A stretch of DNA of 64,000 nucleotides, taken from positions 1 to 64,000 of IMG/VR virus record IMGVR_UViG_3300045988_102159. One strand, 5' to 3'. A program made the translations under genes and the position numbers. This DNA is from a virus. This document shows, one piece after another, positions 1 to 64,000 of this stretch. The notes under the pieces were generated by a model, which was not told where the DNA came from, ran no database searches, and saw only the letters and a list, made by a program, of their open reading frames with translations. How positions within the stretch are numbered: position 1 is the stretch's first letter; each line of letters begins with the position of its first letter.

Positions 1-168
1 AATAACAAGAATAGTTACGCAGATAATTGTAATAGACCCAATATCCATTATTCTTCTTTCTCTTGGATTTTATTTAAATATATTATATAGCAAAAAAGTC
101 CCAAAGTCAATAGAAACTTTGGGACTAATTTATATTATTTTGTGTTTACTTCAATATTCAATTGTAAA

Positions 169-681
169 CTAAATTGCTTTTAGTTGGTCAATGATTGGCA
201 AAATTTGCATGTTACTTGTGCCGATAGCGTAATTTTGCTGTTCTGAAATAAATATAATTTTGTCAAACGGCTCATCGTCTTGCGGAGAGATTTTGCATCT
301 ATACATTTCAGAAATTTCTTCTTCGCTGATACGATGGTATTTATCACGATTCTTGTTACGTTCAACTGCTACATTTTTTGGAATTTCAACCCAAACGCAA
401 ACTACTTCGCAACCATTGCAATTTACATTGTTGAAAAACTTATCGCGCTCAATACGATTGATATTTCGGTCATTCGCCACAACGTAACGATGTGATTTCA
501 AAGCGATATTAACAGCATTGTAAAAACGTTTGTCAACTGTATCAGCATTTTCTGAATTATACATGCGACAATTGTCTCTCTTGATTGACATGCAATCTTC
601 ATGTGAATCTTGAATTGCCTTTGCAAATATAGATTTTCCACTCTGCGTTACGCCGCACATTAAAACTAGCGTATGCTTCAT
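169..681 (-). CDS. P-loop polynucleotide 5'-kinase-like protein (kinase domain only)
   Basis: 170-aa ORF with Walker A CGVTQSGKS near the N-terminus. Blocks IKRDN and NDRNINRIERD...VERNKNR parallel the T4 Pnk kinase-domain layout. No phosphatase domain. Confidence 0.55.
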   Translation of the reverse strand: MKHTLVLMCGVTQSGKSIFAKAIQDSHEDCMSIKRDNCRMYNSENADTVDKRFYNAVNIALKSHRYVVANDRNINRIERDKFFNNVNCNGCEVVCVWVEIPKNVAVERNKNRDKYHRISEEEISEMYRCKISPQDDEPFDKIIFISEQQNYAIGTSNMQILPIIDQLKAI

Positions 682-687
682 TTTAGC

Positions 688-1071
688 CTACCAATAGATA
701 GAATACTTACTAATAGTAATATCAATGCGGTCAATTACGGGACGGAAAAAAGTAGCTTGATAATTTGAAATACATACTACCTTATAACCAAGAGACTCTT
801 CAATGGCAGCAAAGACTTCTTTCTGCTGGTAAGTAAAGTCTTTTTTTTCTGCTGGCACTAGCTTACCGCTTTGAATAATTTCATCATAGTAATCATACTC
901 ATGAGGGAAGAAGTCTACACTATTCTTACCGTTATTGGCGGCAGCTTCAATAGTTTCCATTACAATTGTAAAATAATCGTATGTTTGAGCTTTATTAAAT
1001 CGCTCTTCCTTTTTCTTTTTTAATGCGTCATTGCGCATTTCACGTGCTTGCTCTGCTGTAATTGGTTCCAT
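688..1071 (-). CDS. hypothetical protein
   Basis: 127-aa ORF, 6 nt upstream of the kinase-like gene on the same strand. No motif recognised. Confidence 0.55.
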   Translation of the reverse strand: MEPITAEQAREMRNDALKKKKEERFNKAQTYDYFTIVMETIEAAANNGKNSVDFFPHEYDYYDEIIQSGKLVPAEKKDFTYQQKEVFAAIEESLGYKVVCISNYQATFFRPVIDRIDITISKYSIYW

Positions 1072-1167
1072 GTAATATCCTTTCTTTTATGCGTTGGCTA
1101 TATTATAAACTATAACTATAATATTTGTCAATAATTTTTTAGAGACAATTTGAGTAAAAATTTTTTC

Positions 1168-1196
1168 TTGACAAAAGATTTGAAAATCATTATACT
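1168..1196 (+). promoter_or_regulatory. sigma70-like promoter with no ORF directly downstream
   Basis: TTGACA 1168-1173, 17-nt spacer, TATACT 1191-1196. The next credible ORF starts at 1562. Confidence 0.5.
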
Positions 1197-1250
1197 TTTA
1201 ACTGGGTTGTTAAGGGGTTTACCCCTTAAATATATATAATATAATTTATA

Positions 1251-1317
1251 TTAGTTTATAATGTAATTACATTAGTTTATATATTAGTTTATATTAGTTT
1301 ATATAAAATAGTTTATA
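1251..1317. repeat. five direct copies of TTAGTTTATA (iteron-like)
   Basis: Copies at 1251, 1272, 1284, 1294 and a degenerate one at 1308. The 12-nt palindrome atgtaattacat (1261-1272) lies between copies 1 and 2. Confidence 0.7.
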
Positions 1318-1388
1318 GGTATATATTGACTTTTATATATATAAGATATATTATATAATTGTTTTATATATAAAAGATTTTATTACAA

Positions 1389-1477
1389 AGAAATTCCTGT
1401 GCTACGCACAGTAATTTCTATTAAAAGAAGAGAAAAAGGATTAAAGAAAAATAAACTACTTTGCTACGCAAAGTAGT
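1389..1477. other. two stem-loops sharing the apex tGC-TAC-GCa
   Basis: Hairpin 1 (1389-1419): agaaattcctgtgc/gcacagtaatttct, one mismatch. Hairpin 2 (1455-1477): actactttgc/gcaaagtagt, perfect 10 bp. Both have a TAC triloop and sit in a purine-rich stretch. Confidence 0.6.
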
Positions 1478-1511
1478 AAAAAGAAACAGGGAAAAGAGAA
1501 GAAAAAAGTTC

Positions 1512-1540
1512 TTGCGTGCGGCCAAAAATTTGTGTATAAT
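1512..1540 (+). promoter_or_regulatory. sigma70-like promoter
   Basis: TTGCGT 1512-1517, 17-nt spacer, TATAAT 1535-1540, just upstream of the RBS and ATG at 1562. Confidence 0.5.
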
Positions 1541-1561
1541 GTAATTACGAAAGGAAACAAA

Positions 1562-2461
1562 ATGAAAACTATAAAGGAACAAATTATTGATTATATAGAA
1601 CAACATCCTAATTGCACTACATTTGAGTGTCAAGAATCCATTGGTTGTACGATTAATTACGTTAGAATTGTCTTTAAAAAAATTGGTTATAAAGCTCCAA
1701 TAGTTCAACCAAAAAGAATTAAATACGTTGAAGGAAATGTTATAGGCGATAATAACGTATTTTTTAAACAACGTTTAGATAGTGAAAACGGAATCTTTAT
1801 ATGTCCTCTTTGTGGAAAAGAATTTGCTGGAAGTATTAGTTGCGTTGGTAAAGGACTTATTAAATCTTGTGGTTGTTTACATGATGCAGCTGCCAGAAAT
1901 AATACATTTAAAGATTTAACTGGACAAAAATTTGGAAAACTTACTGTTCAATATTGTCTTCCTTATAGTACTTCTGAAAATAGAGCGATTTGGCATTGTG
2001 TTTGTGAATGTGGTGGAGAAAAAGATGTAGTTGGTAAGTCTTTAAGACAAGGTCATACTATATCATGTGGATGCTCTAATTCAAAAGGAGAAGTAAAATT
2101 AAAACAGATATTAACTTTGTTAAAAATAAAATTTGAAGAACAAAAAACTTTTGAAGATTTTATTACTGAACATAATCGTTATTATAGATTTGATTTTTAT
2201 TTACCTGAATATAATACTTGTATAGAATATGATGGCAAACAACATTATAAAGTTACTGGTTGGCAAACAGAAGAAAAATTAGCTGATACAAAATACAAAG
2301 ACTCTATTAAGAATAGTTATTGTATTGAAAATAATATAACACTTATTAGAATTCCATATACATATTATGATGATATAAATGAAGAAACTATTTCAAATTT
2401 ATTGAAAGGGGTAAAAGATGGCACACTTCAACAAGTATGTACATTTGGAGAGGTCTACTAG
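1562..2461 (+). CDS. free-standing PD-(D/E)XK (DUF559/Vsr-like) putative homing endonuclease, paralog A
   Basis: ATG 1562 follows RBS gaaagga. Cys-rich repeats (WHCVCECGGEKDV). C-terminal block YRFDFYLPEYNTCIEYDGKQHY...LIRIPY is shared with the ORFs at 18939 and 40365. Confidence 0.6.
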   Translation: MKTIKEQIIDYIEQHPNCTTFECQESIGCTINYVRIVFKKIGYKAPIVQPKRIKYVEGNVIGDNNVFFKQRLDSENGIFICPLCGKEFAGSISCVGKGLIKSCGCLHDAAARNNTFKDLTGQKFGKLTVQYCLPYSTSENRAIWHCVCECGGEKDVVGKSLRQGHTISCGCSNSKGEVKLKQILTLLKIKFEEQKTFEDFITEHNRYYRFDFYLPEYNTCIEYDGKQHYKVTGWQTEEKLADTKYKDSIKNSYCIENNITLIRIPYTYYDDINEETISNLLKGVKDGTLQQVCTFGEVY

Positions 2462-3350
2462 GCAGGAAGTCCAAAATTTCGTTGGAAGGGACGTAATTTT
2501 ACAAGTTAAATTAGATGGTACGTCAGCTTCTATCTGGGTAGATGATAATGGAAATATCGCTTGCGGTAGCCGCACTCGTGAGATTTCTATCGAGAAGGAT
2601 AATGCTGGTTTCGCTGATTATATCGCAAATACTGATGATGCTGATGTCAAGGCACTAAAGGATTGGTTGCTTGACCATCCTAACTATATTGTATACGGAG
2701 AATGGCTAAATGGGCTGAATGGCCGCAAGTTTACTGGTACAATCAAGACTTATCTTGAGGGCGGATTCTTCATCTTCGATATTCTAAATACTGATGATGG
2801 TGAGTATATTGATTATGATGTTTGGTATCCAGTGGTAAGTAAGTTCTATCATCGTTGTGTTCCTGTTATTTGCCGCATCAGCAATATGACTTGGGACGAT
2901 GTTAATAAACATGTTGACGAGTGTACTTACAATCTTCCGAAAGGAACTATCGGAGAGGGCATCGTAATTAAGGCTTATCCTTGCGTGCGCGACCCGTGGG
3001 GTAATATCCAGATTGCCAAGATTGTCCGTGATGAGTGGCATCATGATAAGTCTAAGAAGAAGACTGTCTATACTGGTACTGATTCTTTGGAGAAGGAGTT
3101 TGTAGATAAGTATTGCACTGATGCTTTTGTCGAGAAGGAAATCAATAAGGTTCTTATCGCTCTAGATATGGACGAGATTGATTGCAAGAATGGCAAGTTC
3201 TTCGGCATGGCTATCAACAAGGTTCTTGACGAGCTTATTGAAGAGAATTTCTGGGATTTCTTCAAGAAGAATAAGGCTAATTCTGTAAAGTTGGCCGCAA
3301 TCAAGGGTCTTGCTCAGGCACGAGTGCGTGAGTACATTCTTAACAACTAA
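2418..3350 (+). CDS. ATP-dependent RNA ligase-like nucleotidyltransferase
   Basis: Motif I VKLDGTS (KxDG adenylylation lysine) and motif III-like IVYGEWL. RBS aaagggg lies before the ATG. A separate DNA ligase is encoded at 15974. Confidence 0.55.
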   Translation: MAHFNKYVHLERSTRQEVQNFVGRDVILQVKLDGTSASIWVDDNGNIACGSRTREISIEKDNAGFADYIANTDDADVKALKDWLLDHPNYIVYGEWLNGLNGRKFTGTIKTYLEGGFFIFDILNTDDGEYIDYDVWYPVVSKFYHRCVPVICRISNMTWDDVNKHVDECTYNLPKGTIGEGIVIKAYPCVRDPWGNIQIAKIVRDEWHHDKSKKKTVYTGTDSLEKEFVDKYCTDAFVEKEINKVLIALDMDEIDCKNGKFFGMAINKVLDELIEENFWDFFKKNKANSVKLAAIKGLAQARVREYILNN

Positions 3351-3381
3351 ATAAAATTTTAAGTGGGCTGTCAAATTTTTC

Positions 3382-3410
3382 TTGACGGTTCACTTTTTAT
3401 ATGTTATAAT
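3382..3410 (+). promoter_or_regulatory. sigma70-like promoter
   Basis: TTGACG 3382-3387, 17-nt spacer, TATAAT 3405-3410. Confidence 0.55.
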
Positions 3411-3448
3411 TATGCCAAAAGAAAAAAGACATTCTCTAGGGAGATTTA

Positions 3449-3661
3449 ATGACACTCGAAGATGCAATCATTCAAGGCCGACCTGAATATAAGACTTTCG
3501 ATTTATTCGGTTTAGTTAATCAAGGTGGATATACGCATTTTGTATGGCTTGGCAATGTTGACCAAGTATATGATTGCTATCAAGACCAAGAGATAGAAGC
3601 AATTAATAATTTTACAAAAGAAATTCGTTTAAAGAATATTGTAGAAGAATGGGAGTATTAA
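3449..3661 (+). CDS. hypothetical protein
   Basis: 70-aa ORF with RBS gggag, first gene after the promoter. Confidence 0.5.
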   Translation: MTLEDAIIQGRPEYKTFDLFGLVNQGGYTHFVWLGNVDQVYDCYQDQEIEAINNFTKEIRLKNIVEEWEY

Positions 3662-3664
3662 ATT

Positions 3665-3868
3665 ATGTGGATGATTTACGGCAAGCGTACTAAAGAGCCT
3701 TATATTGATAAGCAGTTCCGTATGCTTACGGCAAAAGGTATGCGCACGACTGATTCAAGCAAAGCAATGATGTTTGTTGAGAAAAATGATGCCGAAGCAT
3801 TCCTTGAGAAAGTCAAAGCTGGCAAGACTTATTACGACCCTATCTTTGAAATTCGCAAGGCTCGTTAA
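3665..3868 (+). CDS. hypothetical protein
   Basis: 67-aa ORF with RBS gggag, tightly packed. Confidence 0.5.
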   Translation: MWMIYGKRTKEPYIDKQFRMLTAKGMRTTDSSKAMMFVEKNDAEAFLEKVKAGKTYYDPIFEIRKAR

Positions 3869-4110
3869 TGTATACATATATTGGCGAAGACTGGATATAT
3901 AAAAATCTTGTGCCGCCAATGGATGTTGAACTGAAACATGGACAGAAATATGATATTCATATTGAATCTAATGCTCAGACGATATATATAAACGGTGTTC
4001 CTATGAGCACAGAAGCAACAGAAATAAGAGTCATTTTGCCGCCAACCTATCAAGCATGGATTCCATACAATCCAGCCAGATTTGTAAAAGATTGGCAGAC
4101 AAATGGATGA
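3868..4110 (+). CDS. hypothetical protein
   Basis: 80-aa ORF with a TAATG stop-start overlap with the previous ORF. Ends in TGA. Confidence 0.5.
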   Translation: MYTYIGEDWIYKNLVPPMDVELKHGQKYDIHIESNAQTIYINGVPMSTEATEIRVILPPTYQAWIPYNPARFVKDWQTNG

Positions 4111-4435
4111 TTACACTATTGTTAGCTTGCATTGTCATGAATGCGATAATGATTCATGTCCATTGTGCCGCATAGGTGAGTATGTTCCAGAAGAATCTAG
4201 ACAAGGATGCACTAGAAAATTAGACGATGATACATATGCGGAATATGAACATATAAATAATGAGATTCTACCCTTTCTCTCTCTTGGTATGTATCAAAAT
4301 GAGATTGAAAGGGTAGATGAATTTTTAAATTATGTCTATAAAAGATGTCCTATAGGTACATTTTTAGATGAAAAAGGTAAATCTGTCGGCATTAAAAAGA
4401 AAATAATTGACAAATGCAACTCTGAAATGATATAA
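4103..4435 (+). CDS. hypothetical Cys-rich protein
   Basis: 110-aa ORF overlapping the previous stop (ATGGATGA). N-terminal CHECDNDSCPLC suggests a zinc-binding motif. Confidence 0.5.
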   Translation: MDDYTIVSLHCHECDNDSCPLCRIGEYVPEESRQGCTRKLDDDTYAEYEHINNEILPFLSLGMYQNEIERVDEFLNYVYKRCPIGTFLDEKGKSVGIKKKIIDKCNSEMI

Positions 4436-4462
4436 TATAGTGGAACGAAGAAAGGAAACTAT

Positions 4463-5248
4463 ATGAATAAATCAGAGATGCTTACTTTTCTTGACAATAA
4501 GTTTCATAATTGTAATCCTGAATTCTTGAAATTGTCTCAGGTATATTTTGAAGATGAAGATGGTGACATATTTTGCGACTTCATTAAACAATTAGGAAAT
4601 AGTATGGGCGCAGATTGTGTTCATGGTGGATGTTCTAAATCTGTATTTCATTTTAATGAATTTGAAGATTATGTTTTTAAGATTCCTTATATCGGCTATG
4701 CATATATTGCAGATGAAGATACACAGTATTATAAGGATTGCGCAGAAGAAGAACGTGTACCTAGTTATTTTTGTTTCGATGATGTAACGCTGTATAAAAA
4801 CGCAAGTAATGATGGTCTTTATCCAGTAGACGCAAATGATTACTGCGCAGCAGAAGAATACATCTATCGAATGGCTCGTAAATACAAGGTTCATCAAATG
4901 CTTGCCAAAACTACGTTTCTTGGTTTTGTATGCGGCATTCCTGTATATGTTTCTGCAAATGCAGGAAAAACATATAGTCCTAAAAAGCAAAGCAATGAGA
5001 CTAGTAAGATTGCAAAAGACATGATTGATAAAAGCCGCAAAGAGCACAAAGATAGCTATAGTGAATTTTATACTACAGAGTGCGGCGTGTTTATTGAGAC
5101 ATATGGTCGCAAAGCAACTCAACGTTTTATTGATTTTCTTTATAAAGAAAAAATTTCAGATTTGCACAATGGCAACTATGGTTATGATGCTCTTGGCAAT
5201 TTGAAAATTATTGATTATTCAGGTTTCCATGACCTAGATGTTTTCTAA
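4463..5248 (+). CDS. putative protein-kinase-fold protein
   Basis: 261 aa with RBS gaaagga. Candidate catalytic loop DLHNGN followed by IIDYSG (DFG-like). Candidate VAIK-like lysine in YVFKIP. Confidence 0.35.
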   Translation: MNKSEMLTFLDNKFHNCNPEFLKLSQVYFEDEDGDIFCDFIKQLGNSMGADCVHGGCSKSVFHFNEFEDYVFKIPYIGYAYIADEDTQYYKDCAEEERVPSYFCFDDVTLYKNASNDGLYPVDANDYCAAEEYIYRMARKYKVHQMLAKTTFLGFVCGIPVYVSANAGKTYSPKKQSNETSKIAKDMIDKSRKEHKDSYSEFYTTECGVFIETYGRKATQRFIDFLYKEKISDLHNGNYGYDALGNLKIIDYSGFHDLDVF

Positions 5249-5256
5249 AATTATAC

Positions 5257-5286
5257 TTGACAAGTAATATAAACAGATGTTATAAT
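5257..5286 (+). promoter_or_regulatory. sigma70-like promoter
   Basis: TTGACA 5257-5262, 18-nt spacer, TATAAT 5281-5286. Confidence 0.55.
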
Positions 5287-5324
5287 ATAAGAAAGTTTTC
5301 CTTCCAAGAGAAAGTGATAATTAT

Positions 5325-6755
5325 ATGTCTAAGTTTAATGAAAAGATTAAGCCAGAGCGCGCTATGTCATACGAGGGCGGCGATAATTACAAGAAGGATG
5401 TTCTTGAAGATTGGATGAACTTCCTTTTCTCTAGCAAGATGGACGATGGTTTCTATGAGAATGCCGCTACGCAGCAGACTCGTTTCATCGAGCTTACCAA
5501 TCTTGTAATTGATAAGTATGGTGCTGAGTTTGCCGGAAAGTGCGCTATGTTTGCGCGAAATCAACTAGGTATGCGTAGTGTTTCACATCTTGTTGCGGCA
5601 ATGCTGAATGGTCAGAGCTTTGAGCGCAAGCGCGATTTCTACAAGGCTTTTTGTCATCGTCCTGATGACATGTCTGAGATTTTCGCTGCTGTTGACATGC
5701 TTGGCGGCAAGCGTTCTCATGCTATGGTTCGTGGATTTGCAGACTATATGTCTGGTCTTTCTGAGTATAATCTTATGAAGTATCAGATGAAGGGCAAGCG
5801 CTATAACATGTATGACCTTATCAATATCATTCATCCTAAGAGTGATATTGTTGATGATTACATGAATGGTAAGCTAGAAGCGGCTGATACTTGGGAAGTC
5901 AATATCTCCACTGGCAAGGATAGCTGGAAGAACATGGTTGAGGGTAATCGTCTCGGTTATCTTGCTCTTATCCGCAATTTGAATAACATTCTTTCAGATA
6001 ATGTTGATGATGAATGGATTAAGCGCAATCTTGTAGACCAGCTTATCAATGAAGTTTCTATCAAGAAGTCTCTTGTATTTCCTTATCAGATTTATACCGC
6101 TTATCGTAATCTGAAGATTCAGAACTTTGCTGTCATTACGGCGCTTGATACTGCTTTCCGTATTGCCTGCGGCAACATGCCTAAGCTGGAAGGTAATTCC
6201 GTTATCATGCTTGATGTCTCTGGTTCGATGGAAGACCGATACGGAAATAAGTCTAATCTTACCATTAAGGAAGTAGGCGCTTGCTATGCTGCTGCTCTAT
6301 ACATCAATGGTAACTGCGATTTTGTAAAGTTCGGCAACGATGCAAAGTCTGCAACTTTTAAGAAGGCTTGCGGACCGTTCCAAGTCATTCGTGAAATGTG
6401 TGAGAACGATAATTGCGGTTATGGAACTGATATTGCTCCTGCTTTCGGTATTATCAGTGACAAAAAGTACGACCGCATCTTCGTTATCTCTGACATGCAG
6501 GTGATGGCAAGGCAGTACACTTATTGGGGATACAGCACTGACGGTATGCGTAACTATAATAATTACTGCGCCGCACATGGCCGCACGATTCTTTATAGTT
6601 TCGACCTCGGCAACTATTCTAGTCAGATTGCTAATCCTAATAATTCTGACGTTCACCTAATGACAGCTCTGAATGATAACGTTTTCAAGATGCTTGAGTA
6701 TGTAGAAAATGGTGGTAATCTGTACGACTACATCAACGATAACTACCATTTCTAA
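5325..6755 (+). CDS. TROVE/Ro60-like protein with C-terminal vWA domain
   Basis: 476 aa. N-terminal SYEGGDNYKKDVLEDWMNFLF...FYE resembles the TROVE start. MIDAS motif MLDVSGSM and later ISDMQ match a vWA domain. Size and order fit bacterial Rsr. Confidence 0.6.
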   Translation: MSKFNEKIKPERAMSYEGGDNYKKDVLEDWMNFLFSSKMDDGFYENAATQQTRFIELTNLVIDKYGAEFAGKCAMFARNQLGMRSVSHLVAAMLNGQSFERKRDFYKAFCHRPDDMSEIFAAVDMLGGKRSHAMVRGFADYMSGLSEYNLMKYQMKGKRYNMYDLINIIHPKSDIVDDYMNGKLEAADTWEVNISTGKDSWKNMVEGNRLGYLALIRNLNNILSDNVDDEWIKRNLVDQLINEVSIKKSLVFPYQIYTAYRNLKIQNFAVITALDTAFRIACGNMPKLEGNSVIMLDVSGSMEDRYGNKSNLTIKEVGACYAAALYINGNCDFVKFGNDAKSATFKKACGPFQVIREMCENDNCGYGTDIAPAFGIISDKKYDRIFVISDMQVMARQYTYWGYSTDGMRNYNNYCAAHGRTILYSFDLGNYSSQIANPNNSDVHLMTALNDNVFKMLEYVENGGNLYDYINDNYHF

Positions 6756-6771
6756 TTTCTTTCTTTTGGTA

Positions 6772-6797
6772 AAGGCACCCACGAGGGTGCCTTTTTT
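6772..6797 (+). terminator. intrinsic terminator
   Basis: aaggcaccc-acga-gggtgcctt followed by a T-run. Confidence 0.75.
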
Positions 6798-6800
6798 GTA

Positions 6801-6829
6801 TTGACACTGATTAATAAATCTGTTATAAT
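6801..6829 (+). promoter_or_regulatory. sigma70-like promoter
   Basis: TTGACA 6801-6806, 17-nt spacer, TATAAT 6824-6829. Confidence 0.6.
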
Positions 6830-6854
6830 ACATATATAGAGAAAGGATATAGAA

Positions 6855-7706
6855 ATGGCAGAAAAGTTAGATAAGATTCAGAACAGGGTCGAAGAGCATC
6901 TTGATGCTATCATTGACACAGGAAAGTATTCGCAGTATCCGTATCTTGTATGCGCCGCAAATGGCTCAATGAATTATAATCTATGGGACGAAGAGTCTGA
7001 TGTTGATACAAAATTGCTTATGATTCCAACAGCATATGATTTGTTTTTGGATAAGAAGCATCTTAATAAAGTTGAGATTATGGATAATGGCGAGCATTGT
7101 ACCGTAAAAGATTTTCGAGATTATTTTAAGATTATCCATAAGGCAAATATTAACTTCTTGGAGATTCTTTGTACTGAGTATTACGTTGTGAATCCTCAGT
7201 ATAAGATTTATTGGGAATACCTTCGTAAACATTGTGATGATATTGCTAACCTTAATCCGCAGAAGCTAATCTTTTCTTCTCTTGGAATGGCTATGGAAAA
7301 GGCAAAAAAGATTTGCCATGATTCTCCTGCAAACCATGAGCTGATTGAAAAGTACGGATATGTGGCAAAGGAACTACATCATATCATGCGACTGTATCTG
7401 TTTGTCAAGCGTTATCTTATTGATGGAGCATCATTCTCAGAAGCTATCTGGATTGATGAACGTAATTCTTTAGGCAAAGAGAACCTATATCGTGATGAAA
7501 TGATGGCTATTAAACGTTATGGTATTATCTATTCGTCAGAAGATGCAAAGGCAAAGGCAGAACACTATGTAATGAAAATGGATGAGCTTATTGAGAATAA
7601 TTCTAAGTTTATTCCTGAGCCGTCTAAGGATGCGGCAGATGCACTTGAATCGACTCAGTTCTGTATCATGAATGCTTATATATCCGCAGCCTATAATAAA
7701 CGATAA
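6855..7706 (+). CDS. Pol-beta-superfamily nucleotidyltransferase (RlaP-like)
   Basis: 283 aa. NGSMNYNLWDEESDVDTKLLMIP gives the GS...DxD pattern in the arrangement typical of the RlaP/Nuc-transf family found in RNA-repair operons. Confidence 0.5.
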   Translation: MAEKLDKIQNRVEEHLDAIIDTGKYSQYPYLVCAANGSMNYNLWDEESDVDTKLLMIPTAYDLFLDKKHLNKVEIMDNGEHCTVKDFRDYFKIIHKANINFLEILCTEYYVVNPQYKIYWEYLRKHCDDIANLNPQKLIFSSLGMAMEKAKKICHDSPANHELIEKYGYVAKELHHIMRLYLFVKRYLIDGASFSEAIWIDERNSLGKENLYRDEMMAIKRYGIIYSSEDAKAKAEHYVMKMDELIENNSKFIPEPSKDAADALESTQFCIMNAYISAAYNKR

Positions 7707-7717
7707 GGAGAAAACAA

Positions 7718-8128
7718 ATGTCGCATTGTCAGCTTACAGATTGCTATTGGAATGAGGAAACTAAGGTAGCATCAGTTACTATTACTTCACAATGGGGTAA
7801 ATTCGTTGAATACGCTAAGCCACATGATGAAGATATGGACGTTGCTAATAAGTGGATTGGTTGGAGCATTGCCGAATACAAGTGCCGCATGAAGTTACAG
7901 CAGAAGCGTGCGGCAGCTATGCGTGAACGTTATAACGGTCTTGTGGCTTATGAGGACCAACTTTGGTATTCATTTAAGTACAATGATGCACTTCGCTATG
8001 CCAAAAAGGATTGGTATGATGCTCGTGATAAGTATCGTGCTTTAAAGAATAATTTCCATGCATTTTGTAAAGACCAAGTAGAAAGCCGCAGGAAGTTTTT
8101 AGAGGATTTAGAGAAAAAGGGACTGTAA
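7718..8128 (+). CDS. hypothetical protein
   Basis: 136-aa ORF with RBS aaggag. Confidence 0.5.
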   Translation: MSHCQLTDCYWNEETKVASVTITSQWGKFVEYAKPHDEDMDVANKWIGWSIAEYKCRMKLQQKRAAAMRERYNGLVAYEDQLWYSFKYNDALRYAKKDWYDARDKYRALKNNFHAFCKDQVESRRKFLEDLEKKGL

Positions 8129-8172
8129 CTTATGATTGGTGTCGATTGCTATAATCGGCATCCATTTTTTTG

Positions 8173-8201
8173 TTGACAATTGAAAATGAAAATGATATAA
8201 T
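8173..8201 (+). promoter_or_regulatory. sigma70-like promoter
   Basis: TTGACA 8173-8178, 17-nt spacer, TATAAT 8196-8201, preceded by an imperfect hairpin plus T-run. Confidence 0.6.
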
Positions 8202-8224
8202 ATCTGTAAATAGAAAGGAGATTC

Positions 8225-9697
8225 ATGGCTAAGAATGATTATACTAAAGAATCTATTCAATCGTTAACACCAAGAGAACATGTAAGAAAACGTCCATCTA
8301 TGTATTGTGGCGATACTTCAACTCCAAATCAGCTTATGATGGAGCTGTTTAGTAATGCTCTTGACGAACATAACATTGGTCATGGTGATATTATTGATGT
8401 ATCAATTGAAAAAAGCGGTTTGTGCCGTATTGAAGATTTTGCTCAAGGATTTCTTGTAGATGAAGTGCGAGAAGATGGTAAAACTGTTTTTCAAGCTGCA
8501 TTCGATACTATGAATACATCTGGCAAATATACAGATGATGGAGTATATGAAGGTTCAAGTTTGGGCCTTAACGGAATTGGTACAAAATTAGTAACATATC
8601 TATCTAAGAATGTAATGGCAGAAACAGTTCGTGAAGGTAAATGGGAATGTAATAGTTTTTCAGATGGTGTATGTTATAGTCATCAAAGTGGAAACGCTAA
8701 AGAAACTGCTCATACTGGTACGACTGTTACTTATCTTCCAGACGAACAATTTTTTGATACAGATAAAACATCGGTTTCATTTTTCAAAAAGTTTTTCAAT
8801 GATATTACCTGTATTTGTCCAACTTTAACAGTATTTTTAAATGGTGAAAAGATTAGCCATAACAGTATTGAAGATATGTTAGATGAAAAACGCGGTAAAG
8901 ACATTGAAATTGTTGGTAATCATTTTGTTATGAATACTGATAAAATCAATCTAGCTATGACTTTTACATCCGGCAGTCAAACAAAGATTATTCCATATGT
9001 CAACTATGGTATTACATCATCTGGACCGCATATTACGGGAATTAAATCAACTCTCACTCGTGTATTTAATAACTGGGCAAAAGAAAATAATCTTTTAACT
9101 GCTAAAGATAAAAATCTTGATGGTGCTGCAATCCAAGAAGGCATTGTATTGGTATGCAATATCAATAGCAAGGGTGTTAAATATAATGCGCAGGTAAAAG
9201 ACGATATTATTGATATGGATACTTCTTTTACTACTGCTCTTGGTCAGCAACTAGAAGTATGGCTAGATAGCAATCCAGAAGACGCAAAGGCTATTCTTGA
9301 AAAGGCTATCCTTGCGCGAAAAGCAGCAGAAGCAGCTAAACGTGCGCGTGCAGCAGTTAAAAATAATAAGAAACGTGGCAGTAACTTTTTGAAAATGCCA
9401 ACAAGTCTATCCGATTGTTGGTCAAAAGACCGTTCTATTTGCGAACTATATTTAACAGAAGGTCGAAGTGCATCTTCAAACATGGTTGCTGGTAGAGATT
9501 CTAAGTTCCAAGCTGTTTATGGAGTTCGAGGAAAAATGCTTTCTGTGTTAAAGGCAAAACAAGAAAGTATTATAAAGAATCAAGAAATCAATAATTTGAT
9601 TCAAGCTCTTGGTTTAGAGTTTAATCCTAAAACTGCAAAGTGCATTTATGATAAATCTAAATTAAGGTATGATAAAATTATTACTGCTACTGATGCT
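8225..9697 (+). CDS. gyrB: type IIA topoisomerase subunit B (GyrB/ParE-like), exon 1
   Basis: GHKL motifs ELFSNALDEH and GLNGIGTKL; Toprim LTEGRSA. The frame hits TAA two codons after ...ITATDA. The exon ends in U at 9697. Confidence 0.85.
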
Positions 9698-9751
9698 AAA
9701 TAAAATTGGCTGTGTAATATTTTTCTATTAATCAATAGGGTGCTTATTTTC

Positions 9752-9780
9752 TTGACAAAACATTATAATTATGGTATGAT
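9752..9780 (+). promoter_or_regulatory. intron-internal sigma70-like promoter upstream of the endonuclease ORF
   Basis: TTGACA 9752-9757, 17-nt spacer, TGgTATGAT ending 9780 (extended -10). Confidence 0.45.
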
Positions 9781-9918
9781 AGATTTCATATTAGATATAG
9801 ATGGAAGTCAAGTTGATAGGCGCTAACGGGGAAACCTAAATTATATATTTATAACATGGCAATCCCGTGACAAATTTTGTAAATCTAGCGCCTTTCAAAG
9901 AAATAGAAAGGTGTAAAC

Positions 9919-10875
9919 ATGGTAGGTATTTATAAGATAGTCAACAACATAAATGGCAAGTTTTATGTTGGTCAGAGTAATAACATAGATAGACGATGGT
10001 TAGAGCATTGTTCTCCGAGTAGGTATAAGCAGAGCAATATTCCAGTTGATTGGGCAATACACAAGTATGGAAAAGAAAACTTTTCTTTAATTGTTCTTCA
10101 AGAATGTTCTATAGAAGAATTAAATGAATTAGAAACATATTGGATTGAAAAGACTAACGCGGTTGAAGAAGGATATAATTGTAATATTGGCGGAGATTGC
10201 GGTTCTCGTGGAGAATGGAATCCTAGAGCTAAATTATCTGTATCTGATGTAATGTTTATTCGTAAATGCTATAATGAAAGGCTTATAACACAAAAAGAAG
10301 CGTATGAAACAGTAAAAGACAAAGTGTCTTTTAGCTCTTTTCAAGCTGTATGGCAAGGTAGAACTTGGGCAGAAATAATGCCAGAAGTATATACAGAGGA
10401 TAATAAAAATTATTATAAAAAAATGGCTGCGGTAAAGGTTTGTTCTAAGCTAACAGAAGAACAAATAATGTCAGCACGAAAGAAATATGCAGCTGGTGCG
10501 CAGGCTAAAGAGCTTTATAAAGATTACAAAGACATTATTACATATGAAAGTTTTCAGGGTATTTTATGCGGAAGATCAAATAAGCATTTACCATATTTCC
10601 ACAAGAAAACAAATAGATGGATTTTTCCAGGAGAACAGCCAGAAAAGAACGCCAATAGAGTAAATGATAATTCTGGTAGATATACTACCAATGCGTATTC
10701 TGACGAAGAAGTGCTTGAGTTTAGAAAACAATATGTTTCACAAAATTATAAAGAAGTCTATGAGAATAGCGATAAACGCCTTTCTAAAGAGTCTTTTCAA
10801 AAAATGCTAACTGGAAGAACTTACACTAATGTACCTGTTTATTCTAAAAAAACTCATGAATGGATTTACAAATAA
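9919..10875 (+). CDS. GIY-YIG homing endonuclease (intron-encoded)
   Basis: N-terminal GIYKIVNNINGKFYVGQS...RRWLEH...YWIEK...GYN, a classic GIY-YIG module, followed by a long linker and DNA-binding region. Confidence 0.85.
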   Translation: MVGIYKIVNNINGKFYVGQSNNIDRRWLEHCSPSRYKQSNIPVDWAIHKYGKENFSLIVLQECSIEELNELETYWIEKTNAVEEGYNCNIGGDCGSRGEWNPRAKLSVSDVMFIRKCYNERLITQKEAYETVKDKVSFSSFQAVWQGRTWAEIMPEVYTEDNKNYYKKMAAVKVCSKLTEEQIMSARKKYAAGAQAKELYKDYKDIITYESFQGILCGRSNKHLPYFHKKTNRWIFPGEQPEKNANRVNDNSGRYTTNAYSDEEVLEFRKQYVSQNYKEVYENSDKRLSKESFQKMLTGRTYTNVPVYSKKTHEWIYK

Positions 10876-10998
10876 AGTTGTATCGACTATCGCCGAAGCG
10901 GGCGAGTAAAACTATTATTGATACATAGTTTGAAATAATATCTTGTATTTTAATACAATAAGAGATAGTCAGGGCTTATAGAAATATAAGAATAACTG

Positions 10999-11218
10999 GA
11001 TTTTGATGGTTTCGCAATTGAAAACTTAATGCTTAATATCTTTTGGTATATTTGTCCAGAACTTATTTTAAATGGTCACGTATATAGTTCTGAACCCCCA
11101 CTTTTCAGAGTAATTACAAAGAAAAATGAGTATATATATTTAAAAGATGATGCAGCATTACAGCAATATAAACAAAAACATCCGAATAATGTTAAAGCAA
11201 TTACTAGAATGAAAGGGT
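10999..11218 (+). CDS. gyrB: type IIA topoisomerase subunit B, exon 2
   Basis: Encodes DFDGFAIENLMLNIFWYICPELILNGHVYSSEPPLFRV...ITRMKG, matching the GyrB TDADVDGxHI...AxPPLY...KGLGE region. Last nt t11218 is codon position 1 of Leu. Confidence 0.8.
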
Positions 11219-12307
11219 AAGAGATAGTCTGGCCCTTATCTGTTTTTCCGCTTATCAGCGGGGTCGCAAATGCGGCTAACGAGGGAGTCTAACCACTATT
11301 ATGAATAATATCTGGGCGAAAAGGGATTAGCCGAGTATTATATTTTTCATATATAGTAGAAGATAATCTCGTGGAAAATATTTTACTATTACATAAATTA
11401 TCTTCTAATGTTTTTATATATAGAAAGAAGGTAGTTTATGAGTTTTAAGACTTTACATGAACAATATAAGCGTCCAGAAAATATTACTGGAATTTATAAA
11501 ATTACTAATTTAATTAATAATAAAAGTTATATAGGAAAAAGCATACATATCCCAAGACGATTTTTAGAACATAGAAGTTCAAATGAATGGCAACGAAATC
11601 CAAATAAACCGTTATATCTTGCTTTTAAGAAATATGGATTAGAAAATTTTACCTTTGAAGTTATAGAAAGATGTTCTAAAGAAGAATTAAATGAAAGAGA
11701 AAAATACTGGATTGCTAAATTAGATACTCAAGATTCTGATAAAGGATATAATATTACGGCTGGTGGGGACGGACATGATTCAGATGAAAATCATCCAAAC
11801 CATAAGTTGACTAGGCAAGACGTTATAGATATACGCACTAGGTATGGCAATCTAGAACGAAAAATGGATGTAGAAGAAGATTATAAGGATAAAATTGGAC
11901 CTAGTGGTTTCGCTAAAATCTGGAAAGGTGAAACTTGGAGCGATATTATGTCAGAGGTATATACGGAAGAAAATAAAAAATTCCATAAAAATGATACTGG
12001 GTTAAAAGGTTCTAAGAATGGCAGAGCTTTACTAACTGAGCAAGACGTTTATAATATTCGTTTACGAAAAAAACAAGGCGAACATTGGGAAAAAGTATAT
12101 GAAGATTATAGACATACTGGAATTAAAAAATCTTCTTTTCATTTAACTTGGGATAATAGAAACTGGAAACATGTAATAGTAGAATAAATCTGTAACGACT
12201 ATCCACGTTGTGGTGGAATACTAGCGCTATTGATACGCGCTGGGAAAATGTAGACTGCTTATAGCAGAAGAAATAGTCTGTACTCAATAGAAATATTGAG
12301 ATTTACG
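11219..12307 (+). mobile_element. group I intron 2 in topoisomerase B gene, with GIY-YIG ORF
   Basis: 1089 nt. Guide gccctt (11232-11237) pairs with exon end aagggt, with U.G at the splice site. Ends in G12307. Splicing rebuilds KG-L-GE. Confidence 0.8.
11438..12187 (+). CDS. GIY-YIG homing endonuclease (intron-encoded)
   Basis: GIYKITNLINNKSYIGKS...RRFLEH...YWIAK...GYN. Confidence 0.85.
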   Translation: MSFKTLHEQYKRPENITGIYKITNLINNKSYIGKSIHIPRRFLEHRSSNEWQRNPNKPLYLAFKKYGLENFTFEVIERCSKEELNEREKYWIAKLDTQDSDKGYNITAGGDGHDSDENHPNHKLTRQDVIDIRTRYGNLERKMDVEEDYKDKIGPSGFAKIWKGETWSDIMSEVYTEENKKFHKNDTGLKGSKNGRALLTEQDVYNIRLRKKQGEHWEKVYEDYRHTGIKKSSFHLTWDNRNWKHVIVE

Positions 12308-12492
12308 TAGGTGAACAGGATGCTGACGAATTATCATATTGTCTATTAGACCCATCCACTCGAAACATCAGTCTGCTAACTGTTGAAGATGTTGAAAAAG
12401 CAAATAATATGTTCAATGATTTATATGGTAAAAAGGTTGAGCCGAGAGTAGAGTTTTTAAATAAACACTTGGAGGAAGCAAATATTGGATAA
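12308..12492 (+). CDS. gyrB: type IIA topoisomerase subunit B, exon 3
   Basis: Encodes (L)GEQDADELSYCLLDPSTRNISLLTVEDVEKANNMFNDLYGKKVEPRVEF, collinear with the GyrB C-terminus. The three exons sum to 1878 nt (625 codons plus stop). Confidence 0.8.
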
Positions 12493-12706
12493 ATCAAATC
12501 TTATTGAAGTTGTTCAACAGAATTTTATTGACAGCTCATATGATGTAAATTGTAATAGGGCTTTTCCAAATGTTAAAGATGGATTAAAGCCTGGCCAAAG
12601 ATGTATTCTATGGGAAATGTATACAAAAAAATATACTAGTGACAAACCGCATGTTAAATCAGCAAAAATTGACGGAGGTGTAGCGGCGCTGTACTGGCCG
12701 CACGGT
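12485..12706 (+). CDS. gyrA: type IIA topoisomerase subunit A (GyrA/ParC-like), exon 1
   Basis: TTG start overlaps the subunit B stop. Encodes RAFPNVKDGLKPGQRCILW...KSAKIDGGVAALYWPHG, the GyrA N-terminal signature. The frame stops 3 codons after HG. Confidence 0.8.
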
Positions 12707-14088
12707 AGAATTAACTAATAGATTATATTTTTTATGGGCATATCTCTATTATTTTGTATATCTATTTTTTATATTATATAGCGATAAATAATATAAGAAA
12801 GGATATAAATATGAAAGCAGTAAAAGTATCAACCTATGAAGCAACTAAGTTTTATATGGAAGAGAATGAAAAAGGTTTGTCAAAATCAAAAGTAGCAGAT
12901 ATGTTTAAAATAGATAGGCATAGTTTTTGTAAATTAACTTGGAAAGATAAGTATAAAGAATTAGTATTTCCAAAAGAAGACAATGGATATTGCTATTATT
13001 TTGAACCAAAAGAATGGGAAGCAATTCAAGAATATATAAATAATCCTAATATTACTAAAAAAGAAATTAGAGATAAATATAATATATCTCAAAATGGAGT
13101 TTTTAGTCATTGGCTAGAGGTTCTTGGATACGAGGATACAGTTAGATATAAATACAATTTTAAAAGAGATATTTTTAGAGAAGAACCAACTCCAGAAATG
13201 GCATATTGGCTTGGTTTCTTATTAGCAGATGGTTGTATTATTGAAAATAAAATCAAAGGGAATTCAAAAGATTATATTTCATATAATGTTACTGTTCGTC
13301 TTGGAGATAAAGACAAAGAACACGTATATAAATTTGCTAAGTTTTTACAATATCCAGAAGAAAAATTAAATGAAGTTATTAAACCTTGCTATGGCGGTGC
13401 TTATGACAGGAATAATCTTTGTTGGGTTATTGATGTTTGCAGCACTGATTTATGTAAAGACTTACAAAAATATAATATTACTCCAAGAAAAAGCCTAAAA
13501 GAAAAGCCATTTATTTTTAATGATAGAGAGCTTGAATTAAATTATATTAGAGGTATTATTGACGGCGATGGATGGATTAGAAAACCCACTACAAGAGATT
13601 TAAGAATGGGTGTAGTTGGTTCAGAAGAAGTTTGTAATTATATTAGCAGTGTTTTAAAAGAGTATTTTCCTCATAAAATGGAACATGCAAAACCAAAAGC
13701 CCATAGCGAAAGTATTAGTTCAGATTTATATTATTGGCAAACGACTTGCCGAGAAGGAACTAAAAACGTATTAGAATTATTATATCCAGAAAATTGTCCT
13801 ATTTATTTAGATAGAAAATATGATTTAGCGCGTGCCGTGCTAAAACTGCTGAATTAAGCGGGAAAGCTAAGTTTAATATTAAATTAATATTGAATATGCT
13901 AATCCGAACCGAAGGCTAGTAATAAAATATTAGTCAGGGGCAGAGCATAGAAGATGAAACTGTAATTACAGAATATAATTCTTCCAAGAGTCAGCGGCTA
14001 CTTAATAATTTAAGTAGAAAAGATATGCCGAACTTATAGGAAACTATAAGAAATAGAGGATAAAAAGCCTTTATGATAACAAAAATTG
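12707..14088 (+). mobile_element. group I intron in topoisomerase A gene, with LAGLIDADG ORF in the P1 loop
   Basis: 1382 nt. Guide gccgtg (13834-13839, inside the ORF 3' end) pairs with exon end cacggt. The 3' 230 nt are homologous to the dnaB intron. Ends in G14088. Confidence 0.75.
12811..13857 (+). CDS. LAGLIDADG homing endonuclease (double-motif)
   Basis: ATG 12811 follows RBS aaggat. Two dodecapeptide motifs: LGFLLADGCI and IRGIIDGDGWI. Confidence 0.85.
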   Translation: MKAVKVSTYEATKFYMEENEKGLSKSKVADMFKIDRHSFCKLTWKDKYKELVFPKEDNGYCYYFEPKEWEAIQEYINNPNITKKEIRDKYNISQNGVFSHWLEVLGYEDTVRYKYNFKRDIFREEPTPEMAYWLGFLLADGCIIENKIKGNSKDYISYNVTVRLGDKDKEHVYKFAKFLQYPEEKLNEVIKPCYGGAYDRNNLCWVIDVCSTDLCKDLQKYNITPRKSLKEKPFIFNDRELELNYIRGIIDGDGWIRKPTTRDLRMGVVGSEEVCNYISSVLKEYFPHKMEHAKPKAHSESISSDLYYWQTTCREGTKNVLELLYPENCPIYLDRKYDLARAVLKLLN

Positions 14089-15945
14089 ACGCAAGCAATC
14101 TACGAAACCTTTGCTCGTATGTCTCAGCCTTTTACCAACAATGTACCAGAGGTTGATTTTCATGGAGCGAATGGCAATGTAATCTTGGGTGGAGACGCAA
14201 TCGCCGCAGACCGTTATACAGAAGCACGTCTTTCTAAAATTACAGAAGAGTTCATGCTTAATGGTATTGAAAAAAATACAGTTCCAATGGTTCTGAACTT
14301 TAGCGAAGACGAATATATGCCAGTAGTATTACCGTCATATTTTCCTAGACTTCTTGTTAATGGTGCTCAGGGCATCGGCGTTTCGATTGCCAATAATTGG
14401 TTGCCGCATAATCTTAAAGAAACAATTAACTTAATTGGAAAATATGTTAAAACAGGAAAATTTGAAGCAGATGAATACTATCCTGATTTTCCTACTGGTT
14501 GTACGATTGTTAATAAAGATGAGTTATCTTCAATCAATGAAACCGGAAAAGGTAAAGTAATTGTAGAAGCTACATATAATATTGATGGTAATGAAATTAC
14601 TTTTACTGAAATGCCATATCAAGTATACATAGAACCTTTAATTGCAAAAATTAAAGAACTAATTGAATCAGAAGATTTAATTGGTATTAAAGATGTATAT
14701 AACAAGAGTGACAAAAATGGCATAGCTTTAGTTGTTGAATGTCAAAAAGGATATACGGCAGAAAATGTATTACAGCAGCTATTCCAAGCAACTCCTTTAA
14801 GGTCGCAATATAATGTTAATCAGAATGGAATTATCAGTAAAACGCCAGTGCTTTTAAATTTACAACAAACTGTAGACGAATATCTGTTCCATTGTTTTGA
14901 ATGTTTGAAACGTGAAACTGAATATGATAAGAATCTTGCTGCACAAAGGAAAGAGATTCTAGAAGGATTAAAGTTTGCTTTAACAAACATTGATAAAATT
15001 ATTGAAATTATTCGTGGCTCAAATGATAAAACAAGTGCGGCAAATGAACTTAAAAAAGAATTTGAATTTACAGATAGACAAACTAAATCAATTCTTTCAA
15101 TGCCACTAATGAAATTAACTAAGTTGGATACTCAATCAATTAAAAAAGAGCTAATAGAAAAGAATGAAATCATTGCAAAGTGTGATTTAATCTTAAATGA
15201 TAAAAAGGAACTTGATAAAGTATTCTTAGCAAAGCTCAAAGATATGGGCAGGAAATATAGCACTCCACGCCGCACTAAAGTAGTCCAAAAAGAAATTACA
15301 AAGACGAAAAAGGCAAGGTCTTCTGCGCCAAAAGAGAATAGGAATTTTGTTATTGCCTTTAATCCTCTTGGCTATCTACAGAAAGTCTCACCTTCTAAGT
15401 ACAAGAGTGACGGTAGCCTTGCATTTACTGTATCTGAAGATAGAAAAGTAGCTTTGTTCTCGAATAAAGGACGATTCTTTAGGATTGCTCTTTCAGATAT
15501 TAAAGAATGCGGACCAAAGGATAAGGGAACAGCTATCGGTGCAATTATCAATCTTGATAATGACGAAAAAATTATTACAATTCACAACGATGTATTCGTA
15601 GATAAGCCTTATATGTTCTTTGTTACAGAGGACGGCAAGGTTAAGAAGTGTGAAGGTAAACAATTCGCTGGCGGCACACGTAACGTTAAAGGTTCTGTGG
15701 CCTTTAAGACCGATAGCAAAATTGTCAGCATCCAAGAGACAAATGGATGTGTTGTAACATTAACGTCAACCAAGAGACAGATTAGTTTCATGGCTGATAG
15801 TGTGCGGGCAAGCAGTATTCGCTCTGGCGGCATGTGCGGCATTAAGCTAGACGATGATGATAAGATTGTATCCATGACAATCACTGAGCCGCAGAATTTC
15901 ACAGGTAAAATTGCAAACAAGGGTGGACGAGGGATTCTTCTTTAA
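14089..15945 (+). CDS. gyrA: type IIA topoisomerase subunit A, exon 2
   Basis: Begins TQAIYETFARMSQPF, gap-free against GyrA DSAVYDTIVRMAQPF but with T where Asp is canonical. Catalytic-Tyr context AADRYTEARL; C-terminal beta-rich domain. Confidence 0.8.
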   Translation, partial: TQAIYETFARMSQPFTNNVPEVDFHGANGNVILGGDAIAADRYTEARLSKITEEFMLNGIEKNTVPMVLNFSEDEYMPVVLPSYFPRLLVNGAQGIGVSIANNWLPHNLKETINLIGKYVKTGKFEADEYYPDFPTGCTIVNKDELSSINETGKGKVIVEATYNIDGNEITFTEMPYQVYIEPLIAKIKELIESEDLIGIKDVYNKSDKNGIALVVECQKGYTAENVLQQLFQATPLRSQYNVNQNGIISKTPVLLNLQQTVDEYLFHCFECLKRETEYDKNLAAQRKEILEGLKFALTNIDKIIEIIRGSNDKTSAANELKKEFEFTDRQTKSILSMPLMKLTKLDTQSIKKELIEKNEIIAKCDLILNDKKELDKVFLAKLKDMGRKYSTPRRTKVVQKEITKTKKARSSAPKENRNFVIAFNPLGYLQKVSPSKYKSDGSLAFTVSEDRKVALFSNKGRFFRIALSDIKECGPKDKGTAIGAIINLDNDEKIITIHNDVFVDKPYMFFVTEDGKVKKCEGKQFAGGTRNVKGSVAFKTDSKIVSIQETNGCVVTLTSTKRQISFMADSVRASSIRSGGMCGIKLDDDDKIVSMTITEPQNFTGKIANKGGRGILL

Positions 15946-15973
15946 TCTACCCTTTTCTTTCTATTGGAGGAAT

Positions 15974-17008
15974 ATGTCTCTAAATATTTATCCCGCAATG
16001 CTGGTGGGCAAAGCACCAAAGAATTATGAGGACATGTTAAAAAATGTTCCCATTATTGGTACAGTCAAAAAAGATGGATATTTCTCGCAGTTAGTAAAAG
16101 ATAACAACGAGGTTCATCTGTATAGCCGCACAGTTTCTAAAAAGACCGGTTATTATAGTGACAATATTGAGAAGGTGCCGCATATTAAAAATTGGGCTAT
16201 GAATGAACTTCCAAATGGTACATGTATTATCGGTGAGGTTTATTATCCTAATGGTACCTCTAAGAACGTAACATCAGTCCTAGGTGCTCTACCAGAGAAA
16301 GCTATTGAACGTCAGAAAGGCGAGTACGGCAAAATTCATTTTTATATGCACGATATGCTTGCATATAGCGGCGAAGATTATGTTATGAATAATGTAACAT
16401 ATGATTACCGTTATAGTAATCTTTGTGAGTACATTGATATTGCCACTCCTTTAATTCCAGAACTTGAAGTTGCACAATGTTATGATAACGCTTATCTAGA
16501 CCTCGATAAGGTCACAACTGATAAACTTGCCGCAGGTGAAGAAGGTATGGTATTTCGTGTAGAGAATGGTCTATATGCACCTGGTAAGCGACAGCCAAAA
16601 GTCATGTTCAAAATTAAGCAGGCACAGAATGATATTGATTTTGTGATTACAGAAGTTCTGCCGCCAGAGTATCTTTATACTGGTAAAGAATCTGAGACTT
16701 GGCCGTATAAAGATAAAGAAGGTAATCTAATTACAAAGGCCGCATATTATGGTTGGGCTGGTGCCTTACGACTTGGCGCATATGATAATGCGGGAAATCT
16801 TGTGTCTATTGGTCGTGTATCTTCTGGTCTTACAGACAATCTTAAAGCTGACCTTGCAGCCAATCCTGATAAATATATTGGAACTGTTGTAGAGGTAAAC
16901 TGTATGAGTCTTGACAAGAAGAATAAAACTTTTAGGCATCCTTATCTGTCTAGGCTTCGTCCTGATAAACCAGCACATGACTGCAAGCTAGAAGAAATTT
17001 TTAGCTAA
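15974..17008 (+). CDS. lig: ATP-dependent DNA ligase
   Basis: ATG 15974 follows RBS ggagg. Motif I TVKKDGY, motif III IIGEVYY, motif IV EGMVFR, motif V MFKIK. Confidence 0.8.
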   Translation: MSLNIYPAMLVGKAPKNYEDMLKNVPIIGTVKKDGYFSQLVKDNNEVHLYSRTVSKKTGYYSDNIEKVPHIKNWAMNELPNGTCIIGEVYYPNGTSKNVTSVLGALPEKAIERQKGEYGKIHFYMHDMLAYSGEDYVMNNVTYDYRYSNLCEYIDIATPLIPELEVAQCYDNAYLDLDKVTTDKLAAGEEGMVFRVENGLYAPGKRQPKVMFKIKQAQNDIDFVITEVLPPEYLYTGKESETWPYKDKEGNLITKAAYYGWAGALRLGAYDNAGNLVSIGRVSSGLTDNLKADLAANPDKYIGTVVEVNCMSLDKKNKTFRHPYLSRLRPDKPAHDCKLEEIFS

Positions 17009-17011
17009 GTC

Positions 17012-17040
17012 TTGACTTTTAAAATGTTTTATGTTATTAT
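17012..17040 (+). promoter_or_regulatory. sigma70-like promoter
   Basis: TTGACT 17012-17017, 17-nt spacer, TATTAT 17035-17040. Confidence 0.55.
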
Positions 17041-17074
17041 ATATATGAAATATAAAATAAAGTAAAGGAGTTAT

Positions 17075-17347
17075 ATGATTACTATTACCAAGCCAGTATT
17101 TTCAGACAATGCCAAAAAGGTTCTAAAGCATTTACAGGAGAATCAGGGTAAAGATGAAACTTTTAAGGACATTGCCAAAGCTGTTCATCTAACCGATAAG
17201 GTTACTAATTGCATTATCACTTCATCGCTTGTTCGCAAAGGTTATGCGGTTCGTGAACTACAGTCTGATGGCGGCACTAACTTTATTCGCCTTACAGATG
17301 AAGGTATGAAAGTTGACCCTGAAATCACTGTAACATACACTAAGTAA
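17075..17347 (+). CDS. small putative winged-helix DNA-binding protein
   Basis: 90-aa ORF with RBS aaaggag. The pattern FKDIAKAVHLTDKVTNCIITSLVRKGY resembles an HTH recognition region. Confidence 0.4.
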   Translation: MITITKPVFSDNAKKVLKHLQENQGKDETFKDIAKAVHLTDKVTNCIITSSLVRKGYAVRELQSDGGTNFIRLTDEGMKVDPEITVTYTK

Positions 17348-17348
17348 T

Positions 17349-18233
17349 ATGGCTCTTGAACTTATTATAGCTGTTGTCTGCGCTGTTATATTTATCATAT
17401 GCGGCTATAGTGTCGGTGTTATAGTTGGTAGAAAAGAAACATGTGATATAGTTAAAGAGAACAATAAAGAAGTTCTTATTGCGCGAGAGCATATTGAATA
17501 TCAAATTCAAAATGAAAAAGCACATTTAAAATCTCTCCAAGAGAATGTGAAACAACAGAAGCAGAGCTTTGAAGATTTTGAAAAACTTGAAAAGGAAAAT
17601 ATCATGAAGAATCTTCGTGACTTCCAGATTCAAGTCAATGAAGATAAAGCCGAATATATTGAACAGATTCAGATTCTTCAAAGCTCACTTGATAAGTTAC
17701 AGCGCCAAAAGGCTGCGACAATTGAAGCGTTTCAACGTGAACAGGCGGTTCAAGATTCTAAAGATAATTATCGTATCATTATCGAAGATAGCGACAAGGC
17801 AGATATTGATATTTTAAATTCGTTTAAGAACCGCCTTTCTAACCCAGAAATTCTTTCAAAGCTAATCTGGTCAACGTATTTTCAAAAGAAAGCAAAGGCT
17901 TTATTCGTCAATATTGTTGGAACTGAAAAAGTCTGCGGTATTTATAAGATTACAGACATAAATGATATGAAGTGTTATATAGGACAGTCTGTAGATATTG
18001 CAAATCGCTTTACGCAGCACTGTCGTTGCGGATGCGGCATAAAGACTCCTAAAGATAATAAGCTGTATGCGGCGATGCTTAGAGATGGTTTAGACCAATT
18101 TACATTTGAAGTCGTTGAGCTTTGCCCGCAAGAAGAATTAAATGAAAAAGAAAAATATTATATTGATGTATATAATTCAGTTAACTATGGTTTCAATTCA
18201 CAGGATGGTGCAAATGGGAAAAGTAACGATTAA
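17349..18233 (+). CDS. membrane-anchored coiled-coil protein with C-terminal GIY-YIG nuclease domain
   Basis: N-terminal hydrophobic helix LIIAVVCAVIFIICGYSVGVIVG, then about 130 aa rich in heptad-like Q/E/K. C-terminal part reads CGIYKITDINDMKCYIGQS...RFTQH...YYIDVY...GFN. Confidence 0.6.
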   Translation: MALELIIAVVCAVIFIICGYSVGVIVGRKETCDIVKENNKEVLIAREHIEYQIQNEKAHLKSLQENVKQQKQSFEDFEKLEKENIMKNLRDFQIQVNEDKAEYIEQIQILQSSLDKLQRQKAATIEAFQREQAVQDSKDNYRIIIEDSDKADIDILNSFKNRLSNPEILSKLIWSTYFQKKAKALFVNIVGTEKVCGIYKITDINDMKCYIGQSVDIANRFTQHCRCGCGIKTPKDNKLYAAMLRDGLDQFTFEVVELCPQEELNEKEKYYIDVYNSVNYGFNSQDGANGKSND

Positions 18234-18924
18234 CAGTAATACTATTAAGAATCCTATTACGTTAATTGGAGAAATGGCTGGCCCTTGTTATGGCACAGAT
18301 ACCAGTAACGTAGAGAAGAACTATAAGCGCGGTCTTTCTTGTATAAAAGATGGGCATTTCCGCACACTTGAATTTGGAGAAGTATGGTTTGTTCTAGAAG
18401 GGTATTCAGCAAAGGTAATTCGAGAATTCTATACTCATAATGGTGGAGCGCCTACACGTCTACAGGCAAGTACGCGTTATATCAAATATCAAGATTTTGA
18501 TTATGTAGTTCCTCCAAAAATCGCGGCAAATGAAGATGCGAAGCAAATGTACGATTCTTGTATGAAAGCTATTGCCGAAGCAACTACTTATATGCAAAAG
18601 GAATGCGGAATTCCGCAGGAAGATGCAAACATGGTTCTTCCTCTTGGAATGACAACAACCGTCAGTTGCCGATTCAACGCCCGCACTCTTATGGCTATGG
18701 CCGAACAACGTCTATGCACTCGTGCCTATTGGGAATTTAGGCAGCTAATGAAAGATATAATTGAAGCATTATCTGAGTATTCTGATGAATGGAAAACTAT
18801 TTGTGATTTATTTTTTAAGTGCAAATGTGACAAAGCTGGTTATTGTCTAGAGCATAAGTCGTGCGGAAAATACCCTAAAAAAGTTATTGACAAAAGAGAA
18901 GATATAAGATATAATATAGTATAA
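18214..18924 (+). CDS. thyX: FAD-dependent thymidylate synthase ThyX
   Basis: ATG 18214 follows RBS aggatgg and overlaps the previous gene by 20 nt. Blocks HFRTLEFGEVWFVLEGYS, QASTRY and RLCTRAYWEFRQL parallel ThyX signatures. Confidence 0.7.
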   Translation: MGKVTINSNTIKNPITLIGEMAGPCYGTDTSNVEKNYKRGLSCIKDGHFRTLEFGEVWFVLEGYSAKVIREFYTHNGGAPTRLQASTRYIKYQDFDYVVPPKIAANEDAKQMYDSCMKAIAEATTYMQKECGIPQEDANMVLPLGMTTTVSCRFNARTLMAMAEQRLCTRAYWEFRQLMKDIIEALSEYSDEWKTICDLFFKCKCDKAGYCLEHKSCGKYPKKVIDKREDIRYNIV

Positions 18925-18938
18925 AAGAGATGAAATAA

Positions 18939-19949
18939 ATGCCACCAAAAGAGAAAGAAGGAGATTTTATTGGTACAAAAGGTACAATTGTACATAAGCT
19001 CTTAGGAACAGACAAAGGACATAATTTAGTCGGTGAATTTGAATGCCCACTATGTAGACAAAATAATATCGTATCTTATTTTACAACTACTTATACAAAT
19101 GTAAGAACAGATAAAATAAGTTATTGCTCTAAGCACGAAGGTATAGAAGGTGCGCAACATCGTGACCTTAGAAAATGTACTACAGATGATTTTGATAAGA
19201 TGATTGGCAAAAAATTTGGGAGATTAACCCCATTGTCTTATGGAGAACGTACGTCTCGTGGCATGATGTTTGTATGTCGTTGTGATTGTGGGAACATGAA
19301 AACTGTACGTTATAGTGATTTAAAGAGTGGGTTTGTACGGTCATGCGGATGTTTGGCTAAAGAAACTCGTCAGCGAATTGGAAAAATGACGGCTGCTAAT
19401 AACCCTACGTTCAACCCTAAAAATCTTGCTGGGCAACAAAGTGGAACGTGGACAGCACTATATCGTTTAGATAAACAGTCTAAAAATGGAACGTATTATT
19501 GGCGTTGTATATGTCAAAATGGACATTACAATGATATTTTAAGTAGTAATTTTCCTAGGACTAAGACATGCCGACAATGTAAAAATTCTGATACTTCTTT
19601 AGGAGAAAATGCAATTCAATCTATATTAAACGATTTAGGTATTTTTTTTAATAAAGAAAAAGAAATAGATGGATGCTGCTATAAAAGACCGTTAAGATTT
19701 GATTTTTATCTGCCTGACTATAATTGTTGTATAGAATTTGACGGAATACAGCATTTTAAGCCAACTAATTTCTCACATGACAATTTTGAAACAAGAAAAA
19801 TAAGAGATTCTATAAAAGAAGAGTTTTGCAAAGAAAATAAAATAGCACTTGTTAGATTTGATTATACAGAATTGGACAAAATTGATAAAGAATATTTTCT
19901 TGACAAAATGAAACAAAATGGTATACTTATAGAACAAAGTGATAAATGA
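18939..19949 (+). CDS. free-standing PD-(D/E)XK (DUF559/Vsr-like) putative homing endonuclease, paralog B
   Basis: FGRLTPL...CRCDCGNMKTV repeats. C-terminal LRFDFYLPDYNCCIEFDGIQHF...LVRFDY. Confidence 0.6.
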   Translation: MPPKEKEGDFIGTKGTIVHKLLGTDKGHNLVGEFECPLCRQNNIVSYFTTTYTNVRTDKISYCSKHEGIEGAQHRDLRKCTTDDFDKMIGKKFGRLTPLSYGERTSRGMMFVCRCDCGNMKTVRYSDLKSGFVRSCGCLAKETRQRIGKMTAANNPTFNPKNLAGQQSGTWTALYRLDKQSKNGTYYWRCICQNGHYNDILSSNFPRTKTCRQCKNSDTSLGENAIQSILNDLGIFFNKEKEIDGCCYKRPLRFDFYLPDYNCCIEFDGIQHFKPTNFSHDNFETRKIRDSIKEEFCKENKIALVRFDYTELDKIDKEYFLDKMKQNGILIEQSDK

Positions 19950-19966
19950 TACAAGAAAGGATTTAC

Positions 19967-20926
19967 ATGTTTAAAACAATCAATGGGTGCCATATCGAAG
20001 GCTATGTATTTTCAACTGACCGTCTCGCACAGCGTGTCTCTAAAAAGACTAATACTCCATTTATTAACGGCACAGTGAATATTGCCACTGATGATAAAGG
20101 TCTTAACGTTGTCCCTGTATTTTTCCGTTACGTTACTGAAACTTTCAAAAGCGGTAAACCTAATCCTGCATGGGAGATTCTGACTGCTCTTATCGACCAT
20201 GAGGGTTCAGATACTTTTGAAGCTGTAGGTACTTCTGCTCTCAAGGTTCGTATTGATGGTTCTGTTGGCACTAATGATTTCGTATCTCGTGATGGTGAAG
20301 TAGTTTCTCCTAAACGTGTCGAAGGTCAGTTTATGCACGTTATGACCAATGAGATTTCTGAAAATCCTGCAACCTTTGATGTCGATATGCTGATTGCAAA
20401 TGCAGCTGAGCAGGAAGTTGAAGATGGCGATGATTTTGTCAAGCTACGTGGTTACGTTTTTGATTATCGTGGTGACGTTCTTCCTGTTGATGTTAACGTT
20501 CGTTCCAAGGGCGGCATGGATTACTTCATCGACCAAGATATTTCTAATAAGAATCCTCTTCTAACTCATATCAAGGGTTCTATTGTATCTCAGGCTATTA
20601 CGACTGAGAAGACTGAGGAATCTGCATTTGGCGACCCAGTAGTTCATAAGGTTGTTCGTCATGTTCGTTCTTGGGATGTTACTTGGGCTGCGGTTGAGCC
20701 TTATGAGTGGGATGATGAATCTACTATTACTAAGAAGGAATTCAAGCAGAAACTAGATGAGCGTGAAGAGCGTATGGCAGAACTCAAGCGTAATCATGAC
20801 GAGTATCAGGCTAGTCGTAATGGTGGTCAGAATTTTGCGGCTGTCAAGGAATCTCCAAAGCCTGCACTTAAGACTGAGGTACAGACTGATACAGACGAAG
20901 ATGACGACGAGGATTGGCCCTTCTAG
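19967..20926 (+). CDS. ssb: single-stranded DNA-binding protein (phage type)
   Basis: ATG 19967 follows RBS aaagga. The acidic C-terminal tail ends DEDDDEDWPF, the SSB partner-binding tip pattern. Confidence 0.55.
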   Translation: MFKTINGCHIEGYVFSTDRLAQRVSKKTNTPFINGTVNIATDDKGLNVVPVFFRYVTETFKSGKPNPAWEILTALIDHEGSDTFEAVGTSALKVRIDGSVGTNDFVSRDGEVVSPKRVEGQFMHVMTNEISENPATFDVDMLIANAAEQEVEDGDDFVKLRGYVFDYRGDVLPVDVNVRSKGGMDYFIDQDISNKNPLLTHIKGSIVSQAITTEKTEESAFGDPVVHKVVRHVRSWDVTWAAVEPYEWDDESTITKKEFKQKLDEREERMAELKRNHDEYQASRNGGQNFAAVKESPKPALKTEVQTDTDEDDDEDWPF

Positions 20927-21000
20927 TCAAGTATTAGATAATTGAATAGACAGGGGAGAGATTAAGTTCTCTCCCTTTATAGGATAGAAAAGGATTTAAA

Positions 21001-21255
21001 ATGGAATTTAATTTTACGACATGTGCGGCTCCTGCCGATAACGCTTTCGGCAAGACCGTTTCAAAGTATGCAGAGCCAGTAAAGTCTTTCTACGAGTCTG
21101 GCGATGAACATCAGTGTATGGCGTGCGCTGATGCTGATGAAGCAAAGCGCATCTATAAGGGTCTTTATTCATATGTTCATGGAAATAGCTGCGAGTATAA
21201 GGATAAGGTTAGCACTTGCCGCCGAGACAATGTTATTTATCTAAATCGTATTTAA
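21001..21255 (+). CDS. hypothetical protein
   Basis: 84-aa ORF with RBS aaaagga. Confidence 0.5.
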   Translation: MEFNFTTCAAPADNAFGKTVSKYAEPVKSFYESGDEHQCMACADADEAKRIYKGLYSYVHGNSCEYKDKVSTCRRDNVIYLNRI

Positions 21256-21303
21256 TAGCAGATAGCAAAATATTAAACCAAGAGAGAAAAGAGAAAGTAA
21301 TAT

Positions 21304-21396
21304 ATGGCAATTGATATCTTTAATATTGAACCTCACAAAGTTAGTCGTTCGCTAGAGGGCTATACAATCATGTTTTACGGTGAGCCTAAAACGGGT
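21304..21396 (+). CDS. Sak4-like (AAA_24) recombination ATPase, exon 1
   Basis: 31 codons ending FYGEPKTG, the first half of Walker A. The frame stops 4 codons later. Confidence 0.7.
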
Positions 21397-22354
21397 GCTA
21401 CTAATTAAATGTTTTGCTCGTATATAATTGGGTAAATTGCGGGAAAGTCTTGATATTTTACTTATTTACTAAGCATTTTTGATGTGGCTGATGGTAATTC
21501 TTAAGGTATAGTAACAATAATAAGTAGAGAGATAATCCGCAGCGCTTTCTTTTAGAAGCGTTCAACGACTAGGTTTTATAACCGTAACTTTTATAAGTGA
21601 AATGCCCGATGGCATTAGTTGTGGAGAATTAAAATGAAAGAACAATGGAAAAAGATTTTTATTAATGGTCAATCTACAGTATATTCTGTCTCTAATTTAG
21701 GAAGAATACGGAATGACAAGAAAATGTCTATTTTAGATGGATATGTTAACAACAATGGTTATTCAATGGTTCATCTTCGTTATAGGATTGACAAAATGTG
21801 TAGTATTCATCGACTTGTTATGAGAGCCTTTAAACCGTGTGACGAAATGGATGATTTACAAGTTAATCATATTGATGGGAACAAACAAAATAATAATGTT
21901 CTTAACTTAGAATGGTGTGATTCGCTTTATAATATTCGTCATTCTTTTCGGACTGGACTTCAATCTAAAGAATTCCGTAAAACGTATTGTTATGATTTAG
22001 AAGGCAACTTTTTAAAGGAATATGAATGCGCAACAGATGCAGCCAAAGATTTAAATATAGATGTTTCTAATATTATTAGATGCTTAAACGAAGAGCAAAG
22101 TCATTATTTATCTTGGCAATTTAAATCTTATAAAAAAGGTAAAATTGATGAATGGTGTAACCCGCATAAAAATCAAGTTTATGTATATTTTGATAACGGG
22201 CAGTTTTATAAAGCCTACAAGTCTCAAGACGAATGTGCAAAAGATTTAGGACTTGGAAAGGCTTCAGTAAGTCGGTATATCCGAGGAATTAGAAAACTGC
22301 CAGATTTTGTTTTTTCAAAAATTCCACTCTAATGTTTTAAGATATAGTCTACTG
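21397..22354 (+). mobile_element. group I intron in Sak4-like ATPase gene, with HNH ORF
   Basis: 958 nt. Guide gctcgt (21416-21421) pairs with exon end acgggt. Ends in G22354. Blocks tgcgggaaa, aatccgcagcg and cgttcaacgacta are shared with the dnaE intron. Confidence 0.75.
21634..22332 (+). CDS. HNH homing endonuclease (NUMOD4 N-terminus, HTH repeats)
   Basis: EQWKKI...YSVSNLGRIRN (NUMOD4-like). HNH core VNHIDGNKQNNNVLNLEW...NIRH. Two HTH-like repeats: AAKDLNIDVSNIIRCL and CAKDLGLGKASVSRYI. Confidence 0.8.
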   Translation: MKEQWKKIFINGQSTVYSVSNLGRIRNDKKMSILDGYVNNNGYSMVHLRYRIDKMCSIHRLVMRAFKPCDEMDDLQVNHIDGNKQNNNVLNLEWCDSLYNIRHSFRTGLQSKEFRKTYCYDLEGNFLKEYECATDAAKDLNIDVSNIIRCLNEEQSHYLSWQFKSYKKGKIDEWCNPHKNQVYVYFDNGQFYKAYKSQDECAKDLGLGKASVSRYIRGIRKLPDFVFSKIPL

Positions 22355-23278
22355 AAAACATCAACAGCAGCCAAATTTCCAAAAGCCTTACTATTAGGTT
22401 TTGAGGTTGGTTATCTTACCATTGGCGGCGTTAAAGCCATTCCTATTAATAAGTGGTCTGAATTTAAGCAGATTCTAAAGCAGCTTAAAGACCCAAAGGC
22501 TCATGAAATGTATAGCAATATTATTGTCGATACTGCGGACATTGCTTATGACCTTTGTGAAAAGTACATCTGCAATCAAGCTGGCGTATCTACAATCCGT
22601 GAAATCCCGTATGGCGGCGGCTTTAGCCAGACCAGTAAAGAGTTCGATGAATGTCTTCGCACTATTCCTCAAATGGGATATGGCCTAGTTATGATTTCAC
22701 ACAGTCAAGATAAGACTTTTACTGATGAAAATGGTAATGAATATAATCAGATTGTTCCTACTCTTAGTAATCGTCCGCGTCTAATTGTTGACCGAATGAG
22801 TGACGTTATCGGCTACGCTCATCCAGTAGAAGATGAAGATGGCAGCACTCATACTGTTCTATATATGCGCGGAACCCCTCGATTCGTAGCTGGTTCTCGA
22901 TTTAAGTATACGCCTGATTCTATTGACTTCACCTACGATAATCTTGTTAAGGCTATTGGTGATGCAATTGATAAGCAGGCAGAGGAAGATGCTGGCAAGT
23001 TTGTTACTGATGAACGTACTAATGCGTATAAAGTCAACGAAGGTCCTGACTTTGAAGCTATGAAGAATGAGTTCAAGGAATTAACTGTCAAGATTCAGCA
23101 CAGCGTTTCTAAGGATGAATTCAAGAAGTCTTGGGCGCCTAAGATTATCGAAATTACAGATAAGTATCTCGGTGTCGGCAAGAAGGTCAATGACTGTACT
23201 GCCAAGCAAGCTGAACAGCTTTCACTTATCCTCGATGACCTCAAAGACCTACTGTCTAATGGAATTGATGTAGCTTAA
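22355..23278 (+). CDS. Sak4-like (AAA_24) recombination ATPase, exon 2
   Basis: Starts KTSTAAKFPKALLL, completing Walker A as GEPKTGKT. Walker B-like IIVDTAD. In frame with exon 1 after splicing. Confidence 0.7.
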   Translation, partial: KTSTAAKFPKALLLGFEVGYLTIGGVKAIPINKWSEFKQILKQLKDPKAHEMYSNIIVDTADIAYDLCEKYICNQAGVSTIREIPYGGGFSQTSKEFDECLRTIPQMGYGLVMISHSQDKTFTDENGNEYNQIVPTLSNRPRLIVDRMSDVIGYAHPVEDEDGSTHTVLYMRGTPRFVAGSRFKYTPDSIDFTYDNLVKAIGDAIDKQAEEDAGKFVTDERTNAYKVNEGPDFEAMKNEFKELTVKIQHSVSKDEFKKSWAPKIIEITDKYLGVGKKVNDCTAKQAEQLSLILDDLKDLLSNGIDVA

Positions 23279-23282
23279 TTTT

Positions 23283-23314
23283 AAAGACCGTCCATAATTG
23301 GGCGGTCTTTTTTG
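23283..23314 (+). terminator. intrinsic terminator
   Basis: aaagaccgtcc/gggcggtcttt stem (one mismatch) plus a T-run. Confidence 0.65.
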
Positions 23315-23343
23315 TTGACAAAATCTCCTGAATATGCTATAAT
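23315..23343 (+). promoter_or_regulatory. sigma70-like promoter
   Basis: TTGACA 23315-23320, 17-nt spacer, TATAAT 23338-23343. Confidence 0.6.
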
Positions 23344-23367
23344 TATATTATAAAGTTAGGAGAAAAT

Positions 23368-23886
23368 ATGGCAAAGCAAAAACCTGTTAAATGCCCATAT
23401 TGTGGTCAAATGATTGACCGTGATTATGAGTTCGATTGGAAAAAGATTGGCAACCGATATTGGCATGATGAATGTTATATCAAAAGCCAAGAGGAAAAAG
23501 AAAAAAATAAAGATAAGCTGAAAAAGCAACGAGAAGCAGTCATGAAAATGGCTGGCAAATACCTCGGCGCATATGTAGACTATCAGAAGGTCGCTCTAAA
23601 TATGGGACAACTTATCAAAATTGGTGTTACATATGAGCAAATGGCTAAATCTTTAAAGTATTGGTATGAAATAAAACATAATGACCCGAATAGGTCGAAT
23701 GGCGGCATATGGATTGTCAAATCAATTTATATCGAAGCAGAAAACTATTTCAAGCGATTGGAAGAGATTAGAACCGTACAGAGTGAAGAACAAGTGAACA
23801 CAGATATTACAGATGAACATCGTGTATTTGTGCGGCCAAGGGATGTAAATATCTATAGAAAAAAGCCACGTTTCAACTTGGAATAG
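23368..23886 (+). CDS. zinc-ribbon protein, function unknown
   Basis: 172 aa with RBS aggag. CPYCGQ...WHDEC at the N-terminus. Confidence 0.5.
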   Translation: MAKQKPVKCPYCGQMIDRDYEFDWKKIGNRYWHDECYIKSQEEKEKNKDKLKKQREAVMKMAGKYLGAYVDYQKVALNMGQLIKIGVTYEQMAKSLKYWYEIKHNDPNRSNGGIWIVKSIYIEAENYFKRLEEIRTVQSEEQVNTDITDEHRVFVRPRDVNIYRKKPRFNLE

Positions 23887-23898
23887 AAGGGAGGATAT

Positions 23899-24582
23899 TT
23901 GATTAGTAAATACTATGATTCTGTCGCGGCATTACAGGTAATTGGATGTTGTATGCGGAAACCTGAATACTTGGCGGCAGATGGACAATACTTCTTTTCA
24001 GAGCACGACTTTTGCAATGATTTACATAAGGTAGTATTTGGCGCTTTGTATAGTCTATATAACGCAGGTGTAACTGACCATCTTGCGCGAGAAATTGAAA
24101 ATTATCTTAAAGATAAGCCGAAAGCATATGCAATCTATAAAGCTAATAAAGGTCGAGAGTGGATGTTTGAAACTCATGCAAATGCTCACTTAGATGCTTT
24201 TGAGTATTATTATAGCCGTCTAAAGAAAATGTCTTTACTTCGCGCATATGATGATGTTGGTGTAGATGTATCTGATATTTATGACCCTGATAATATTTTA
24301 GATTCTGCAAAGAAGCAGGCACAAGACGAATATCTTGACGGCACGACATTAGAGCAATTAGCTGATGATATAGAGGGTAAATTTTATTTTATCAGGGATT
24401 TATATGTAGACAATAACGATAATGACTCTGTTGCTATTGGCGATAATGTCCAAAAGATTGTAGATGAATTGGCACAGCACCCTGCTCGTGGTTGGGCGAT
24501 GTATGATTTATATGAAGATGCAATCGCTATGGGCGCACGACCTGGCCGTTTTTATTTAAGAAGTGCGGCAACAGGTGTCGGT
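23899..24582 (+). CDS. dnaB: DnaB-family replicative helicase, exon 1
   Basis: TTG start after RBS aagggagga. N-terminal domain, then ...SAATGVG, which is Walker A minus its Lys. Confidence 0.75.
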
Positions 24583-24813
24583 AAAATGATTTGCCGACAA
24601 TAAACTGGGGAGAAAATCTGGAACCCTAAACTAAAAGGCAAGGGAATCAGAGGTGAAGATTAATTTTAAATTAACCAGCCGCAACGCATAGCAGGTGAAA
24701 AGATATAATCCTGCCACGAGGCCCCGGCTTTCTTTATAAGAAAGAAAAGATATGCTGAACTTGCGGGAAACCGTAAGAACCATAGGATAAAAAGCCTATG
24801 GGGTAACAAATTG
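24583..24813 (+). mobile_element. ORF-less group I intron in dnaB (231 nt)
   Basis: Guide gccgac (24593-24598) pairs with exon end gtcggt. Ends in G24813. Its GAAA-capped helix covaries with the gyrA intron homolog. Confidence 0.8.
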
Positions 24814-25692
24814 AAATCAAGAACTGGTGTTGCTGATGCTTGTTTTTTCTCATGTTCTGAGTATTATTCAGATGAAGGTAAATGGGAGCGTTTATATAAT
24901 CGAGTACCTACTTTATATATTTCAGTAGAGTTAGACATTGAAGAGCTTACAACTATGGCGCTAGCTTTTATCGGCAATATTCCAGAAGACCATATTGTTG
25001 AAATGGATTTACTTACTTTTGAAGAGGAAGAGCGATTAAAGAGAGCTGTAAAGATTCTAGAAGAAGCGCCACTTCGTATGGAATATCTTCCTAATTATGG
25101 TATGAAAGATGTTGAGAATTGTATTAAACGCAATATGCGCAAATACAAATATCCACGATTAGATGAACATGGCAATACAGATTACCTAACTTTTCAATGT
25201 GTTGTCTTTGACTATCTAACATCATCTATTAAGATGATTGAAGAAATCTCACATGGAACTGGTGTAAAAATCCGTGAGGACCAGATTCTATTCCTTATGT
25301 CATCTAAACTTAAAGAAATAGCTGTCGAAAATAATATCTTTCTCTTGTCAAGCACGCAAATTAATGGTAGTTACAAGCAAGAGAAAATCTTAGACCAGAA
25401 CATGCTGGCTGGTGCAAAATCAATCGCAAACAGAATCGACTATGGTGAAATCATGGTCGATTGCACAGATGAAGATATTCAAGATATTGAAGGTGTTTTG
25501 GCGCAGCATCCCGGCATGTGTCCACCAAATGTAAAAAGAAGCGTATATAAGAATCGACGAGGGAAATTCAACCGTGTTATTTGTTGGATGCGCGCGAATA
25601 AAGGTACTTGTCGATATAAGACTTTATTTGTAACTGACTTCTCTTTCAAACCAATAGACAAAGATGAAATCTTCCAGAAGAAGAAAGAATAG
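24814..25692 (+). CDS. dnaB: DnaB-family replicative helicase, exon 2
   Basis: Starts KSRTGVADACFF, so Walker A becomes GVGKS. RecA-like core with Walker B-like VVFDYL. Confidence 0.75.
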   Translation, partial: KSRTGVADACFFSCSEYYSDEGKWERLYNRVPTLYISVELDIEELTTMALAFIGNIPEDHIVEMDLLTFEEEERLKRAVKILEEAPLRMEYLPNYGMKDVENCIKRNMRKYKYPRLDEHGNTDYLTFQCVVFDYLTSSIKMIEEISHGTGVKIREDQILFLMSSKLKEIAVENNIFLLSSTQINGSYKQEKILDQNMLAGAKSIANRIDYGEIMVDCTDEDIQDIEGVLAQHPGMCPPNVKRSVYKNRRGKFNRVICWMRANKGTCRYKTLFVTDFSFKPIDKDEIFQKKKE

Positions 25693-25695
25693 GAG

Positions 25696-26775
25696 GTGCG
25701 GGAATTGGGATACGATAAAGCAAAGGTAAAGGAATCAATTGAGCCAGAAAACGTATATGATATTCTAGAATACTTTGGCGCAGAGCCAGAAATGTATTCT
25801 GACTATATCATTTCCCGCACAATCTGTCACAATGGCATTGGTGAAGGTTCAAAGAAATTATATTATTATTTTGAGAATAGTATGTTTAATTGCTATACTG
25901 AGTGCGGCGCATTCGATATTTTTGAACTTGTTGAGAAAGTTAAGAATATAGATTTAAATTCCGCAATCTATTTCGTGGTTAATTTCTTAAATCTTCAAAT
26001 TGATTTAGATAATGATATTGACATAAAAGATAGTCAAGAAGACTGGAAAATATTCAATAGATATAAAGAGCAAAAAGATGTAAATGTAAATGATAATACC
26101 ATTGAGTTGCCAGAATATGATATATCTATTATTCAGCATTATCCTCAACCTATTATTTCCTCTTGGTCTAATATCTCAAAAGAGGTGTGTGATTTTGCGC
26201 AAATTCATTATGACCCTCTTGGCGGCAATATCCTTATCCCACATTTTGACCAGAATGATAGGTGCGTAGGTATTCGGCAGAGAACTATTATCCAAGAGCA
26301 AGAGAAAAAAGGAAAATACAAACCTTGGCGAGTTCATGGTCAACTTTATAATCATGCTCTTGGCTTTAACTTGTACGGTCTGAACTGGGCTAAGGAAAGA
26401 ATTGGAGAAATACAGACTGCTGTTGTAGTCGAGAGCGAAAAGAGCGTCTTGTCTTTCCAGACTTATTATGGAACCAGCAATAACATATGTGTCGCAACAT
26501 GCGGCAGTTCCTTGTCCAAATATCAATTCAAACTTCTTAAAGATGCTGGATGTAAAGAAATCGTTATCGCATTTGACCATGACTTTGATGAATATGGTTC
26601 AGATGAAAGTCTAAAGATTGAAGAAAAGATTGCCAAGATTGGTAACAAATATAAACCGTATATGAATATGTCTGTAGTCTTTGATAGAGAAAATATTTTA
26701 GGATATAAGGCAAGTCCATTAGACCAAGGTAAAGATGTATTTATGTATCTATTTAAGAATAGGATTATGTTATAA
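25696..26775 (+). CDS. dnaG: DnaG-like DNA primase
   Basis: Zn-finger-like CHNG...CYTECG. Toprim VVVESEKSVL and IAFDHDFD. TTG at 25705 is better spaced from AGGAGG than the GTG at 25696. Confidence 0.65.
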   Translation: MRELGYDKAKVKESIEPENVYDILEYFGAEPEMYSDYIISRTICHNGIGEGSKKLYYYFENSMFNCYTECGAFDIFELVEKVKNIDLNSAIYFVVNFLNLQIDLDNDIDIKDSQEDWKIFNRYKEQKDVNVNDNTIELPEYDISIIQHYPQPIISSWSNISKEVCDFAQIHYDPLGGNILIPHFDQNDRCVGIRQRTIIQEQEKKGKYKPWRVHGQLYNHALGFNLYGLNWAKERIGEIQTAVVVESEKSVLSFQTYYGTSNNICVATCGSSLSKYQFKLLKDAGCKEIVIAFDHDFDEYGSDESLKIEEKIAKIGNKYKPYMNMSVVFDRENILGYKASPLDQGKDVFMYLFKNRIML

Positions 26776-27002
26776 TGTGTGTTACAATTGGACAAATCAT
26801 AGTTTTAATACTTGTGTTTCTGTCACCGATTCTTTTGTGTCTTGCTATCATTGCAGCTTGTATTATTATAGATAAATGGGTAGATATTATATTTTATCCT
26901 TTTGAGATTCTTCGTGATAATGTTGATAATTACAGGCAGAAAAGAGATTTAGAATCATGGTATGAAGAAAGCGAAAATAACCAAGAGAAAGATACAATAT
27001 GA
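26775..27002 (+). CDS. small membrane protein
   Basis: 75 aa. Hydrophobic N-terminal 35 aa (IIVLILVFLSPILLCLAIIAACIII). ATGT overlap with the primase stop. Confidence 0.5.
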   Translation: MCVTIGQIIVLILVFLSPILLCLAIIAACIIIDKWVDIIFYPFEILRDNVDNYRQKRDLESWYEESENNQEKDTI

Positions 27003-27229
27003 CAGAAGATGATAAATTAAAGATTCTCAGTTATCACCGCAAACATCAGCGCTGTTGATATTGTAAATATTATTTTTATCCATATGTGCCGCATGAGCTA
27101 AAATTTACTAGCACCGTTCCTCCTGAATGTGCTATTAAAGATAAACGGATTTATCCTTATATCTTAGGTTTTAAAACGTTAGCAGGATGTATGTACAAAG
27201 AGTTTGGAGTTGATGAAAATAGATTATAA
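26999..27229 (+). pseudogene. small ORF interrupted by an in-frame TGA inside a C-x-x-C
   Basis: ATG 26999 (ATGA overlap), 19 codons, TGA 27056-27058, then 56 more open codons to TAA 27227. The context is RC-TGA-YC. Confidence 0.3.
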
Positions 27230-28964
27230 ATTATATAAGCCAACATTGGATAACTTGACACCTCAACAACAAATTTTATATAATAGAGATATTCCAGTAG
27301 AAGAACAAAGTAACTGGCTTAATGCCTATTGGAATGATGTAAATGATTTTCATCTATTAAAGAACATTAAAGACGCAGCTGTAATGATTATTAATCATTG
27401 TATGTGGACAAGCTCAAAGATTACTATTCTCCAAGATGCAGACGCAGATGGATTGACTTCTAGCTCCATTATAGCCAACTATATTCATCGCATTTGTAGC
27501 AAGGAACCGACCATCCTAATCCATGAAGGAAAAGCTCACGGACTTGCGGATATTGATTTAGATAAGATTATAGAGACTACCAATCTTCTTATTCTTCCAG
27601 ATTCATCTAGTAATGATTACGAACAACATAAGTATCTTCATGACAATGGCGTAGATATTGTAATCGCGGACCACCACTATTGTGAAAAATATTCTGAGGA
27701 CGCTATTGTAGTAAATAATCAATTAGACGATTATCCTAATAAAAACTTTTGCGGAGCAGGTGTTACATGGCAACTATGCCGTCAGATGGATGAACTTCTT
27801 CACTTTGATTATGCAAATGATTTAGTTGACTTGTGCGCTCTTGGTCTTTGCGGAGATATGATGGATTACCATGAGAAAGAAGTGAGAGCGCTTGTCAATA
27901 TCGGTTACGCTAATGTCAAGAACAAGTTCTTTAAAGCATTCATAGACAAACAAGAGTTTTCTTTAAATAAGATGAATGGTCTTAACTATCTTAGTTCTAG
28001 CTTTTATGTGGTTCCTTATCTGAATAGCTGCTGTCGAACTGGTGAAATGGTAGAGAAACGTCTTCTTATTAACGCTCTATTGGATTACAAATGTGATACA
28101 ATGATTCCATCATCCAAGAGAGGTGAAAAAGGTAAAGAAGTTCCTCTTTGGCAAGAAGCTATTACTGTTATTGAACGAGTGAAACGTAGACAGACTAAGC
28201 TACAAGACGAAGCTATGGAGTTTTTTGAATATCAGATTCAGTCTAAAAAGCTAACAGATAATGCTATCATTACTTGTGTATGCGGCAAAGATGATGCTGA
28301 ACCAGGCATTTTAGGTTTGGTGGCGAATAAAATCCAAGCCAAATACCAGCATCCTACATTGGTCTTGCAGGAAGTTGAAGAGGAAGACGGAGTACATCTA
28401 AAAGGGTCTGCTCGTAATTACTCTTATTGTCCTGTTGAAGATATGCGTAGTCTTTGTGAAGATACTGGCATTGTCGATTATGCTTCTGGGCATGGGTCTG
28501 CATTTGGCTTGTCTTTGCCTTTAGAGAACTTTTATGAGTTCTTAGACAAGACTAATGAGCAATACAAAGGTATTGATTTTAAGCCTGTCTATCTCGTGGA
28601 TTATATTTGGAATTATAACAATATTAATCCTAAATATGTTCTTGATATTGCGGAGCTAAATATTTATGGTCAGGGTATTCCAGAATCTAAAGTTGTAGTA
28701 GAAGATATTGCATTGGACAATGTTAATGTCCAGCTTCTAGGTGAAGCAAAAGGACATCCTACTATTAAAATTTCTCTACCTTCTGGTGTAGATATTATGA
28801 AATTCAAATCTTCTAGGGAAGAATTTGAAGAATGGACAAGTGGAGAAAAGAAACTAACCATTGTAGGAACGTGTTCCAAGAACGAATGGATGGGAAACGT
28901 TACGCCGCAAATTCTAATTGATGATTTTGAATTAGAGGATTATGAAGAGGAATGGGTATTTTAA
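27213..28964 (+). CDS. recJ: DHH-family RecJ-like single-strand exonuclease
   Basis: DHH motifs LQDADADGLTS, IVIADHH and GAGVTWQL. ATG 27213 follows RBS ggag. Confidence 0.7.
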   Translation: MKIDYKLYKPTLDNLTPQQQILYNRDIPVEEQSNWLNAYWNDVNDFHLLKNIKDAAVMIINHCMWTSSKITILQDADADGLTSSSIIANYIHRICSKEPTILIHEGKAHGLADIDLDKIIETTNLLILPDSSSNDYEQHKYLHDNGVDIVIADHHYCEKYSEDAIVVNNQLDDYPNKNFCGAGVTWQLCRQMDELLHFDYANDLVDLCALGLCGDMMDYHEKEVRALVNIGYANVKNKFFKAFIDKQEFSLNKMNGLNYLSSSFYVVPYLNSCCRTGEMVEKRLLINALLDYKCDTMIPSSKRGEKGKEVPLWQEAITVIERVKRRQTKLQDEAMEFFEYQIQSKKLTDNAIITCVCGKDDAEPGILGLVANKIQAKYQHPTLVLQEVEEEDGVHLKGSARNYSYCPVEDMRSLCEDTGIVDYASGHGSAFGLSLPLENFYEFLDKTNEQYKGIDFKPVYLVDYIWNYNNINPKYVLDIAELNIYGQGIPESKVVVEDIALDNVNVQLLGEAKGHPTIKISLPSGVDIMKFKSSREEFEEWTSGEKKLTIVGTCSKNEWMGNVTPQILIDDFELEDYEEEWVF

Positions 28965-29216
28965 ATGAAACTTCAAATTGAAGAAGCTGAACTGAGGAAT
29001 CTTGCACATAAGGCAGCACGTTATGATATTATTATGGATGCTCTTATTCGTGAAAAGTTCGATAAGATTGACATTTATAGTGATTGGGAAATGACTGAAG
29101 ACTATATGCAAGACATTATCAATCAGCAGCCAAGTGATATTAAGCCTGTAAACGAAGATAAAATTAAAGCAGACCGAGATTGGATGGATAAGCATCCTGA
29201 CTTTGGAATAATTTAA
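28965..29216 (+). CDS. hypothetical protein
   Basis: 83-aa ORF starting immediately after the previous TAA. Confidence 0.5.
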   Translation: MKLQIEEAELRNLAHKAARYDIIMDALIREKFDKIDIYSDWEMTEDYMQDIINQQPSDIKPVNEDKIKADRDWMDKHPDFGII

Positions 29217-29220
29217 TTTA

Positions 29221-29259
29221 AAAAGCCCTCTAGTTTTTATTTGACTAGAGGGCTTTTTT
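29221..29259 (+). terminator. intrinsic terminator
   Basis: aaaagccctctag/ctagagggctttt stem plus a T-run. Confidence 0.75.
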
Positions 29260-29269
29260 GTGTTATAAT
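29241..29269 (+). promoter_or_regulatory. sigma70-like promoter overlapping the terminator
   Basis: TTGACT 29241-29246, 17-nt spacer, TATAAT 29264-29269. Confidence 0.5.
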
Positions 29270-29311
29270 ATATTTATAAAGAAAATCCAATAGAAAGGAG
29301 TAGCATAGATT

Positions 29312-29719
29312 ATGCGAATGGCAAAATGTCCTATGTGCGGACAGCATAATGTTAACAATTTTAAGAAGAACAACAAATGGTATTCAACTTGCTATAATAA
29401 GGAGTGCGGCTATACTACTGAGGTTGGTATGCCGACACGTAAAATGAGTCGCTTTAATTGGAATCTAAACTATGAGCGTCTAACTGGCGAGACTCTTCCT
29501 GATGAAATGACTGGCCGTCAGAAGGGCGCTTATATGAAAAAAGAGATTCGTTGTGGCGTACCTGAACTAGTCCAGTGTTTCACTCAAGAAGACTTTGAAA
29601 AGTGGGAAGAAAAATACGACTATAAAGACATCAATTGGGTTAAGGTCACCGGAAAGCGCGCAGGAGCAGCCCGCCGCAAAGCCCGTGCTAAAGAACGCGC
29701 TAAAAAAGAAGCAAACTAA
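29312..29719 (+). CDS. zinc-ribbon protein with basic C-terminal tail
   Basis: 135 aa. CPMCGQ...CYNKECG. C-terminal RKARAKERAKKEAN. Confidence 0.5.
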   Translation: MRMAKCPMCGQHNVNNFKKNNKWYSTCYNKECGYTTEVGMPTRKMSRFNWNLNYERLTGETLPDEMTGRQKGAYMKKEIRCGVPELVQCFTQEDFEKWEEKYDYKDINWVKVTGKRAGAARRKARAKERAKKEAN

Positions 29720-29750
29720 TTTAAGATTTAAGAAAGGTTGGTAGAACTTA

Positions 29751-32255
29751 GTGCTTGACAAATATCCCGGCAGCCTTCACAACCATACAGATTTCTCAAA
29801 TCTTAGACTTAAAGATTCAATTAACACAGTAGACCGTTTAATGGATTATGCTTTGGAACTTGGTCAAGATGTATTAGCCTTTACAGAGCATGAATCAGTA
29901 GCTAATGCAGTCAAGATTCAAGAAGCATATGAAAAGCGCAAACAGGATAATCCAAATTTCAAAGTGATTCTTGGCAATGAGATATACCTGGTCCGCAATG
30001 GGCTTAATAAAGATAATTTTAATCCAGAAGAAGATAGGTATTTTCACTTCATTCTATTGGCTAAAAACACAGAAGGCCACAAGCAAATTCGTGAGATTTC
30101 AACGCGAGCTTGGATGCGTTCTTATATGGCTCGTGGTATGCGGCGAGTGCCAACATATTATCAAGACTTAATTGATATTATCGGTAAAAATAAAGGTAAC
30201 GTTATTGCTTCAACCGCGTGCCTCGGAGGGCAATTACCAGCTTATCTTCTCAAATATAAGCAAACAAACGATAAAGCATATATTAAACAAGCTATCAAAT
30301 GGCTTAATGGAATGGTTAAACTTTTCGGCAAGGGTAATTTCTTTCTAGAAATGCAACCTTCTAATAATGAAGAGCAAATCTATGTTAATAAGTTGATTAA
30401 AGAACTATCTCATAAATTAGATATTCCATATATTATCACTTGTGATGCTCATTATTTAAAGAAAGATGAAGCATTCATCCATGAGACATACTTGAAATCT
30501 CAAAATGGTGAGCGTGAAGTCTCTGAGTTCTATGCAACTACCTATCTCATGGGAACAGAAGAACTTGAAGAATTCTTTGAATATTTTACAAAAGAAGATA
30601 TCTGTGCCGCATATGAAAATATTGAATATATTAAGAATCAATGCGAAGATTATAATCTTAAAAAGCCTTTAAAGATTCCTCAACTACCTTGGAAATATAG
30701 CTATATCACAGACGAGCAAGTAAAATCTTTTCAAGATAAAATTCCTAACCTAAAATATCTTACTGAATCTGATTTTGAAGGTGACAAACTTCTTGGCAGA
30801 CTAATTATTCAAGGCATCCAAGAGAAAGAAGATTTACAGAATCAAGATGCTTATGATGAAATCAACATTGAACTAGAGTCTGTCTATCAAAGTTCTCTTG
30901 TAAATAAAACGCATTGGTCTTCATATTTTCTTAACTTGCAGAAAATCATTGATACCATTTGGGAAGCCGGTTCTATTGTTGGCTGTTCAAGAGGAAGTGG
31001 CGGTGGCTTCCTTATCTTATATGTTCTGGGCATTATCCAGATTAACTGTCTAAGAGAGACTACAAAGACATTCCACTGGAGGTTCCTTAATCCCGCACGT
31101 GTCTCTGTCTTAGATGTAGATATTGATGTATCTGGTCTGCGCCGCAAGCAAATCTTAGACAAGTTTAGAGAAGTCTATGGAGAAGATAGAGTCTGTAATG
31201 TTCTTACTCTTGGTACAGAAAGTACGAAATCAGCCATTCTAAGTGCGGCAAGAGGTCTCGGAATTGATAATGATGTGGCGCAATACATTGCTTCTCTAGT
31301 CCCTTCTGACCGTGGCTTAATTCGTTCTTTGCATCAATGCTACTATGGCGATAGCAAAGAAGGAATGAAACCAGTTATTCCTTTTGTCAATGAAATGAAG
31401 CAGCGTCCAAAACTGTGGGAAGTTGCTTGTCGAATTGAAGGTCTAATTTGTCGCTCTGGAATACACGCGGGAGGACTTGTCTTCGTTGATGAACCATTTA
31501 CGGAGACGGCGGCTCTTATGCGTGCTCCCGATGGGACTATTATTAGTCAATTTGACCTCCACGACTTGGAGAAATTATCGCTCATTAAATACGACTTGCT
31601 TTCGGTCGAGGCGATGGACAAGATTCAGGTCTGCCTTGAACTGTTAGTAAAATACGGTTATCTTAAATGGTCTGGAACCCTGAGAAAAACTTACGAAGAT
31701 GCTATCGGTATCTACAATCTAGAACGAACAGATTCTAAGATGTGGAAAATGGTATGGGAACATAAGATTCAATCTTTATTCCAAATGGAAAAGTCAAGTG
31801 GAATTCAAGGCATCGCGCTAACACATCCTAAATCTGTTGACGATTTAGCCACTCTTAACAGTGTGATTCGACTTATGGCGCAAGAAAAAGGCGCTGAAAC
31901 ACCTCTTGAAAAATATGCAAGATTCAAGAAAGATATTTCTTTATGGTATCAAGAAATGGACTCTTATGGTCTAACAAAAGAAGAACAAAAGATTCTTGAA
32001 CCCGTTCTTAAAATCTCTTATGGTCTGTGCGAGTCTCAAGAGCGCTTTATGATGCTTGTCCAGATTCCAGAGTGTGGCGGCTTTGACCTAAACTTCGCCG
32101 ATCGGTTAAGAAAATCTGTCGCAAAGAAGGACCCGGCTGGATACAAGGCTTGTGAAAAGGAATACTTTGAACGAGTCCAAGAACGCGGCTTGAGTAAAAA
32201 CCTTTGCAATTACGTATGGAACGTATGTGTCGCAACAAGTCGAGGATATGGCTTT
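29751..32255 (+). CDS. dnaE: DNA polymerase III alpha subunit (DnaE-like), exon 1
   Basis: GTG start. PHP domain SLHNHTDFS...AFTEHES. The exon ends ...ATSRGYGF and the frame stops 3 codons later. Confidence 0.8.
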
Positions 32256-32540
32256 AAAACGAATTGAAGCCCTATATAGTGATATATAGTACAAATTGCC
32301 TAACATGCGGGAAACTCCTAAAACTTTATATTACTAAACTAATACAGCAATGTATTAGCGGCAAAGAGTAATGTCTGAGATATAGTAATAAGATATAAAG
32401 ATATGTGGACAATCCGCAGCGAAGTTTCTATTTAAAATAGAAAAACGTTCAGAGACTATAATGGCACATCTTATATAAGATGAAGGTATAGTCCAGACAG
32501 CAACCAGTTTACTGGGCTTATGAAAATTAGTGCTGTAAAG
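32256..32540 (+). mobile_element. ORF-less group I intron in dnaE (285 nt)
   Basis: Guide gaagcc (32266-32271) pairs with exon end ggcttt. Ends in G32540. Shares core blocks with the Sak4-gene intron. Confidence 0.8.
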
Positions 32541-33893
32541 AATTTGAGCCATACTTTGGCTTACTCACTTGTAGCCCTTCAAGAAATGAATCTTGCTTAC
32601 AAATACCCTATTATCTTTTGGAATTGCGCAAACTTAATTGTAGATAGTGGTACAATTGAAGGTATTGATGACAAAACATCTGATTATAATAAGATTGCAC
32701 GTGCCGTCAATAAAAACAAATTAGCAGGAATTAAAGTATCGCTTATTGACATAAATAAGTCAGAGCTATCTTTCACGCCAGACGCAGAAACAAATACAAT
32801 TCATTATGGTCTTGGCGGTTTACAAGGTGTAGGCAACGAAGTCGCGCAAACGATTATCAATAATCGCCCATATAATTCTATAGAAGATTTTATGGATAAG
32901 ACAAAAGTAAATAAAACAGTTATGGTTTCCTTAATTAAATCTGGAGCTTTTGACCAATTCGGCAAACGCAAAGATATTATGAAGCAATATCTATATACTA
33001 CAATCAATCCCAAAAAACGTTTAACTATGCAGAACTTTAATGCACTTATCGAAAATAATCTTGTGCCGCAAAAACTCAAATTCCAAAAGCAAGTATTTAA
33101 TTTTAATAAAGGGCTGAAAAAAGATTACAAATATAATGCAGATTATTTTGCATTAGAGGGTGTTTACTACAAATTTTATGTTAAGTTTTTCAATGAAGAT
33201 AATATTGAACCAATAGACAATAAGCTATGTTTAAACAAAAAGGCATGGAAAAAAGAATATAATTCAGTAATGAGTGCGGCCAAACAATATATTGCGGATA
33301 ATCAACAAGAGCTATTAGATAAGTTAAACAATAAAATGTTAAAAGATGCTTGGAATAAATATGCGGCAGGTACAATTTCTCATTGGGAAATGGAAAGTCT
33401 AGGCATGTATTATCATAAGCATGAATTAGTTAATATTGATAGTTCATTATATGATATTGTAGATTATACGAAACTTAACCGCACGCCTATTGTAGATTAT
33501 ACATTTAAGCGTAACGGCGCGGAGATTCCAATTTTTAAAACTTTTAAAATTGCTGGAACAGTTATTGCAAAAGATGAAATGCACTCACAAATTACTTTAC
33601 TTACTACTACTGGCGTAGTGGAAGTTAAAATGTCTAAAGAATATTTTTCACAATACAATAAACGTATTAGTGAAGTCAGACCAGACGGCACTAAAAAAAT
33701 TATGGAACAAGGTTTCTTCCAGCGTGGCACAATGTTGGTATGCAATGGTATTAGACGTGGAGATACTTTCGTATTAAAGGCGTATAAACGTAAAGGAAAT
33801 GTACAGCATCAACTATATAAAATTACGAAAGTAAATAAAGATGGCACCATAGAAATGACCAATAATCGTTATGGCGAAAATGTTGACAATTAA
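32541..33893 (+). CDS. dnaE: DNA polymerase III alpha subunit, exon 2
   Basis: Starts NLSHTLAYSLVALQ, giving GYGFNLSHTLAY across the junction (compare DnaE GYGFNKSHAAAY). HhH region and OB-fold-like C-terminus. Confidence 0.8.
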   Translation, partial: NLSHTLAYSLVALQEMNLAYKYPIIFWNCANLIVDSGTIEGIDDKTSDYNKIARAVNKNKLAGIKVSLIDINKSELSFTPDAETNTIHYGLGGLQGVGNEVAQTIINNRPYNSIEDFMDKTKVNKTVMVSLIKSGAFDQFGKRKDIMKQYLYTTINPKKRLTMQNFNALIENNLVPQKLKFQKQVFNFNKGLKKDYKYNADYFALEGVYYKFYVKFFNEDNIEPIDNKLCLNKKAWKKEYNSVMSAAKQYIADNQQELLDKLNNKMLKDAWNKYAAGTISHWEMESLGMYYHKHELVNIDSSLYDIVDYTKLNRTPIVDYTFKRNGAEIPIFKTFKIAGTVIAKDEMHSQITLLTTTGVVEVKMSKEYFSQYNKRISEVRPDGTKKIMEQGFFQRGTMLVCNGIRRGDTFVLKAYKRKGNVQHQLYKITKVNKDGTIEMTNNRYGENVDN

Positions 33894-33911
33894 ATAAAGT
33901 TATGTTATAAT
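33883..33911 (+). promoter_or_regulatory. sigma70-like promoter
   Basis: TTGACA 33883-33888 (inside the last dnaE codons), 17-nt spacer, TATAAT 33906-33911. Confidence 0.55.
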
Positions 33912-33961
33912 ATAGGAGTAAACAAAAAGGAAATGTTTGCTCCTATATTTTTGGAGGTTTA

Positions 33962-34588
33962 ATGAAACCAATTGTAATTGGCATTTGCGGTAAGTCGAGT
34001 GCTGGCAAAGATTTTGTTGCCACTCGATTGGTTGAAGAGTATAAGAAGATTGGAATCCCAGCGAAAAAGGTAATCAGTTATACAACTCGTCCTCCAAGAG
34101 AGGGAGAAGTTGACGGCGTAGATTATCATTTCGTTGATTTAGAAACTTTTATTGAAATGCAATATGATAATAAGTTTATTGAACATACCGAGTTTCGCGG
34201 TTGGCGATATGGCACTGCTATTGATTCATTCGATGATGATTGTGTAAATATCTGCGTTCTTAATCCTACTGGTATGTACTCTTTACATAAATACTATCGT
34301 CATACTCGTTCAATTGCGGCATGTGAATTATTTTATCTTAAAGTTCCGTTCTTTACGCGACTTAAACGTTCTATAAAACGTGAACATACTTTTAAATGTG
34401 AGTTTATCAGACGAGCGTTTGCGGACAATCATGATTTCCTAGATTACGATGAATATTTTGGATATATGGAAAATGAGCATCTTCTTCCTTATTGTCATGG
34501 CCGCATAGATTTTGTATCCAAAATTATGAATAATGATAGACTAATTTATGAAACTTCAAAGTTAAAGCATCAACTTTTATCCAAATAA
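33962..34588 (+). CDS. guanylate-kinase-like nucleoside monophosphate kinase
   Basis: P-loop GICGKSSAGKD. Signature YTTRPPREGEVDGVDYHFV. Confidence 0.65.
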   Translation: MKPIVIGICGKSSAGKDFVATRLVEEYKKIGIPAKKVISYTTRPPREGEVDGVDYHFVDLETFIEMQYDNKFIEHTEFRGWRYGTAIDSFDDDCVNICVLNPTGMYSLHKYYRHTRSIAACELFYLKVPFFTRLKRSIKREHTFKCEFIRRAFADNHDFLDYDEYFGYMENEHLLPYCHGRIDFVSKIMNNDRLIYETSKLKHQLLSK

Positions 34589-34650
34589 ACGCATGGACAT
34601 AAGTTTAGAAAGTTTATTAACTAAATTTTATATAATAGAAAGAGGATAAA

Positions 34651-35032
34651 ATGATTTTTCAAGTACGATAAGGAGTGTTTGAAACTAATTCAAGCTCAAC
34701 ACATACGTTAACTATCTGCTCAAAAGATGATTTTGACAAGTGGAAACATGGCGAGGTATTCTGGCTTGATAACGATTGGCACAAGTTAGATACAAATAAG
34801 AATTTTGTCACTCCAGAAGAACTGAAAGAGCTTGCGGAAAAGCCTTATGCCGCAAGATAAATGGGATATGTTCTATATGGGTGATGAAGGTAGCTCCACG
34901 ATGTATGTTGATATGGTCAATCGTGAGTTTGCGGCGAATTCTACGTCTGAAACTCGCTATCCTCTTTTGGACAATGTAGAAGATATGTTGAAAGTAATTC
35001 ACCAAGAGAAGAAGGGAAAAGATATTGACTAA
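34651..35032 (+). pseudogene. disrupted ORF (in-frame TAA plus +1 frame break)
   Basis: ATG 34651 with RBS aagagga, TAA at codon 7. The same frame continues GVFETNSSSTH... to 34860, and the sequence then continues in the +1 frame from about 34832 to 35032. Confidence 0.35.
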
Positions 35033-36224
35033 ATATATTACAAAGCGAAATGGAAATAAAGTAGAGTTCGATATTTCTAAGATTGAAAATGCGGTATTTC
35101 GTGCGGCATGTGATGTTTCTGGTACTCATGGATGGACATCAACGTTTTGTCATGAGGTTGCGAAAGATATTGCGCATGATTTTGAAAAAGCTGAGTATTA
35201 TCATGACGGCATGACGGTAGAAGAGATTCAAGATGCTGTTGAAGAACTGCTCATGGGCGATTTTCCGCATGTTGCAAAGTCATATATGATTTATCGTTAC
35301 GAACATCAGATTGCACGCCAGAAACAACTTGACAAAGAGTTTTTTGAAGTAATTGGCAACTATGAAGATGGCTATTGGGCAACAGAAAATTCAAATAAAC
35401 GAGCAGAATTAGTTACAACCCAACGAGACTACCTTGCCGGGGTTGTAAGTAGAGATATTGCAAGAAACTATATTTTCCCAAAAGATATTGTAAAAGCCCA
35501 TGATGAAGGTATTATTCACATTCATGATATGGATTATGCCGCGCAAAAAACCCTTACAAATTGTTGCTTAATTAACTTAGAAGATATGTTGCAGAATGGA
35601 ACCGTTATTAACGGAGTAACTATTGATAAACCACATCGTTTAATCACAGCTTCGACGATTGCAAGCCAAATTATTGCCTGCGTTGCTAGTTCACAATATG
35701 GTGGGTCGTCAATTACACTGACTCACCTTGCTCCTTTTGTTAGGGATAGTTACAATTTATATTTAGAAAAATATAAAAATCGTGGTTTTAGTGAAGAGCT
35801 ATCTATTAAATACGCTAAAGAAGACACAAAGAAAGAAATTGCTGATTCCATCCAGACTTTAAATTATCAAATCAATTCTTTAATGACTACAAATGGTCAG
35901 ACACCTTTCTTGACGATTTTCTTATATCTGAATGAAACCGAAGAGTACAAGGAAGAATTAGCGGCTTTAATTAAAGAAATGCTGAACCAACGAATCCTTG
36001 GCATGAAGAATCGTCAAGGCGTATATGTGACCGTTGCTTTTCCAAAATTAATTTATTGTCTTGAAGAAGATAATATTAAAGAGGGTACTAAATATTGGTA
36101 TCTTACTGAGCTTGCGGCAAAGTGTTCTGCTAAACGTTTAGTTCCAGATTATATTTCAGAAAAAGTTATGAAGCAGCTAAAAGTAGACAGTAATGGTAAC
36201 GGTCATTGCTTCCCTTCGATGGGT
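35025..36224 (+). CDS. nrdD: anaerobic ribonucleoside-triphosphate reductase NrdD, exon 1
   Basis: TTG start after RBS gaaggg. ATP-cone ITKRNGNKVEFDISKIENA. The exon ends ...CFPSMG. Confidence 0.85.
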
Positions 36225-36421
36225 CAGTGTAAACTATAGCCCATATAAAATCTTTTGAATTCGGATAGGACTTAGATTTAAGTTGAGTCCGAGCTAAATA
36301 AATGTGTATCGACTATCTGTGATGAATGTAACAGAGTAAAGTAGTTAAACTACTTGAAGAAAAAGACTATCCAATAAGATAGATGATATAGTCAGTGCGG
36401 CAGGTGACTGCCGATAACATG
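36225..36421 (+). mobile_element. ORF-less mini group I intron in nrdD (197 nt)
   Basis: Guide gcccat (36239-36244) pairs with exon end atgggt. Ends in G36421. Core blocks gtatcgactatc and gatatagtcag. Splicing rebuilds PSMG-CRSFL. Confidence 0.75.
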
Positions 36422-37072
36422 TGTAGAAGTTTCTTATCGGTATGGCCGAAAGATGAAAATAAGTTTTATGGACGTGCAAACATTGGAGTTTGTACAATTA
36501 ATTTACCAGATGCAGCCTTTTCTTCTAATGGTGATAAAGACAAATTCTGGCAACTATTAGATGAACGTGCTGAAATGTGCCACACAGTACACAAAATCAG
36601 GGCAAACCGTATTGCAAATACGCAAGCAAAGGTTGCTCCTATTTTATGGTGTGATGGCGCTTTAGCAAGATTAAAACCAGAAGATACTTTAGGTAAGCTG
36701 GTTTATAGCGGTTATCTTACCGCTTCTCTTGGTATGGCTGGCTTATACGAGTGTACTAAGTATATGACTGGTGAAAGTTTAAGCGAACCAAAAGGCAACG
36801 CATTTGGTAAACAGGTAATGAACTTTTTAAATAAAAAATGTGAAGAGTGGAAAGCCGAAGATGGTATCGCATATTCGCAATACGGTACTCCTTTAGAAAG
36901 CAGCACGTATACGTTTGCTAAAAGTTTAAGAAAGCGTTTTGGAAAAGTAAAAGGAGTAACGGACGATAGAGATTATATTACTAACTCTTATCATATTCCA
37001 GTATTTGAACATATTGACGCTTTCTCTAAGCTGTCTATCGAATCTGGTTTCCAGTCGCTTTGTCAGGGTGGT
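36422..37072 (+). CDS. nrdD: NrdD, exon 2
   Basis: Starts CRSFLSVW...GRANIGVCTINLPDAA, collinear with NrdD. Ends ...FQSLCQGG. Confidence 0.85.
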
Positions 37073-38062
37073 TAGATTCAATATAACCTTTTTGTAGCCA
37101 CCCAAAATCGCGTGAACTGTTATCCAACAGGTGTCTATTTAAAATAGGCTAACGGTAAAAATCATTTGACAATACCGTGCTAAATTATTATAATATAATA
37201 AAAAGTGTACAGACTAATTATTAGGTCGGGGATGGATGCCGTCCGAAGTGCGCGAGGTGTGAAGCAGTGTTTTCCTGCTACGCTAAGATATAGTCGAAAG
37301 GTAAAAAATGAAAAATCAATGTGAAATTTGTGGAAGAGAAACAAATAGAATTTATCACGTTTGGGGATATACTCTATGCTCTAAACATATGCATCAATAT
37401 CATAAATATGGAAAGTTTTTAGATAATAATCCAAGAACCAATAACGATTTAAACGACTTTTATCAAGACAAAGACAATCCAAACATTACATACTTTAATT
37501 TATATAATCAAAAGAATGAGTGCATTGGACGCTTTATTGTAGACACAGAAGACGTATCTAAAATTAGATATAAAAAATGGCGCAAAAGTCATGGTCACGT
37601 TGTAACGGGCTTACCAGCAAAAGGCACCCAACAAGACTTAACTCATATCCTTCTAGACTTTGACCCAAAAGAAGATAGATATATTGTTATTGACCATATT
37701 AACGGGGACGCTTTAGATAATAGAAAGCAGAATCTAAGAATTTGTACACAAGGAGAAAATTGTTGCAATAAAAAACTAGCTTCTAACAATACTAGTGGTT
37801 TTAATGGAATATCTTATAGAAAAGATAAAGATAGATATGACCCAGAAATTAGAATGCAAAACAAAAGATGTCATTTAGGCTACAGCAAAACGCTAGAAGA
37901 AGCAGTTTATAGACGATATGTGGCAGAAGAGCTTGTATTCGAAAACTATGTAAGAGAAGAAGAGCATGAAAAAGCTCGCCTTTTTACTCAAAATCTTCCG
38001 CAAAAGGAAAAAGAACGCTTAGAAAAAATTGTAAAAGCAAAATTAAAAGCTAAAGACCTTTG
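37073..38062 (+). mobile_element. group I intron 2 in nrdD, with HNH-AP2 ORF
   Basis: 990 nt. Guide gccacc (37097-37102) pairs with exon end ggtggt. Ends in G38062. The catalytic core lies 5' of the ORF. Confidence 0.8.
37166..37194 (+). promoter_or_regulatory. intron-internal sigma70-like promoter upstream of the HNH ORF
   Basis: TTGACA 37166-37171, 17-nt spacer, TATAAT 37189-37194. Confidence 0.45.
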
Positions 38063-38069
38063 GCAATAA
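37308..38069 (+). CDS. HNH homing endonuclease with AP2-like DNA-binding domain
   Basis: HNH core IDHINGDALDNRKQNLRICTQGENCCNK. AP2-like SGFNGISYRKDKDRYDPEIRMQNKRCHLGYSKTLEEA. The stop codon lies 7 nt inside nrdD exon 3. Confidence 0.8.
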   Translation: MKNQCEICGRETNRIYHVWGYTLCSKHMHQYHKYGKFLDNNPRTNNDLNDFYQDKDNPNITYFNLYNQKNECIGRFIVDTEDVSKIRYKKWRKSHGHVVTGLPAKGTQQDLTHILLDFDPKEDRYIVIDHINGDALDNRKQNLRICTQGENCCNKKLASNNTSGFNGISYRKDKDRYDPEIRMQNKRCHLGYSKTLEEAVYRRYVAEELVFENYVREEEHEKARLFTQNLPQKEKERLEKIVKAKLKAKDLWQ

Positions 38070-38404
38070 GTTATATTGAAACTACAAATCTACAAGGTAA
38101 TATTAAAGCTGTAGAAAAAGTTATTCAATTTATTTATGACCATATTATGTATGCAGAACTAAATACTAAAAGCGATTATTGTCAAGTATGTGGGTACGAT
38201 GGTGAAATTGAATTAAAATATAATGAGGAACAACACAAACATTATTATCAATGCCCAAATTGTGGTAATAAAAATTTTGATAAAATGAATATTGCTCGCA
38301 GAGTTTGCGGTTATATTTCTACCAGCCTCCCAAACGAGGGCCGCTTAGGCGATATTGCAGATAGATATGTTCACATTGATGACCATGAGATTGGTGAAGA
38401 ATGA
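38063..38404 (+). CDS. nrdD: NrdD, exon 3 (glycyl-radical C-terminus)
   Basis: AISYIET...CQVCGYDG...CPNCGN...ARRVCGYIS: zinc ribbon plus the RVCGY glycyl-radical motif. The three exons sum to 730 codons plus stop. Confidence 0.85.
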   Translation, partial: AISYIETTNLQGNIKAVEKVIQFIYDHIMYAELNTKSDYCQVCGYDGEIELKYNEEQHKHYYQCPNCGNKNFDKMNIARRVCGYISTSLPNEGRLGDIADRYVHIDDHEIGEE

Positions 38405-38925
38405 GATATTTTCAAATAAGGTCAATGGACATTAGCAATGGCATAGGCATTGGCACTAGCGTCTTTCTATCTGGCTGTCATTTCCATTGCAAGAATTGCC
38501 ATAACCAAGAGTTATGGGATTTTAATAGTGGCAATGAATATACCAATGATGCTAAGAATAAAATCTTAAAGACTATCCAACCAAAATGGGTAGAAAGATT
38601 TTCAATTCTAGGTGGAGAACCATTAGAAACAATTAATTTAAAAGAGCTATTAGCTCTTATTGAAAATATCAAGGTATTACGACCTGATATTAAGATTTGG
38701 ATTTATACTGGATACACCTATGAACAGCTCCAAGAGAGAATCAAAAAGAATAAAGACGATTATTATCTAGAACCCATTTTGCGACTCGCTGATGTTCTAG
38801 TAGATGGCCCATTTATCCAAGAGAAGAAAGACTTAACGCTTGCTTTTAAAGGCAGCTCTAATCAACGAGTAATTGACCTTCAAAAGACACATGCGGCAAA
38901 TGATATTGTGCTTTTGGATATTTAA
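38401..38925 (+). CDS. nrdG: anaerobic RNR activating protein NrdG (radical SAM)
   Basis: CHFHCKNCHN (CxxxCxxC). ATGA overlap with the nrdD stop. Confidence 0.85.
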   Translation: MRYFQIRSMDISNGIGIGTSVFLSGCHFHCKNCHNQELWDFNSGNEYTNDAKNKILKTIQPKWVERFSILGGEPLETINLKELLALIENIKVLRPDIKIWIYTGYTYEQLQERIKKNKDDYYLEPILRLADVLVDGPFIQEKKDLTLAFKGSSNQRVIDLQKTHAANDIVLLDI

Positions 38926-38929
38926 GTAT

Positions 38930-38965
38930 GAGGGATAGATTTTATTCTATCCCTCATTTTTTTTT
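38930..38965 (+). terminator. intrinsic terminator
   Basis: gagggatag/ctatccctc stem followed by a 9-T run. Confidence 0.8.
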
Positions 38966-38966
38966 A

Positions 38967-38995
38967 TTGACTTTTACCTTTCAATCTGTTATAAT
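38967..38995 (+). promoter_or_regulatory. sigma70-like promoter
   Basis: TTGACT 38967-38972, 17-nt spacer, TATAAT 38990-38995. Confidence 0.6.
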
Positions 38996-39026
38996 ATAAT
39001 AGAACAAAGAAGAGAAAGGAAACAGC

Positions 39027-39398
39027 TTGGACACTACTATTAATAATTACGAAATTAACAAAAAAATGTATGCCAAGATTACGCCACCTTCACAAGATGA
39101 AGTAAATGCAATGTTCGTCAATGTAGGGGCATGGCTTTCAACGCATCATAAAAAACATTATTATATGCTACTTAATAATGAACTTCATTATTACACTACC
39201 TTTAATCTTAAAAACCCAAATTATGATAAGATGATTCAAGAACTCAAAGAATGCCTTGCGTTCCGTGGCCGCATTCTCGACATTGAATATCAGCACGCCG
39301 AAGATACTTATCAGATTTGGATTAAAGAATATAAAACCGATAATGTTTATATGTTTATGCTATTTGAAGCAGAAGATTTTGTAATTGAGGTGGAATAA
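39027..39398 (+). CDS. hypothetical protein
   Basis: 123-aa ORF with TTG start after RBS gaaagga. Confidence 0.45.
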   Translation: MDTTINNYEINKKMYAKITPPSQDEVNAMFVNVGAWLSTHHKKHYYMLLNNELHYYTTFNLKNPNYDKMIQELKECLAFRGRILDIEYQHAEDTYQIWIKEYKTDNVYMFMLFEAEDFVIEVE

Positions 39399-39646
39399 TG
39401 AATAAGCTAATCGTGGCGGCTTTTCCCGCATCAGCTATTAAGTTTATGGTACAAGGTGATACAGAGCAAGTTGATTCACAGAAGATGTGTTGGTTTCCTG
39501 AATTTGAGGAAAACTTCACTCCATACCTAGAGAAAGAATATGCTATCCAAGAAATTTATGTTCTTGGACCTAAGAGTTATATTCCAGAAGTAGTAAGTAA
39601 AATCAAGGGTCTTACGACTCTACCCGTTATTGAGGAAGGTATTTAA
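39398..39646 (+). CDS. hypothetical protein
   Basis: 82-aa ORF with TAATG overlap. Confidence 0.45.
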   Translation: MNKLIVAAFPASAIKFMVQGDTEQVDSQKMCWFPEFEENFTPYLEKEYAIQEIYVLGPKSYIPEVVSKIKGLTTLPVIEEGI

Positions 39647-39648
39647 TT

Positions 39649-39960
39649 ATGCGCCATTACGTTATCAAGAACACTGCCGAGTATCGTGTTGAGACGATTG
39701 AAGATGTAGTAGCTTTTCGTGAAGAACTACAGAAGCAGGCCGCACAGGATGGTTATTCTCTATCTGCATTTAGCTATTCCGAAAAGCTAGTTAAGGAAAA
39801 GGGAATTGTGGTAGATTCGTTCTATCAAGTTAAAGCTGTATTTACTGTAAATGATATTAAGGAGCCTACAATCCCTATCTTTGATGTAGAGTTACCTTAC
39901 GCGGCAGAGTCTATGCTTTCTACTAATGACGATGATAGTGAGGATGATATTTTTGAGTAA
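39649..39960 (+). CDS. hypothetical protein with acidic C-terminus
   Basis: 103-aa ORF ending NDDDSEDDIFE. Confidence 0.45.
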   Translation: MRHYVIKNTAEYRVETIEDVVAFREELQKQAAQDGYSLSAFSYSEKLVKEKGIVVDSFYQVKAVFTVNDIKEPTIPIFDVELPYAAESMLSTNDDDSEDDIFE

Positions 39961-40384
39961 TTCAGAAACTATTAAGATTCGTTATATTAATTCTCCTAAG
40001 CTAGAGCAGAATGAAAAAGGTGGTTGCATTGATTTATATAATGCAAATGAAATTACTTTAAAGAAAGGAGACTGGGGTTTTATTCATCTAGGCATTTCTA
40101 TGAAACTACCAGATGGATATGACGCTATTCTTCTGCCTAGGTCTTCAACCTTTAAGCGTTATGGTATTCTCTTAACGAACGGAGCTGGATATATCGACAA
40201 TAGTTTTAATGGGTCTGATGATGAATGGCTCGCTTGCGTATTAGCGACGCGAGATATTACAATTCCAAAAGGCGTTAGGTGCTTTCAATTCCGTTTACTT
40301 AAACAGCAGGCTGATATAACCTTTGAAGAAACAGATAGTTTGAATTTAAACAACAGAGGGTCGTATGGCAGCTCAGGGGTCTAA
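39926..40384 (+). CDS. dut: dUTPase (trimeric family)
   Basis: Motifs GCIDLYN, LLPRSS, NGAGYIDNSFNG and RGSYGSSG. TTG at 39953 after RBS gtgagga may be the true start. Confidence 0.75.
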   Translation: MTMIVRMIFLSNSETIKIRYINSPKLEQNEKGGCIDLYNANEITLKKGDWGFIHLGISMKLPDGYDAILLPRSSTFKRYGILLTNGAGYIDNSFNGSDDEWLACVLATRDITIPKGVRCFQFRLLKQQADITFEETDSLNLNNRGSYGSSGV

Positions 40385-41171
40385 TAAACGTTATAAATAT
40401 AACGACGGAGACGTAATAAACGGTTTCAAGTTAATACATCGTGGCCCAATGTCTAAAACTAAAAAGTCATGTATTAGCACTTTTGAATGTCCATTCTGCC
40501 ACAGAGAATTTCAAGCAGATTTGTATAATATTAGCGGCACAAAGTATCACTATAAATCTTGTGGATGCAAGAAAATAAATCCAGAAACCGGTTTGTCGGC
40601 CAACATAAAAGATTTAACCGGCAAACGTTTTGGTATGTTAACAGTTGATAAAATATCCGATAAACGAGTTCCGCATCCAAGTGGAGGCTATTACATTTAC
40701 TGGGATTGTACATGCGATTGCGGCAATAAAAAGACGGTTGCTGGAAATAAACTTGTATCAGGACGCGTCTTCACCTGTGGGAAACACAATTTATCAAAAG
40801 GCGAAATTAAAATAAAAAACATATTAGATAATTTAAATATAGAATATATTCATCAATATACAATAGACAATTGCAGAAATCCAAAAACAAATCATTTACT
40901 ATTTTTTGATTTTTATTTACCGCTATACGAAACTATCATTGAATTTGATGGAGAGCAACATTTTCATATTCCAAAAAATAAAAAATCAACATTTTTTACT
41001 CAAGAGGAAATTGATAATATTCAATATAGAGATATGATTAAAACAAAATATTGCGAGCAAAATGACTATGATTTAATTAGAATACCTTATATGAATTATG
41101 ATATTTTAGATGAAAATTATTTTACAAATAAACTTATTATCCATAAGGAAAGAGGAACATGGACAAGATAA
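40365..41171 (+). CDS. free-standing PD-(D/E)XK (DUF559/Vsr-like) putative homing endonuclease, paralog C
   Basis: FGMLTV...WDCTCDCGNKKTV. C-terminal LFFDFYLPLYETIIEFDGEQHF...LIRIPY. Confidence 0.6.
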   Translation: MAAQGSNKRYKYNDGDVINGFKLIHRGPMSKTKKSCISTFECPFCHREFQADLYNISGTKYHYKSCGCKKINPETGLSANIKDLTGKRFGMLTVDKISDKRVPHPSGGYYIYWDCTCDCGNKKTVAGNKLVSGRVFTCGKHNLSKGEIKIKNILDNLNIEYIHQYTIDNCRNPKTNHLLFFDFYLPLYETIIEFDGEQHFHIPKNKKSTFFTQEEIDNIQYRDMIKTKYCEQNDYDLIRIPYMNYDILDENYFTNKLIIHKERGTWTR

Positions 41172-42010
41172 TTGAATCTACTATTAAAAAGCTAGAGACA
41201 GTTGCCATTGACCCATATCCTACACTTAATCCTACTCTTGGTGTTATCCATCGAGCTGATAATGCAGCCGCAGGCTCGTATCTTAGCTCCATTAGGCGTA
41301 ATGCTGCGAAATATGGTTCGACTATAATCTCAGCTCAATGCGATACAATTCAAGATGCAAGTCTACAAATTCGCAGATGGTCACAAAACCCTAATATCAA
41401 CGGAATCATTCTTATCTCAGATTATGGCGAAGCGACTCAATCATTATATAATATGATTCCAATGCGACTTGATATTGATGGTCTTTCTAATAAATCTGCG
41501 GCACATCTATATGGCAGTAAAGACCCTATCGCATATCGTAAAGCTCCATGCACTGCCGTTGCATGTTTAAAGATTATCCAAACTCTATACGACAATAATC
41601 TCGCAGGTCTTAATGTCGCCGTTGTTGGTAGGTCTATGCGAGTTGGGCGACCTCTCGCAGAGCTATTATTGCAGCAAGACTGTACTGTAACACTTTATCA
41701 CAGTAAAAGTAAATTTATTTCAACAGAAGGAATGAATAATTTTAGCGATAAAGATGTATTTGTTTCTGCTATTGGACAACCAAAGCATTTTAATACCTCT
41801 AATCTTGATGCTTTCCGTTTAAATATCATTGATGTTGGCATAAATTATGACGAACAAGGACATATTTGCGGCGATGTCGATTATGATAGTGTTAAAGATT
41901 TAGCTGATTATATCACACCAGTTCCAAATGGCGTAGGTGCTGTTACAAATACTGTGCTGTTTGCTAAGCTATATGCAAACAAACTTGACTTCACAGGGAT
42001 TGATGCTTAA
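41159..42010 (+). CDS. folD: FolD-like methylene-THF dehydrogenase/methenyl-THF cyclohydrolase
   Basis: PCTAVACLKI...VAVVGRSMRVGRPLAELLL...TVTLYHSKS...IIDVGINY...GDVDY...ITPVPNGVGAVT parallels the FolD signature blocks. Confidence 0.7.
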   Translation: MDKIIESTIKKLETVAIDPYPTLNPTLGVIHRADNAAAGSYLSSIRRNAAKYGSTIISAQCDTIQDASLQIRRWSQNPNINGIILISDYGEATQSLYNMIPMRLDIDGLSNKSAAHLYGSKDPIAYRKAPCTAVACLKIIQTLYDNNLAGLNVAVVGRSMRVGRPLAELLLQQDCTVTLYHSKSKFISTEGMNNFSDKDVFVSAIGQPKHFNTSNLDAFRLNIIDVGINYDEQGHICGDVDYDSVKDLADYITPVPNGVGAVTNTVLFAKLYANKLDFTGIDA

Positions 42011-42504
42011 TGCGTCTCTTGGCACTCGACCAAGCTAGTCGAGTAACAGGCGTGGCAATTTTTGATGATGATAAATTAGTCAAATACGGCACTTTTGAAA
42101 TTAAGTCAAACCAAGAGCTAGGTAAAAGATTAACGCAGTTTCTTGAGAATCTAGATAAGCTATATGTGGCATATCACTTTGATGCTGTAGCCTATGAAGA
42201 TATTCAATTACAAATGGGTAATGTTGAAACGTATCGCCGTCTCGCATATATTCAGGCCATGATTCTCTTTTGGTGTGAGAAGCATGAAAAGAATCTATAT
42301 TGTCTTTCTCCATCACACTGGCGTAAGATTTTAAAAGATAAATATGGTATGTCATGGGGTAGAAAAAGAGCAGAACAAAAACAAACTGCAATTGATTTTA
42401 TCCAAGAGCACTACAAAAAAGAAGTAGATAGCGATACCGCAGATGCTATTTGTATTGGGTGTGCGGCCAATATTGAAATCAATAAAAATGAATCGGCTTT
42501 CTAA
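42010..42504 (+). CDS. RuvC-like Holliday junction resolvase
   Basis: LALDQASRVTGVAIF (catalytic D), AYEDIQ (E) and DTADAICIG (D). ATGA-type overlap with folD. Confidence 0.7.
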   Translation: MRLLALDQASRVTGVAIFDDDKLVKYGTFEIKSNQELGKRLTQFLENLDKLYVAYHFDAVAYEDIQLQMGNVETYRRLAYIQAMILFWCEKHEKNLYCLSPSHWRKILKDKYGMSWGRKRAEQKQTAIDFIQEHYKKEVDSDTADAICIGCAANIEINKNESAF

Positions 42505-42510
42505 AGCCAT

Positions 42511-42555
42511 AAAAAAAGAGGGGTATTCTCAATTAAGAGAATACCCCTTATTTTA
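42511..42555. terminator. bidirectional intrinsic terminator at the convergence of early and late modules
   Basis: ggggtattctc/gagaatacccc stem (42520-42547), flanked by an A7 run upstream and a T-rich run downstream. Confidence 0.8.
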
Positions 42556-42560
42556 TTTAA

Positions 42561-43607
42561 TTAAAAAGGATTAGCATCAGAAATACAAACCTGTAGACGG
42601 TCAAGAGCTTCACCATACATGCCAGCGAAATCATCGCCACCGTATGTAGAGCCATCATCGCATACAGAGTTTAGCCAACCTTCACGGTCAACTGTTTGTG
42701 AACGATAGTATACTTGCTTATATTCTTCACCCTTTGGTGTAATATAATACATGCGGACACCATCAATCGCATGGCCACCAATACCAGCGCAGCCGTTAAC
42801 GAGGTCATTTTTGTTGCCCTGAGATACGTAGTCTAACCAGCCGTCCTGCTGGGTATGAACCTGGTACTTTAGAGTACCACGGTCAGCCCAAGCGCACAGA
42901 TAATCGTGCTTGCCGCAAGGCACACCAGCAAAGCCGTTGGAATCAGAATTATTAAAGTTGGTTACTGTATCATTCCAGCCGCCATTGAGGTTGCGTAGAG
43001 CATAGTGAACATTAACTAGAGCTTTACCCTGCGGAGCCTTGTTAGTAGGAGCAGGCGCAGGAACAGGTTTATTTGTAGAAGGAGCAGGAGCCGCTTCGGT
43101 GCCGTTCTTCATTGCATCATACCAAGCCTGCGCTCGACTCATATATTCAGCGTTTTGACTACCAGCTAGTTCGCCAGGACACGCCGTAGACGAAAAATAG
43201 CGATGTGGGAAGACATTGACTAGCCATTGAGGACGACCAAGATTGTAATAGAGGCAAAGAGCAGCGACAAGATGCGCACCAGACTCTAAAGCAGCAGGGA
43301 AGACTGTCCAAGGATTGCTGTTGTTATTAGCGTGCTCAATAGAGATAGTATGTGTATTTGCATACCAGTTGCCGCAAGCCCAAGCAGTATCCCAATCATT
43401 GACCATCTGGCCGATTTTGCCATCAGCCTGAACCGCATAGTGGGCCGAAGTCTGTGAATGGCTCCATAGATTATAGCACTGGTCGATAGAAAGATTACCA
43501 GCCATATGATGAATGGTAATACCAGTAATATTAGCACCTTCACGACCTGCGGTATAGTCGCAAGGCAGAATCTTGGTTACATCAGCTTGAATGTTTTTCC
43601 AATCCAT
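42561..43607 (-). CDS. endolysin: N-acetylmuramoyl-L-alanine amidase with C-terminal ChW-like repeats
   Basis: Amidase_2/PGRP pattern ITIHHMAG...HYAV...ISIEHAN...HRYFSSTACPG. P/A-rich linker. Two repeats with conserved GW (DGWLDYV, EGWLNSV). Confidence 0.8.
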   Translation of the reverse strand: MDWKNIQADVTKILPCDYTAGREGANITGITIHHMAGNLSIDQCYNLWSHSQTSAHYAVQADGKIGQMVNDWDTAWACGNWYANTHTISIEHANNNSNPWTVFPAALESGAHLVAALCLYYNLGRPQWLVNVFPHRYFSSTACPGELAGSQNAEYMSRAQAWYDAMKNGTEAAPAPSTNKPVPAPAPTNKAPQGKALVNVHYALRNLNGGWNDTVTNFNNSDSNGFAGVPCGKHDYLCAWADRGTLKYQVHTQQDGWLDYVSQGNKNDLVNGCAGIGGHAIDGVRMYYITPKGEEYKQVYYRSQTVDREGWLNSVCDDGSTYGGDDFAGMYGEALDRLQVCISDANPF

Positions 43608-43627
43608 AATTTTCCTTTCTATTGGAA

Positions 43628-43653
43628 ATAAAAAAGGGAGCCGTTAGGCTCCC
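43628..43653 (-). terminator. hairpin plus T-run between holin and endolysin
   Basis: On the minus strand, gggagcc-taac-ggctccc is followed by tttttt. Confidence 0.55.
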
Positions 43654-43663
43654 TTGTGTAACA

Positions 43664-43954
43664 TTATTTAGATTCTTTATCGGAACCGTTGAGAAGATTT
43701 TTATAGGCTTCAAAAAGACCTGTACTTGCCAAACCACTACTTAATCCTGCAACTACAACATCAACAGTAATTGGAACACCTGTTGTGACGGCAGTAAAGA
43801 TTGTGGCGGCAACGCCAAGCACACCTACGATAAGAGGAATAAAACGGTTAATAGAATCATTTGGAATCAAGTTCTTAATAATGTAGCCGACCAAAAGACA
43901 TAGAATAACTACACTAGGAACAAGATAGGTAGAGATAGTTGATAAATCAAACAT
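43664..43954 (-). CDS. holin
   Basis: 96 aa with three hydrophobic segments, directly upstream of the endolysin. RBS aggag. Confidence 0.65.
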   Translation of the reverse strand: MFDLSTISTYLVPSVVILCLLVGYIIKNLIPNDSINRFIPLIVGVLGVAATIFTAVTTGVPITVDVVVAGLSSGLASTGLFEAYKNLLNGSDKESK

Positions 43955-43965
43955 TGTTAAATCTC

Positions 43966-44142
43966 CTATTCAGATTTATAATTCTTGAATTCCTCAAGAA
44001 TTTCATCAGCTTGAGCCTGAGATAGCTTAGGATAGCTAGCAAGAATATCATCAAGAGTTTCGCCACGGTCTAGACGAATCTTAACGGCTTTCTTAACGAT
44101 TTTAAAAGCGAGTGCGGAAACACCTTTAGTGGGACGTGCCAT
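43966..44142 (-). CDS. small helical protein, paralog 1 (not in the supplied ORF track)
   Basis: 58 aa: MARPTKGVSALAFKIVKKAVKIRLDRGETLDDILASYPKLSQAQADEILEEF... The start overlaps the upstream stop as TAATG. Confidence 0.55.
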   Translation of the reverse strand: MARPTKGVSALAFKIVKKAVKIRLDRGETLDDILASYPKLSQAQADEILEEFKNYKSE

Positions 44143-44297
44143 TATTCATCACTTCCTGATACAATCTCAGAAACAAGTTCATTAAGGTCATCAATGTCAG
44201 ATTCCATCTGGATAAAACGATTAACGACAAACTTCTTAACAGTGCCGATAATGGTAATTAGCAATGCACAAGCAATTACACCTAGAATAAAGTCCAT
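44142..44297 (-). CDS. small membrane protein with acidic tail (not in the supplied ORF track)
   Basis: 51 aa: MDFILGVIACALLITIIGTV... ending LVSEIVSGSDE. Confidence 0.5.
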   Translation of the reverse strand: MDFILGVIACALLITIIGTVKKFVVNRFIQMESDIDDLNELVSEIVSGSDE

Positions 44298-44299
44298 AA

Positions 44300-44461
44300 T
44301 TACTCACTTTCTTTTGGAGTATAGAATTCACGAAGTTCGGCAGTCTGCTCCGCAGACAGCTTAGGATAGCTGGCGAGAATGTCTTCCAGTTCTTCACCAC
44401 GCTCAAGACGGATTTGTACTGCACTTTTAACGATTTTAAAAGCCATTTTAGATACTGCCAT
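44300..44461 (-). CDS. small helical protein, paralog 2 (not in the supplied ORF track)
   Basis: 53 aa: MAVSKMAFKIVKSAVQIRLERGEELEDILASYPKLSAEQTAEL... The start overlaps the upstream stop as TAATG. Confidence 0.55.
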   Translation of the reverse strand: MAVSKMAFKIVKSAVQIRLERGEELEDILASYPKLSAEQTAELREFYTPKESE

Positions 44462-44982
44462 TATTCATCACTTCCTGCAACGATTTCAGATAACATGATA
44501 GTTAAGTCACCGATAGATGTAGTGTTGGATTCAAGCTGGTCAGGACCATTTTCCATAAAGGCAGCCTGCTTTGCCTGCTTTTCTTCCATTTCCTTACGTT
44601 CTTTAAGTTCGGCTTCGGTATATAGAACGTAACGCTGAATATCCTCATATTCATCATATGCGTCTTTATGTTCTACATGCTCTTGGTCAATTACAGACTT
44701 GATTTCCGCGCCATGATAGACATTACCTTCGCCTTGGTCTACGTATTCAAATACACCAGCTTGGTCATCAATGACTTTGACATGTGCATCCGTATTACCA
44801 TCAACAAACATCTGTGAACCATCTTCAAAAGCAAAACGGATTACTTCGTAATGCTTTTTCTCAGGAATTTCAGCTTGTTCCTCATGGTGTGCGACAAATT
44901 TCTTATCAGACTTTAGATAGCCCTTTGTGGTATCAACGTCAGATTCTTTAATCTCAACGTCTTCCTCGTTTAGAATTTTCAT
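44461..44982 (-). CDS. acidic protein, function unknown
   Basis: 173-aa ORF with C-terminus MLSEIVAGSDE, matching the tail of the 51-aa membrane protein. Confidence 0.55.
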   Translation of the reverse strand: MKILNEEDVEIKESDVDTTKGYLKSDKKFVAHHEEQAEIPEKKHYEVIRFAFEDGSQMFVDGNTDAHVKVIDDQAGVFEYVDQGEGNVYHGAEIKSVIDQEHVEHKDAYDEYEDIQRYVLYTEAELKERKEMEEKQAKQAAFMENGPDQLESNTTSIGDLTIMLSEIVAGSDE

Positions 44983-45009
44983 TTATACTCCTTTTATTTC
45001 CTAGGATTT

Positions 45010-45987
45010 TTATCCCTTATTGATATATACAGCCTTAATCGTAGCCCCTTCTGGAATATTAACATAACAAATAGGTTGTAAAGCAACTTTAATATGAGTT
45101 GCGGCACTCCAATCAGAAGCAATTGAATTGTCATAATTATATATCCTAGCACGAACATAACAATTATTATTGTTCTTCAAACCCATAATAAATGAATTTA
45201 GTGAAGGGTCAGATGAACTTACAGATATAACATTGCCAGATGCAACCTGGAATTCAGACCAAGAAGACCCTCCATCAGTGGAATATTGCCATTCTATTTT
45301 TTCAGAAGGATATAGCGTATCTGTTTTATCACATGTAAAATTAAAACTTCCAGCAGAAGGAAAAATGACGCCAACAGGATTAACAATCGTCGGAGCTATA
45401 GGTGCTGTATAAATTGTATTCGTGCTTTGATGCGTGGATTGACCAGCAGAGTTATATGAATTGACTCTAAACTCATATTTATGGTTGACAGAGACATCAT
45501 ATGTCGTACTGGTAGCTTTTGTATTTAAAATATTTTCCCAGTCTTCATCATCAACTCTTACGTCAACATGATTTCCTGTAGGAGTGCTTGTACCAGAACC
45601 ATTATTCGTCCAAGAGATAGTGACAGTTGAACCAGATAATACCGCCTTTTGATTAGTTACTACAGGAGGGACTACAACAGACGGAGGTGTTGCAGGAACG
45701 CTAACAGTTGTACTTGCAGAGCTATTGTCGAAATTGCTCCAACTTGGCCCACCGGCACTTACTGAATATGTACGCACACTTGTACTGTTTCCTACGTTAT
45801 ACGAGTGAGTCCAAGAAAAACTAGCACCATAAGGAATAGTACGGTACATATATTGTCGCGTACCGTTACATTCAGTCCAAAAGGTTTCAGTCACATTACT
45901 ATAAGTGTAGCCATTATTTGTAAATGTACCTGTTACATTTACAGTATTCTGATTTGCGCTAGCAGAAACAGAATATCTACTTCCCAT
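45010..45987 (-). CDS. fibronectin type III repeat structural protein (fibre or decoration)
   Basis: 325 aa. The segment TVTISWTNNG...YEFRVNSYNSAGQS is typical of FN3. Confidence 0.55.
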   Translation of the reverse strand: MGSRYSVSASANQNTVNVTGTFTNNGYTYSNVTETFWTECNGTRQYMYRTIPYGASFSWTHSYNVGNSTSVRTYSVSAGGPSWSNFDNSSASTTVSVPATPPSVVVPPVVTNQKAVLSGSTVTISWTNNGSGTSTPTGNHVDVRVDDEDWENILNTKATSTTYDVSVNHKYEFRVNSYNSAGQSTHQSTNTIYTAPIAPTIVNPVGVIFPSAGSFNFTCDKTDTLYPSEKIEWQYSTDGGSSWSEFQVASGNVISVSSSDPSLNSFIMGLKNNNNCYVRARIYNYDNSIASDWSAATHIKVALQPICYVNIPEGATIKAVYINKG

Positions 45988-46033
45988 TCAGTTCCTCCTT
46001 CCATTTTTTAAATCGTATTTTACTAATATACAT

Positions 46034-46068
46034 AAAAAATGGGCAGAACTATTTACATAATTCTGCCC
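46034..46068 (-). terminator. intrinsic terminator
   Basis: On the minus strand, a gggcagaa/ttctgccc stem followed by tttttt. Confidence 0.7.
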
Positions 46069-46080
46069 AAAAACTTTAAG

Positions 46081-46374
46081 CTACTTATACATATCAATTA
46101 ATGTCTTGACATGTGCCACACCATCAATTATCTTCTTGTTTTGCCAATCAAACAGATTCTGCACTATATCAGTTTGTTCTCCAAGAGATTCATAAGCCTT
46201 GAGTAAATGTGAATGTAATATCTGTATGTGAGAATACTCTTGCTTAGACAAATCATTATACATATTAGATAGTTGCGGCGAATCGTCTTTCAATGACAGC
46301 GCTAGCTCCGCATATTCCTTTGCGCCGCATATTTCATCATCAACTTGGTCAAGTAGCGTTTTAAAAATTTCCAT
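46081..46374 (-). CDS. two-helix ferritin-like protein (single ExxH)
   Basis: 97 aa. AKEYAELA in helix 1 and QEYSHIQILH in helix 2, a half-ferritin pattern. Confidence 0.35.
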   Translation of the reverse strand: MEIFKTLLDQVDDEICGAKEYAELALSLKDDSPQLSNMYNDLSKQEYSHIQILHSHLLKAYESLGEQTDIVQNLFDWQNKKIIDGVAHVKTLIDMYK

Positions 46375-46781
46375 TACGCAATCTTTACTACAATAATGTT
46401 GGCGATACGGACGCTTGTAGCGTTTAATGCCTTGACATTAATTGTAGCCTGCGGAGCATTGCAAGGAACTGTGACAAGTGCTGAAAACGCCTGAGACGCA
46501 AGATTACCTACTGCGGCACCTGTATCAATAGCATGTGCCGCTGGAAGAGCGTTGCCGTTGCGATACATTTGTGTTTCTATTGGTCCTTCTGCTGTTGCGG
46601 CAAATGTGAAATTTGCCATAATCTGATAAAGACCGCTATTGTTAATAGTGATGTTCTTACCATCGCACGAGATGCACTTATTAGATACTGTGGAGCTAGG
46701 TACTGGAATGGTGTCGCCAGCAGCTAGTGTAAGCGCCGTAGCGCTATCATAAGTGAATCTGCCTACTGTTTTGATGCCCAT
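46374..46781 (-). CDS. C1q/TNF-like (BclA C-terminal-like) jelly-roll domain protein
   Basis: 135 aa. The pattern NNSGLYQIMANFTF...MYRNGNALP...VRIANIIVVKIA matches the BclA-CTD/C1q beta-sandwich layout. No collagen stalk. Confidence 0.45.
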   Translation of the reverse strand: MGIKTVGRFTYDSATALTLAAGDTIPVPSSTVSNKCISCDGKNITINNSGLYQIMANFTFAATAEGPIETQMYRNGNALPAAHAIDTGAAVGNLASQAFSALVTVPCNAPQATINVKALNATSVRIANIIVVKIA

Positions 46782-46806
46782 AATAAACTCCTAAAGATAG
46801 ATAGGA

Positions 46807-47424
46807 TTAAAAAGTAGCTCCATTGCAACCGCAGCCACAAGGAGTAGCGAAGTTAGGTACTACGCCATAACCATAAGGGGAAATACGAGGTACGCCGCAG
46901 AACATATTCTGGGTTTTAAGCTCGGAAACTTGAGCCTGTAGAGACTCAATCTTATCCTGTGCAAGAGCATCTAGAATCTTTTGGGTCTGTGCGGTGGTGT
47001 TCTCGTTGATAGAAGCGGTGTTCATTGCAGCACTGTATTTAAGGTCTGCCGTGGCCTGCTTATTCTCGCAGCAACAATTCGCTAGCTGGCTAGAAAGCGC
47101 ATAGTTACCATCTTTGATAGCATCCTGAGTAGATGCGAAGTTGCGTAAATTCTCATAGCCAACAGATGCTAGACCTTGTGAAGTCTGCATGAACTGTGTT
47201 TGCATTAGGTCAGACAGACGGCCAACGCTATTTTCAAGGTTATTGAAATTCATAGCGCTGCAAAGGTCTGCTTCGGTAACAGGCTGTTCAGTGGTGTTGC
47301 GATTCCAGCCATTACCATACATAAATAGGAAAAGAACAATAATCCAAATCCAGCCACCAGCACCGCCCCAATTGTCGTTGTCTTTGGTGACTGCCGCAAT
47401 ATCGGATAGAGACATATTTTCCAT
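46807..47424 (-). CDS. Cys-rich membrane protein
   Basis: 205 aa. Gly-rich TM GGAGGWIWIIVLFLFMYGNGW, a CCC triplet, a coiled-coil segment and a C-terminal PCGCGCNG. Confidence 0.5.
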   Translation of the reverse strand: MENMSLSDIAAVTKDNDNWGGAGGWIWIIVLFLFMYGNGWNRNTTEQPVTEADLCSAMNFNNLENSVGRLSDLMQTQFMQTSQGLASVGYENLRNFASTQDAIKDGNYALSSQLANCCCENKQATADLKYSAAMNTASINENTTAQTQKILDALAQDKIESLQAQVSELKTQNMFCGVPRISPYGYGVVPNFATPCGCGCNGATF

Positions 47425-47486
47425 AATAATCTTCTTTCTATCGTGGTGTATAGAAATATTTTATCCTGTGCGCACAAGAGGATAAA

Positions 47487-47696
47487 CTAATTGAAGAATT
47501 TAGCTATATTCATAGCCTGTTGTTTTAGTGTCTCAAACTGCTGTTGAGACATTTGCCCAGAAGAGATAAGAGACTGAACTTTCTCTTGGGCTTGTTGAGG
47601 TGTGATGTTACTACTTTTAATGAAGTCCAACAACTCGGTCATTGGGTTGTTTTGCGGCATTTGTGTTTGCTGCAAGGTTTGAAATAATTGATTCAT
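47487..47696 (-). CDS. small Gln-rich protein
   Basis: ATG 47696 follows a strong RBS (ggaaggag). 69 aa. Confidence 0.45.
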   Translation of the reverse strand: MNQLFQTLQQTQMPQNNPMTELLDFIKSSNITPQQAQEKVQSLISSGQMSQQQFETLKQQAMNIAKFFN

Positions 47697-48000
47697 ACTG
47701 CTCCTTCCATTTGTTGAATTCATCTTTTGTTATATAGTTATCCGCAGTTTGCGGCTCAACTTTTTTGAAGGAGTATTCTGAAATGGTAGATATACCATTC
47801 ATATCAGTTTCTTTTAAATAAAAAATATCCTTATTTGAATCCATAAGCAACGCTTTCGTTCCGCGAGGAACGGCACAGCTTTCCGCTTCTTGACGATTAG
47901 ACACAAATCTAACGCCTTGAATTTGATTTGCGGGTGTGTACGCGCTATTCTGCATAGGCATATATGGCGCATATGGATTGAAATAAGGATATTCGTTCAT
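47617..48000 (-). CDS. hypothetical protein
   Basis: 127-aa ORF with RBS aaggaga. Its last 80 nt overlap the next ORF in another frame. Confidence 0.45.
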   Translation of the reverse strand: MNEYPYFNPYAPYMPMQNSAYTPANQIQGVRFVSNRQEAESCAVPRGTKALLMDSNKDIFYLKETDMNGISTISEYSFKKVEPQTADNYITKDEFNKWKEQYESIISNLAANTNAAKQPNDRVVGLH

Positions 48001-48044
48001 GGTGTTCTCCTTAGTGATATGTAGTAATACATATATATATAAAA

Positions 48045-48111
48045 GAAGATATGGTAAGATTTAATCTATAGTGTGGTATGGAATCTGATTTAACTTCATT
48101 ACCATATCTTC
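48045..48111 (-). terminator. 13-bp perfect inverted repeat with 41-nt loop (possible terminator)
   Basis: gaagatatggtaa (48045-48057) pairs with ttaccatatcttc (48099-48111). A T-rich run follows on the minus strand. Confidence 0.4.
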
Positions 48112-48188
48112 GTAGTGTCTTTAAGATTTTTCTCTCTACTATACCTAAAAATTAAAGGGTAAAAATTATAATACTTTGCCCAAATATT

Positions 48189-48770
48189 TTAAATTTTAAT
48201 CCAAATTTTGCATGTATCGCTAGTAGGTTGTGTGCTAGATATGATTATAATATCGTTCGCTGCTTTGGCATTGAGCTTTGTATTTATTTCACTTTCAGTG
48301 TAATAGCGGTCATCGTGAGTATGACCAGTATCAGACTTACCGTCAAGTGCAGATTTAACAACCTTACTTTGAACTGGATTGGTAGAATTAGCAACAAATG
48401 ATGCATCTACAACGGTCTTGTTTGCGCCAGTAGCAACACTATCAAGTTTAGACTTATCTGCGGCAGACATAAGACCATCTGCACTGGCAGTAGCATTATT
48501 ATATATAGTATTTGAATCTGTAACGTTAACAGAACTACCGTCACTACCTTTGAGAGTAATTGTGCTGCCACTCTTGGTTAAAGTGTAAGTAGTATTTGTA
48601 TTGATATTATCTTTAATCTGAATCAGAGAGGACGAAGAAATACCCATCCACAAAGTGCCGGTATCAGTTGCAACATATAATGCACCATCCAATACTTTGT
48701 TTTCGGCAGTGAGTGCTTTGATATTAGGTTCTTTATCTCTGATAAATTTTACTCTTGCTATCTTGCTCAC
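48189..48770 (-). CDS. tail fibre protein (short)
   Basis: 193 aa. Fibre repeat GHTHDDRYYTESEINTKL. C-terminus CKIWIKI resembles that of the 509-aa fibre. Confidence 0.6.
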   Translation of the reverse strand: MSKIARVKFIRDKEPNIKALTAENKVLDGALYVATDTGTLWMGISSSSLIQIKDNINTNTTYTLTKSGSTITLKGSDGSSVNVTDSNTIYNNATASADGLMSAADKSKLDSVATGANKTVVDASFVANSTNPVQSKVVKSALDGKSDTGHTHDDRYYTESEINTKLNAKAANDIIIISSTQPTSDTCKIWIKI

Positions 48771-48891
48771 ATCCTTTCTGATATATTATTTGATAGAAGA
48801 CCAAATTAAATCATCTGGCGTAGCAAAGCCAGAAGCAATTTTAATATCACAACTGTATTTGATATTATTTTCATGATACTCGTGATATCTA

Positions 48892-48935
48892 AAAGAAAAT
48901 AGACGCAGTTGGGGTCTACGAAAATAGACCCCAAC
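48892..48935 (-). terminator. intrinsic terminator
   Basis: On the minus strand, a gttggggtcta/tagaccccaac stem followed by a T-rich run. Confidence 0.65.
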
Positions 48936-49009
48936 GCATCATACTCTGATTGCACGCCTGTGTAAAATTTAATATCAGCAGACATACAATCTCTTTAATT
49001 TAATTTAAA

Positions 49010-50422
49010 TTAGAGCGTCTGCCACTCAATTAGGCTGTTAGCATACTCCTTAGCAGATTTAAGAGCATCGTCGGCCTTTTTAGTAGCGTCTGTAGCAGCA
49101 GCGTCAACAGCTTCGGTCTTCTTTGTGTCGGCATAAGTCTTAGCTTCAGAAAGAGCGCCAGCAGCAGCACCAGAAGCATCAAAGGCACCGCTGTTTTGAT
49201 AGGCAGCAGAACCTAGACCCTTAACAGCAACGTCTGTACCTTTGACAGAGATTGTGCCGTTAGCGGTACCAGAAATAACGTCAGCGGCCTGAACAGCAGT
49301 ATCAGCCTTAGCGCCCTGAGCAGCGGTAGCATAATTCTTAGCTAGACCATCGGAATAAGCCTTGGCATCTTCAAGAGCCTTGTCAGCCTTTTTACCAGCT
49401 TCGGTGATAGCAGCATCCTTAGCGGCATCAGCCTTTGTGGTGGCATCGGTCGCGGCAGCAGCAATAGCAGCATCCTTGGCGGCATCGGCTTTCTCCTGAG
49501 CATCTGTAGCAGCTTCGCTCTTAGCAGTAGCAATAGCACCAGTTACTTCGTCCTTAGTAAAGTAATTGCTGAGGTCTGCGTCAGAAGTACCAATACGCTC
49601 AAAAGCACCATTGATAAGCATGTATTCAGTATAAACAGACTTGTTGGAGCCTGCGGCATCGGTGCTACCAGCATCGGGAACCATATAGATAGTATCTTCG
49701 TTGGCTTCTGAAACCTCGGGAAGAACGCTAACGATTTCACGCTTGAGGTGGTGCGCATTAGCTACGGCAGCAGCAATAGCGGTATTGGCTTCATCCTTTG
49801 TATAGGCATCGGCGATACCGTAACCAGCAAGAGTAGTAGCTTTGTTAGATTTCTTGTCGATGTTGGCCTGTAGCTCGGTTTTAGCAGCGGTAACCTGACG
49901 GGTTGTTTCAGCAGCAGCTGCTTCAATAGCTTCTGTCTTCTTAGTGGCAGAATCAGCTTTGGCATCTTCTAGAGCTTTGTCGGCTTTAGAAGTAGCGTCT
50001 GTGGCAGCGGCGTCAATAGCAGCCTGCTTAGCATCAGCAGCAGCTTTCTTGATAGAGCCTTCGCCTTCACCTTGAATAACTGTTAATTTTTCATCTGCGG
50101 CAGAAATATTATTTTCAGCAGTAGTAACGCGCTGGGTAAGAGCAGAAAGGTCTGCAGAAACGGTTGTTGGCTTAACAACTGTGATATACTTAGTGCCATC
50201 CCAATAGGCAACATTATCTCCTTTGTCACCTACAATATATAGAGTATTAATTTTACCTTGTTCTGGAAGTGCACTTACTTTCTCATAAATGCCACCAGAG
50301 TATGGGGTATTACCTTTGTAAATGCGCTGCTCTTCTTCTACAAAATAAAGAGTATTAGCATCTTTATTTTCAAGACCTTGATAGCCAGCAAGAGTAGCAG
50401 CTACAAATTTAACTTGACTCAT
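49010..50422 (-). CDS. Ala-rich coiled-coil fibre protein, paralog 1
   Basis: 470 aa with repeated KADKALEDAKA-type heptads. Shares the block TLAGYGIADAYTK...HLKR.IV..LP...TIYMVP with the ORF at 50865. Confidence 0.6.
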   Translation of the reverse strand: MSQVKFVAATLAGYQGLENKDANTLYFVEEEQRIYKGNTPYSGGIYEKVSALPEQGKINTLYIVGDKGDNVAYWDGTKYITVVKPTTVSADLSALTQRVTTAENNISAADEKLTVIQGEGEGSIKKAAADAKQAAIDAAATDATSKADKALEDAKADSATKKTEAIEAAAAETTRQVTAAKTELQANIDKKSNKATTLAGYGIADAYTKDEANTAIAAAVANAHHLKREIVSVLPEVSEANEDTIYMVPDAGSTDAAGSNKSVYTEYMLINGAFERIGTSDADLSNYFTKDEVTGAIATAKSEAATDAQEKADAAKDAAIAAAATDATTKADAAKDAAITEAGKKADKALEDAKAYSDGLAKNYATAAQGAKADTAVQAADVISGTANGTISVKGTDVAVKGLGSAAYQNSGAFDASGAAAGALSEAKTYADTKKTEAVDAAATDATKKADDALKSAKEYANSLIEWQTL

Positions 50423-50433
50423 TCATATCTCCT

Positions 50434-50856
50434 TTAAATAGTTGTCCATTCTGTATTATTAGCAACACACATATATGTATGAAGGGCCGCATTCCATTTA
50501 TAAATTGCTTTATCGGCAATATATATCATAGTTTCTTTTCCTTCTTTTGGAAAATCTTTAACAGAAGTACCAAAAGTTATGGTTTGTAAATTAGAAGGAG
50601 TAAGCTGTTTCCACCCGTCTTTATAACGCCACATTACGCCAGTTTCTTCTACATAATAGTAGCCTTCAACTGGCGCTAATTTATCAATTCTATCTTTGTC
50701 TGTAGGAAATTCTTGGATACAATTGTATTTAATTCGTAGACCGTTATAATCTAAATAGAGGTGACGTGTATCGGAAACAAAAACTAAATTTCCATCGCTA
50801 ACTGGTAATTTATTTAATTTTGCGGCCACAGTTGTATATACACGAACTACAGCCAT
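50434..50856 (-). CDS. hypothetical structural protein
   Basis: 140-aa ORF between the two fibre paralogs. Confidence 0.5.
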   Translation of the reverse strand: MAVVRVYTTVAAKLNKLPVSDGNLVFVSDTRHLYLDYNGLRIKYNCIQEFPTDKDRIDKLAPVEGYYYVEETGVMWRYKDGWKQLTPSNLQTITFGTSVKDFPKEGKETMIYIADKAIYKWNAALHTYMCVANNTEWTTI

Positions 50857-50864
50857 TTTAACTC

Positions 50865-52217
50865 CTAAAATTCTACAATTGTTAAAGCGTTATCCGTGTA
50901 AGTTTTAGAAGTTTCAATGGCTTCTTTCTTTGCTGCTGCAATTGCTTCTGCACTAGCAGTTCCACCGGAACCTACGCTTGTATCAATATACTGCTTAATA
51001 GTAGTACCTTCGGCAATGTCACCGACTTTTTCAGAAAGAATAGTCTTTACTTGAGCAGCATCGACTTTAGTATTTAAATTCTCTTGGATGGGAGAAATTT
51101 GACTATCGGTATATGCTTTAGCTTGTTCAAGTGTCGTGGCATCTTGAGTGTCAGTATATGCTTTTGCATCTTCAAGAGCCTTTGCAGCGGCGCCTGCTTT
51201 TTCATAATTGGCAGCAAGACCGTCGGCATATTCTTTTGCGCTTATCAGAGTGACAGTATCTTTTTCAACAGCAGCGGCAATGGCGGCAGCTTGAGCCGCA
51301 TCTGCTTTCTTCTGTGCTTCTGCAATAGCGGCAGCTTGAGCGGCATCAGCCTTGGTTGTCGCATCAGCGGCAGCAGCGTCAACAGCATCTTGCTTGGCAG
51401 TTGTAACTTCATCTTTAGTCGCGTAACCAGAAAGGTCTACCTTGCTATCACCGATTTTTTCAAATTTCTTAACTTCGCCAGCTACAACGAGAATATATTC
51501 ATCATAATGGTCATCAACTGGAACCATATAGATAGTATTAGCATCAGCTTCATCGACAACAGGGAGAGCATCGACAATAGCGCGCTTTAAGTGGTCTGCT
51601 TTCGCAATAGCAGAAGCGATTGCAGTATCAGTTGCTTCTTTTGTATAAGCATCAGCAATGCCGTATCCAGCCAAAGTAGTTGCTTTATCAGCCTTGCCAG
51701 CGACAGTAGTATCTGTATATGCCTTTGCATCTGCAAGAGCTTTCTTTACAGAGCCTTCACCTTCACCGGTTAAGCTATCTAATTTAGCTTGAATGGCTTC
51801 AATGATTGCTTTAAGATTCTCAACTTGTTCAAAAATTACTTTGAAACCAGAACCGGTATAAATATATCCTTTGTTATCTGTAGTATTAATATAGATAACA
51901 CCTTGTTCTTGGTCGGTTTCTGGAAGAGCTTCTACTACCTTAACATACTCTTTTACCTTGGTTGGGTCAATTTCACCATCAATTCCAATAGGAGAAAGAT
52001 TAAAACCTGTACCCTCAGCTTTTGGTTGAAGCATATATGCTTTATACTTACCATCAACCAATGCGGTAATGACTTGACCGCCATAAGCAATAGCTGAATC
52101 TGCATAGGTCTGTGCGGCTGCTAGCGTCTCATGGACACTTGAAGCATCAAGTGGAAGAGCATTACCACGAGAATAGGCTTTTACAGCAACCAATAGTTTT
52201 GTGCTATCAATAGCCAT
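50865..52217 (-). CDS. Ala-rich coiled-coil fibre protein, paralog 2
   Basis: 450 aa, same central block and Ala/Lys/Asp heptads as the ORF at 49010. Confidence 0.6.
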   Translation of the reverse strand: MAIDSTKLLVAVKAYSRGNALPLDASSVHETLAAAQTYADSAIAYGGQVITALVDGKYKAYMLQPKAEGTGFNLSPIGIDGEIDPTKVKEYVKVVEALPETDQEQGVIYINTTDNKGYIYTGSGFKVIFEQVENLKAIIEAIQAKLDSLTGEGEGSVKKALADAKAYTDTTVAGKADKATTLAGYGIADAYTKEATDTAIASAIAKADHLKRAIVDALPVVDEADANTIYMVPVDDHYDEYILVVAGEVKKFEKIGDSKVDLSGYATKDEVTTAKQDAVDAAAADATTKADAAQAAAIAEAQKKADAAQAAAIAAAVEKDTVTLISAKEYADGLAANYEKAGAAAKALEDAKAYTDTQDATTLEQAKAYTDSQISPIQENLNTKVDAAQVKTILSEKVGDIAEGTTIKQYIDTSVGSGGTASAEAIAAAKKEAIETSKTYTDNALTIVEF

Positions 52218-52233
52218 AGTTTATAACTCCTTT

Positions 52234-53238
52234 CTAAATGGTTACTGTAAATGTCATTGGAGCTGCGGCAGGAGCAGCCATAGCGTAACTATAAACTTTA
52301 TAGTTTGCAGCTGTTGCTCCGTTGGCACCTTCGACAGACACGGTTTGCTTGGTAAAGCTAGAAGCCATACCAATATCATTTGTTTCTTCATATTTAACTT
52401 GGCTTACATCACGAAGAGTCGCAGGATAAGCAAAAATAATATACTGCTGTCCCTGAGCAACTTTAATAGTAAGTTTGGTACCAGCAGTAGGATTAAGAGT
52501 CTTACCAGTAAGACCACGTACAATTGCAGAATTTAATTCAGGGACAGAGCCTACGCCAGTACCATAAAAAGCGTTCCGCTTTCCAATATAAGAAAGTACA
52601 TTTGATGTAATAGAGCCAGCAGTAATATGACCAGCTGGGGAATCGTCCCCAAGATTATCCTGCTTGATTGCACCCTCGGCATAAGAAGCAATAGCTTTAA
52701 AAGAAGTGGTACCTTCTCCAATAGTAATTGAATGGTCAGATAGAACTAGTGGGCTAGTAGTACCCTCAAGTACGTCTACAGTACCATCAGAAATTTTAAT
52801 TGCGGTAAGAGCGCCAGCATCTTGCTTCGTAAAGTTTGCTGTCATGGTTGCTGTAAGTGAGGTGCCGACTTCATAATTGCCCGGTTGAGCGCCTTTTGAA
52901 ACCGCAAGAGAAATCTTAGGTGCAATATATGTAGCAGGTACACGTTTCATAATAATCTTTTTAATTAATGCATCTAAATCAGTACCAGCTTCAATAACAT
53001 CACCAGTCTTGATACCTCCAACACTTCCACCAACACCTAGTTGAACAGTGTGAGCCTGTTTAGACTTAGCATTGCCAAGAGTATGCGGTACTTTAGAATC
53101 ATCTACATAAATCATATTATCTTCTGTAGAAATAACGACACTATTTGTACCAATAGTCCCAGCGGTAATACTGTCATTTAGTTTTGTTTCAGAACCATGA
53201 AAAAAACTAATTTTTTTTGCATTTTCTGCATCAGCCAT
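52234..53238 (-). CDS. structural protein (fibre or baseplate-associated)
   Basis: 334-aa Gly/Thr/Ser-rich, beta-type composition. Confidence 0.5.
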   Translation of the reverse strand: MADAENAKKISFFHGSETKLNDSITAGTIGTNSVVISTEDNMIYVDDSKVPHTLGNAKSKQAHTVQLGVGGSVGGIKTGDVIEAGTDLDALIKKIIMKRVPATYIAPKISLAVSKGAQPGNYEVGTSLTATMTANFTKQDAGALTAIKISDGTVDVLEGTTSPLVLSDHSITIGEGTTSFKAIASYAEGAIKQDNLGDDSPAGHITAGSITSNVLSYIGKRNAFYGTGVGSVPELNSAIVRGLTGKTLNPTAGTKLTIKVAQGQQYIIFAYPATLRDVSQVKYEETNDIGMASSFTKQTVSVEGANGATAANYKVYSYAMAAPAAAPMTFTVTI

Positions 53239-53301
53239 ATGTTTGTAACCCCTCTCTATTGAGTATAAAAATTTTTATATATATAAAAATAAACCATATA
53301 G

Positions 53302-53910
53302 CTAAAATTCTCGAATCTTAACTTCTGCGCTGATAGCTATCTGGTCTAATTTATTTTCTACTGAAACGGCTTTATCATATGCACTTGTTGCAATTTGTTT
53401 GATTTCTTTTGTTTCCTTTGTCCATTCTTGAAATTCTTTACGTTGTTCATCCATTTGTTTTTCCATCTTGTCTCCAAGAGTAGCAAGATGGATTACAGCA
53501 TTTTGAAAAGCGCTAAAATCATCAGAAACGACAAACGCAGAGCCGTCATTTGGGTCGGACAATACATGTACAAGAAAATTCGTACTAGAAGCAATTGATA
53601 CCGAATCAACTAATTCGACACAACAAAGCACGTCTCCTTCATGTAACATGGCTTGCGGCCATTTAATTTCCCATACGATAGGGTCTTCATGTGTTTTTGT
53701 AAAAACATTATATCCTTTTATATCTAGTTGAACATGCCGCCAACTCAAATAAACTTTTGTATCTGCGACACATTGCGCAGCAGCTTCTTGGTCGAAAATA
53801 ATTCTAAAAGTACGACCGTTCGCATCTGCGCCGCCAGCTACAATAGGGTCTTTAATATCTTGGTCAAGAGACTTTAAATTGACTGTAACTGTTTTCAATT
53901 CCTGACTCAT
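53302..53910 (-). CDS. BppU-N-like baseplate protein
   Basis: 202 aa. N-terminal DANGRTFRIIF...VYLSW...IKGYNVF resembles the BppU N-terminal Ig-like domain. Coiled-coil C-terminus. Confidence 0.4.
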   Translation of the reverse strand: MSQELKTVTVNLKSLDQDIKDPIVAGGADANGRTFRIIFDQEAAAQCVADTKVYLSWRHVQLDIKGYNVFTKTHEDPIVWEIKWPQAMLHEGDVLCCVELVDSVSIASSTNFLVHVLSDPNDGSAFVVSDDFSAFQNAVIHLATLGDKMEKQMDEQRKEFQEWTKETKEIKQIATSAYDKAVSVENKLDQIAISAEVKIREF

Positions 53911-54435
53911 TTATTCACTCCTTTCATTGCTCTTTTGGCTTACAATAAATTGTGGATTGGAAAGATTGATTCTCGGTAGTTCGCGTATCTCTTCCATTAA
54001 GCCATCAATGAATGAGTTGCCGCCTGCCGCTTTGTAATATAAATATCTGCGCTCCAGAGATTCTAGATTAAGGTCATCAATAGCCTTGATTTCATAGCAA
54101 AAATAGTGATGCTTGTCAATGATATAACTGCGAGAATTTTCCTGCAATCTTTCAAGAGTAAGTTTTTCATGCTCTTGTAGTGTTTTAATATCATTCGATT
54201 GATTGCTAATTTCTTGACTAAGTTTTTTAATATCTGCTTGCAACGAAGCAATACTTTCTATAATCTCAGAGTGCTTTGTATCTTTAAGTGTCTGATAGTT
54301 GAAATATTTTTTTAATTTATCATAAAAATATTCCAATAGCTCACTTAAAAATTTAAAAGCGACAGCTAAAGTCACAACTAGCATAACGATAGCTCCGAAA
54401 GAGTATTGCGACACCAGTTGCGACAAAGCATCCAT
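53911..54435 (-). CDS. membrane-anchored coiled-coil protein
   Basis: The internal ATG at 54435 avoids overlap with tip paralog 5. TM FGAIVMLVVTLAVAF, then coiled coil. Confidence 0.45.
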   Translation of the reverse strand: MDALSQLVSQYSFGAIVMLVVTLAVAFKFLSELLEYFYDKLKKYFNYQTLKDTKHSEIIESIASLQADIKKLSQEISNQSNDIKTLQEHEKLTLERLQENSRSYIIDKHHYFCYEIKAIDDLNLESLERRYLYYKAAGGNSFIDGLMEEIRELPRINLSNPQFIVSQKSNERSE

Positions 54436-54514
54436 TCTCGGCAATATCCCTTCTTCTCTACATAGTCTAATATAATATGAAAATAATTTGCATTTGATTT
54501 TAGGAATTTGCCCA

Positions 54515-54547
54515 TAAAAAAACGAGGGAAACATAAAGTTTCCCTCG
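54515..54547 (-). terminator. intrinsic terminator closing the tip-gene array
   Basis: On the minus strand, cgagggaaac-tttat-gtttccctcg followed by ttttttt. Confidence 0.75.
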
Positions 54548-54553
54548 AATAAA

Positions 54554-55030
54554 TTAAGCTGTACGTCTGTACATATTACAGGTGATGTATGCGGGGCGTG
54601 AATCCCAATATAACTCTTTTGTAACCATAACAGGATGTGATATAGAACCAACAGAACTTGCAATATTAGCATTACAACTATGGTTATATTGAGAATGTAC
54701 CTTTGTATCGTCTGCCAACTTAATAATATTATCAGTATATTTCTTTGAATTAGAAACATTCACAAAATTACATAATGATATATCTATGTCTGCATTCCAA
54801 GTTGGAACGATTGTGCCATACCAAGCACCATATACATACGAAAAGCCGATATTACCAGAAAAGCCACCAGTAGAATTCAGGGCATTGTTTTCACTAGAGG
54901 ATTGTAAAAATTTCCCATCAATCTTTTCCCAAGAGCCACCAACTGAATCTACTGGAGATACATCGCTAAAAGTAATATATACCGAACCAATAGGATAAAC
55001 AATGTCTAGGAGGTTAACAAAATTTGACAT
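54554..55030 (-). CDS. receptor-tip (tail-collar-like) paralog 5
   Basis: 158 aa: MSNFVNLLDIVYPIGSVYITFSDVSPVDSVGGSWEKI ... NMYRRTA. RBS aggagg. Confidence 0.7.
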   Translation of the reverse strand: MSNFVNLLDIVYPIGSVYITFSDVSPVDSVGGSWEKIDGKFLQSSSENNALNSTGGFSGNIGFSYVYGAWYGTIVPTWNADIDISLCNFVNVSNSKKYTDNIIKLADDTKVHSQYNHSCNANIASSVGSISHPVMVTKELYWDSRPAYITCNMYRRTA

Positions 55031-55054
55031 TATGCAACACCTCCTAGCATATAG

Positions 55055-55453
55055 CTAGGCTGTTCGGAAATAGATGTTAAAAGCCCTGTACTTTGGACGA
55101 TTGTCAAACGGCTTATAAGAATATTGCGCATCTTGGTTCTTGCCATCAGCAACGCGTGACACATCAAAACCATAAACACCGTTGCCCGGAGCAAAGAAAC
55201 TAATAGTTTTTGGTAATCCAAACGCGTCGCAAGTGCCGCCTGTAACCCAAACATTTGACGGCAGATTTGCGACAGAAAGTTTACCTTCATTTGTTCCACC
55301 TGTTGCACCGGGCGTTCCATTGCAAATGAAAGTGTCGCTGTCGAGCTTCGTCCATGTTCCACCAATTGAATCTGCTGGTGAGACTGAATTATTTGAGATA
55401 AATACTGACCCAACTGGGTAGACAATATCCAAGAGGTTAACGTAGTTAGACAT
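55055..55453 (-). CDS. receptor-tip (tail-collar-like) paralog 4
   Basis: 132 aa: MSNYVNLLDIVYPVGSVFISNNSVSPADSIGGTWTKL ... NIYFRTA. RBS gaggtgg. Confidence 0.7.
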   Translation of the reverse strand: MSNYVNLLDIVYPVGSVFISNNSVSPADSIGGTWTKLDSDTFICNGTPGATGGTNEGKLSVANLPSNVWVTGGTCDAFGLPKTISFFAPGNGVYGFDVSRVADGKNQDAQYSYKPFDNRPKYRAFNIYFRTA

Positions 55454-55471
55454 ACGCCACCTCGCTTAGAT

Positions 55472-55852
55472 TTAAGCGGTTCGATACCAGATGAAGCAAG
55501 TTGTGTAGGGCGGCAAGTTGTTGTGTGCTGCCCCCCCCCCTGTAAAGTTACCTTGATTGTCATTCGCTGATAAATAATTACTACTGCTATTAGAGCAGGT
55601 CACGCTAGAACCACCAAAAGCTGATGCCCATGTTGATACCCATAATCTATGATGATGATTAGGCATTTCATCAATAGTCAAGGTATGCGTTGCTTCGCCG
55701 CCAGTTTGATTTGCAGTATCAGCACCATAAAGGAATGTCTTAATCTGTGTCCATGTACCACCAATAAAATCAGCAGGTGATGTTGCATCCATGCTTTGAT
55801 AAATTGAGCCTACTGGATATACAATATCCAATAGGTTTACAAAATTACTCAT
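55472..55852 (-). CDS. receptor-tip (tail-collar-like) paralog 3, containing an in-frame G10 tract
   Basis: 126 aa: MSNFVNLLDIVYPVGSIYQS...GGEATHTLTIDEMPNHHH...FTGGGAAHNNLPPY...WYRTA. The GGG codons come from the homopolymer. Confidence 0.7.
   Translation of the reverse strand: MSNFVNLLDIVYPVGSIYQSMDATSPADFIGGTWTQIKTFLYGADTANQTGGEATHTLTIDEMPNHHHRLWVSTWASAFGGSSVTCSNSSSNYLSANDNQGNFTGGGAAHNNLPPYTTCFIWYRTA
55531..55540 (-). repeat. homopolymer C10 (G10 on the coding strand)
   Basis: Counted directly: ten consecutive C, inside paralog 3. Confidence 0.95.
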
Positions 55853-55896
55853 TTATATCCTTTCTAATTTAATAGAAAGAATATTATAAAATCTTC

Positions 55897-56352
55897 TTAG
55901 GCTGTTCTCTTATATACATTTATAGAATAGTGATATGGAATATGTTGCTGTTGGTCTGTTACAAAATTACCATTATCATCAATTCTCCAAGTATCTTTAG
56001 TCCACAAATTCCAACCAGAATCGCCGCCATCTGCTCCGCCATATGACAAGAATTGCCATGCGTTGCCAGTAGCAGCATTAGTGAGCCAAAAACCAATATT
56101 GGCGTATTGCGCCTTAGCACTATGCCAAGCAAAAACCTGGTGTTGATGGTCTGGAATGGCGAGCTTAGAAATCGTATCACTGCCAGAAAAACGCCCAGCT
56201 AAACTGTAAGTATCGCCACTTGCCGCAAGCAAGCAATTTTCAATTTGTTCCCAAGTTCCGCCGATAGAATCAGCAGGAGAAGTGGCATTGGTAGTAATAT
56301 AGATACTTCCAACTGGATAAATAATGTCAAGAAGATTTACAAAATTAGACAT
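55897..56352 (-). CDS. receptor-tip (tail-collar-like) paralog 2
   Basis: 151 aa: MSNFVNLLDIIYPVGSIYITTNATSPADSIGGTWEQI...PDHQHQ...NVYKRTA. Confidence 0.7.
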   Translation of the reverse strand: MSNFVNLLDIIYPVGSIYITTNATSPADSIGGTWEQIENCLLAASGDTYSLAGRFSGSDTISKLAIPDHQHQVFAWHSAKAQYANIGFWLTNAATGNAWQFLSYGGADGGDSGWNLWTKDTWRIDDNGNFVTDQQQHIPYHYSINVYKRTA

Positions 56353-56396
56353 GGCAAACCACCATGCCTAGAACAGCCATTGAAGAAGAAGCTACA

Positions 56397-56444
56397 TTAC
56401 TGTAGCCCCCCCCAATGACTGTGATTAGTCATTAAGTTTTTCAT
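56397..56444 (-). CDS. leader mini-ORF b (15 codons in the present phase)
   Basis: MKNLMTNHSHWGGLQ, RBS aaaggat. Homologous to mini-ORF a around M-x-N-H-(S/T)-x-x-G-G. Confidence 0.4.
   Translation of the reverse strand: MKNLMTNHSHWGGLQ
56406..56413 (-). repeat. homopolymer C8 (G8 on the coding strand)
   Basis: Counted directly: eight consecutive C, inside the mini-ORF upstream of paralog 2. Confidence 0.95.
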
Positions 56445-56487
56445 AATATCCTTTCATTTAGGATATTAGATAAGTTAATGTGAGTAA

Positions 56488-56886
56488 TTATGCGGTTCTA
56501 CGATACATATGAACTGTTATATATGGTGGCATATTATTATGAGCTTGGCTACCGCCCCTAACTGGATTCGCTGTTATATCCGTATTGCCACCGCCGCCTG
56601 AGACGCCGCCTATGCTATAACCTCCTGAATTGAAATTATAAGATACAGACCAGGCCCATACATTGTCTCTAAACTCGTGATGATGCGCAGGAATTTCATT
56701 AATAGTTAGCTTGTGCGTTTCTTCGCCACCAGTAATACCAGTGGTACCAGCAGAGCCATACAAGAAAGTATTTTCTAATAATTCCCATGTGCCGCCAATA
56801 ACATCTGTCGGAGACGTTTCATTGAATGTTATATATACGCTGCCAACTGGATATATGATATCAAGCAGATTTACAAAATTACTCAT
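56488..56886 (-). CDS. receptor-tip (tail-collar-like) paralog 1
   Basis: 132 aa: MSNFVNLLDIIYPVGSVYITFNETSPTDVIGGTWELL...GGEETHKLTINEIPAHHH...AHNNMPPY...MYRRTA. RBS aggagg. Confidence 0.7.
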   Translation of the reverse strand: MSNFVNLLDIIYPVGSVYITFNETSPTDVIGGTWELLENTFLYGSAGTTGITGGEETHKLTINEIPAHHHEFRDNVWAWSVSYNFNSGGYSIGGVSGGGGNTDITANPVRGGSQAHNNMPPYITVHMYRRTA

Positions 56887-56909
56887 ATAACCCTCCTAGG
56901 TCGAGAGCA

Positions 56910-56966
56910 TTAACTAAGAGGAATGCCCCCCCCCAGAAGAGTATGATTCTTCATGGTATCTAACAT
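56910..56966 (-). CDS. leader mini-ORF a (18 codons in the present phase)
   Basis: MLDTMKNHTLLGGGIPLS, RBS aaaggt. Confidence 0.4.
   Translation of the reverse strand: MLDTMKNHTLLGGGIPLS
56926..56934 (-). repeat. homopolymer C9 (G9 on the coding strand)
   Basis: Counted directly: nine consecutive C, inside the mini-ORF upstream of paralog 1. Confidence 0.95.
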
Positions 56967-57100
56967 CTTTAATTACCTTTCTTATATAATGTTAAATAAA
57001 ATTTTAATAATCTATTGGAAAAGCTCCGCAGAAATTAATTCATTAAACTTATTCACATAAAACTCCTTTTCTTTCTTAGAATTATATTCTATATCTATAT

Positions 57101-57135
57101 GAAAAAAGGGCAAAACCCATAATAGGATTTTGCCC
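57101..57135 (-). terminator. intrinsic terminator opening the tip-gene array
   Basis: On the minus strand, a gggcaaaa/ttttgccc stem followed by tttttt, immediately after the 509-aa fibre gene. Confidence 0.7.
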
Positions 57136-57144
57136 AAAACTATA

Positions 57145-58674
57145 TTAGATTTTAACCCATAGTTTAATATGCTCTTCTGTAGGAGTATCAGTGCCAACAT
57201 ATACAGTACCAACATCATCCGCAAGTTTAGAATTAGTAACAGCTTTATCTGCAATTTTAGCAGACGTAACTTTACCGTCACCAATAGTAGTAGTCATTGT
57301 AATAGGATTTACTGTATTAAAACTTGTGGTAGATGTTGTGATATCACCACTTAATGCAACAGTATTATTAAACTTGTTCGCAGATTGAGCATTGGTGGCG
57401 CTAGTCGCATTACCCTCTACATTACCAGTTAGATTGCCGACAAACTTTGTGGCATATACATAGCTCCATTTAGCATTAGAAGCACCAAGATTATAAGAGT
57501 TATCAACGCTTGGTGTCATTGTTCGGCCAATCAGATTACCAGTTAAAGTACCGCCAGATAGCTTTAAATAGCTTGTATCGTGATTGTGGTTAGCAGTTGC
57601 AGCGCCGATATTAGCGCAAGTAAGATTAACGTTACCCTTACGATAACTTGTCTCAGCATCGCCCTTAACACCCATGACCTCGCCAGCGATTTGCCATGTA
57701 CCATCTCCACAAAGGAACTTATTGTGATTTCCAGCCGCAGGAGCCGGGACAAGACCAGCATTTCCAGCAGAAGAAGCAGTAGCACCTTTCATTATATCTG
57801 GTTTAGTGTTATCTACATCAAACGAAACAGCAGAAGACCCATCAAAAGTAATAGCTTGAGTAGTTGTAGTAGTACCTGTACCGCTAATAAGATTTACTGA
57901 TAAACTATGACTAACTTTACCAGCAGTAGTAGCATTAGTAGCATTATCTGCATTGGCAGCATGAGTGGCTTCAAGCGCTGTACCAGCTTTGTACTCTTGG
58001 TATCCTGCATCAGAATTTAGTTTACTATCATCAACGACAATATACATAACACCAGTATCATCTTGGATAACACTATCGCCAGTCTGTACTTGAGTGTTAG
58101 TTAATTGAAAACGTGCAGTTTTATTTGCAACATGGACTAATCGCTCTAATGCACCGTGTGGAATTGTATTTAAAGGTAACACTCCAGTGACACTTGCGGC
58201 ATCAATTGATGGAATTGTAATAGAGATATTTCCAGAACCATCAAAATTAGCACTGCCTGTGCCACCATTATTGCCGCCTTTAACGCTAATTGAGCGTGCG
58301 TTTTTTAATTTTGTAGCAGTATCAGCATTACCAGTAACGTTACCAGTAAGATTTCCAGTGAATCCGCCATTACCAGTAACCCTACCTGCGAAAGTCGTAG
58401 GAGAGGTAACTGATTGCGCGTTAGTAGTTGTCTTATCTAACTTATTATTTGCGTTATCATTAACAGCCTTTACTGCTTTTGGTGTCGCGGCAACAACTCC
58501 TGTAGCTGCACTATCTGTAGCATCTATAGCATCCGAAAGCCAGACTTCACCGCGCTTGTTGTTGGTAGCATCTGGCGCAACGTAAATCGGCCTATATGTT
58601 TTAAGCGTAGGGTCATACACTTTGGCAACAAAATTATTTTTCATTGTAGAATCATTTGGATTACCTTTAGCCAT
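57145..58674 (-). CDS. tail fibre protein (long)
   Basis: 509 aa. NKRGEVWLSDAIDATDSAATGVVAATPKAVKAV and SAGNAGLVPAPAAGNHNKFLCGDGTWQ are typical fibre motifs. Repeated GNLTGNV. Ends KLWVKI. Confidence 0.7.
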   Translation of the reverse strand: MAKGNPNDSTMKNNFVAKVYDPTLKTYRPIYVAPDATNNKRGEVWLSDAIDATDSAATGVVAATPKAVKAVNDNANNKLDKTTTNAQSVTSPTTFAGRVTGNGGFTGNLTGNVTGNADTATKLKNARSISVKGGNNGGTGSANFDGSGNISITIPSIDAASVTGVLPLNTIPHGALERLVHVANKTARFQLTNTQVQTGDSVIQDDTGVMYIVVDDSKLNSDAGYQEYKAGTALEATHAANADNATNATTAGKVSHSLSVNLISGTGTTTTTQAITFDGSSAVSFDVDNTKPDIMKGATASSAGNAGLVPAPAAGNHNKFLCGDGTWQIAGEVMGVKGDAETSYRKGNVNLTCANIGAATANHNHDTSYLKLSGGTLTGNLIGRTMTPSVDNSYNLGASNAKWSYVYATKFVGNLTGNVEGNATSATNAQSANKFNNTVALSGDITTSTTSFNTVNPITMTTTIGDGKVTSAKIADKAVTNSKLADDVGTVYVGTDTPTEEHIKLWVKI

Positions 58675-58685
58675 TCGCTACCTCC

Positions 58686-59039
58686 TTACTCATTAGCATC
58701 TTTATAGATAACGTCTACAATTGTCTCTGGCGGCATACTCTTCTCAAAAGTGAATTTTAGCTTTGAACCAAAATCACCATCAAACTCAAGAATACCTGTT
58801 TCATTCACTTTATATGAAAATTCACTCTCGTTCGTAGTGATTGTAATATCATAATCAGGAATTTGCGGGAACAGGAGAAGTTCTTCTTTACCTTCATTTA
58901 ACGCACGATATTCAGAATACGCAATAGGCTGACGCTTTGGAATCTGAATACCAATATGCACATAAGAATTACCCGCACCAGCATTAAATGTATGACTTGA
59001 TTTTATGGAAAATGGACCTTTAATTTGTTCAAGTTTCAT
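58686..59039 (-). CDS. hypothetical structural protein
   Basis: 117-aa ORF, tightly packed with its neighbours. Confidence 0.5.
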   Translation of the reverse strand: MKLEQIKGPFSIKSSHTFNAGAGNSYVHIGIQIPKRQPIAYSEYRALNEGKEELLLFPQIPDYDITITTNESEFSYKVNETGILEFDGDFGSKLKFTFEKSMPPETIVDVIYKDANE

Positions 59040-59041
59040 AT

Positions 59042-61357
59042 CTATGCTCCAAACTGATAGGTACTAGACCAATAGGAAGGAATTGCATTGTCTGAAACTG
59101 TTACAGAATTCTGCAAGAAAGCAAGACCTTCTGATGTTAAAGTTTTAAGGCTCTCGTAACTGGCCGCACTTTCATCCATTAGCTTTACATCACGCATACC
59201 AGTATCCGCAATCTTACCAAGATAATACCACGTACTTAAATTATAATCAAATGCATAAAACTCTTTATCGCTCTTGGCATCATCTTGCGGTTGATAGGTA
59301 ACAATTTTGCCTAAATTAGATTGGCCACCGGGCTGATTTTGCGCACCCGTAAGACCGAACGGGAATTCACGATTTAAATAAGTAATAATATCTGCATCAG
59401 TAAGTCCTGCGGCAGTTAATTGTGCTTTAGTAATATTAAAGCCAATTAGAATACCAGCTTGGTCTTTAATAGTGCCAAGGTCTTTCCAGTATACATCTAC
59501 ACCATAATCAGGAATAGAGGTATCATATTTCATTGCATCGTTATTTGAAATCCAACCATCTGTTGCAACTTTGACACGATGCGATGGGTCACTATAAAGA
59601 ACAAATAGATGCCAGTCGGAAGGACGAACTACAAGACGCTCAATTGAATTAATCGGTTCACTAACTTTAACAGGATTTGGATTGCTATTATATTTTACCC
59701 AAATATTCTTATCAGCATTGATACCTTCGTCCATATAAATTGATTGAACTGTGGTAATCTTATAATTCTCGCCACCATCAGAGGTTTTTAATGTAATTTC
59801 TTCACCAGTATTGAATACAAGTGTAGTTTCACCAATATCATTAACACGTGCGGCAGTTAAGAGTTTTAATTTTGCTGGGCTGATTTTATCGCCAGTAGTC
59901 GTGTTAATTGTAATCTGACCATTTGCTTGATTAATCGTAATATCTTTTACCCAAGTCAGTCTATTTTGAGCAGCAATACCACCATCATTAAAGGTACAAA
60001 CAAAATCGCCAGTATTTTCATCTAGCGAAACAGAGCTAATCCATCGAATGTGTTTAAGTATTTTTTTACCGCTAGCAGGCACTTTTCCTCCGTCAGTTCC
60101 TGCAAAGGTTCCGATAACATCGCCGTTATCTTGAATCTCAAGACCCTTTACCCATGTAAGGTCTGTCTCATATGCTGGCGAATCATTATTGAAATCCATC
60201 TTGAAATGACCGCCTGCGGCACCATCGCCAGTAGATAGAGCAACTCCTGTTACCCATTTAATTTTCTTGGTAAATACAGTGTCATCATTATGAGTATAAG
60301 ATACAGTTAAAGTACCTTTATCATCAACGGTAATATTTTTGATGATATTAAAATCACCCAGATAAATTAAAATTGGGTCTGGGTTAACCTGTTTATCATA
60401 AATATATAATTCATATACTACAATCTGACGATGTTTAGCAATATCGTCTTCCATATCAATACCGTTGGCATCATCCGTATAATCAGCAGTGCCTTTAACG
60501 GTCGCAAGACCAGTAATTGGGTCAACGATAATATTTTTTGTAGAATAAACTTTACCACGCATCTCGTCAGTCATTTTAATAACTTTAAGATTACGTAATG
60601 TATCACCTTTTAAGCCTTTTGGAATACCCATATCCCAGTATTCCCAGAATGGATGTGTCTTATCATCAATGCGGCTAATAGAAGTCATATCAGCATCTTT
60701 TTTAATATTACCTGCCGCATCATATTGAGAAACTGCGTGAGCCTTATAGTCAATTACTGTATATGGAAACTTCATTCCTACATAGAACCAAGAATCCGCG
60801 TCTTCATCGTCCTTGCGGATATTGACCCATGTATATTCAATGTCATCGTTGAAAGATTCCCCGTCTTTACCAGGAACTAGTGTACGATTTTGAACATTAA
60901 ATTTAAAATCTTTTTTAAGCGTACCGCCAACATCTTGCCAATTACCGCTAGCATCTTGTTTCCAATTGGTAACAACAGTGCCGTCAGCGTTTTGGCTGAC
61001 TGGATACCTGCGATAAGTGTTCTCTTCAAGAGTCTTTGTTGAAATCTTTTCTACATTATCAATCGTGTCTACTTGGAAGAAAGGCGTTCCGCTAGACGGA
61101 CCAACGATTTGTCCAATTGCAATACTGCCAGCTGTCTGCGCATTCTGATAGTCTAAGCCGCGTCTAAAAATTTTTCCGTTATCAGGATGGTTCTTATTTT
61201 TCGTGGAGATAAGGCAATACTCGCCGTACCAGACTTCGGTGAAATTACTACCTTGCGAGAACTTCTGCTTCATCTCGTCTACGGAACTAAAAGAAGCCTT
61301 GATTACAAAGCTAACTCCTTCATGTCCACCATAAAGTGAATTCATCAGTCTATTCAC
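59042..61357 (-). CDS. large baseplate or tail structural protein
   Basis: 771-aa ORF whose start overlaps the upstream gene by 8 nt. No catalytic motif recognised. Confidence 0.5.
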   Translation of the reverse strand: MNRLMNSLYGGHEGVSFVIKASFSSVDEMKQKFSQGSNFTEVWYGEYCLISTKNKNHPDNGKIFRRGLDYQNAQTAGSIAIGQIVGPSSGTPFFQVDTIDNVEKISTKTLEENTYRRYPVSQNADGTVVTNWKQDASGNWQDVGGTLKKDFKFNVQNRTLVPGKDGESFNDDIEYTWVNIRKDDEDADSWFYVGMKFPYTVIDYKAHAVSQYDAAGNIKKDADMTSISRIDDKTHPFWEYWDMGIPKGLKGDTLRNLKVIKMTDEMRGKVYSTKNIIVDPITGLATVKGTADYTDDANGIDMEDDIAKHRQIVVYELYIYDKQVNPDPILIYLGDFNIIKNITVDDKGTLTVSYTHNDDTVFTKKIKWVTGVALSTGDGAAGGHFKMDFNNDSPAYETDLTWVKGLEIQDNGDVIGTFAGTDGGKVPASGKKILKHIRWISSVSLDENTGDFVCTFNDGGIAAQNRLTWVKDITINQANGQITINTTTGDKISPAKLKLLTAARVNDIGETTLVFNTGEEITLKTSDGGENYKITTVQSIYMDEGINADKNIWVKYNSNPNPVKVSEPINSIERLVVRPSDWHLFVLYSDPSHRVKVATDGWISNNDAMKYDTSIPDYGVDVYWKDLGTIKDQAGILIGFNITKAQLTAAGLTDADIITYLNREFPFGLTGAQNQPGGQSNLGKIVTYQPQDDAKSDKEFYAFDYNLSTWYYLGKIADTGMRDVKLMDESAASYESLKTLTSEGLAFLQNSVTVSDNAIPSYWSSTYQFGA

Positions 61358-62297
61358 CTACCTCTTCTGTGTCTTTATTTGAGAATTCATAGTCTACTGT
61401 GAATGAATCATTAAAATCACGAGCGACTACACCAAGAGAAGAAATAGGAACTTCTGATAGCTCATAAAATCCACTTGGTCCAATTTTAATCTCTTCGCCG
61501 TTAATAGCCATCATCAAACCGGAATGGCCCCAAACGCCAATCCTGTCTAGATTCGCATTTGAATTCATGCTATTAACAAGATTGTTTACTTTATAAAGTT
61601 CACATACAGTTTTATCAATATCTAGTATGCGGCCATATTCAGTACCATTCTGTGTAGTATGCTGAATATTATAATCCTCAGATTGCCTTGTCATAGACAA
61701 AACAATAGATACAAAACTTTCTTCTATTGGTCTAAAAATCATTTCAAATAAGCCGTATCTCTCGCTAACATCAGTTTTCCATGATGCAGTAAGAGCTACG
61801 ATATTACACTTATCTGTCTGTTCATATCCTGTGCTACCTGTACCAAGATAATATTTTTTATCTGTTTCTCGATAATACAATGCACCATTGATATTGCTTT
61901 GCCCATATTTAAGAGGAATCATGGCATTTATGCTGCCATCTTTTTTCTCGTATAGAGCAACACTATATACATTAGTCCCGTCTCCACCAGCATTAACATT
62001 AACGGTCTTGATATACTGATAAGAACCTTGATTAGTATCCTTATTTTTCATTAGCTTAATAGTGAATTCCATAGAATAGTTCATGTCTTGCGGAATCTTC
62101 ACTTTTAAATAATAATCTTGACCTTTTGAAAACTGCTCGTCGGGAATGATAGCAACATCTTTGAAACCTGTATTTTTTTCATCTAATCCAGTAATATCAA
62201 TGTTGGAGCTTACATATTCTTTCTTGAAAGACATACTTGTAATACAATTACTACTTGCACCAGCATATCTATACTGACCGATATTTGTGGTCGCCAT
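61350..62297 (-). CDS. baseplate or tail structural protein
   Basis: 315-aa ORF with RBS aaggagg. Confidence 0.5.
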   Translation of the reverse strand: MATTNIGQYRYAGASSNCITSMSFKKEYVSSNIDITGLDEKNTGFKDVAIIPDEQFSKGQDYYLKVKIPQDMNYSMEFTIKLMKNKDTNQGSYQYIKTVNVNAGGDGTNVYSVALYEKKDGSINAMIPLKYGQSNINGALYYRETDKKYYLGTGSTGYEQTDKCNIVALTASWKTDVSERYGLFEMIFRPIEESFVSIVLSMTRQSEDYNIQHTTQNGTEYGRILDIDKTVCELYKVNNLVNSMNSNANLDRIGVWGHSGLMMAINGEEIKIGPSGFYELSEVPISSLGVVARDFNDSFTVDYEFSNKDTEEVGE

Positions 62298-62335
62298 TTC
62301 CCCTCCTTTTATCTCTAAAACATAACCTAATATAA

Positions 62336-62375
62336 AATAAAAAATAGGGCAAACCGATTATACGGTTTTGCCCTA
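62336..62375 (-). terminator. intrinsic terminator
   Basis: On the minus strand, a tagggcaaaaccg/cggtttgcccta stem (one bulge) followed by tttttt. Confidence 0.65.
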
Positions 62376-62378
62376 TTA

Positions 62379-64000
62379 CTAGAATCTCTCTATTGACTGA
62401 TTGCATGAGACAGTCATTGCATTGCCCGGTCCAAGAGGAATAGAAAGTGTGTTTAAATTATAGTCACCATATGTATTAGTAGAGGTATCATTTAATTCAA
62501 TTCTAGAATTAGGCTCTAAGTAGAACACTGGTAGTCCAGTAATTGATACCGAGTTTTGATAAGTTGTATGCAGATATAATTCATATTTCACTTGGTCAAA
62601 TGCACCATTTTTATAACCACCAGTAGCAAGATTATAAAAAATTTCACCACGCACCTGAGTATATGGCATACCATTATCTTCACATTCCTGTTGCTTTGTC
62701 CTGCCTTTGTCATCTTCATCAGCATTGATAAATACGATGTTTGGAATTTCAGGCGCGAATAGGCAATTCACAGTATCAGATGATACTGCATCTGTTCTGC
62801 GGCCAATAGCAGAAACAGAGAATTGACCTAAATCGGATGTTGAAGAATCAATAAAATCTAAGAAGTAATTACCATCTGTCAACGAAGACGTAAGTAATTC
62901 CGCATTTTCTTTTTCTCTAATAAACTTTTGGTCTACAAGGTCATAAACTTGCGGCCAAAACGCATCAAGCTCTTCAAAATAATAATCAGTATCTATCCTA
63001 CAATTATGTGCATATTGTAGAACATCTCCTTGCCAACCAGCAATACTATCAATTTTTGCATAATAATTACCAGAATCAATACCATTCTTTTTAGCTAACA
63101 TGCCTTCAAGATAAAGCTCAGTACGCCAGTCTTTAACAAGATAACCTCCATTGACTATTGGAGCTGGTACTGGCTTATCTTCTTCTTTAGTGTCCTCAGA
63201 ACTAGTTTCCGCAATAGTAGATACTGACAACGTATCTACTGCTGGATAATATGCTGAACATTTTAAAGACTTATATGTATCGTCTTTCCAATAGTAAGCA
63301 AACTTATTTGTGGCATCGAAATAAATAGTATTAAATTCACCAATAGAAGGAAAATCATTCTTCGTTGTATACACCGTAGGAAATGCGGCTTTTATTTCTT
63401 GGGTAGACTCTTCTGTATATAATAATAAATTATAATATGTATTATAATAATTATTACCACGTTCATCTGATGTAACAGGCAAAGGTTTGCGGTCAATACA
63501 AAGATGATAACGAACGTCTACTTGCTGTTGACTATTTGTACCTTGGCGTTTGCCTTGAATAATAAAATCATTTTTAATATTATTAAATTGAGGTGTTTTG
63601 CTAATACTGATAATATTGTCTTTGTCACTAAAAGTATATACACTTTTACCTGTAGTCGTTTCTACAAGATAATCGTGTTTCTTCATATCATTTACTAAAG
63701 TAGTTGCTTGCGTGGTATTAAGATAATTCTTAACTTCCCTAAAATGAAATACACCAAATTCATCATAGAAATATTCAAAATTACCAAGATAGCTTTTAAT
63801 CTTATCGAGTACAGATGTTACGCTTTCGCCAAGATTGGCAGACAGTTCAGAATCATATACAAAATCATCATAAACATAACCACAGTCTTGACCACTTAAA
63901 ATCTCAATAGTACCATCTTCTAATGTTTCTGGTTTGTCAATATATGCCGCATACCATATAACTCCAGCGCTACCACTTTGTTTGGGCACGAGATACAACG
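62379..64000 (-). CDS. large tail or baseplate structural protein (5' end outside the window)
   Basis: The frame stays open to the window edge. The M at 63998 in the ORF track is a TTG and probably internal. Confidence 0.5.
   Translation of the reverse strand, partial: LYLVPKQSGSAGVIWYAAYIDKPETLEDGTIEILSGQDCGYVYDDFVYDSELSANLGESVTSVLDKIKSYLGNFEYFYDEFGVFHFREVKNYLNTTQATTLVNDMKKHDYLVETTTGKSVYTFSDKDNIISISKTPQFNNIKNDFIIQGKRQGTNSQQQVDVRYHLCIDRKPLPVTSDERGNNYYNTYYNLLLYTEESTQEIKAAFPTVYTTKNDFPSIGEFNTIYFDATNKFAYYWKDDTYKSLKCSAYYPAVDTLSVSTIAETSSEDTKEEDKPVPAPIVNGGYLVKDWRTELYLEGMLAKKNGIDSGNYYAKIDSIAGWQGDVLQYAHNCRIDTDYYFEELDAFWPQVYDLVDQKFIREKENAELLTSSLTDGNYFLDFIDSSTSDLGQFSVSAIGRRTDAVSSDTVNCLFAPEIPNIVFINADEDDKGRTKQQECEDNGMPYTQVRGEIFYNLATGGYKNGAFDQVKYELYLHTTYQNSVSITGLPVFYLEPNSRIELNDTSTNTYGDYNLNTLSIPLGPGNAMTVSCNQSIERF

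Follow-up and report, generated by a model that had tools for sequence, protein, structure and literature searches.

Eight predicted group I introns in six genes for replication and nucleotide metabolism in an uncultivated gut phage

Eight group I introns have, in all likelihood, invaded six genes of a replication and nucleotide-metabolism module (positions 8225-38404) in an uncultivated phage, and they are predicted to be removed by splicing. The window considered here is the whole 64,000-nucleotide stretch analysed (IMG/VR record IMGVR_UViG_3300045988_102159, positions 1 to 64,000). The insertions, numbered in position order (from I1 at 9698-10998 to I8 at 37073-38062), amount to 6,433 nt (21% of 8225-38404) and interrupt topoisomerase B (twice), topoisomerase A, a Sak4-like ATPase, a DnaB-like helicase, DnaE and NrdD (twice). 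The IMG/VR contigs of relatives (handles beginning with L) measure 71-148 kb, several of them having a gut-type sample origin; judged by NrdD, the nearest relatives in culture are phages of Enterocloster.

Boundaries, reading frames and empty sites

The original prediction placed eight interruptions in these genes, and all were found at the positions claimed. As it had also stated, U is the last base of each 5' exon and G that of each intron (8/8), and the joined exons form uninterrupted ORFs that align without gaps to solved homologues over the junctions. The features are:

8225-9697, +, topoisomerase II B-subunit (GyrB/ParE-like) exon 1, ending ATDA
9698-10998, +, intron I1, IA2-like, ending in G
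9919-10875, +, GIY-YIG homing endonuclease ORF, I1 P6 loop (Pfam PF01541, E 4e-13)
10999-11218, +, topoisomerase B exon 2, DFDG...RMKG and the first base of a Leu codon
11219-12307, +, intron I2, IA2-like
11438-12187, +, GIY-YIG homing endonuclease ORF, I2 P6 loop (Pfam PF01541, E 5e-8)
12308-12492, +, topoisomerase B exon 3, last two Leu-codon bases, GEQDADEL...ANIG, stop
12485-12706, +, topoisomerase II A-subunit (GyrA/ParC-like) exon 1, ending YWPHG
12707-14088, +, intron I3, I3/I5 family
12811-13857, +, LAGLIDADG-type endonuclease ORF, I3 loop L1 (Pfam LAGLIDADG_3; phrog_4645, E 3e-43)
14089-15945, +, topoisomerase A exon 2, TQAIYE...
21304-21396, +, Sak4-like (AAA_24) ATPase exon 1, ending GEPKTG
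21397-22354, +, intron I4 (RF00028 41.4 bits, E 2e-7, sub-threshold)
21619-22332, +, HNH/NUMOD (I-HmuI-like) endonuclease ORF, I4 P8 loop (Pfam HNH_3, NUMOD1, NUMOD4, I-HmuI_NUMOD-like)
22355-23278, +, Sak4-like exon 2, KTSTAAKF...
23899-24582, +, DnaB-like helicase exon 1, ending ATGVG
24583-24813, +, intron I5, ORF-less, I3/I5 family
24814-25692, +, DnaB-like helicase exon 2, KSRTGV...
29751-32255, +, DnaE (Pol III alpha-like) exon 1, ending RGYGF
32256-32540, +, intron I6, ORF-less (RF00028 62.9 bits, above the curated gathering threshold of 50)
32541-33893, +, DnaE exon 2, NLSHTLAYS...
35025-36224, +, NrdD exon 1, ending FPSMG
36225-36421, +, intron I7, 197 nt, ORF-less, compact IA2-like (RF00028 30.9 bits, E 9e-6, sub-threshold)
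36422-37072, +, NrdD exon 2, CRSFL...LCQGG
37073-38062, +, intron I8, core at 37073-37295
37308-38069, +, HNH endonuclease ORF, I8 3' part (Pfam HNH_3; phrog_99, E 2e-29)
38063-38404, +, NrdD exon 3, AISYIE..., with Zn ribbon and glycyl-radical motif RVCGY

The alignments run gap-free to ParE/GyrB over TDA/DxDG and KG/LGE, to GyrA over HPHG/xxxIYE, to Pol III alpha over GYGF/NxSH and to NrdD over MG/CRSFL and GG/xIxY, and the Walker A junctions of the Sak4-like and DnaB-like proteins are spanned by Pfam AAA_24 and DnaB_C, respectively. The idea that each intron splits a catalytic motif is accurate for the Toprim DxD and both Walker A loops and probably for the NrdD MGC loop; it goes too far for KGLGE, the GyrA PHG/IYE region and GYGFNxSH, which are conserved functional motifs and not catalytic residues. 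An in-frame ATG (32520) situated seven codons upstream of the I6 3' splice site counts against the intron at this position.

In close relatives (~75-98% nucleotide identity) the genes run on without interruption exactly through the predicted junctions of I2, I3, I4, I5 and I6. L115, which shares I1, lacks both I2 and I3 precisely at these junctions and lacks I4 as well; I4 is absent in eight relatives at GGA/AAA, I5 in L124, L125, L135 and L138, and I6 in L124 (the empty-site sequences for I4, I5 and I6 were taken from L122 and L124). NrdD is uninterrupted in L128, L130, L132, L138 and L139, I7 and I8 are missing from more diverged nrdD alleles, and I8 is absent from every relative examined.

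Replication and ribonucleotide reductase genes are classic intein hosts, and group II introns have reportedly turned up in phages of late (PMC12350094). The sequence effectively refutes both, together with assembly or frameshift artefacts: stops lie in frame past each junction and no Hint domain was found (in keeping with the earlier exclusion of inteins, none of which was observed within the window), no reverse transcriptase was found in the inserts (197-1382 nt), the same inserts occur in independent contigs, and their boundaries match clean empty sites.

It is very unlikely that some or all of the genes are truly split by insertion of endonuclease genes, with separate polypeptides reassembling and no RNA splicing, even though this arrangement has precedents, among them a topoisomerase and a ribonucleotide reductase from phages (T4 topoisomerase genes 39/60 with mobA, Aeh1 nrdA with mobE, and gene 43 of phage 25; PMC2988022). 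Each upstream fragment meets a stop codon a few codons beyond its junction, free-standing endonuclease genes are also present in the window, and start-codon candidates are available for DnaE exon 2 (the ATG at 32520) and NrdD exon 3 (TTG 38060); since this TTG stands exactly at the exon start, the C-terminal glycyl-radical part might conceivably be translated on its own. However, I5, I6 and I7 contain no endonuclease gene, and I2 interrupts a codon (GGG T/.../TA GGT, as confirmed by AAA GGC TTA GGT in the uninterrupted allele of a relative), so the topoisomerase B piece downstream cannot stand in frame as a gene of its own. Furthermore, topoisomerase B exon 2 comprises just 73 codons, no start codon lies near the junction of exon 3, and each of the eight inserts has a P7 pair and a guide that fits the end of its own exon; in both families compared, the core helices covary over ~50 homologues.

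Ribozyme cores and intron families

The core elements located in each predicted intron (+ strand) are:

I1: P10 9702-9707; guide GGC 9708-9710; P7 GACUAU 10885-10890 with AUAGUC 10965-10970
I2: guide GCCCUU 11232-11237; P7 12197-12202 with 12273-12278
I3: guide GCCGUGC 13834-13840; P3 5' strand CUGCUGA 13846-13852; P7 3' strand UAUGCC 14024-14029
I4: guide GCUCGU 21416-21421; P7 GACUA 21567-21571 with UAGUC 22345-22349; 3' splice site 5 nt past P7
I5: guide GCCGACA 24593-24599; P7 3' strand UAUGCU 24751-24756
I6: guide GAAGCC 32266-32271; P7 32454-32458 with 32489-32493
I7: guide GCCCAU 36239-36244; P7 36311-36316 with 36388-36393; P7.1 and P7.2 present
I8: guide GCCACCC 37097-37103; P3 UCGCGUG with UGCGCGA; P7 37212-37216 with 37291-37295

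A guide ending in a U.G pair, originally reported for seven introns, is present in all eight: the 7-bp guide of I3 lies 1.1 kb downstream, within the end of the LAGLIDADG ORF (which overlaps both the guide and the P3 5' strand), and was probably missed for this reason. The pairing extends over 5-7 bp in seven introns and is weak in I1, where a P1 of only 3 bp is accompanied by a P10 of 6 bp.

When the Rfam group I model (RF00028) was run, I6 alone exceeded the curated threshold; I4, I7 and I3 (32.8 bits, E 6e-7) scored below it, I5 (13.7 bits) and I8 (12.3 bits) came near noise, and I1 and I2 gave no match, with an ORF-less I2 homologue at the same site in L056 reaching 26.3 bits. Limited to that threshold, the original refutation test (covariance models that find no group I core) would have half failed; these intron families are poorly covered by RF00028, and I1, I2, I5 and I8 were identified by comparison.

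The large IMG/VR family that includes I3 and I5 (52 sequences compared) shows strong covariation in the P3/P7 pseudoknot. Of its cells 93% are paired, and compensatory changes occur in 44 of 58 pairs. The covariation score is 0.586, whereas shuffles score 0.174 and slid partners no more than 0.115. All six P3 pairs covary, and the outer P7 pair (A-U in 33 sequences, G-C in 19, unpaired in 0) is followed by a bulge and then by a G-C pair that never varies and occupies the guanosine-binding position. In L122 and L128 loop L1 of I5 holds an extra segment of ~850 nt, which in L122 includes an endonuclease-ORF remnant. The second large IMG/VR family, that of I1 and I2 (IA2-like, 50 sequences compared), has an invariant P7, with P7.1 paired in 100% and P7.2 in 99.4%; both helices covary (in P7.2, 7/7 pairs). 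I8 has its 5'-domain layout in common with this family, two hairpins standing in I1, I2 and I8 between the P3 5' strand and J3/4, and not in the textbook P1-P2-P3 order; P3 has positional support and compensatory examples here, with a cross-pairing control that discriminated weakly. Among the I7 homologues of L121, L124, L129 and L135, base pairs of P7.1, P7.2 and P9 have undergone compensatory changes.

We regard it as unlikely that these are group I introns by descent of which at least one (most plausibly I1 or I8) is self-splicing-deficient, requiring a protein cofactor or maturase or leaving its host gene non-functional in this genome. The short P1 of I1 would fit such a defect, as would the low Rfam score of I8, its remote 3' splice site (~770 nt beyond P7, the core preceding an ORF whose stop codon overlaps the site by 7 nt) and its lack of a homologue at that site in relatives; signs of decay also exist elsewhere in the genome, namely a ~1-kb deletion at 34842, and in L122, where I5 holds the ORF remnant. 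Yet the same weak P1 with a covarying P10 is kept in the I1 copies of L115 and L020 (the latter in a distant gyrB-like gene), which argues that I1 works as it is, and the T4 nrdD intron is arranged like I8 (core first, ORF stopping ~14 nt short of the 3' splice site). Moreover, all interrupted host genes have essential replication functions, and their exons are intact. Covariance models, comparative structure, empty-site alleles and endonuclease ORFs fit a group I reading of the eight inserts and do not fit the alternatives.

Proposed splicing and spread

Each intron would be transcribed within its host gene, the last exon bases and the internal guide forming P1 with a U.G wobble at its end. 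An external guanosine bound in P7 would attack after the exon-terminal U, and the freed exon 3'-OH would then attack past the terminal G of the intron (helped by P10), restoring the conserved motif as the exons are joined. These steps are those of established group I chemistry.

Homing endonuclease genes occupy peripheral loops of five of the introns: GIY-YIG in L6 (I1, I2), LAGLIDADG in L1 (I3), HNH in L8 (I4), and HNH downstream of P7, in the P9 region (I8). The encoded enzymes are predicted to cut intron-less alleles during co-infection, whereupon repair would copy the intron in. Such homing would account both for the position of the inserts, in those nucleotide stretches that are most conserved, and for close relatives that differ in the sites occupied.

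Comparison with known intron-rich phages

The intron load represents a selfish-element load of a well-known kind, mostly overlooked by standard RNA databases. I1, I2 and I7 share J6/7-P7 (GUAWCGACUAUC), P7.1/P7.2 and AAGAUAUAGUC with what we take to be the T4 td sequence; the two hairpins of I1, I2 and I8 follow the P3 5' strand, whereas in T4-type introns P2 precedes it. The T4 nrdD intron lies near residue 277 of the present NrdD, and I7 and I8 at residues 400 and 617. T4, a lytic phage, likewise has introns of the self-splicing type in genes of nucleotide metabolism, with GIY-YIG or HNH homing endonucleases in peripheral loops and an occupancy that varies among close relatives (PMC2988022), but it has 3 introns in 169 kb (8 in 30 kb here), and the window, unlike T4, also has topoisomerase A/B, Sak4, DnaB and DnaE as hosts.

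The original comparison with the density in Twort is fair, although not unique to that phage. The genomes of Twort and other Herelleviridae (Twortvirinae, Bastillevirinae) carry multiple group I introns, with several in a single gene, targeting DNA and nucleotide-metabolism genes (PMC11878797), together with HNH/NUMOD I-HmuI-like endonucleases such as that of I4; these phages nevertheless represent another lineage, with a different host range and other host genes, the relatives here being gut contigs and Enterocloster phages.

In the Clostridium perfringens phages phiCP39-O, phiCP26F and phiCP9O, a 60-nt stretch is 95% identical to the 3' end of I3 (P9 to P9.1). In phiCP39-O this stretch forms the end of an unannotated insert, which contains an HNH gene (gp07) and lies within an HK97-gp10-like head gene; P9/P9.1 of this insert match I3, with AACAAAGUG at the 3' end. 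In contrast to I3, the host gene is structural, the endonuclease is HNH and not LAGLIDADG, and the upstream core is more diverged.

Zeta/Delta crAss-like and Jug jumbo phages are likewise uncultivated and from the gut, and their core genes (including nrdD and polymerase) are fragmented by numerous group I introns and homing endonucleases. Zeta crAss-like phages have up to 14 introns per genome of 145-192 kb (PMC7886860), and Jug phages, the genomes of which measure 360-402 kb, have 18.5 on average, part of them validated by metatranscriptomes (PMC12880540). Both infect Bacteroidota, whereas the present lineage groups with phages of Clostridia (Enterocloster). Intron-rich gut phages are already published, and these eight are further examples at an unusually high density, the local value of 1 intron per 3.8 kb exceeding the genome averages of crAss-like and Jug phages.

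Interrupted genes and the reading frames restored by predicted excision

Between positions 8225 and 38404, six genes on the + strand carry eight interruptions: the GyrB/ParE-like topoisomerase B subunit (interrupted twice), the adjoining GyrA/ParC-like A subunit, a Sak4-like AAA_24 ATPase, a DnaB-like helicase and a DnaE-type polymerase (once each), and the anaerobic ribonucleotide reductase NrdD (twice). By translating the DNA around each junction we placed eight inserts (I1-I8), in line with the original prediction of six interrupted genes in 30 kb. Their summed length of 6,433 nt makes up 21% of this stretch, and the high density that had been claimed amounts locally to one intron per 3.8 kb. 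Judged from the sequence, the inserts are group I introns, the splicing of which is predicted.

Predicted introns: coordinates, strand, host gene, and score against RF00028, the general group I intron covariance model of Rfam
I1: 9698-10998, + strand, in topoisomerase B; no RF00028 match
I2: 11219-12307, + strand, in topoisomerase B; no RF00028 match
I3: 12707-14088, + strand, in topoisomerase A; 32.8 bits, E 6e-7 (3' 270 nt)
I4: 21397-22354, + strand, in the Sak4-like gene; 41.4 bits
I5: 24583-24813, + strand, in the DnaB-like gene; 13.7 bits
I6: 32256-32540, + strand, in DnaE; 62.9 bits, above the curated gathering threshold of 50
I7: 36225-36421, + strand, in NrdD; 30.9 bits, E 9e-6
I8: 37073-38062, + strand, in NrdD; 12.3 bits

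Excising the inserts restores uninterrupted, conserved coding sequence, as judged from joined-exon alignments and from the natural empty-site alleles of I2-I6. As anticipated, the joined exons form open reading frames, and every 5' exon ends in U and every intron in G (8/8 for both; for the 3' end of I8 the sequence offers no alternative in-frame G). The joined NrdD aligns to 9d3x with no gap at either junction (...pMGCRSFL... and ...GG-I-Y...), and gap-free alignments likewise span the junctions of topoisomerase B (ParE 4juo, over ...TDADtDG... and ...ykGLGEm...), topoisomerase A (GyrA 4z2c, over ...hPHGdssIYE...) and DnaE (Taq Pol III alpha, over ...YGFNkSH...). Both Walker A junctions are spanned by Pfam matches (AAA_24, over the full profile, and DnaB_C) in proteins that PHROGs names Sak4-like and DnaB-like helicase; querying the PDB with the sequence of the DnaB-like protein gave no matches, and the assignment relies on Pfam and PHROGs.

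Stop codons, insert sizes and domain content exclude both inteins and group II introns: stops lie 0-6 codons past each junction (the ground on which inteins had already been discarded), and the only domains encoded are those of endonucleases, with no Hint splicing domains. Genes may also be split by free-standing endonucleases, as in T4 39/60 and Aeh1 nrdA (PMC2988022). The T4 39/60 type of split, with its own start and ribosome-binding site downstream and no ribozyme, was not found here, the only conceivable downstream starts being those of NrdD exon 3 (TTG) and DnaE exon 2 (an ATG inside I6). Moreover, three inserts lack any ORF, I2 falls inside a codon (GGG T before the insert, TA GGT after it), an exon-matched guide and a P7 helix occur in 8/8 inserts, and gene splitting leaves their covarying cores unexplained. 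It persists as a minor possibility for I8, the insert that precedes the TTG of NrdD exon 3.

Ribozyme cores and intron families

The group I reading is carried by the guides and by the cores. A P1 guide of 5-7 bp, with a U.G wobble at the 5' splice site, is present in I2-I8, while I1 has a P1 of 3 bp (GCU/GGC) together with a 6-bp P10 (GAUUUU/AAAAUU) that covaries with an exon change in a related locus (L020). Guides had been proposed for seven of the eight introns; I3, probably the one left out, has its guide (GCCGUGC, 7 bp with the exon end) at 13834. The P3 5' strand of I3 follows directly, and since both elements lie within the last codons of its LAGLIDADG ORF, this ORF sits in loop L1.

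The cores comprise P4-P6, P3-P8 and a P7/P3 pseudoknot with a bulge and a G-C pair. They were assigned from RF00028 alignments (I4, I6, I7), by hand only (I8), or, in the I1/I2 family, from P7, P7.1, P7.2, P8 and P9; P3 was placed there by position and compensatory examples, and the cross-pairing control for it discriminates weakly (diagonal mean 5.9 bp vs 4.25 off-diagonal). The mark of subgroup IA2, P7.1 and P7.2 between the P7 5' strand and the P3 3' strand, is found in I1, I2 and I7; at the same position the Rfam alignments of I4 and I6 show insertions, and I3 and I5 have one covarying hairpin. The standard 5' order (P1-P2-P3-J3/4-P4) is kept in I6 and I7 and is absent from I1, I2, I8 and four related loci (L026, L056, L062, L077), in all of which the P3 5' strand comes immediately after P1 and is itself followed by two covarying hairpins and UAA-P4.

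The cmsearch run proposed alongside the original prediction supported I6 at threshold, left I3-I5, I7 and I8 below it, and failed to match I1 and I2, in which a ORF of ~1 kb splits the core; a scan at the curated threshold (>=50 bits) hence detects one of the eight introns. The ORF-less, intact family members L026, L056, L062 and L077 score below the gathering threshold as well, and gathering-threshold scans of ORF-less I1/I2-family members returned nothing but an unrelated td-like intron in L026 (6369-6595, 85 bits). The limiting factor appears to be the coverage of RF00028, not the sequences. Scanning the remainder of the 64-kb window for motifs revealed no further intron cores.

I3 and I5 have their 3' ends in common, and a 26-base pattern running from J8/7 to P9 retrieved >118 IMG/VR loci, 52 of which were aligned and their structure derived by hand. 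In this alignment 93% of cells are paired, 44 of the 58 pairs show compensatory changes, and the covariation score is 0.586, vs 0.174 for shuffles and <=0.115 for slid partners. Covariation affects all six P3 pairs and also covers P4-P6, P7, P7.1, P8, P9 and P9.1. P7 consists of an R-Y outer pair (A-U in 33 loci, G-C in 19, unpaired in none), a bulge and a G-C pair that never varies, the arrangement of the guanosine-binding site in the Tetrahymena intron (C262-G312, A263 bulge, G264-C311). A CAGC/GCUG helix considered for P7 of I3 and I5 was replaced by R-Y, bulge, GCAUA/UAUGC, which covaries perfectly.

Over 60 nt, I3 shows 95% identity to Clostridium perfringens phages, and this stretch was the only match of a 25-kb megablast query against the phage collection, which implies that there is no close cultured relative. 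In phiCP39-O (L001, NC_011318) this stretch closes the 3' side of an I3/I5-type insert (~1640-2565) that is unannotated as an intron, contains the HNH gene gp07, and seems to interrupt a head gene that is HK97-gp10-like (gp06 terminates in ...VEYAPY, after which the frame continues with DLENGTSRQPARPTLKPA).

I1, I2 and I7 all contain UGUAWCGACUAUC, followed by two hairpins and ...ARAUAGUC, and the P7.2 loop UAUUGAUAC is common to I1 and I2. The pattern CGACTATC-N14-40-TATTGATAC retrieved >119 loci of the I1/I2 family, in 63 of which the P7 3' strand was also present; among 50 members P7 is invariant, pairing reaches 100% in P7.1 and 99.4% in P7.2, and 7/7 P7.2 pairs covary. Family introns lie in a second gyrB-like gene at TDA/DVDG (L020), at the same KG/LGE site as I2 (L056, ORF-less; RF00028 26.3 bits, E 9e-5), in a recJ-like gene (L062) and, as an I2-type intron, in dnaE 2 nt upstream of the I6 site (L026). 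Compensatory versions of P3 occur among members (CACAUC/GAUGUG, UCUGUC/GGCAGA, AAUAUCU/GGAUAUU), and that of I8 reads UCGCGUG/UGCGCGA. Comparison of I1 with L020 and I2 overturned two of its placements: GGCGCUA/UAGCGCC as the closing helix of P4-P6 (the hairpin closed by GGCGC is a local one) and a P7 ahead of the ORF (it follows the ORF).

Loop L1 of I2-type introns (window 11219-11231, L026, L056) starts with AAGAGAUAGUC, which repeats the consensus of the J8/7-P7 3' strand and could pair with the P7 5' strand GACUAUC; it might be a remnant or form a structure that competes with P7. Introns of the I1/I2/I8 type are very common in gut and environmental phages (>100 IMG/VR loci) and are missed by the curated Rfam model. 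There is an outside chance that they form a branch of subgroup IA that is distinct in structure and has so far escaped cataloguing; this doubtful branch would be characterized by two conserved hairpins from the P3 5' strand to J3/4 and by the P7.2 loop UAUUGAUAC, and some of its members, no less tentatively, by the AAGAGAUAGUC copy of the P7 3' strand in L1.

For I7, homologues in four relatives show compensatory P7.1 versions (CUGU/ACAG, GGC/GCC, UCC/GGA), P7.2 strands that also change together, and two forms of P9 (GCGGCAG/CUGCCG vs GCGGUAG/CUACCG); these were read directly from the sequences, as MAFFT misaligned P7.1 and P7.2. The entire core of I8 lies within its first 223 nt, and its HNH ORF then extends into the 3' splice site.

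Site occupancy in relatives and neighbouring genes of putative mobility

Relatives at ~75-98% nucleotide identity vary in site occupancy and offer insight into how homing endonucleases are gained, decay and disappear. L115, from a 144-kb IMG/VR contig (90-96% identical over the compared part), contains I1 and has uninterrupted sites for I2 (AAA GGC TTA GGT), I3 (CAC GGG ACC CAA) and I4 (GEPKCGKS); a DnaE-based search added ~12 more close relatives. I4 is absent in eight relatives, I5 in four, and I6 in L124 (GGG TTT AAT CTT); in six relatives its place is taken by a ~1.2-kb insert, located at the I6 site or next to it. The I7 site is occupied in seven relatives and empty in five (uninterrupted nrdD), and I8 was seen, among the relatives examined, in the window only. 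Inserts in dnaE of the relatives L122-L139 occupy up to four sites, equivalent to window 31084, 31574, 32114 and 32255; L139 has inserts of ~950, 1245 and 273 nt in addition to I6. In L122 and L128, I5 has an L1 segment of ~850 nt, with an endonuclease-ORF remnant in L122, and the two versions of I5 look like different stages of endonuclease decay.

Five endonuclease ORFs (two GIY-YIG, one LAGLIDADG, two HNH) are encoded in the introns, and occupancy is polymorphic in close relatives, a combination that is the hallmark of mobile introns. The site-by-site pattern is that expected of homing elements, and homing itself, like endonuclease activity, is predicted. At window 12706, 21396 and 24582, empty alleles (L115, L122, L124) read GGG or GGA where intron-bearing ones read GGT, so that the -1 U is confined to occupied alleles at these three sites, a pattern compatible with co-conversion or, alternatively, with selection for the U.G pair.

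Other candidate mobile or decayed genes lie nearby. Three paralogous free-standing endonuclease-like genes (1532-2461, 18939-19949, 40365-41171) have the C-terminal ...FDFYLP...IE(F/Y)DG.QH; their PHROGs matches are phrog_559 and phrog_9084 ('HNH/homing endonuclease'). L115 and the relatives spanning that position lack the second, most relatives lack the third, and all three look like independently mobile genes beside the introns. A 294-aa ORF (17349-18233), which overlaps the mechanically listed thyX ORF 18142-18924, combines an N-terminal membrane and coiled-coil part with a C-terminal GIY-YIG domain (residues 196-278). No DNA-binding domain is recognisable in this ORF, which could represent a fusion or else a free-standing endonuclease in decay. 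After ORF 28965-29216, a strong hairpin followed by a U-run (29181-29264) resembles a terminator and accounts for several weak Rfam 'leader' matches.

Within 34675-35032 (breakpoint 34842/34843), the window has a ~1-kb deletion relative to nearly all relatives; an intron in the relatives was rejected as the source of the difference. Two ORFs are left truncated a short way upstream of nrdD: one of 150 aa keeps its first 61 codons, and one of 325 aa, radical-SAM-like (CxxxCxxC), its last 66.

Implications and comparison with known systems

Six essential genes would here be annotated as 14 fragments. The I3/I5 and I1/I2 families, each with >100 IMG/VR loci, are poorly covered by the general model, which probably means that the intron load of gut phages infecting Firmicutes is underestimated. 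The new host sites (two in the Toprim domain, one in the quinolone-resistance region of GyrA, one in each of two Walker A loops and one in the GYGFNxSH motif of DnaE) may indicate endonucleases with new target specificities. With eight ribozymes stacked in one replication module, there is also an outside chance that expression of the whole module depends on splicing conditions.

Mobile group I introns are well known from conserved motifs of phage replication genes. The T4 nrdD intron has the same layout as I8, I-TevII ending ~14 nt before exon 2, but is positioned at about residue 277, whereas I7 and I8 lie at residues 400 and 617. The nearest cultured relatives by NrdD, Enterocloster phages (56% identity), have uninterrupted NrdD genes. 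The number of known phage introns had passed 100 by 2025 (PMC11878797). In the Jug phages the mean is 18.5 introns per genome, nrdD is split, and metatranscriptomes provide partial validation (PMC12880540). Gut phages rich in introns have been described before, and the present finding, real and locally very dense, is a fresh instance of a known phenomenon that changes no concept.

Follow-up and report, generated by a model that had tools for sequence, protein, structure and literature searches.

Two later reports (bioRxiv 10.1101/2025.10.21.683753; PMC10579305) describe the hypermutable polyG tracts of Fletchervirus (Campylobacter) phages first presented by Sorensen et al. (2021, Cell Rep 35:109214), and the literature consulted names Fletchervirus alone for polyG-variable receptor-binding proteins. 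It also mentions, as unstudied, tracts of this kind in a PB1-like baseplate gene and in a BPP-1 methylase. The locus presented here belongs to an uncultivated human gut phage of ~142 kb with a DnaE-type polymerase. As the later reports describe the Fletchervirus tracts, the two systems share runs of 7-11 G in or beside receptor-binding genes; ON/OFF states set by length through the reading frame, and the resulting diversity within the population, are predicted for the gut phage as well. The gut phage differs from Fletchervirus in that (i) it is of an unrelated lineage and known here from its sequence alone, (ii) the targets form an array of stand-alone tip proteins of ~130 aa, and (iii) one of its three tracts is within a gene and the other two are in leader ORFs ahead of the gene; tracts also bound whole cassettes. 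In a tblastn search with a tip, Campylobacter phages were absent from the top ten organism groups and from the matches listed. The literature consulted agrees with the original prediction that polyG-switched receptor-binding genes had been described for Campylobacter phages only, and in this respect the gut-phage locus is new.

Homopolymer slippage as a form of bet-hedging is also known from the contingency loci of coliphages T2 and T4, in a study that reports simple repeats to be under-represented in coliphage tail-fibre genes (Gomez, Barrick & Waters, bioRxiv 2025.10.21.683753); here, by contrast, long G/C runs are found exclusively in the fibre-tip module. Like the invertible tail-fibre segments of phages Mu and P1 and the diversity-generating retroelements (BPP-1 Mtd), the locus would be a dedicated device for diversifying the distal receptor-binding end of a fibre whose proximal part stays constant, but the gut-phage array consists of five genes on one strand without long inverted or template repeats. 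Separately encoded tip adhesins are exemplified by gp38 of T2-type phages, a small protein whose gene adjoins the fibre gene and which sits on the end of the fibre and decides which receptor is bound. The tips of the gut phage represent another fold family and would provide several alternative caps, whose docking is suggested by a fused homolog (P0117).

The features of the locus, all located in the 64-kb stretch of DNA that was analysed (the window), are collected in Table 1. The array comprises five tandem tip genes (P1-P5) of 126-158 aa, all on the minus strand.

Table 1. Coordinates of the fibre-tip array, its polyG tracts and adjoining features in the 64-kb window
Feature	Position	Strand	Description
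Tail fibre gene	57145..58674	-	509 aa; directly upstream of array; Pfam Phage_fiber_2 repeat, E 1.5e-8
Intrinsic terminator	57101..57135	-	After fibre gene, upstream array boundary; 11-bp stem (57135-57108), 6 G-C pairs, T run
Promoter-like site	57086..57113	-	TTGCCC-16-TAGAAT; overlaps terminator; consensus scan, 9/12 matches
Relic leader ORF	57012..57056	-	VNKFNELISAELFQ; homolog of relatives' 'VNKFNELTSLGGG...' leader; G run lost
P1 leader ORF	56910..56966	-	MLDTMKNHTLLGGGIPLS; 18 codons; SD AAAGG; contains G9 tract
Predicted RNA stem	56883..56946	-	ACUCUUCUGGG, just 5' of/into tract, with P1 Shine-Dalgarno CCUAGGAGGGU; MFE -32.1 kcal/mol, z -2.3
G9 tract	56926..56934	-	C9 on + strand; within P1 leader ORF
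P1	56488..56886	-	132-aa stand-alone Gp10_C tip protein; PF21939 E 1.8e-19, 71.5 bits
P2 leader ORF	56397..56444	-	MKNLMTNHSHWGGLQ; 15 codons; SD AGGA; contains G8 tract
G8 tract	56406..56413	-	C8 on + strand; within P2 leader ORF
Predicted 24-bp RNA hairpin	56373..56422	-	G run pairs with CUUCUUCUUC; perfect match at G10
Predicted hairpin	56346..56370	-	P2 start codon in 3' arm; 6/10 pairs vary one-sidedly, pairing kept
P2	55897..56352	-	151-aa Gp10_C tip protein; PF21939 E 7.5e-10, 40.3 bits
P3	55472..55852	-	126-aa Gp10_C tip protein; own SD, intragenic tract; PF21939 E 3.1e-21, 77.2 bits
G10 tract	55531..55540	-	Inside P3; Gly-Gly-Gly codons just ahead of AHNNLPPY...WYRTA
P4	55055..55453	-	132-aa Gp10_C tip protein; own SD (GAGGTGG), no tract; PF21939 E 3e-8, 35.1 bits
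P5	54554..55030	-	158-aa Gp10_C tip protein; own SD (AGGAGGTG), no tract; PF21939 E 8.9e-8, 33.6 bits
Intrinsic terminator	54515..54547	-	At array end; 10-bp stem (54547-54523), 6 G-C pairs, T7

P1-P5 encode a head domain of the T4 gp10 C-terminal type. All five proteins exceed the Pfam gathering cut-off (27 bits, whole-protein score) for PF21939, Gp10_C (baseplate structural protein Gp10, C-terminal domain), with matches to the full profile of 139 positions for P1 (1-139), P3 (1-139) and P5 (1-138), and matches mostly confined to the N-terminal half for P2 and P4. A profile built from 43 homologs matched the C-terminal domain of T4 gp10 (2fkk_A, E 9.1e-8) along two segments that include both ends of the domain. 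The best Foldseek matches for P1 were likewise structures of T4 gp10 (5iv5, 2fl8 and 2fkk), the scores being weak (E 4e-3, TM 0.39) because of the poor AF2 monomer model (pLDDT 65). The residues common to P1-P5 are M1, S2, N3, V5, N6, L7, L8, D9, I10, Y12, P13, G15, S16, S25, P26, D28, G31, G32 and W34, followed by the C-terminal R-T-A, and the motifs GGE.TH.LT..E.P.HHH and AHNN.PPY occur in P1 and P3. The ORFs and their alignment thereby bear out the gene arrangement, conserved ends and P1/P3 motifs of the original prediction, and the domain matches its view of the genes as receptor-tip paralogs; its tail-collar label has to be replaced by Gp10_C, the only family found, since a Pfam scan at E values up to 0.1 gave no match to PF07484 (Phage Tail Collar) for any of P1-P5. 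The GGE.TH.LT..E.P.H.H motif is common to the related Collar and Gp10_C families.

Homology to T4 gp10, a member of the gp10/gp11/gp12 head-domain family (PDB 2fkk, 5iv5), extends over the whole domain, from (V)SN.F...YP.G..Y to ..PY.TVY.W.R.A. In T4 the domain ends a 602-aa baseplate protein, whereas here a fibre gene is followed by five diverged copies that stand alone, without a shaft or N-terminal anchor. In cultured phages, Gp10_C-type domains form the C-terminal tip of long fibre proteins or of proteins in the position of receptor-binding proteins; in Streptococcus prophage Javan29, for instance, a structural protein of 618 aa, whose gene is placed between those of the tail endopeptidase and the holin, has the domain as its final ~129 aa. 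These comparisons support the classification of P1-P5 as diverged paralogs of a fibre-tip/head domain, and from homology and gene position we infer that the array may act in host range.

The fibre protein encoded upstream of the array ends with ...VYVGTDTPTEEHIKLWVKI and shows 79-97% identity across 25 IMG/VR relatives. Because the single-chain homolog P0117 carries a motif like this fibre C-terminus (VYVGDTEPTDSSVKCWISP) 12 aa upstream of its Gp10_C domain, it is probable that the fibre's conserved C-terminal motif, ...PT....K[LI]W[VI]KI, serves as a non-covalent docking site for the tips. Stems and T runs at both ends of the array agree with its predicted position between two intrinsic terminators; the region contains five terminator-like sites vs. 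1.9 expected. The promoter-like site upstream of P1 might, tentatively, be considered a candidate array promoter.

Within the first 17 codons, pairs of paralogs differ by 6-10 synonymous codons and 1-3 non-synonymous ones, and the 117 nt common to the paralogs share 61-75% DNA identity. In line with what had been predicted, this pattern identifies the tip genes as old paralogs, maintained by purifying selection as judged from their codons. The 117-nt N-terminal coding region is also the sole long direct repeat in the array, where inverted repeats do not exceed 19 nt; neither a recombinase nor a reverse transcriptase was seen within the array itself.

The three G tracts, all with G on the coding strand, lie within 1.4 kb of each other. 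They had been presented as the only long G/C runs, and no other run of even at least 6 nt is present in the 64 kb. For a window of 36% G+C, composition predicts ~4 runs of at least 6 and 0.03 runs of at least 9, and GGG is the rarest glycine codon (4.6% of the glycine codons in the long ORFs). Uninterrupted runs of at least 7 G in or beside genes of receptor-binding type are over-represented relative to the genome. The array had been regarded as five switchable cassettes containing the tracts. This holds for G10, the sole intragenic tract; G9 and G8 are intergenic and point to a different mechanism for P1 and P2, while P4 and P5 are tract-free. What stands of the overall reading is the diverged fibre-tip paralogs and the contingency-like tracts, not the five-cassette switch. 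The frame of P3 is intact at G10, and G8, G9, G11 and G12 each exchange the last ~20 aa.

The tracts were compared in 44 related loci of ~140-kb gut phages, comprising 25 close relatives (L003-L027) and 19 metagenome contigs. G/C runs of at least 6 nt were found in 24 of the 25 relatives and in all 19 contigs, in every case downstream of the fibre gene, in cassette modules and with G on the coding strand; the runs lie in this array or, in contig L174, at another site with cassettes ~7 kb beyond it. The tract sites are conserved despite 3-21% divergence of the fibre. Homologous tracts measure 6-11 G (mode 9), with pure-run homologs of the P2-leader tract of G8 (five), G9 (five), G10 (seven) and G11 (one), and homologs of the P1-leader tract of 7, 8, 9 (four cases) and 10 G. 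Over 13.5 kb, relatives L009 and L010 share 99.91% identity and are separated by a single indel, G10 vs. G11. Among near-identical, non-duplicate genome pairs, tract length differs in one of eight comparisons, and consensus lengths are therefore not wildly unstable. The ends of some short contigs, 9-12 nt from a tract, may hint at mixed lengths within a phage population.

Frameshifts in tip genes occur almost exclusively at G runs: 16 of the 32 distinct tract-bearing alleles lose the conserved C-terminus through a frameshift exactly at the tract, compared with no more than 6 of the 100 alleles that have no tract (Fisher p 1.2e-7, a rough value, the alleles being phylogenetically related). All 16 out-of-frame alleles are restorable in silico by a change of 1-2 nt in the tract. 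The variable lengths, the frameshifted half of the alleles and the L009/L010 indel agree with the predicted contingency tracts and support the view that the G runs behave as such across the relatives. With long G runs that sit in or upstream of three tip genes and vary between relatives, the array resembles a switch in which slippage acts on receptor-binding proteins, and we regard it as a probable polyG contingency (phase-variation) module controlling a set of stand-alone fibre tips. As the phage's own DnaE-type polymerase replicates the tracts, slipped-strand mispairing would add or remove G residues. In P3 the run encodes Gly3 ~20 residues before the C-terminus, and lengths other than 3n+1 would replace the conserved last strand (..PPYTTCFIWYRTA), inactivating the tip; with G10, the P3 of the window is predicted to be ON.

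The number of cassettes per relative ranges from 1 to 6 (mostly 2-6), their order is variable, and tip-type and fibre-type cassettes are mixed. Such wide variation in number and order, together with hybrid-class leaders joined exactly at the run (L003, L011, L018, L006/L026/L168 and L013), would also be expected if the G runs served mainly as recombination joints, supplying universal microhomology of 9-11 bp at the borders of cassettes, which could thereby be deleted, duplicated or exchanged, with length variation as a by-product. We hold this to be possible, though rather doubtful as the main role: the intragenic tracts lie inside ORFs and not at borders, and show the ON/OFF frame pattern of a switch, and recombination joints do not need SD-led leader ORFs. 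A role as joints is compatible with the contingency switch as an additional one.

The leader ORFs place the tracts of P1 and P2 within translatable frames. At G8, the P1 leader reads on to TATGAGTAA, overlapping the P1 start, while at G10, and at the G9 of the window, its stop falls 23-27 nt short; interrupted alleles of this leader (GGTGGGGG) are in the frame reaching the P1 start. The P2 leader reads on to CATGTCTAA, overlapping the P2 start, at G7 or G10, and stops 39-44 nt short at G8 (the length in the window) or G9. Both leaders of the window are thus in non-overlapping phases. A start codon 5-12 codons ahead of the run was found in seven unrelated leader classes and in three from the L112 lineage, whose fibre is just 56% identical, and all classes except one have a recognisable SD. 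In 8 of the 10 classes the leader stop overlaps or abuts the tip start in one of the three tract phases, which is weakly unusual (P = 0.02, shuffles), as short spacers in the shuffles often yield a frame ending on the start codon; in classes De and L020 the start is reached in no frame. The cassette itself lacks an SD in 21 of 32 leader-preceded contexts vs. 1 of 15 leaderless ones (14/15 with SD). Of 15 curated 'locked' (interrupted) leader alleles, 9 have the coupled frame, compared with 11 of 68 pure runs.

P1 and P2 are predicted to lack an accessible ribosome-binding site of their own. In partition-function folding the unpaired probability of the P1 SD was 0.00-0.05 over G5-G13 (0.00 from G6 up), and P2 has no good SD, with an AUG of unpaired probability 0.00 for G5-G13. 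The 131-nt region holding the P2-leader hairpin has an MFE of -46 kcal/mol (z -6.9), and 96% of the cells of its 24-bp stem are paired in 13 sequences, with no two-sided compensatory changes. Throughout the leader RNA structures the pairing-preserving changes are one-sided, with no two-sided covariation, and one leader class is without a significant fold (z -0.87).

According to the proposed switch, P1 and P2 would have occluded ribosome-binding sites, each behind a short SD-led leader ORF containing the run, and in one tract phase alone would ribosomes traverse the occluding structure and terminate on the tip start (ATGAGTAA / ATGTCTAA), resulting in translational coupling. Control of coupling by tract length through the leader frame is plausible and modestly supported by these predictions; the P1 SD might open under leader translation in any frame, because its anti-SD lies upstream of the tract. 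G9 and G8 of the window would both be uncoupled phases, with P1 and P2 predicted to be low or OFF, whereas P4 and P5, with their own SDs and no tract, would be constitutive. If the tips dock as proposed, the population would display differing tip sets, hedging against receptor variation.

Alternatively, the leader tracts could act at the RNA level, the G run pairing with C/U-rich RNA so that its length gradually tunes structure, processing or translation. The precedent is the tlpB mRNA leader of Helicobacter pylori, where a hypervariable G run is targeted by the C/U-rich sRNA RepG and sets translation (PMC8295292). The very stable P2-leader hairpin, perfect at G10, is of this kind, and in both the P1 leader and L087 the run is bordered by C/U-rich sequence. 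The tlpB/RepG system is trans-acting and graded, whereas here the predicted C/U partner is in cis and the run forms part of a leader ORF that would be translated; moreover, in RNA-only folding the P1 SD and P2 AUG are equally occluded from G6 to G13, so that, unlike in tlpB, predicted accessibility is independent of run length. Tuning of this type is in our opinion unlikely, as it leaves unexplained both the start codon, nearly always with an SD, ahead of the run in every unrelated leader class and the one-frame bias of locked alleles, and is inapplicable to intragenic tracts.

Less credible still is programmed recoding without heritable switching, in which slippage of RNA polymerase or ribosomes would give a fixed mixture of frames in each cell. 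Transcriptional slippage is possible on runs of 8-10 identical bases, and recoding would make out-of-frame consensus alleles tolerable, but known bacterial cases mostly concern A/T runs, and here tract length differs in the DNA itself between relatives, including the sole L009/L010 indel. Recoding and DNA-level switching could coexist. Finally, we consider it very improbable that the tracts are non-adaptive, whether as artefacts of sequencing or assembly or as mutational hot spots whose sole effect is to pseudogenise dispensable genes. In favour of this are the errors that Illumina sequencing makes in polyG, the short contigs that terminate 9-12 nt from a tract and an odd run of G20 in one relative. 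On the other hand, assemblies obtained independently from many samples and through several pipelines (IMG/VR, ENA, Logan and JGI) have tracts at the same positions, at sites that outlast the fibre divergence, on one strand only and in the rarest glycine codon; the paralogs are under purifying selection, and the coding sequence downstream of the tract is intact in the 16 restorable out-of-frame alleles.

Five tandem tip genes with conserved ends and unrelated middles (P1-P5) are present on the minus strand as originally predicted, and both intrinsic terminators thought to bound the array were located where expected. In the alignment of the five products the N-terminus is invariant (MSN.VNLLDI.YP.GS..., then SP.D..GG.W) and RTA stands at the end. 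The first 17 codons of paralog pairs differ synonymously at 6-10 codons and non-synonymously at 1-3, and the 117 nt common to the paralogs share 61-75% DNA identity, and P1-P5 are therefore, in agreement with the earlier view, old paralogs under purifying selection.

The tail-collar label given to these proteins was not borne out: the Pfam scan reported no tail-collar family for P1-P5, and all five pass the Pfam threshold of Gp10_C (PF21939), the C-terminal domain of T4 gp10. Profile and structure comparisons both led to T4 gp10. A profile from 43 homologs matches that protein's C-terminal domain as solved in crystal structure 2fkk (E 9e-8) and spans its N-terminal VSNIFDTIYPIGTIY and C-terminal NIQPYITVYRWIRIA ends, and an AF2 monomer model of P1, although mediocre (pLDDT 65), nevertheless has T4 gp10 as its best fold match. 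Homologs number more than 2,300 in metagenomes. Because in cultured phages the domain forms the C-terminal end of long proteins at the receptor-binding position (as in Streptococcus prophage Javan29, where it makes up the final ~129 aa of a 618-aa protein encoded between the tail endopeptidase and the holin), P1-P5 are bare tips that lack a shaft; their receptor binding we infer from homology and gene position. Downstream of the array, an ORF call at 53911-54759 (minus strand) overlaps the 3' end of P5, with an alternative ATG at 54534 inside the terminator hairpin. For its counterpart, relatives call a 174-aa protein with a transmembrane segment and a coiled coil, beginning MDALSQLV..., which is probably the true start.

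Coordinates of the tip genes, G tracts and other phage genes in the window
Feature	Position	Strand	Description
509-aa fibre, directly upstream of the array	58674-57145	minus	Phage_fiber_2 repeat (Pfam)
P1	56886-56488	minus	ORF
P2	56352-55897	minus	ORF
P3	55852-55472	minus	ORF
P4	55453-55055	minus	ORF
P5	55030-54554	minus	ORF
C9 run (G on coding strand)	56926-56934		in 18-codon ORF upstream of P1
C8 run (G on coding strand)	56406-56413		in 15-codon ORF upstream of P2
C10 run (G on coding strand)	55531-55540		inside P3
Second-site fibre-motif protein (MGISSSSLIQ...SSTQPTSDTCKIWIKI)	48189-48647 (longer ORF call to 48770)	minus	same C-terminal motif as 509-aa fibre; without tract
DNA polymerase, RecJ-like exonuclease, topoisomerase II subunits	29751-32267; 27204-28964; 8225-9703; 14086-15945	plus	

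The runs of 9, 8 and 10 G had been singled out by eye as the only long G/C runs of the window, and a scan of its whole length found exactly three G/C runs of at least 6, all within 1.4 kb; composition leads one to expect about 4 runs of at least 6 and 0.03 of at least 9. Their assignment to the array genes held for the G10 tract of P3 only, since the G9 and G8 tracts lie in short ORFs upstream of P1 and P2 (leader ORFs), and P4 and P5 are without a tract.

IMG/VR contains 25 close relatives, on contigs as long as 147 kb and with a fibre of 79-97% identity, and 19 further contigs added by one metagenome scan brought the comparison to 44 relatives. In 43 of these, G runs of at least 6 are found, all downstream of the fibre gene and all with G on the coding strand; they are confined to the cassette array or, in one locus (L174), also occur at a second cassette site, and none is present in the 6 kb of baseplate genes upstream. 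Tract length, for which variation among relatives had been foreseen, ranges from 6 to 11 G (mode 9) in homologous tracts with conserved flanks; before P2-type tips, the pure runs comprise G8 (five), G9 (five), G10 (seven) and G11 (one). Two relatives, L009 and L010, share 99.91% identity over 13.5 kb, with G10 versus G11 as the sole indel. The tract differs in one of eight comparisons of near-identical, non-duplicate pairs, and consensus lengths are therefore not wildly unstable. Exact-protein look-ups of P2 and P4, aimed at the same strain with other tract lengths, returned the same sample only.

Two other lineages carry G runs, of 7-10, at Gp10_C genes. The first (L112; IMGVR_UViG_3300045988_160375, 3500-6400) encodes a fibre of 56% identity and has seven tracts, leaders and several out-of-frame tips. 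The second (L087; IMGVR_UViG_3300001598_000132, a 34-kb contig) has two G9 runs (4848 and 5994) ~30-40 nt before tip starts, followed by C/U-rich stretches and without a leader ORF. A run of G20, far above the other tracts, directly follows the fibre stop codon of one relative (L005, 7558-7577) and may be a real expansion or an assembly artefact. Two ENA contigs with a single tip gene each (L193 and L194; 575 and 565 nt) end 9-12 nt from a polyG tract, and a Logan contig (L002) ends 30 nt past the P3 tract; anecdotally, such ends would be expected if assemblies break where tracts are heterogeneous or poorly sequenced.

Two types of cassette follow the fibre gene in the relatives: (i) Gp10_C tips and (ii) 'fibre-like' proteins (125-419 aa), all of which end in ..QPT...CK[LI]WIKI, the motif that also ends the 509-aa fibre (..PTEEHIKLWVKI). 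At the second site of L174 (10100-13376) two more fibre-like cassettes follow, each polyG-led (G8, G10); the phage family therefore has two cassette sites, of which the second is minimal in the window. A single-chain homolog (P0117) carries the same type of fibre motif 12 residues ahead of its Gp10_C domain, which suggests that the end of the fibre and the start of the tip, formerly continuous in one chain, now dock without a covalent link. Hybrid leaders, whose halves belong to different leader classes, join exactly at the G run (L003, L011, L018, L006/L026/L168 and L013), a pattern that fits both recombination at the tracts and cassettes bordered on either side by polyG. Judging from these junctions, the tracts also mark cassette boundaries and may serve as recombination joints, an explanation of their presence that is compatible with switching.

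The intragenic tracts in every case encode a glycine run ~20 residues ahead of the conserved C-terminus, and they use GGG, which accounts for 4.6% of the glycine codons of the window. The conserved C-terminus is missing from 16 of the 32 distinct tip alleles that bear a tract (a script counted 17, one of which is an intact ...RTT variant), and all 16 regain it by a tract change of 1 or 2 nt; at most 6 of 100 tract-free tip alleles are disrupted (Fisher p 1.2e-7 versus the tract-bearing ones, the alleles being related). These restorable frameshifts are the strongest evidence that the tracts would work as reversible switches and are not products of decay, and frameshift ON/OFF control of P3-type genes is very probable. 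Transcriptional or ribosomal slippage at the tracts may act as an extra layer, but as the only process it is at odds with the variation in tract length in the DNA itself.

The intergenic tracts lie within short ORFs, 5-12 codons after the start codon, and with a single exception these ORFs have a good Shine-Dalgarno (SD) sequence; this SD-led pattern recurs in seven leader classes of unrelated sequence and in three more in L112. In eight of the ten classes, one of the three tract phases brings the leader stop onto or against the cassette start codon (junctions ATGAGTAA, ATGTCTAA, TAATG, TAAATG or a 4-nt gap), and in the remaining two phases the leader stops 20-80 nt short of it. The SD is absent in 21 of 32 distinct leader-preceded cassette contexts and present in 14 of 15 leaderless ones; where two leader classes keep the cassette SD, it is predicted to pair with an anti-SD that lies upstream. 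The coupled frame, in which the leader runs to the start codon of the tip, is found in 9 of 15 curated leader alleles with an interrupted ('locked') run versus 11 of 68 pure runs, a bias that fits a scheme in which ON becomes fixed where the cassette is needed and most alleles are otherwise OFF. Two leader classes reach the start in no frame, and the stop-on-start feature is modestly unusual in shuffles (P = 0.02, for related, non-independent alleles), a value that lowered our confidence in the coupling model; we give leader coupling an even chance of being the mechanism. Phase variation by a leader-ORF frame selector with coupling is, to our knowledge, undescribed for phages.

In the 'MTAQENN' cassette class (L007, 8140-8242, and homologs in L015, L025 and L013) no leader frame reaches the ATG; in the G8 frame the stop TGA overlaps a GTG opening a mini-ORF that ends TATGA on the cassette start, which could form a two-step coupling relay. 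At 57056-57012 (minus strand) of the window, the small SD-led ORF VNKFNELISAELFQ is what remains of the relatives' 'VNKFNELTSLGGG...' leader after loss of the G run, and it points to a past deletion or replacement of a cassette there.

The 131-nt leader region of P2 is predicted to fold into two hairpins (z = -6.9), the first pairing the G run with CUUCUUCUUC and the second containing the AUG, and the SD of P1 is predicted to pair with CUCUUCU adjoining its tract (z = -2.3). Across 13 sequences 96% of cells keep the pairing by one-sided changes only, with no two-sided compensatory change; the shuffle control was uninformative, and no Rfam family matched (best E 0.21). An RNA-level, RepG-like effect of tract length (cf. 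PMC8295292) is not supported, as the P1 SD is occluded to the same degree in folds at every length from G5 to G13, like the AUG of P2, and a RepG-like reading leaves the translated leaders unexplained. Predicted accessibility of both elements is about zero at every length from G6 to G13, a result that disfavours a rheostat based on structure alone and favours a requirement for an incoming ribosome. That the tracts are artefacts or signs of decay is contradicted by several observations: they recur in independent assemblies and are biased in strand and codon use, selection on the genes is purifying, and the lost frames can be restored.

Three further candidates were rejected. A 177-codon ORF in another frame (55030-55563, minus strand) spans all of P4 and would be joined to P3 at G9 or G12, but dual coding is unsupported, as synonymous-codon shuffles often keep the frame open (P = 0.20, 0.75, 0.006 and 0.23 for four homologs; window P 0.2), and composition largely accounts for the open frame. 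Promoter-spacer phase variation does not fit tracts that lie downstream of SD-led starts with no -35/-10 pair bracketing them in the scan, which also yielded fewer promoter-like sites than shuffled sequences do. Repeats suitable for an invertible segment, shufflon or DGR were not found.

In the switching model that we propose, slippage of G runs during replication would alter their length, as between-genome comparisons support. For this genome it predicts that (i) P3, whose intragenic tract permits expression at 3n+1 only, is ON at G10; (ii) P1, with a leader coupled at G8 or G11, is low or OFF at G9; (iii) P2, with a leader coupled at G7 or G10, is low or OFF at G8; and (iv) P4 and P5, tract-free and with their own SD, are constitutive. 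The phage population would then carry a constant set of tips, to which others are added stochastically. Taken as a whole, the module is likely to undergo phase variation at the DNA level. It is a tentative and rather doubtful proposal that in a widespread human-gut phage clade the G runs combine three roles, as intragenic switches, as leader frame selectors gating coupling onto occluded-start tips, and as universal microhomology joints bounding every cassette, by which entire cassettes of the tip or fibre kind would be shuffled from genome to genome. If true, this triple role and the plug-and-socket of the ..K[LI]W[VI]KI fibre end and the conserved tip N-terminus would yield combinatorial, heritable and reversible receptor-binding repertoires.

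The expectation that polyG switching of receptor-binding genes is described for Campylobacter phages only agrees with the literature found, in which papers citing Sorensen (2021) name Fletchervirus alone; other reports note polyG tracts, left unstudied, in a PB1-like baseplate gene and the BPP-1 methylase, and describe polyA-type contingency loci in T2 and T4, the latter study finding simple repeats under-represented in coliphage tail-fibre genes. Our search returned no description of a polyG-bounded multi-cassette tip array, of leader-ORF control or of a gut-phage locus of this kind. PolyG switching of receptor-binding proteins has so far been tied to this one genus, whose host phase-varies its own receptors by polyG. 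The present locus follows the same polyG logic in a clade of uncultivated human-gut phages that is abundant and unrelated to Fletchervirus, with about 45 members (genomes or contigs) from many samples, and two further lineages show the design. Confirmation would place contingency loci beside DGRs and invertible segments as a general strategy of phages. It would bear on gut-phage persistence against variable hosts and would account for breaks in assembly and for genes that look like 'pseudogenes' in the fibre modules of viromes, and the leader-ORF arrangement would give the known phase-variation repertoire a further expression switch, compact and tunable.

A human-gut metagenome scaffold of 142.6 kb contains the window. 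When 50,697 phage records were searched for cultured relatives, the array matched none of them by megablast and tblastn of the fibre gave nothing useful; no tRNA genes were found in the 64 kb, and the phage is absent from 185,579 GTDB genomes (best partial match Blautia difficilis, 53% over 78 aa); strong Shine-Dalgarno use and homolog distribution point to a putative Bacillota host. The phage encodes a DnaE-type (PolIII-alpha) DNA polymerase, both subunits of topoisomerase II and a RecJ-like exonuclease. The polymerase is 37-38% identical to SPbeta YorL and its relatives, and at most 38% to that of any cultured phage; how faithfully this replicase copies G runs could determine how often switching occurs.

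Follow-up and report, generated by a model that had tools for sequence, protein, structure and literature searches.

A G10 tract as a candidate translational switch in an array of putative receptor-binding tip genes of a human-gut phage

At bacterial contingency loci, such as those of surface genes in Campylobacter, Neisseria and Haemophilus, phase variation arises by slipped-strand mispairing at a homopolymer. Translation of adjacent cistrons can be linked by termination–reinitiation at UAAUG or AUGA overlaps, as at trp-operon junctions and in RNA phages, caliciviruses and influenza B. Poly-G phase variation of receptor-binding genes in Fletchervirus was reportedly described by Sorensen et al. 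in Cell Rep in 2021, and we know of no phages other than these Campylobacter phages for which poly-G phase variation of receptor-binding proteins has been established experimentally. In Campylobacter Fletchervirus phages, poly-G tracts within genes for receptor-binding proteins are described as phase-variable (PMC11959909; bioRxiv 10.1101/2025.10.21.683753), and contingency loci are known in T2 and T4 phages as well (bioRxiv 10.1101/2025.10.21.683753).

Here we analyzed a window of 64,000 nucleotides from the virus record IMGVR_UViG_3300045988_102159. It belongs to a lineage of uncultured human-gut phages of ~140 kb (36–40% GC), with a polymerase about 37% identical to YorL of SPbeta. Its tip operon, in which all genes lie on the minus strand, holds five tip paralogs (P1–P5) and is bounded by two intrinsic-terminator-like hairpins (Table 1); the one at the 5' boundary has an 11-bp stem with 6 GC pairs and a T-run, and its sequence is kept ahead of the leaders in relatives. 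Megablast found no match for the tip array among GenBank phages, and scans of GTDB genomes for a close prophage found none, the best tip relatives in those scans being 29–45% identical and mostly on contigs of Bacillota MAGs. An Rfam search of the tip operon returned nothing above chance.

Table 1. Coordinates of features in and around the tip operon (window positions)
Feature	Position	Strand	Remarks
5' boundary of tip operon, intrinsic-terminator-like hairpin	57108..57135	-	closes upstream 509-aa fibre gene
Remnant leader mini-ORF, tract-less	57012..57056	-	GTG start, MNKFNELISAELFQ, stop
Leader mini-ORF 1	56910..56966	-	MLDTMKNHTLLGGGIPLS, stop; G9 tract at 56926-56934
P1 (tip paralog 1)	56488..56886	-	132 aa, Gp10_C domain
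Leader mini-ORF 2	56397..56444	-	MKNLMTNHSHWGGLQ, stop; G8 tract at 56406-56413
P2 (tip paralog 2)	55897..56352	-	151 aa, Gp10_C domain; ATG within 10-bp hairpin (predicted)
P3 (tip paralog 3), G10-bearing gene	55472..55852	-	126 aa, Gp10_C domain, HHH metal motif
G10 tract (plus strand: C10)	55531..55540	-	GGG-encoding, directly before conserved C-terminal AHNNLPPY...RTA strand
Phase +2 path (G11/G8)	55446..55530	-	31-residue tail counted from tract-encoded glycines; ends at TAA inside P4 ATGTCTAA
Phase +1 path (G9/G12)	55030..55530	-	stop-free over P3-P4 junction and all P4, about 168 codons; ends at P5 TAATG
P4 (tip paralog 4)	55055..55453	-	132 aa, Gp10_C domain; +1 frame without stop
P5 start hairpin (predicted)	55006..55047	-	Shine-Dalgarno CUAGGAGGU pairs with codons 6-9 (AACCUCCUAG); start codon in loop region
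P5 (tip paralog 5)	54554..55030	-	158 aa, Gp10_C domain; ATG overlaps +1-path stop
3' end of tip operon, intrinsic-terminator-like hairpin	54523..54547	-	closes operon

In a profile search, all five paralogs matched PF21939, with 33.6–77.2 bits against a cut-off of 27. This family is the C-terminal domain of T4 gp10 (PDB 2FKK, 5HX2), with which the tips align end to end, sharing an N-terminal NxxDxxYPxGxIY segment and a C-terminal N-x-x-PY...R-x-A strand; the profile itself aligns with 2FKK to the C-terminus, including the strand missing from the OFF-phase products. Unlike in T4 gp10, the domain is free-standing here (126–158 aa, with only six residues ahead of it) and occurs in five tandem copies. 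Their homology to the C-terminal head domain of gp10, taken with the tail-fibre gene context, suggests that the tips are receptor-binding proteins.

Only three G or C runs longer than five are found in the window, and all of them (G10, G9 and G8) lie in the 2.5-kb tip operon with G on the coding strand. As in Fletchervirus, where G tracts of 7–11 sit in tail and receptor-binding genes, the tracts here and in relatives lie in or just upstream of tail genes at lengths of about 7–11, and a change in length shifts the frame and would give mixed progeny. What differs is the phage lineage, the placement of the tracts among five small, free-standing tip genes set in an array and within leader mini-ORFs, and the OFF phases, which end at downstream starts, one of them via a stop-free overlapping frame. 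With classical contingency loci, the operon shares a simple-sequence repeat that lies within a coding region or immediately ahead of it and is of the kind that gives reversible, high-frequency frameshifts. Those loci are binary (ON versus truncated), whereas in this operon each of the three frames appears to be in use, and we propose that the effect reaches neighbouring cistrons by translation. The invertible tail fibres of Mu (Gin) and P1 (Cin) and the DGR of Bordetella phage BPP-1 likewise produce stochastic, phage-encoded change of the distal receptor-binding part, but they do so by site-specific inversion or mutagenic retrohoming, not by the homopolymer slippage and translational routing proposed here; no invertase, inverted repeats or reverse transcriptase was seen adjoining the tip array.

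To define the products of each phase, the P3 tract, which lies 22 codons from the end of the gene, was edited in length in silico. With G10 (likewise G7 or G13), P3 is 126 aa long, has the C-terminus ...FTGGGAAHNNLPPYTTCFIWYRTA and stops at 55474–55472, 18 nt ahead of the P4 ATG (55453). With G11 or G8, the product is 135 aa and the C-terminal strand of P3, called essential, is replaced by the alternative tail GGGGSTQQLAALHNLLHLVSNRLNLSEVAYV, whose TAA stop (55448–55446) occupies positions +6 to +8 of P4. With G9 or G12, the product of 273–274 aa is open over the whole of P4 and stops at 55032–55030, overlapping the P5 ATG as TAATG. An early stop is met in none of the three phases, and the editing confirmed the three endpoints put forward in a sequence-only reading of this DNA, namely full-length P3 ending 18 nt before P4, a 31-codon tail ending on the TAA at the P4 start, and a frame open across P4 to the TAATG of P5. 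A 177-aa ORF at 55030–55563 was rejected as a gene of its own starting at the ATG at 55563, as it has no Shine-Dalgarno sequence, no family match and an unconserved peptide; it is simply the +1 path read with G10.

The same reading had placed the two leader mini-ORFs in a shared +6 to +8 register, and each leader does have one phase ending there at the next tip ATG. As sequenced, leader mini-ORF 1 stops 26 nt ahead of the P1 ATG, and G8 or G11 would take it to +6 to +8 of P1; leader mini-ORF 2 stops 47 nt ahead of the P2 ATG, and G7 or G10 would reach +6 to +8 of P2. For every tract, in leaders and within tips alike, one or more phases terminate at −2 (TAATG) or +5 (ATGNNTAA) relative to a tip start. 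The remnant leader is homologous to the poly-G leader of relatives (MNKFNELTSLGGG...), on a basis that includes the N-terminus of protein cluster P0020.

As in known coupling systems, stops here lie near starts. Those of the P3 phases sit at −21, +5 and −2 relative to the tip ATGs and are conserved in relatives; overall, stops in the operon fall at −2 (TAATG), at +5 or 18–24 nt ahead of the next ATG, and the downstream sites lie in predicted hairpins. The hairpin predicted at the P5 start (z = −3.6) was equalled by 0 of 200 shuffles, and folding of the corresponding sites in relatives predicts it in 12 of 13. The P4 Shine-Dalgarno sequence GAGGTGG (55457–55463) is predicted to pair with codons 6–7 (55433–55438; z = −2.8), and that of P3 lies within a predicted 12-bp hairpin (55855–55884; z = −2.5). 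Fold prediction also gave a structured region at leader mini-ORF 1 (z = −3.6) and a hairpin at leader mini-ORF 2 (z = −6.0). Inspection by eye of the P5 hairpin sequences of relatives found no compensatory pairs, only G–U and single changes. We infer that P4 and P5 may depend on upstream ribosomes; both have good Shine-Dalgarno sequences, and independent initiation is possible. Unlike in known coupling, we propose here that a hypermutable DNA tract sets the choice of start; a literature search for phase variation combined with such translational coupling found no paper.

From the sequence, the comparison with relatives and the predicted folds, we lean towards the view that the G10 run is a contingency locus which sets, via termination–reinitiation, which tips are translated. 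The run would be hypermutable, changing length by slipped-strand mispairing during replication of the phage DNA, and each tip would be translated mainly when a ribosome arriving from upstream opens the hairpin and reinitiates. G10 would then give P3 (with P4 and P5); G11 or G8 would turn P3 off and give P4 (with P5); and G9 or G12 would turn P3 off, bypass or occlude P4 and give P5. At the poly-G leaders ahead of P1 and P2, one of three phases would likewise bring ribosomes to the tip start. Since tract length would route ribosomes and so select the set of tips, the array would produce mixed progeny with different receptor-binding tips, a form of bet-hedging. Not quite an even prospect, in our judgment, is the reading in which the homopolymer is a three-position ribosome router, with each frame selected to reach a different downstream start, a conduit of ~130 codons whose peptide is unconstrained, one tract picking among three tips, and array and leaders acting in combination.

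Poly-G tracts are present in the tip arrays of relatives as they are in the window, related ~140-kb human-gut phage contigs carrying two to five of them in the corresponding array. At the site orthologous to that in P3, position is conserved and length runs from G6 to G11 with all three phases represented, so that the tract-length heterogeneity on which the sequence-only reading had staked itself is present, lengths being assembly consensus, which is error-prone at homopolymers, and the variation being between assemblies. Among 29 distinct P3-type genes in these assemblies, 14 were ON, 8 were in phase +2, 6 were in phase +1 and 1 was unclassified. The endpoint in the 8 natural phase +2 relatives equals that of the G11/G8 path (the TAA in P4 ATGTCTAA). 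A change in tract length switches the P3 reading frame, and natural OFF-phase alleles exist among relatives. Between near-identical relatives, small indels fall mainly within poly-G tracts and the rest in short A/T runs, and there are whole-cassette indels as well.

These data bear on the idea that G10 is instead slippery, causing transcriptional slippage or ribosomal frameshifting, in which case three products would be made per genotype and DNA variation would be secondary. Recoding, too, would be served by having all three frames usable, and a run of ten Gs permits perfect re-pairing of tRNA-Gly in all frames. However, the tract length of the ON frame is not conserved, relatives differ in phase in their DNA, and tract length varies even between near-identical genomes, whereas programmed sites are normally fixed in sequence. 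Programmed frameshifting or slippage goes with a fixed slippery sequence and a zero frame intact in the DNA, which is not what the tract presents, and we regard recoding as improbable.

We then turn to the open frames themselves. The +1 stretch over P4 spans 132 codons, the longest same-strand off-frame stretch among the 59 ORFs of the window (the next being 96). At the window-wide +1 stop density of 0.052 per codon, P is about 1.5e-4 for 166 open codons, and at the +2 density of 0.129 per codon, it is about 0.014 for the 31-codon tail. In line with the sequence-only reading, which had looked to close relatives for an alternative frame without stops, no +1-frame stop occurs in 15 of 17 distinct sequences from the classes counted as stop-free (P4-type, L095/L096 and L098-type), all directly downstream of a poly-G P3, the exceptions being L086 and L102 with one +1 stop each; the other 98 tips average 5.8. 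In the stop-free tips, 4.4–5.9 stops were expected, and synonymous resampling gave P = 0.0004–0.005 per gene, values that come from related sequences and, because of this kinship, are not independent. Codon usage or amino-acid composition as the source of the open frame is excluded by the resampling and by the comparison with the 98 tips. Over the last 17 codons, both alternative frames are open in 27/27 poly-G tips versus 1/20 tract-less tips. The conduit is not universal, since L006-class tips behind a poly-G P3 have 2–3 +1 stops, the L004 tip has 8, and the L005 tip, behind a tract-less P3, has 7.

The arrangement of the P3 tract and the open alternative frames is not due to chance. It might be objected that Met-Ser-Asn codons make TAA, that there was one lucky ancestor and that homopolymers are misassembled: AGT-AAT and TCT-AAY do necessarily yield a +2-frame TAA at +6 to +8, the relatives share common ancestry, and Illumina assemblies can miscount long G runs. 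Yet the stop-free tips span four highly diverged middle-domain classes with only 41–59% nucleotide identity (P(0) = 0.12, 0.017, 0.012 and 0.052), for a joint probability of ~1e-6 if independent. P4 has TCT/GTT in place of the AGT/GTA of other tips, which removes +1 stops at the 5' end, and where the context is lost, stops arise, as in the P4-type tips L091 and L093, which are not behind a poly-G P3. The position of the tract is, moreover, conserved over dozens of independent assemblies. Coincidence or artefact, already disfavoured, is thus hardly credible.

Differences between P4 orthologues concentrate at codon position 3 (e.g., 10/12/56), so the +1 peptide changes freely, differing at 44–58 of 128 residues where P4 differs at 12–17. 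A search of the +1 peptide against Pfam and PHROG gave no match; with the third-position substitutions, this answers in the negative whether the long frame is a domain, a question that had been left open. In public assemblies, 19 protein clusters correspond exactly to the P3-alt(P4) fusion, all ending at the P5 junction, and at least 6 assemblies have the fusion as their consensus state, one of them a contig at 130x coverage. These records, and an ORF that is kept open, would fit a truly dual-coding region in which the P3(N)-alt(P4) fusion of the G9 phase is a functional protein. We consider this very improbable: the peptide belongs to no matched family and varies far more than P4, +1 peptides are unrelated between P4 middle-domain classes, and the conserved strand at the C-terminus of the Gp10_C fold is missing from the fusion. 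Only stops are avoided in the +1 frame, unlike in a dual-coding gene, and a functional alternative C-terminal domain was rejected because the peptide is unconserved and unrelated between classes. Since the frame is open while its peptide is not conserved, it appears to be maintained as a path for ribosomes rather than as a protein domain.

Such a path might serve simple insulation. P3 would then undergo plain ON/OFF variation, the frames being open to avoid polarity or decay, with the output of P4 and P5 independent of phase. A frameshifted ribosome that merely stays on the mRNA to the next cistron is compatible with the open frames, with their ends at start codons and with the lack of constraint on the peptide; P4 and P5 have Shine-Dalgarno sequences of their own, and the frame over P4 is still stop-free in L001, L003 and L097, which have no P5. 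Conversely, if P4 initiates independently, ribosomes in the P4 frame would already cover the message, and a 132-codon stop-free +1 frame would not be needed; ribosomes elongating in +1 over the P4 start normally lower initiation there; and in nature the +1 phase is confined to frames that run open to the P5 junction (6/15 versus 0/14, Fisher p = 0.017). We therefore think insulation unlikely, if worth keeping in mind, and continue to favour tract-set choice of tips by termination–reinitiation.

With this locus, the Fletchervirus precedent is joined by a family of ~140-kb human-gut phages, abundant and uncultured, that carry arrays of such switches. It also seems to add a new layer of logic, in which the frameshifted phases, instead of going to waste, are put to use and an overlapping frame is conserved only for its openness; such conservation is an unusual signature of selection that acts on the traffic of ribosomes and not on protein. 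If confirmed, it would call for care in gene calling and host-range prediction, as at least 19 clusters of "fusion proteins" of about 270 aa already stand in public databases. If true, the model would explain how one phage genotype hedges among several host surface receptors, and virion diversity in this common human-gut phage family would be combinatorial.

The five tandem tail-fibre-tip paralogs, P1 to P5, are arranged head to tail and flanked on either side by an intrinsic-terminator-like hairpin, with a 509-aa fibre gene directly upstream. Their proteins (126-158 aa) share the N-terminus MSN[FY]VNLLDI[IV]YP[VI]GS, and all five matched the Pfam family PF21939, the C-terminal domain of the T4 baseplate protein gp10. 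Aligned to the gp10 structure 2FKK, a tip profile extends from the N-terminal NxxDxxYP motif through the last residue. Elsewhere in the window, the DNA polymerase has ~37% identity to SPbeta YorL.

Coordinates of the tip array, its leaders and its G tracts
Feature	Position	Strand	Remarks
Intrinsic-terminator-like hairpin	57135-57108	minus	Upstream edge of array
Tract-less mini-ORF MNKFNELISAELFQ (then stop)	57012-57056	minus	GTG start; right after fibre-gene terminator
Leader mini-ORF 1	56910-56966	minus	Shine-Dalgarno; G9; stops 26 nt before P1 ATG
Leader 1 tract	56926-56934		G9, in short ORF before P1
P1	56886-56488	minus	Tip paralog
Leader mini-ORF 2	56397-56444	minus	Shine-Dalgarno; G8; stops 47 nt before P2 ATG
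Leader 2 tract	56406-56413		G8, in short ORF before P2
P2	56352-55897	minus	Tip paralog
P3	55852-55472	minus	Tip paralog with G10 tract
P3 tract	55531-55540		C10 on plus strand, G10 on coding strand
P4	55453-55055	minus	Tip paralog
P5	55030-54554	minus	Tip paralog
Intrinsic-terminator-like hairpin	54547-54523	minus	Downstream edge of array

Only three G or C runs of more than five bases occur in the 64-kb window, all of them G on the coding strand. We edited the length of the P3 tract in silico and followed the reading frames to their stops. With G10 (phase 0, ON), P3 is 126 aa long and stops 18 nt upstream of the P4 ATG; G11 or G8 (phase +2) gives the tail GGGGSTQQLAALHNLLHLVSNRLNLSEVAYV, whose stop is the TAA within ATGTCTAA of P4; and G9 or G12 (phase +1) gives 273-274 aa, running out of frame over all of P4 and stopping in the TAATG of P5. 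These are the three endpoints proposed in the sequence-only reading. Across 59 ORFs of the window (17,522 codons), off-frame stops occur at 0.052 per codon in the +1 frame and 0.129 in the +2 frame; at this density, the chance of 166 open +1 codons is ~1.5e-4 and that of 31 open +2 codons ~0.014. The longest off-frame open stretch in the window, at 132 codons (runner-up, 96), is the +1 frame over P4. Two antisense ORFs opposite real genes, at 4592-5122 (minus strand, 176 aa) and 51084-51590 (plus strand, 168 aa), look spurious, so long opposite-strand ORFs do arise by chance in this genome; the +1 frame over P4, in contrast, is on the same strand and conserved, and coincidence is a less likely explanation for it.

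A GenBank search with the array returned no close match among phages, and GTDB genomes yielded no close prophage. With protein-guided scans, related arrays were recovered in the dozens from IMG/VR and from metagenomes; contigs carrying the closest ones reach ~147 kb, and metagenome contigs came from human gut wherever labelled. Related arrays contain 2-5 G tracts each, 7-11 bases long and invariably on the coding strand, either in leader mini-ORFs or within tips just 5' of a conserved GGxxAHNNxPPY motif. The orthologous tract ranged from G6 to G11 across 29 distinct P3-type genes; at the DNA level, 14 of these genes were ON, eight were in phase +2, six were in phase +1 (i.e., read-through to the next-but-one tip), and one was unclassified. 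Identical flanks enclosed unequal tracts (ttgaatG(n)cagcac, with n = 8, 9, and 11), and in pairwise alignments of close relatives, small indels fell mostly in poly-G tracts, the remainder being in short A or T runs. One array in phase +1 (L098) lies on a 141-kb contig with 130x coverage. Every tract length is an assembly consensus and, read as such, the comparison indicates that tracts differ in length between samples, the kind of heterogeneity that the sequence-only reading asked for, and that each of the three phases can predominate. Together, these results fit a contingency locus with all three phases used; recoding at the RNA level, rather than in the DNA tract, is less likely. In a P3 variant reading ...KLNGGGAAHNN, none of seven assemblies (L090, L096, L098-L101, and L105) was ON, five being +1 and two +2, pointing to a P3 that is mostly off, or selected against, in the populations concerned. 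A G20 run was also seen upstream of the tip array in one relative (L015, 2936-2955).

We then compared the +1 frame across tips. Ordinary tips contain 4-10 +1 stops and 8-23 +2 stops; most tips located at the taaatctaagcgaggtggcgtATGTCTAAC junction after a poly-G P3 contain zero +1 stops. Among P4-type, L095/L096, and L098-type tips, the classes listed as stop-free, 15 of 17 distinct sequences lack any +1 stop, and L086 and L102 carry one each. Stops also occur at the same position in L006-class tips (2-3 stops) and the L004 tip (8), so the open frame is not universal; the L005 tip has seven but is preceded by a tract-less P3. Synonymous-codon resampling with the family's own usage gave 4.4-5.9 expected +1 stops per gene (P = 0.0004-0.005 for zero). 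The four stop-free tip classes are 41-59% identical in nucleotide sequence across their middle regions, each of which lacks a +1 stop (P = 0.12, 0.017, 0.012, and 0.052 per class). Two P4-type tips that recombination had placed after another upstream gene (L091 and L093) each carried three +1 stops, two at the new 5' end (ATGAGT...GTA) and one internally. Phase +1 itself was found in 6/15 modules open to the P5 junction vs. 0/14 others (Fisher p = 0.017).

Searched against 5.8 billion proteins, the alternative peptide matched, with full query cover, 19 clusters of 267-291 aa that are exactly P3(N)-alt(P4) fusions. All 19 end in ...AQPSYxLGGVA, i.e., the P5 Shine-Dalgarno plus TAATG. A functional fusion protein is a less likely reading of these clusters. 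Differences between P4 orthologues pile up at the third codon position of P4 (e.g., 10/12/56 by position), so that 17/128 residues differ in P4 and 58 in the +1 peptide, which had no match in Pfam or PHROG. Across these orthologues, we therefore found no protein-level constraint on the alternative frame, and a domain-coding role, which the sequence-only reading had left undecided, is improbable given the unconstrained peptide and the missing family match. On these comparisons, the frame appears to be selected for openness and not for encoding a domain.

The short frames follow a similar endpoint pattern. Every surveyed poly-G tract near a tip start has at least one phase that stops at -2 (TAATG) or +5 (ATGNNTAA); the two remaining phases of leader tracts stop 6-14 nt past the tract, and in the ...GGGQDY... 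tip class both OFF phases run to the next start, stopping at -2 in one case and at +5 in the other. Both alternative frames were open over the last 17 codons in 27/27 tips with a tract before the HNNxPxY motif vs. 1/20 tract-less tips with that motif, the tips compared being homologous and hence non-independent. A P3-type gene with an interrupted tract (L002) has gained two +2 stops. In the window as sequenced, leaders 1 (G9) and 2 (G8) are non-delivering and P3 is ON; since both leaders end short of the tip start, P1 and P2 are predicted to be uncoupled here. In L002, L006, and L013, the array begins with the poly-G leader MNKFNELTSLGGG..., of which the tract-less mini-ORF is a remnant. Poly-G leader mini-ORFs (e.g., MNNTFLGGGICPAR, then stop) also occur at L001 3927, L006 3592 and 4184, and L008 4632, directly after fibre genes ending in ...KLWVQI and before fibre-associated non-tip genes, so the device is not restricted to tips.

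Start sites in the array are predicted to be structured. The P3 Shine-Dalgarno falls in a predicted 12-bp hairpin (z = -2.5), that of P4 (GAGGUGG) is predicted to pair with codons 6-7 (z = -2.8), and that of P5 (CUAGGAGGU) with AACCUCCUAG at codons 6-9 (z = -3.6). None of 200 shuffles folded as well as the P5 hairpin, which was predicted in 12/13 relatives; compensatory double changes were not seen among them. The leaders form strong predicted hairpins with the G tract as one arm (z = -3.6 and -6.0). The hairpin burying the P2 start codon (56346-56370, minus strand) is also terminator-like, with an 11-bp stem followed by ATTTTGT, and leader phase might conceivably control attenuation there. 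We infer that translation of each tip would depend mainly on a ribosome coming from upstream, which would open the hairpin and reinitiate, and that tract length would select tip output. Phase 0 would give P3 with P4 and P5; phase +2 would switch P3 off and keep P4 on with P5; and in phase +1, P3 would be off, P4 overrun, and P5 on. Since OFF phases lose the C-terminal strand conserved from T4 gp10 to the tips, they should leave P3 non-functional. The chief alternative is insulation, whereby open frames merely prevent polarity and downstream tips are unaffected. It is favored by three arrays without P5 that keep the open frame (L001, L003, and L097), but a whole-gene stop-free frame is hard to explain if P4 initiates independently.

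The close relatives L090 and L105 differ by the gain or loss of entire tip cassettes (402 and 544 nt; aligned positions ~416 and ~2054), with breakpoints in conserved 5' codons; as judged from alignments, arrays evolve via cassette shuffling. In L001, L003, and L097, P5 was deleted between conserved ...RTA 3' ends. In a second gut phage contig family (L022-L048 and L071, positions ~6431 and ~7400; GC about 46%, mostly ~110-145 kb in size), the 5' end of a tip gene (MAIGDLNIAGGGGLEAYPIGSIY...) holds a G7-G16 tract, and many members have an additional C7-C16 tract ~1 kb downstream. A 27.7-kb contig (L135, GC 33%) carries four G8-G10 tracts (at 599, 1131, 1468, and 1990), each 6-11 codons 5' of the YPxG motif in a tip-like sequence, and from this layout we read it as another arrangement of poly-G-controlled tips; its bin, a Candidatus Coprovivens MAG, is a weak hint at the host.

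In Campylobacter Fletchervirus, poly-G tracts of 7-11 in receptor-binding genes are described as giving phase-variable populations (Sorensen et al. 2021, via PMC11959909; bioRxiv 10.1101/2025.10.21.683753), and contingency loci were recently described in T2 and T4 (bioRxiv 10.1101/2025.10.21.683753). We found no literature linking phase variation to translational coupling, leader mini-ORFs, or a stop-free conduit frame. The tip switch is of the same class as that of Fletchervirus but belongs to another phage lineage and habitat; what is new here is this known class of switch in that setting, with an added, still unproven, logic of translational routing.
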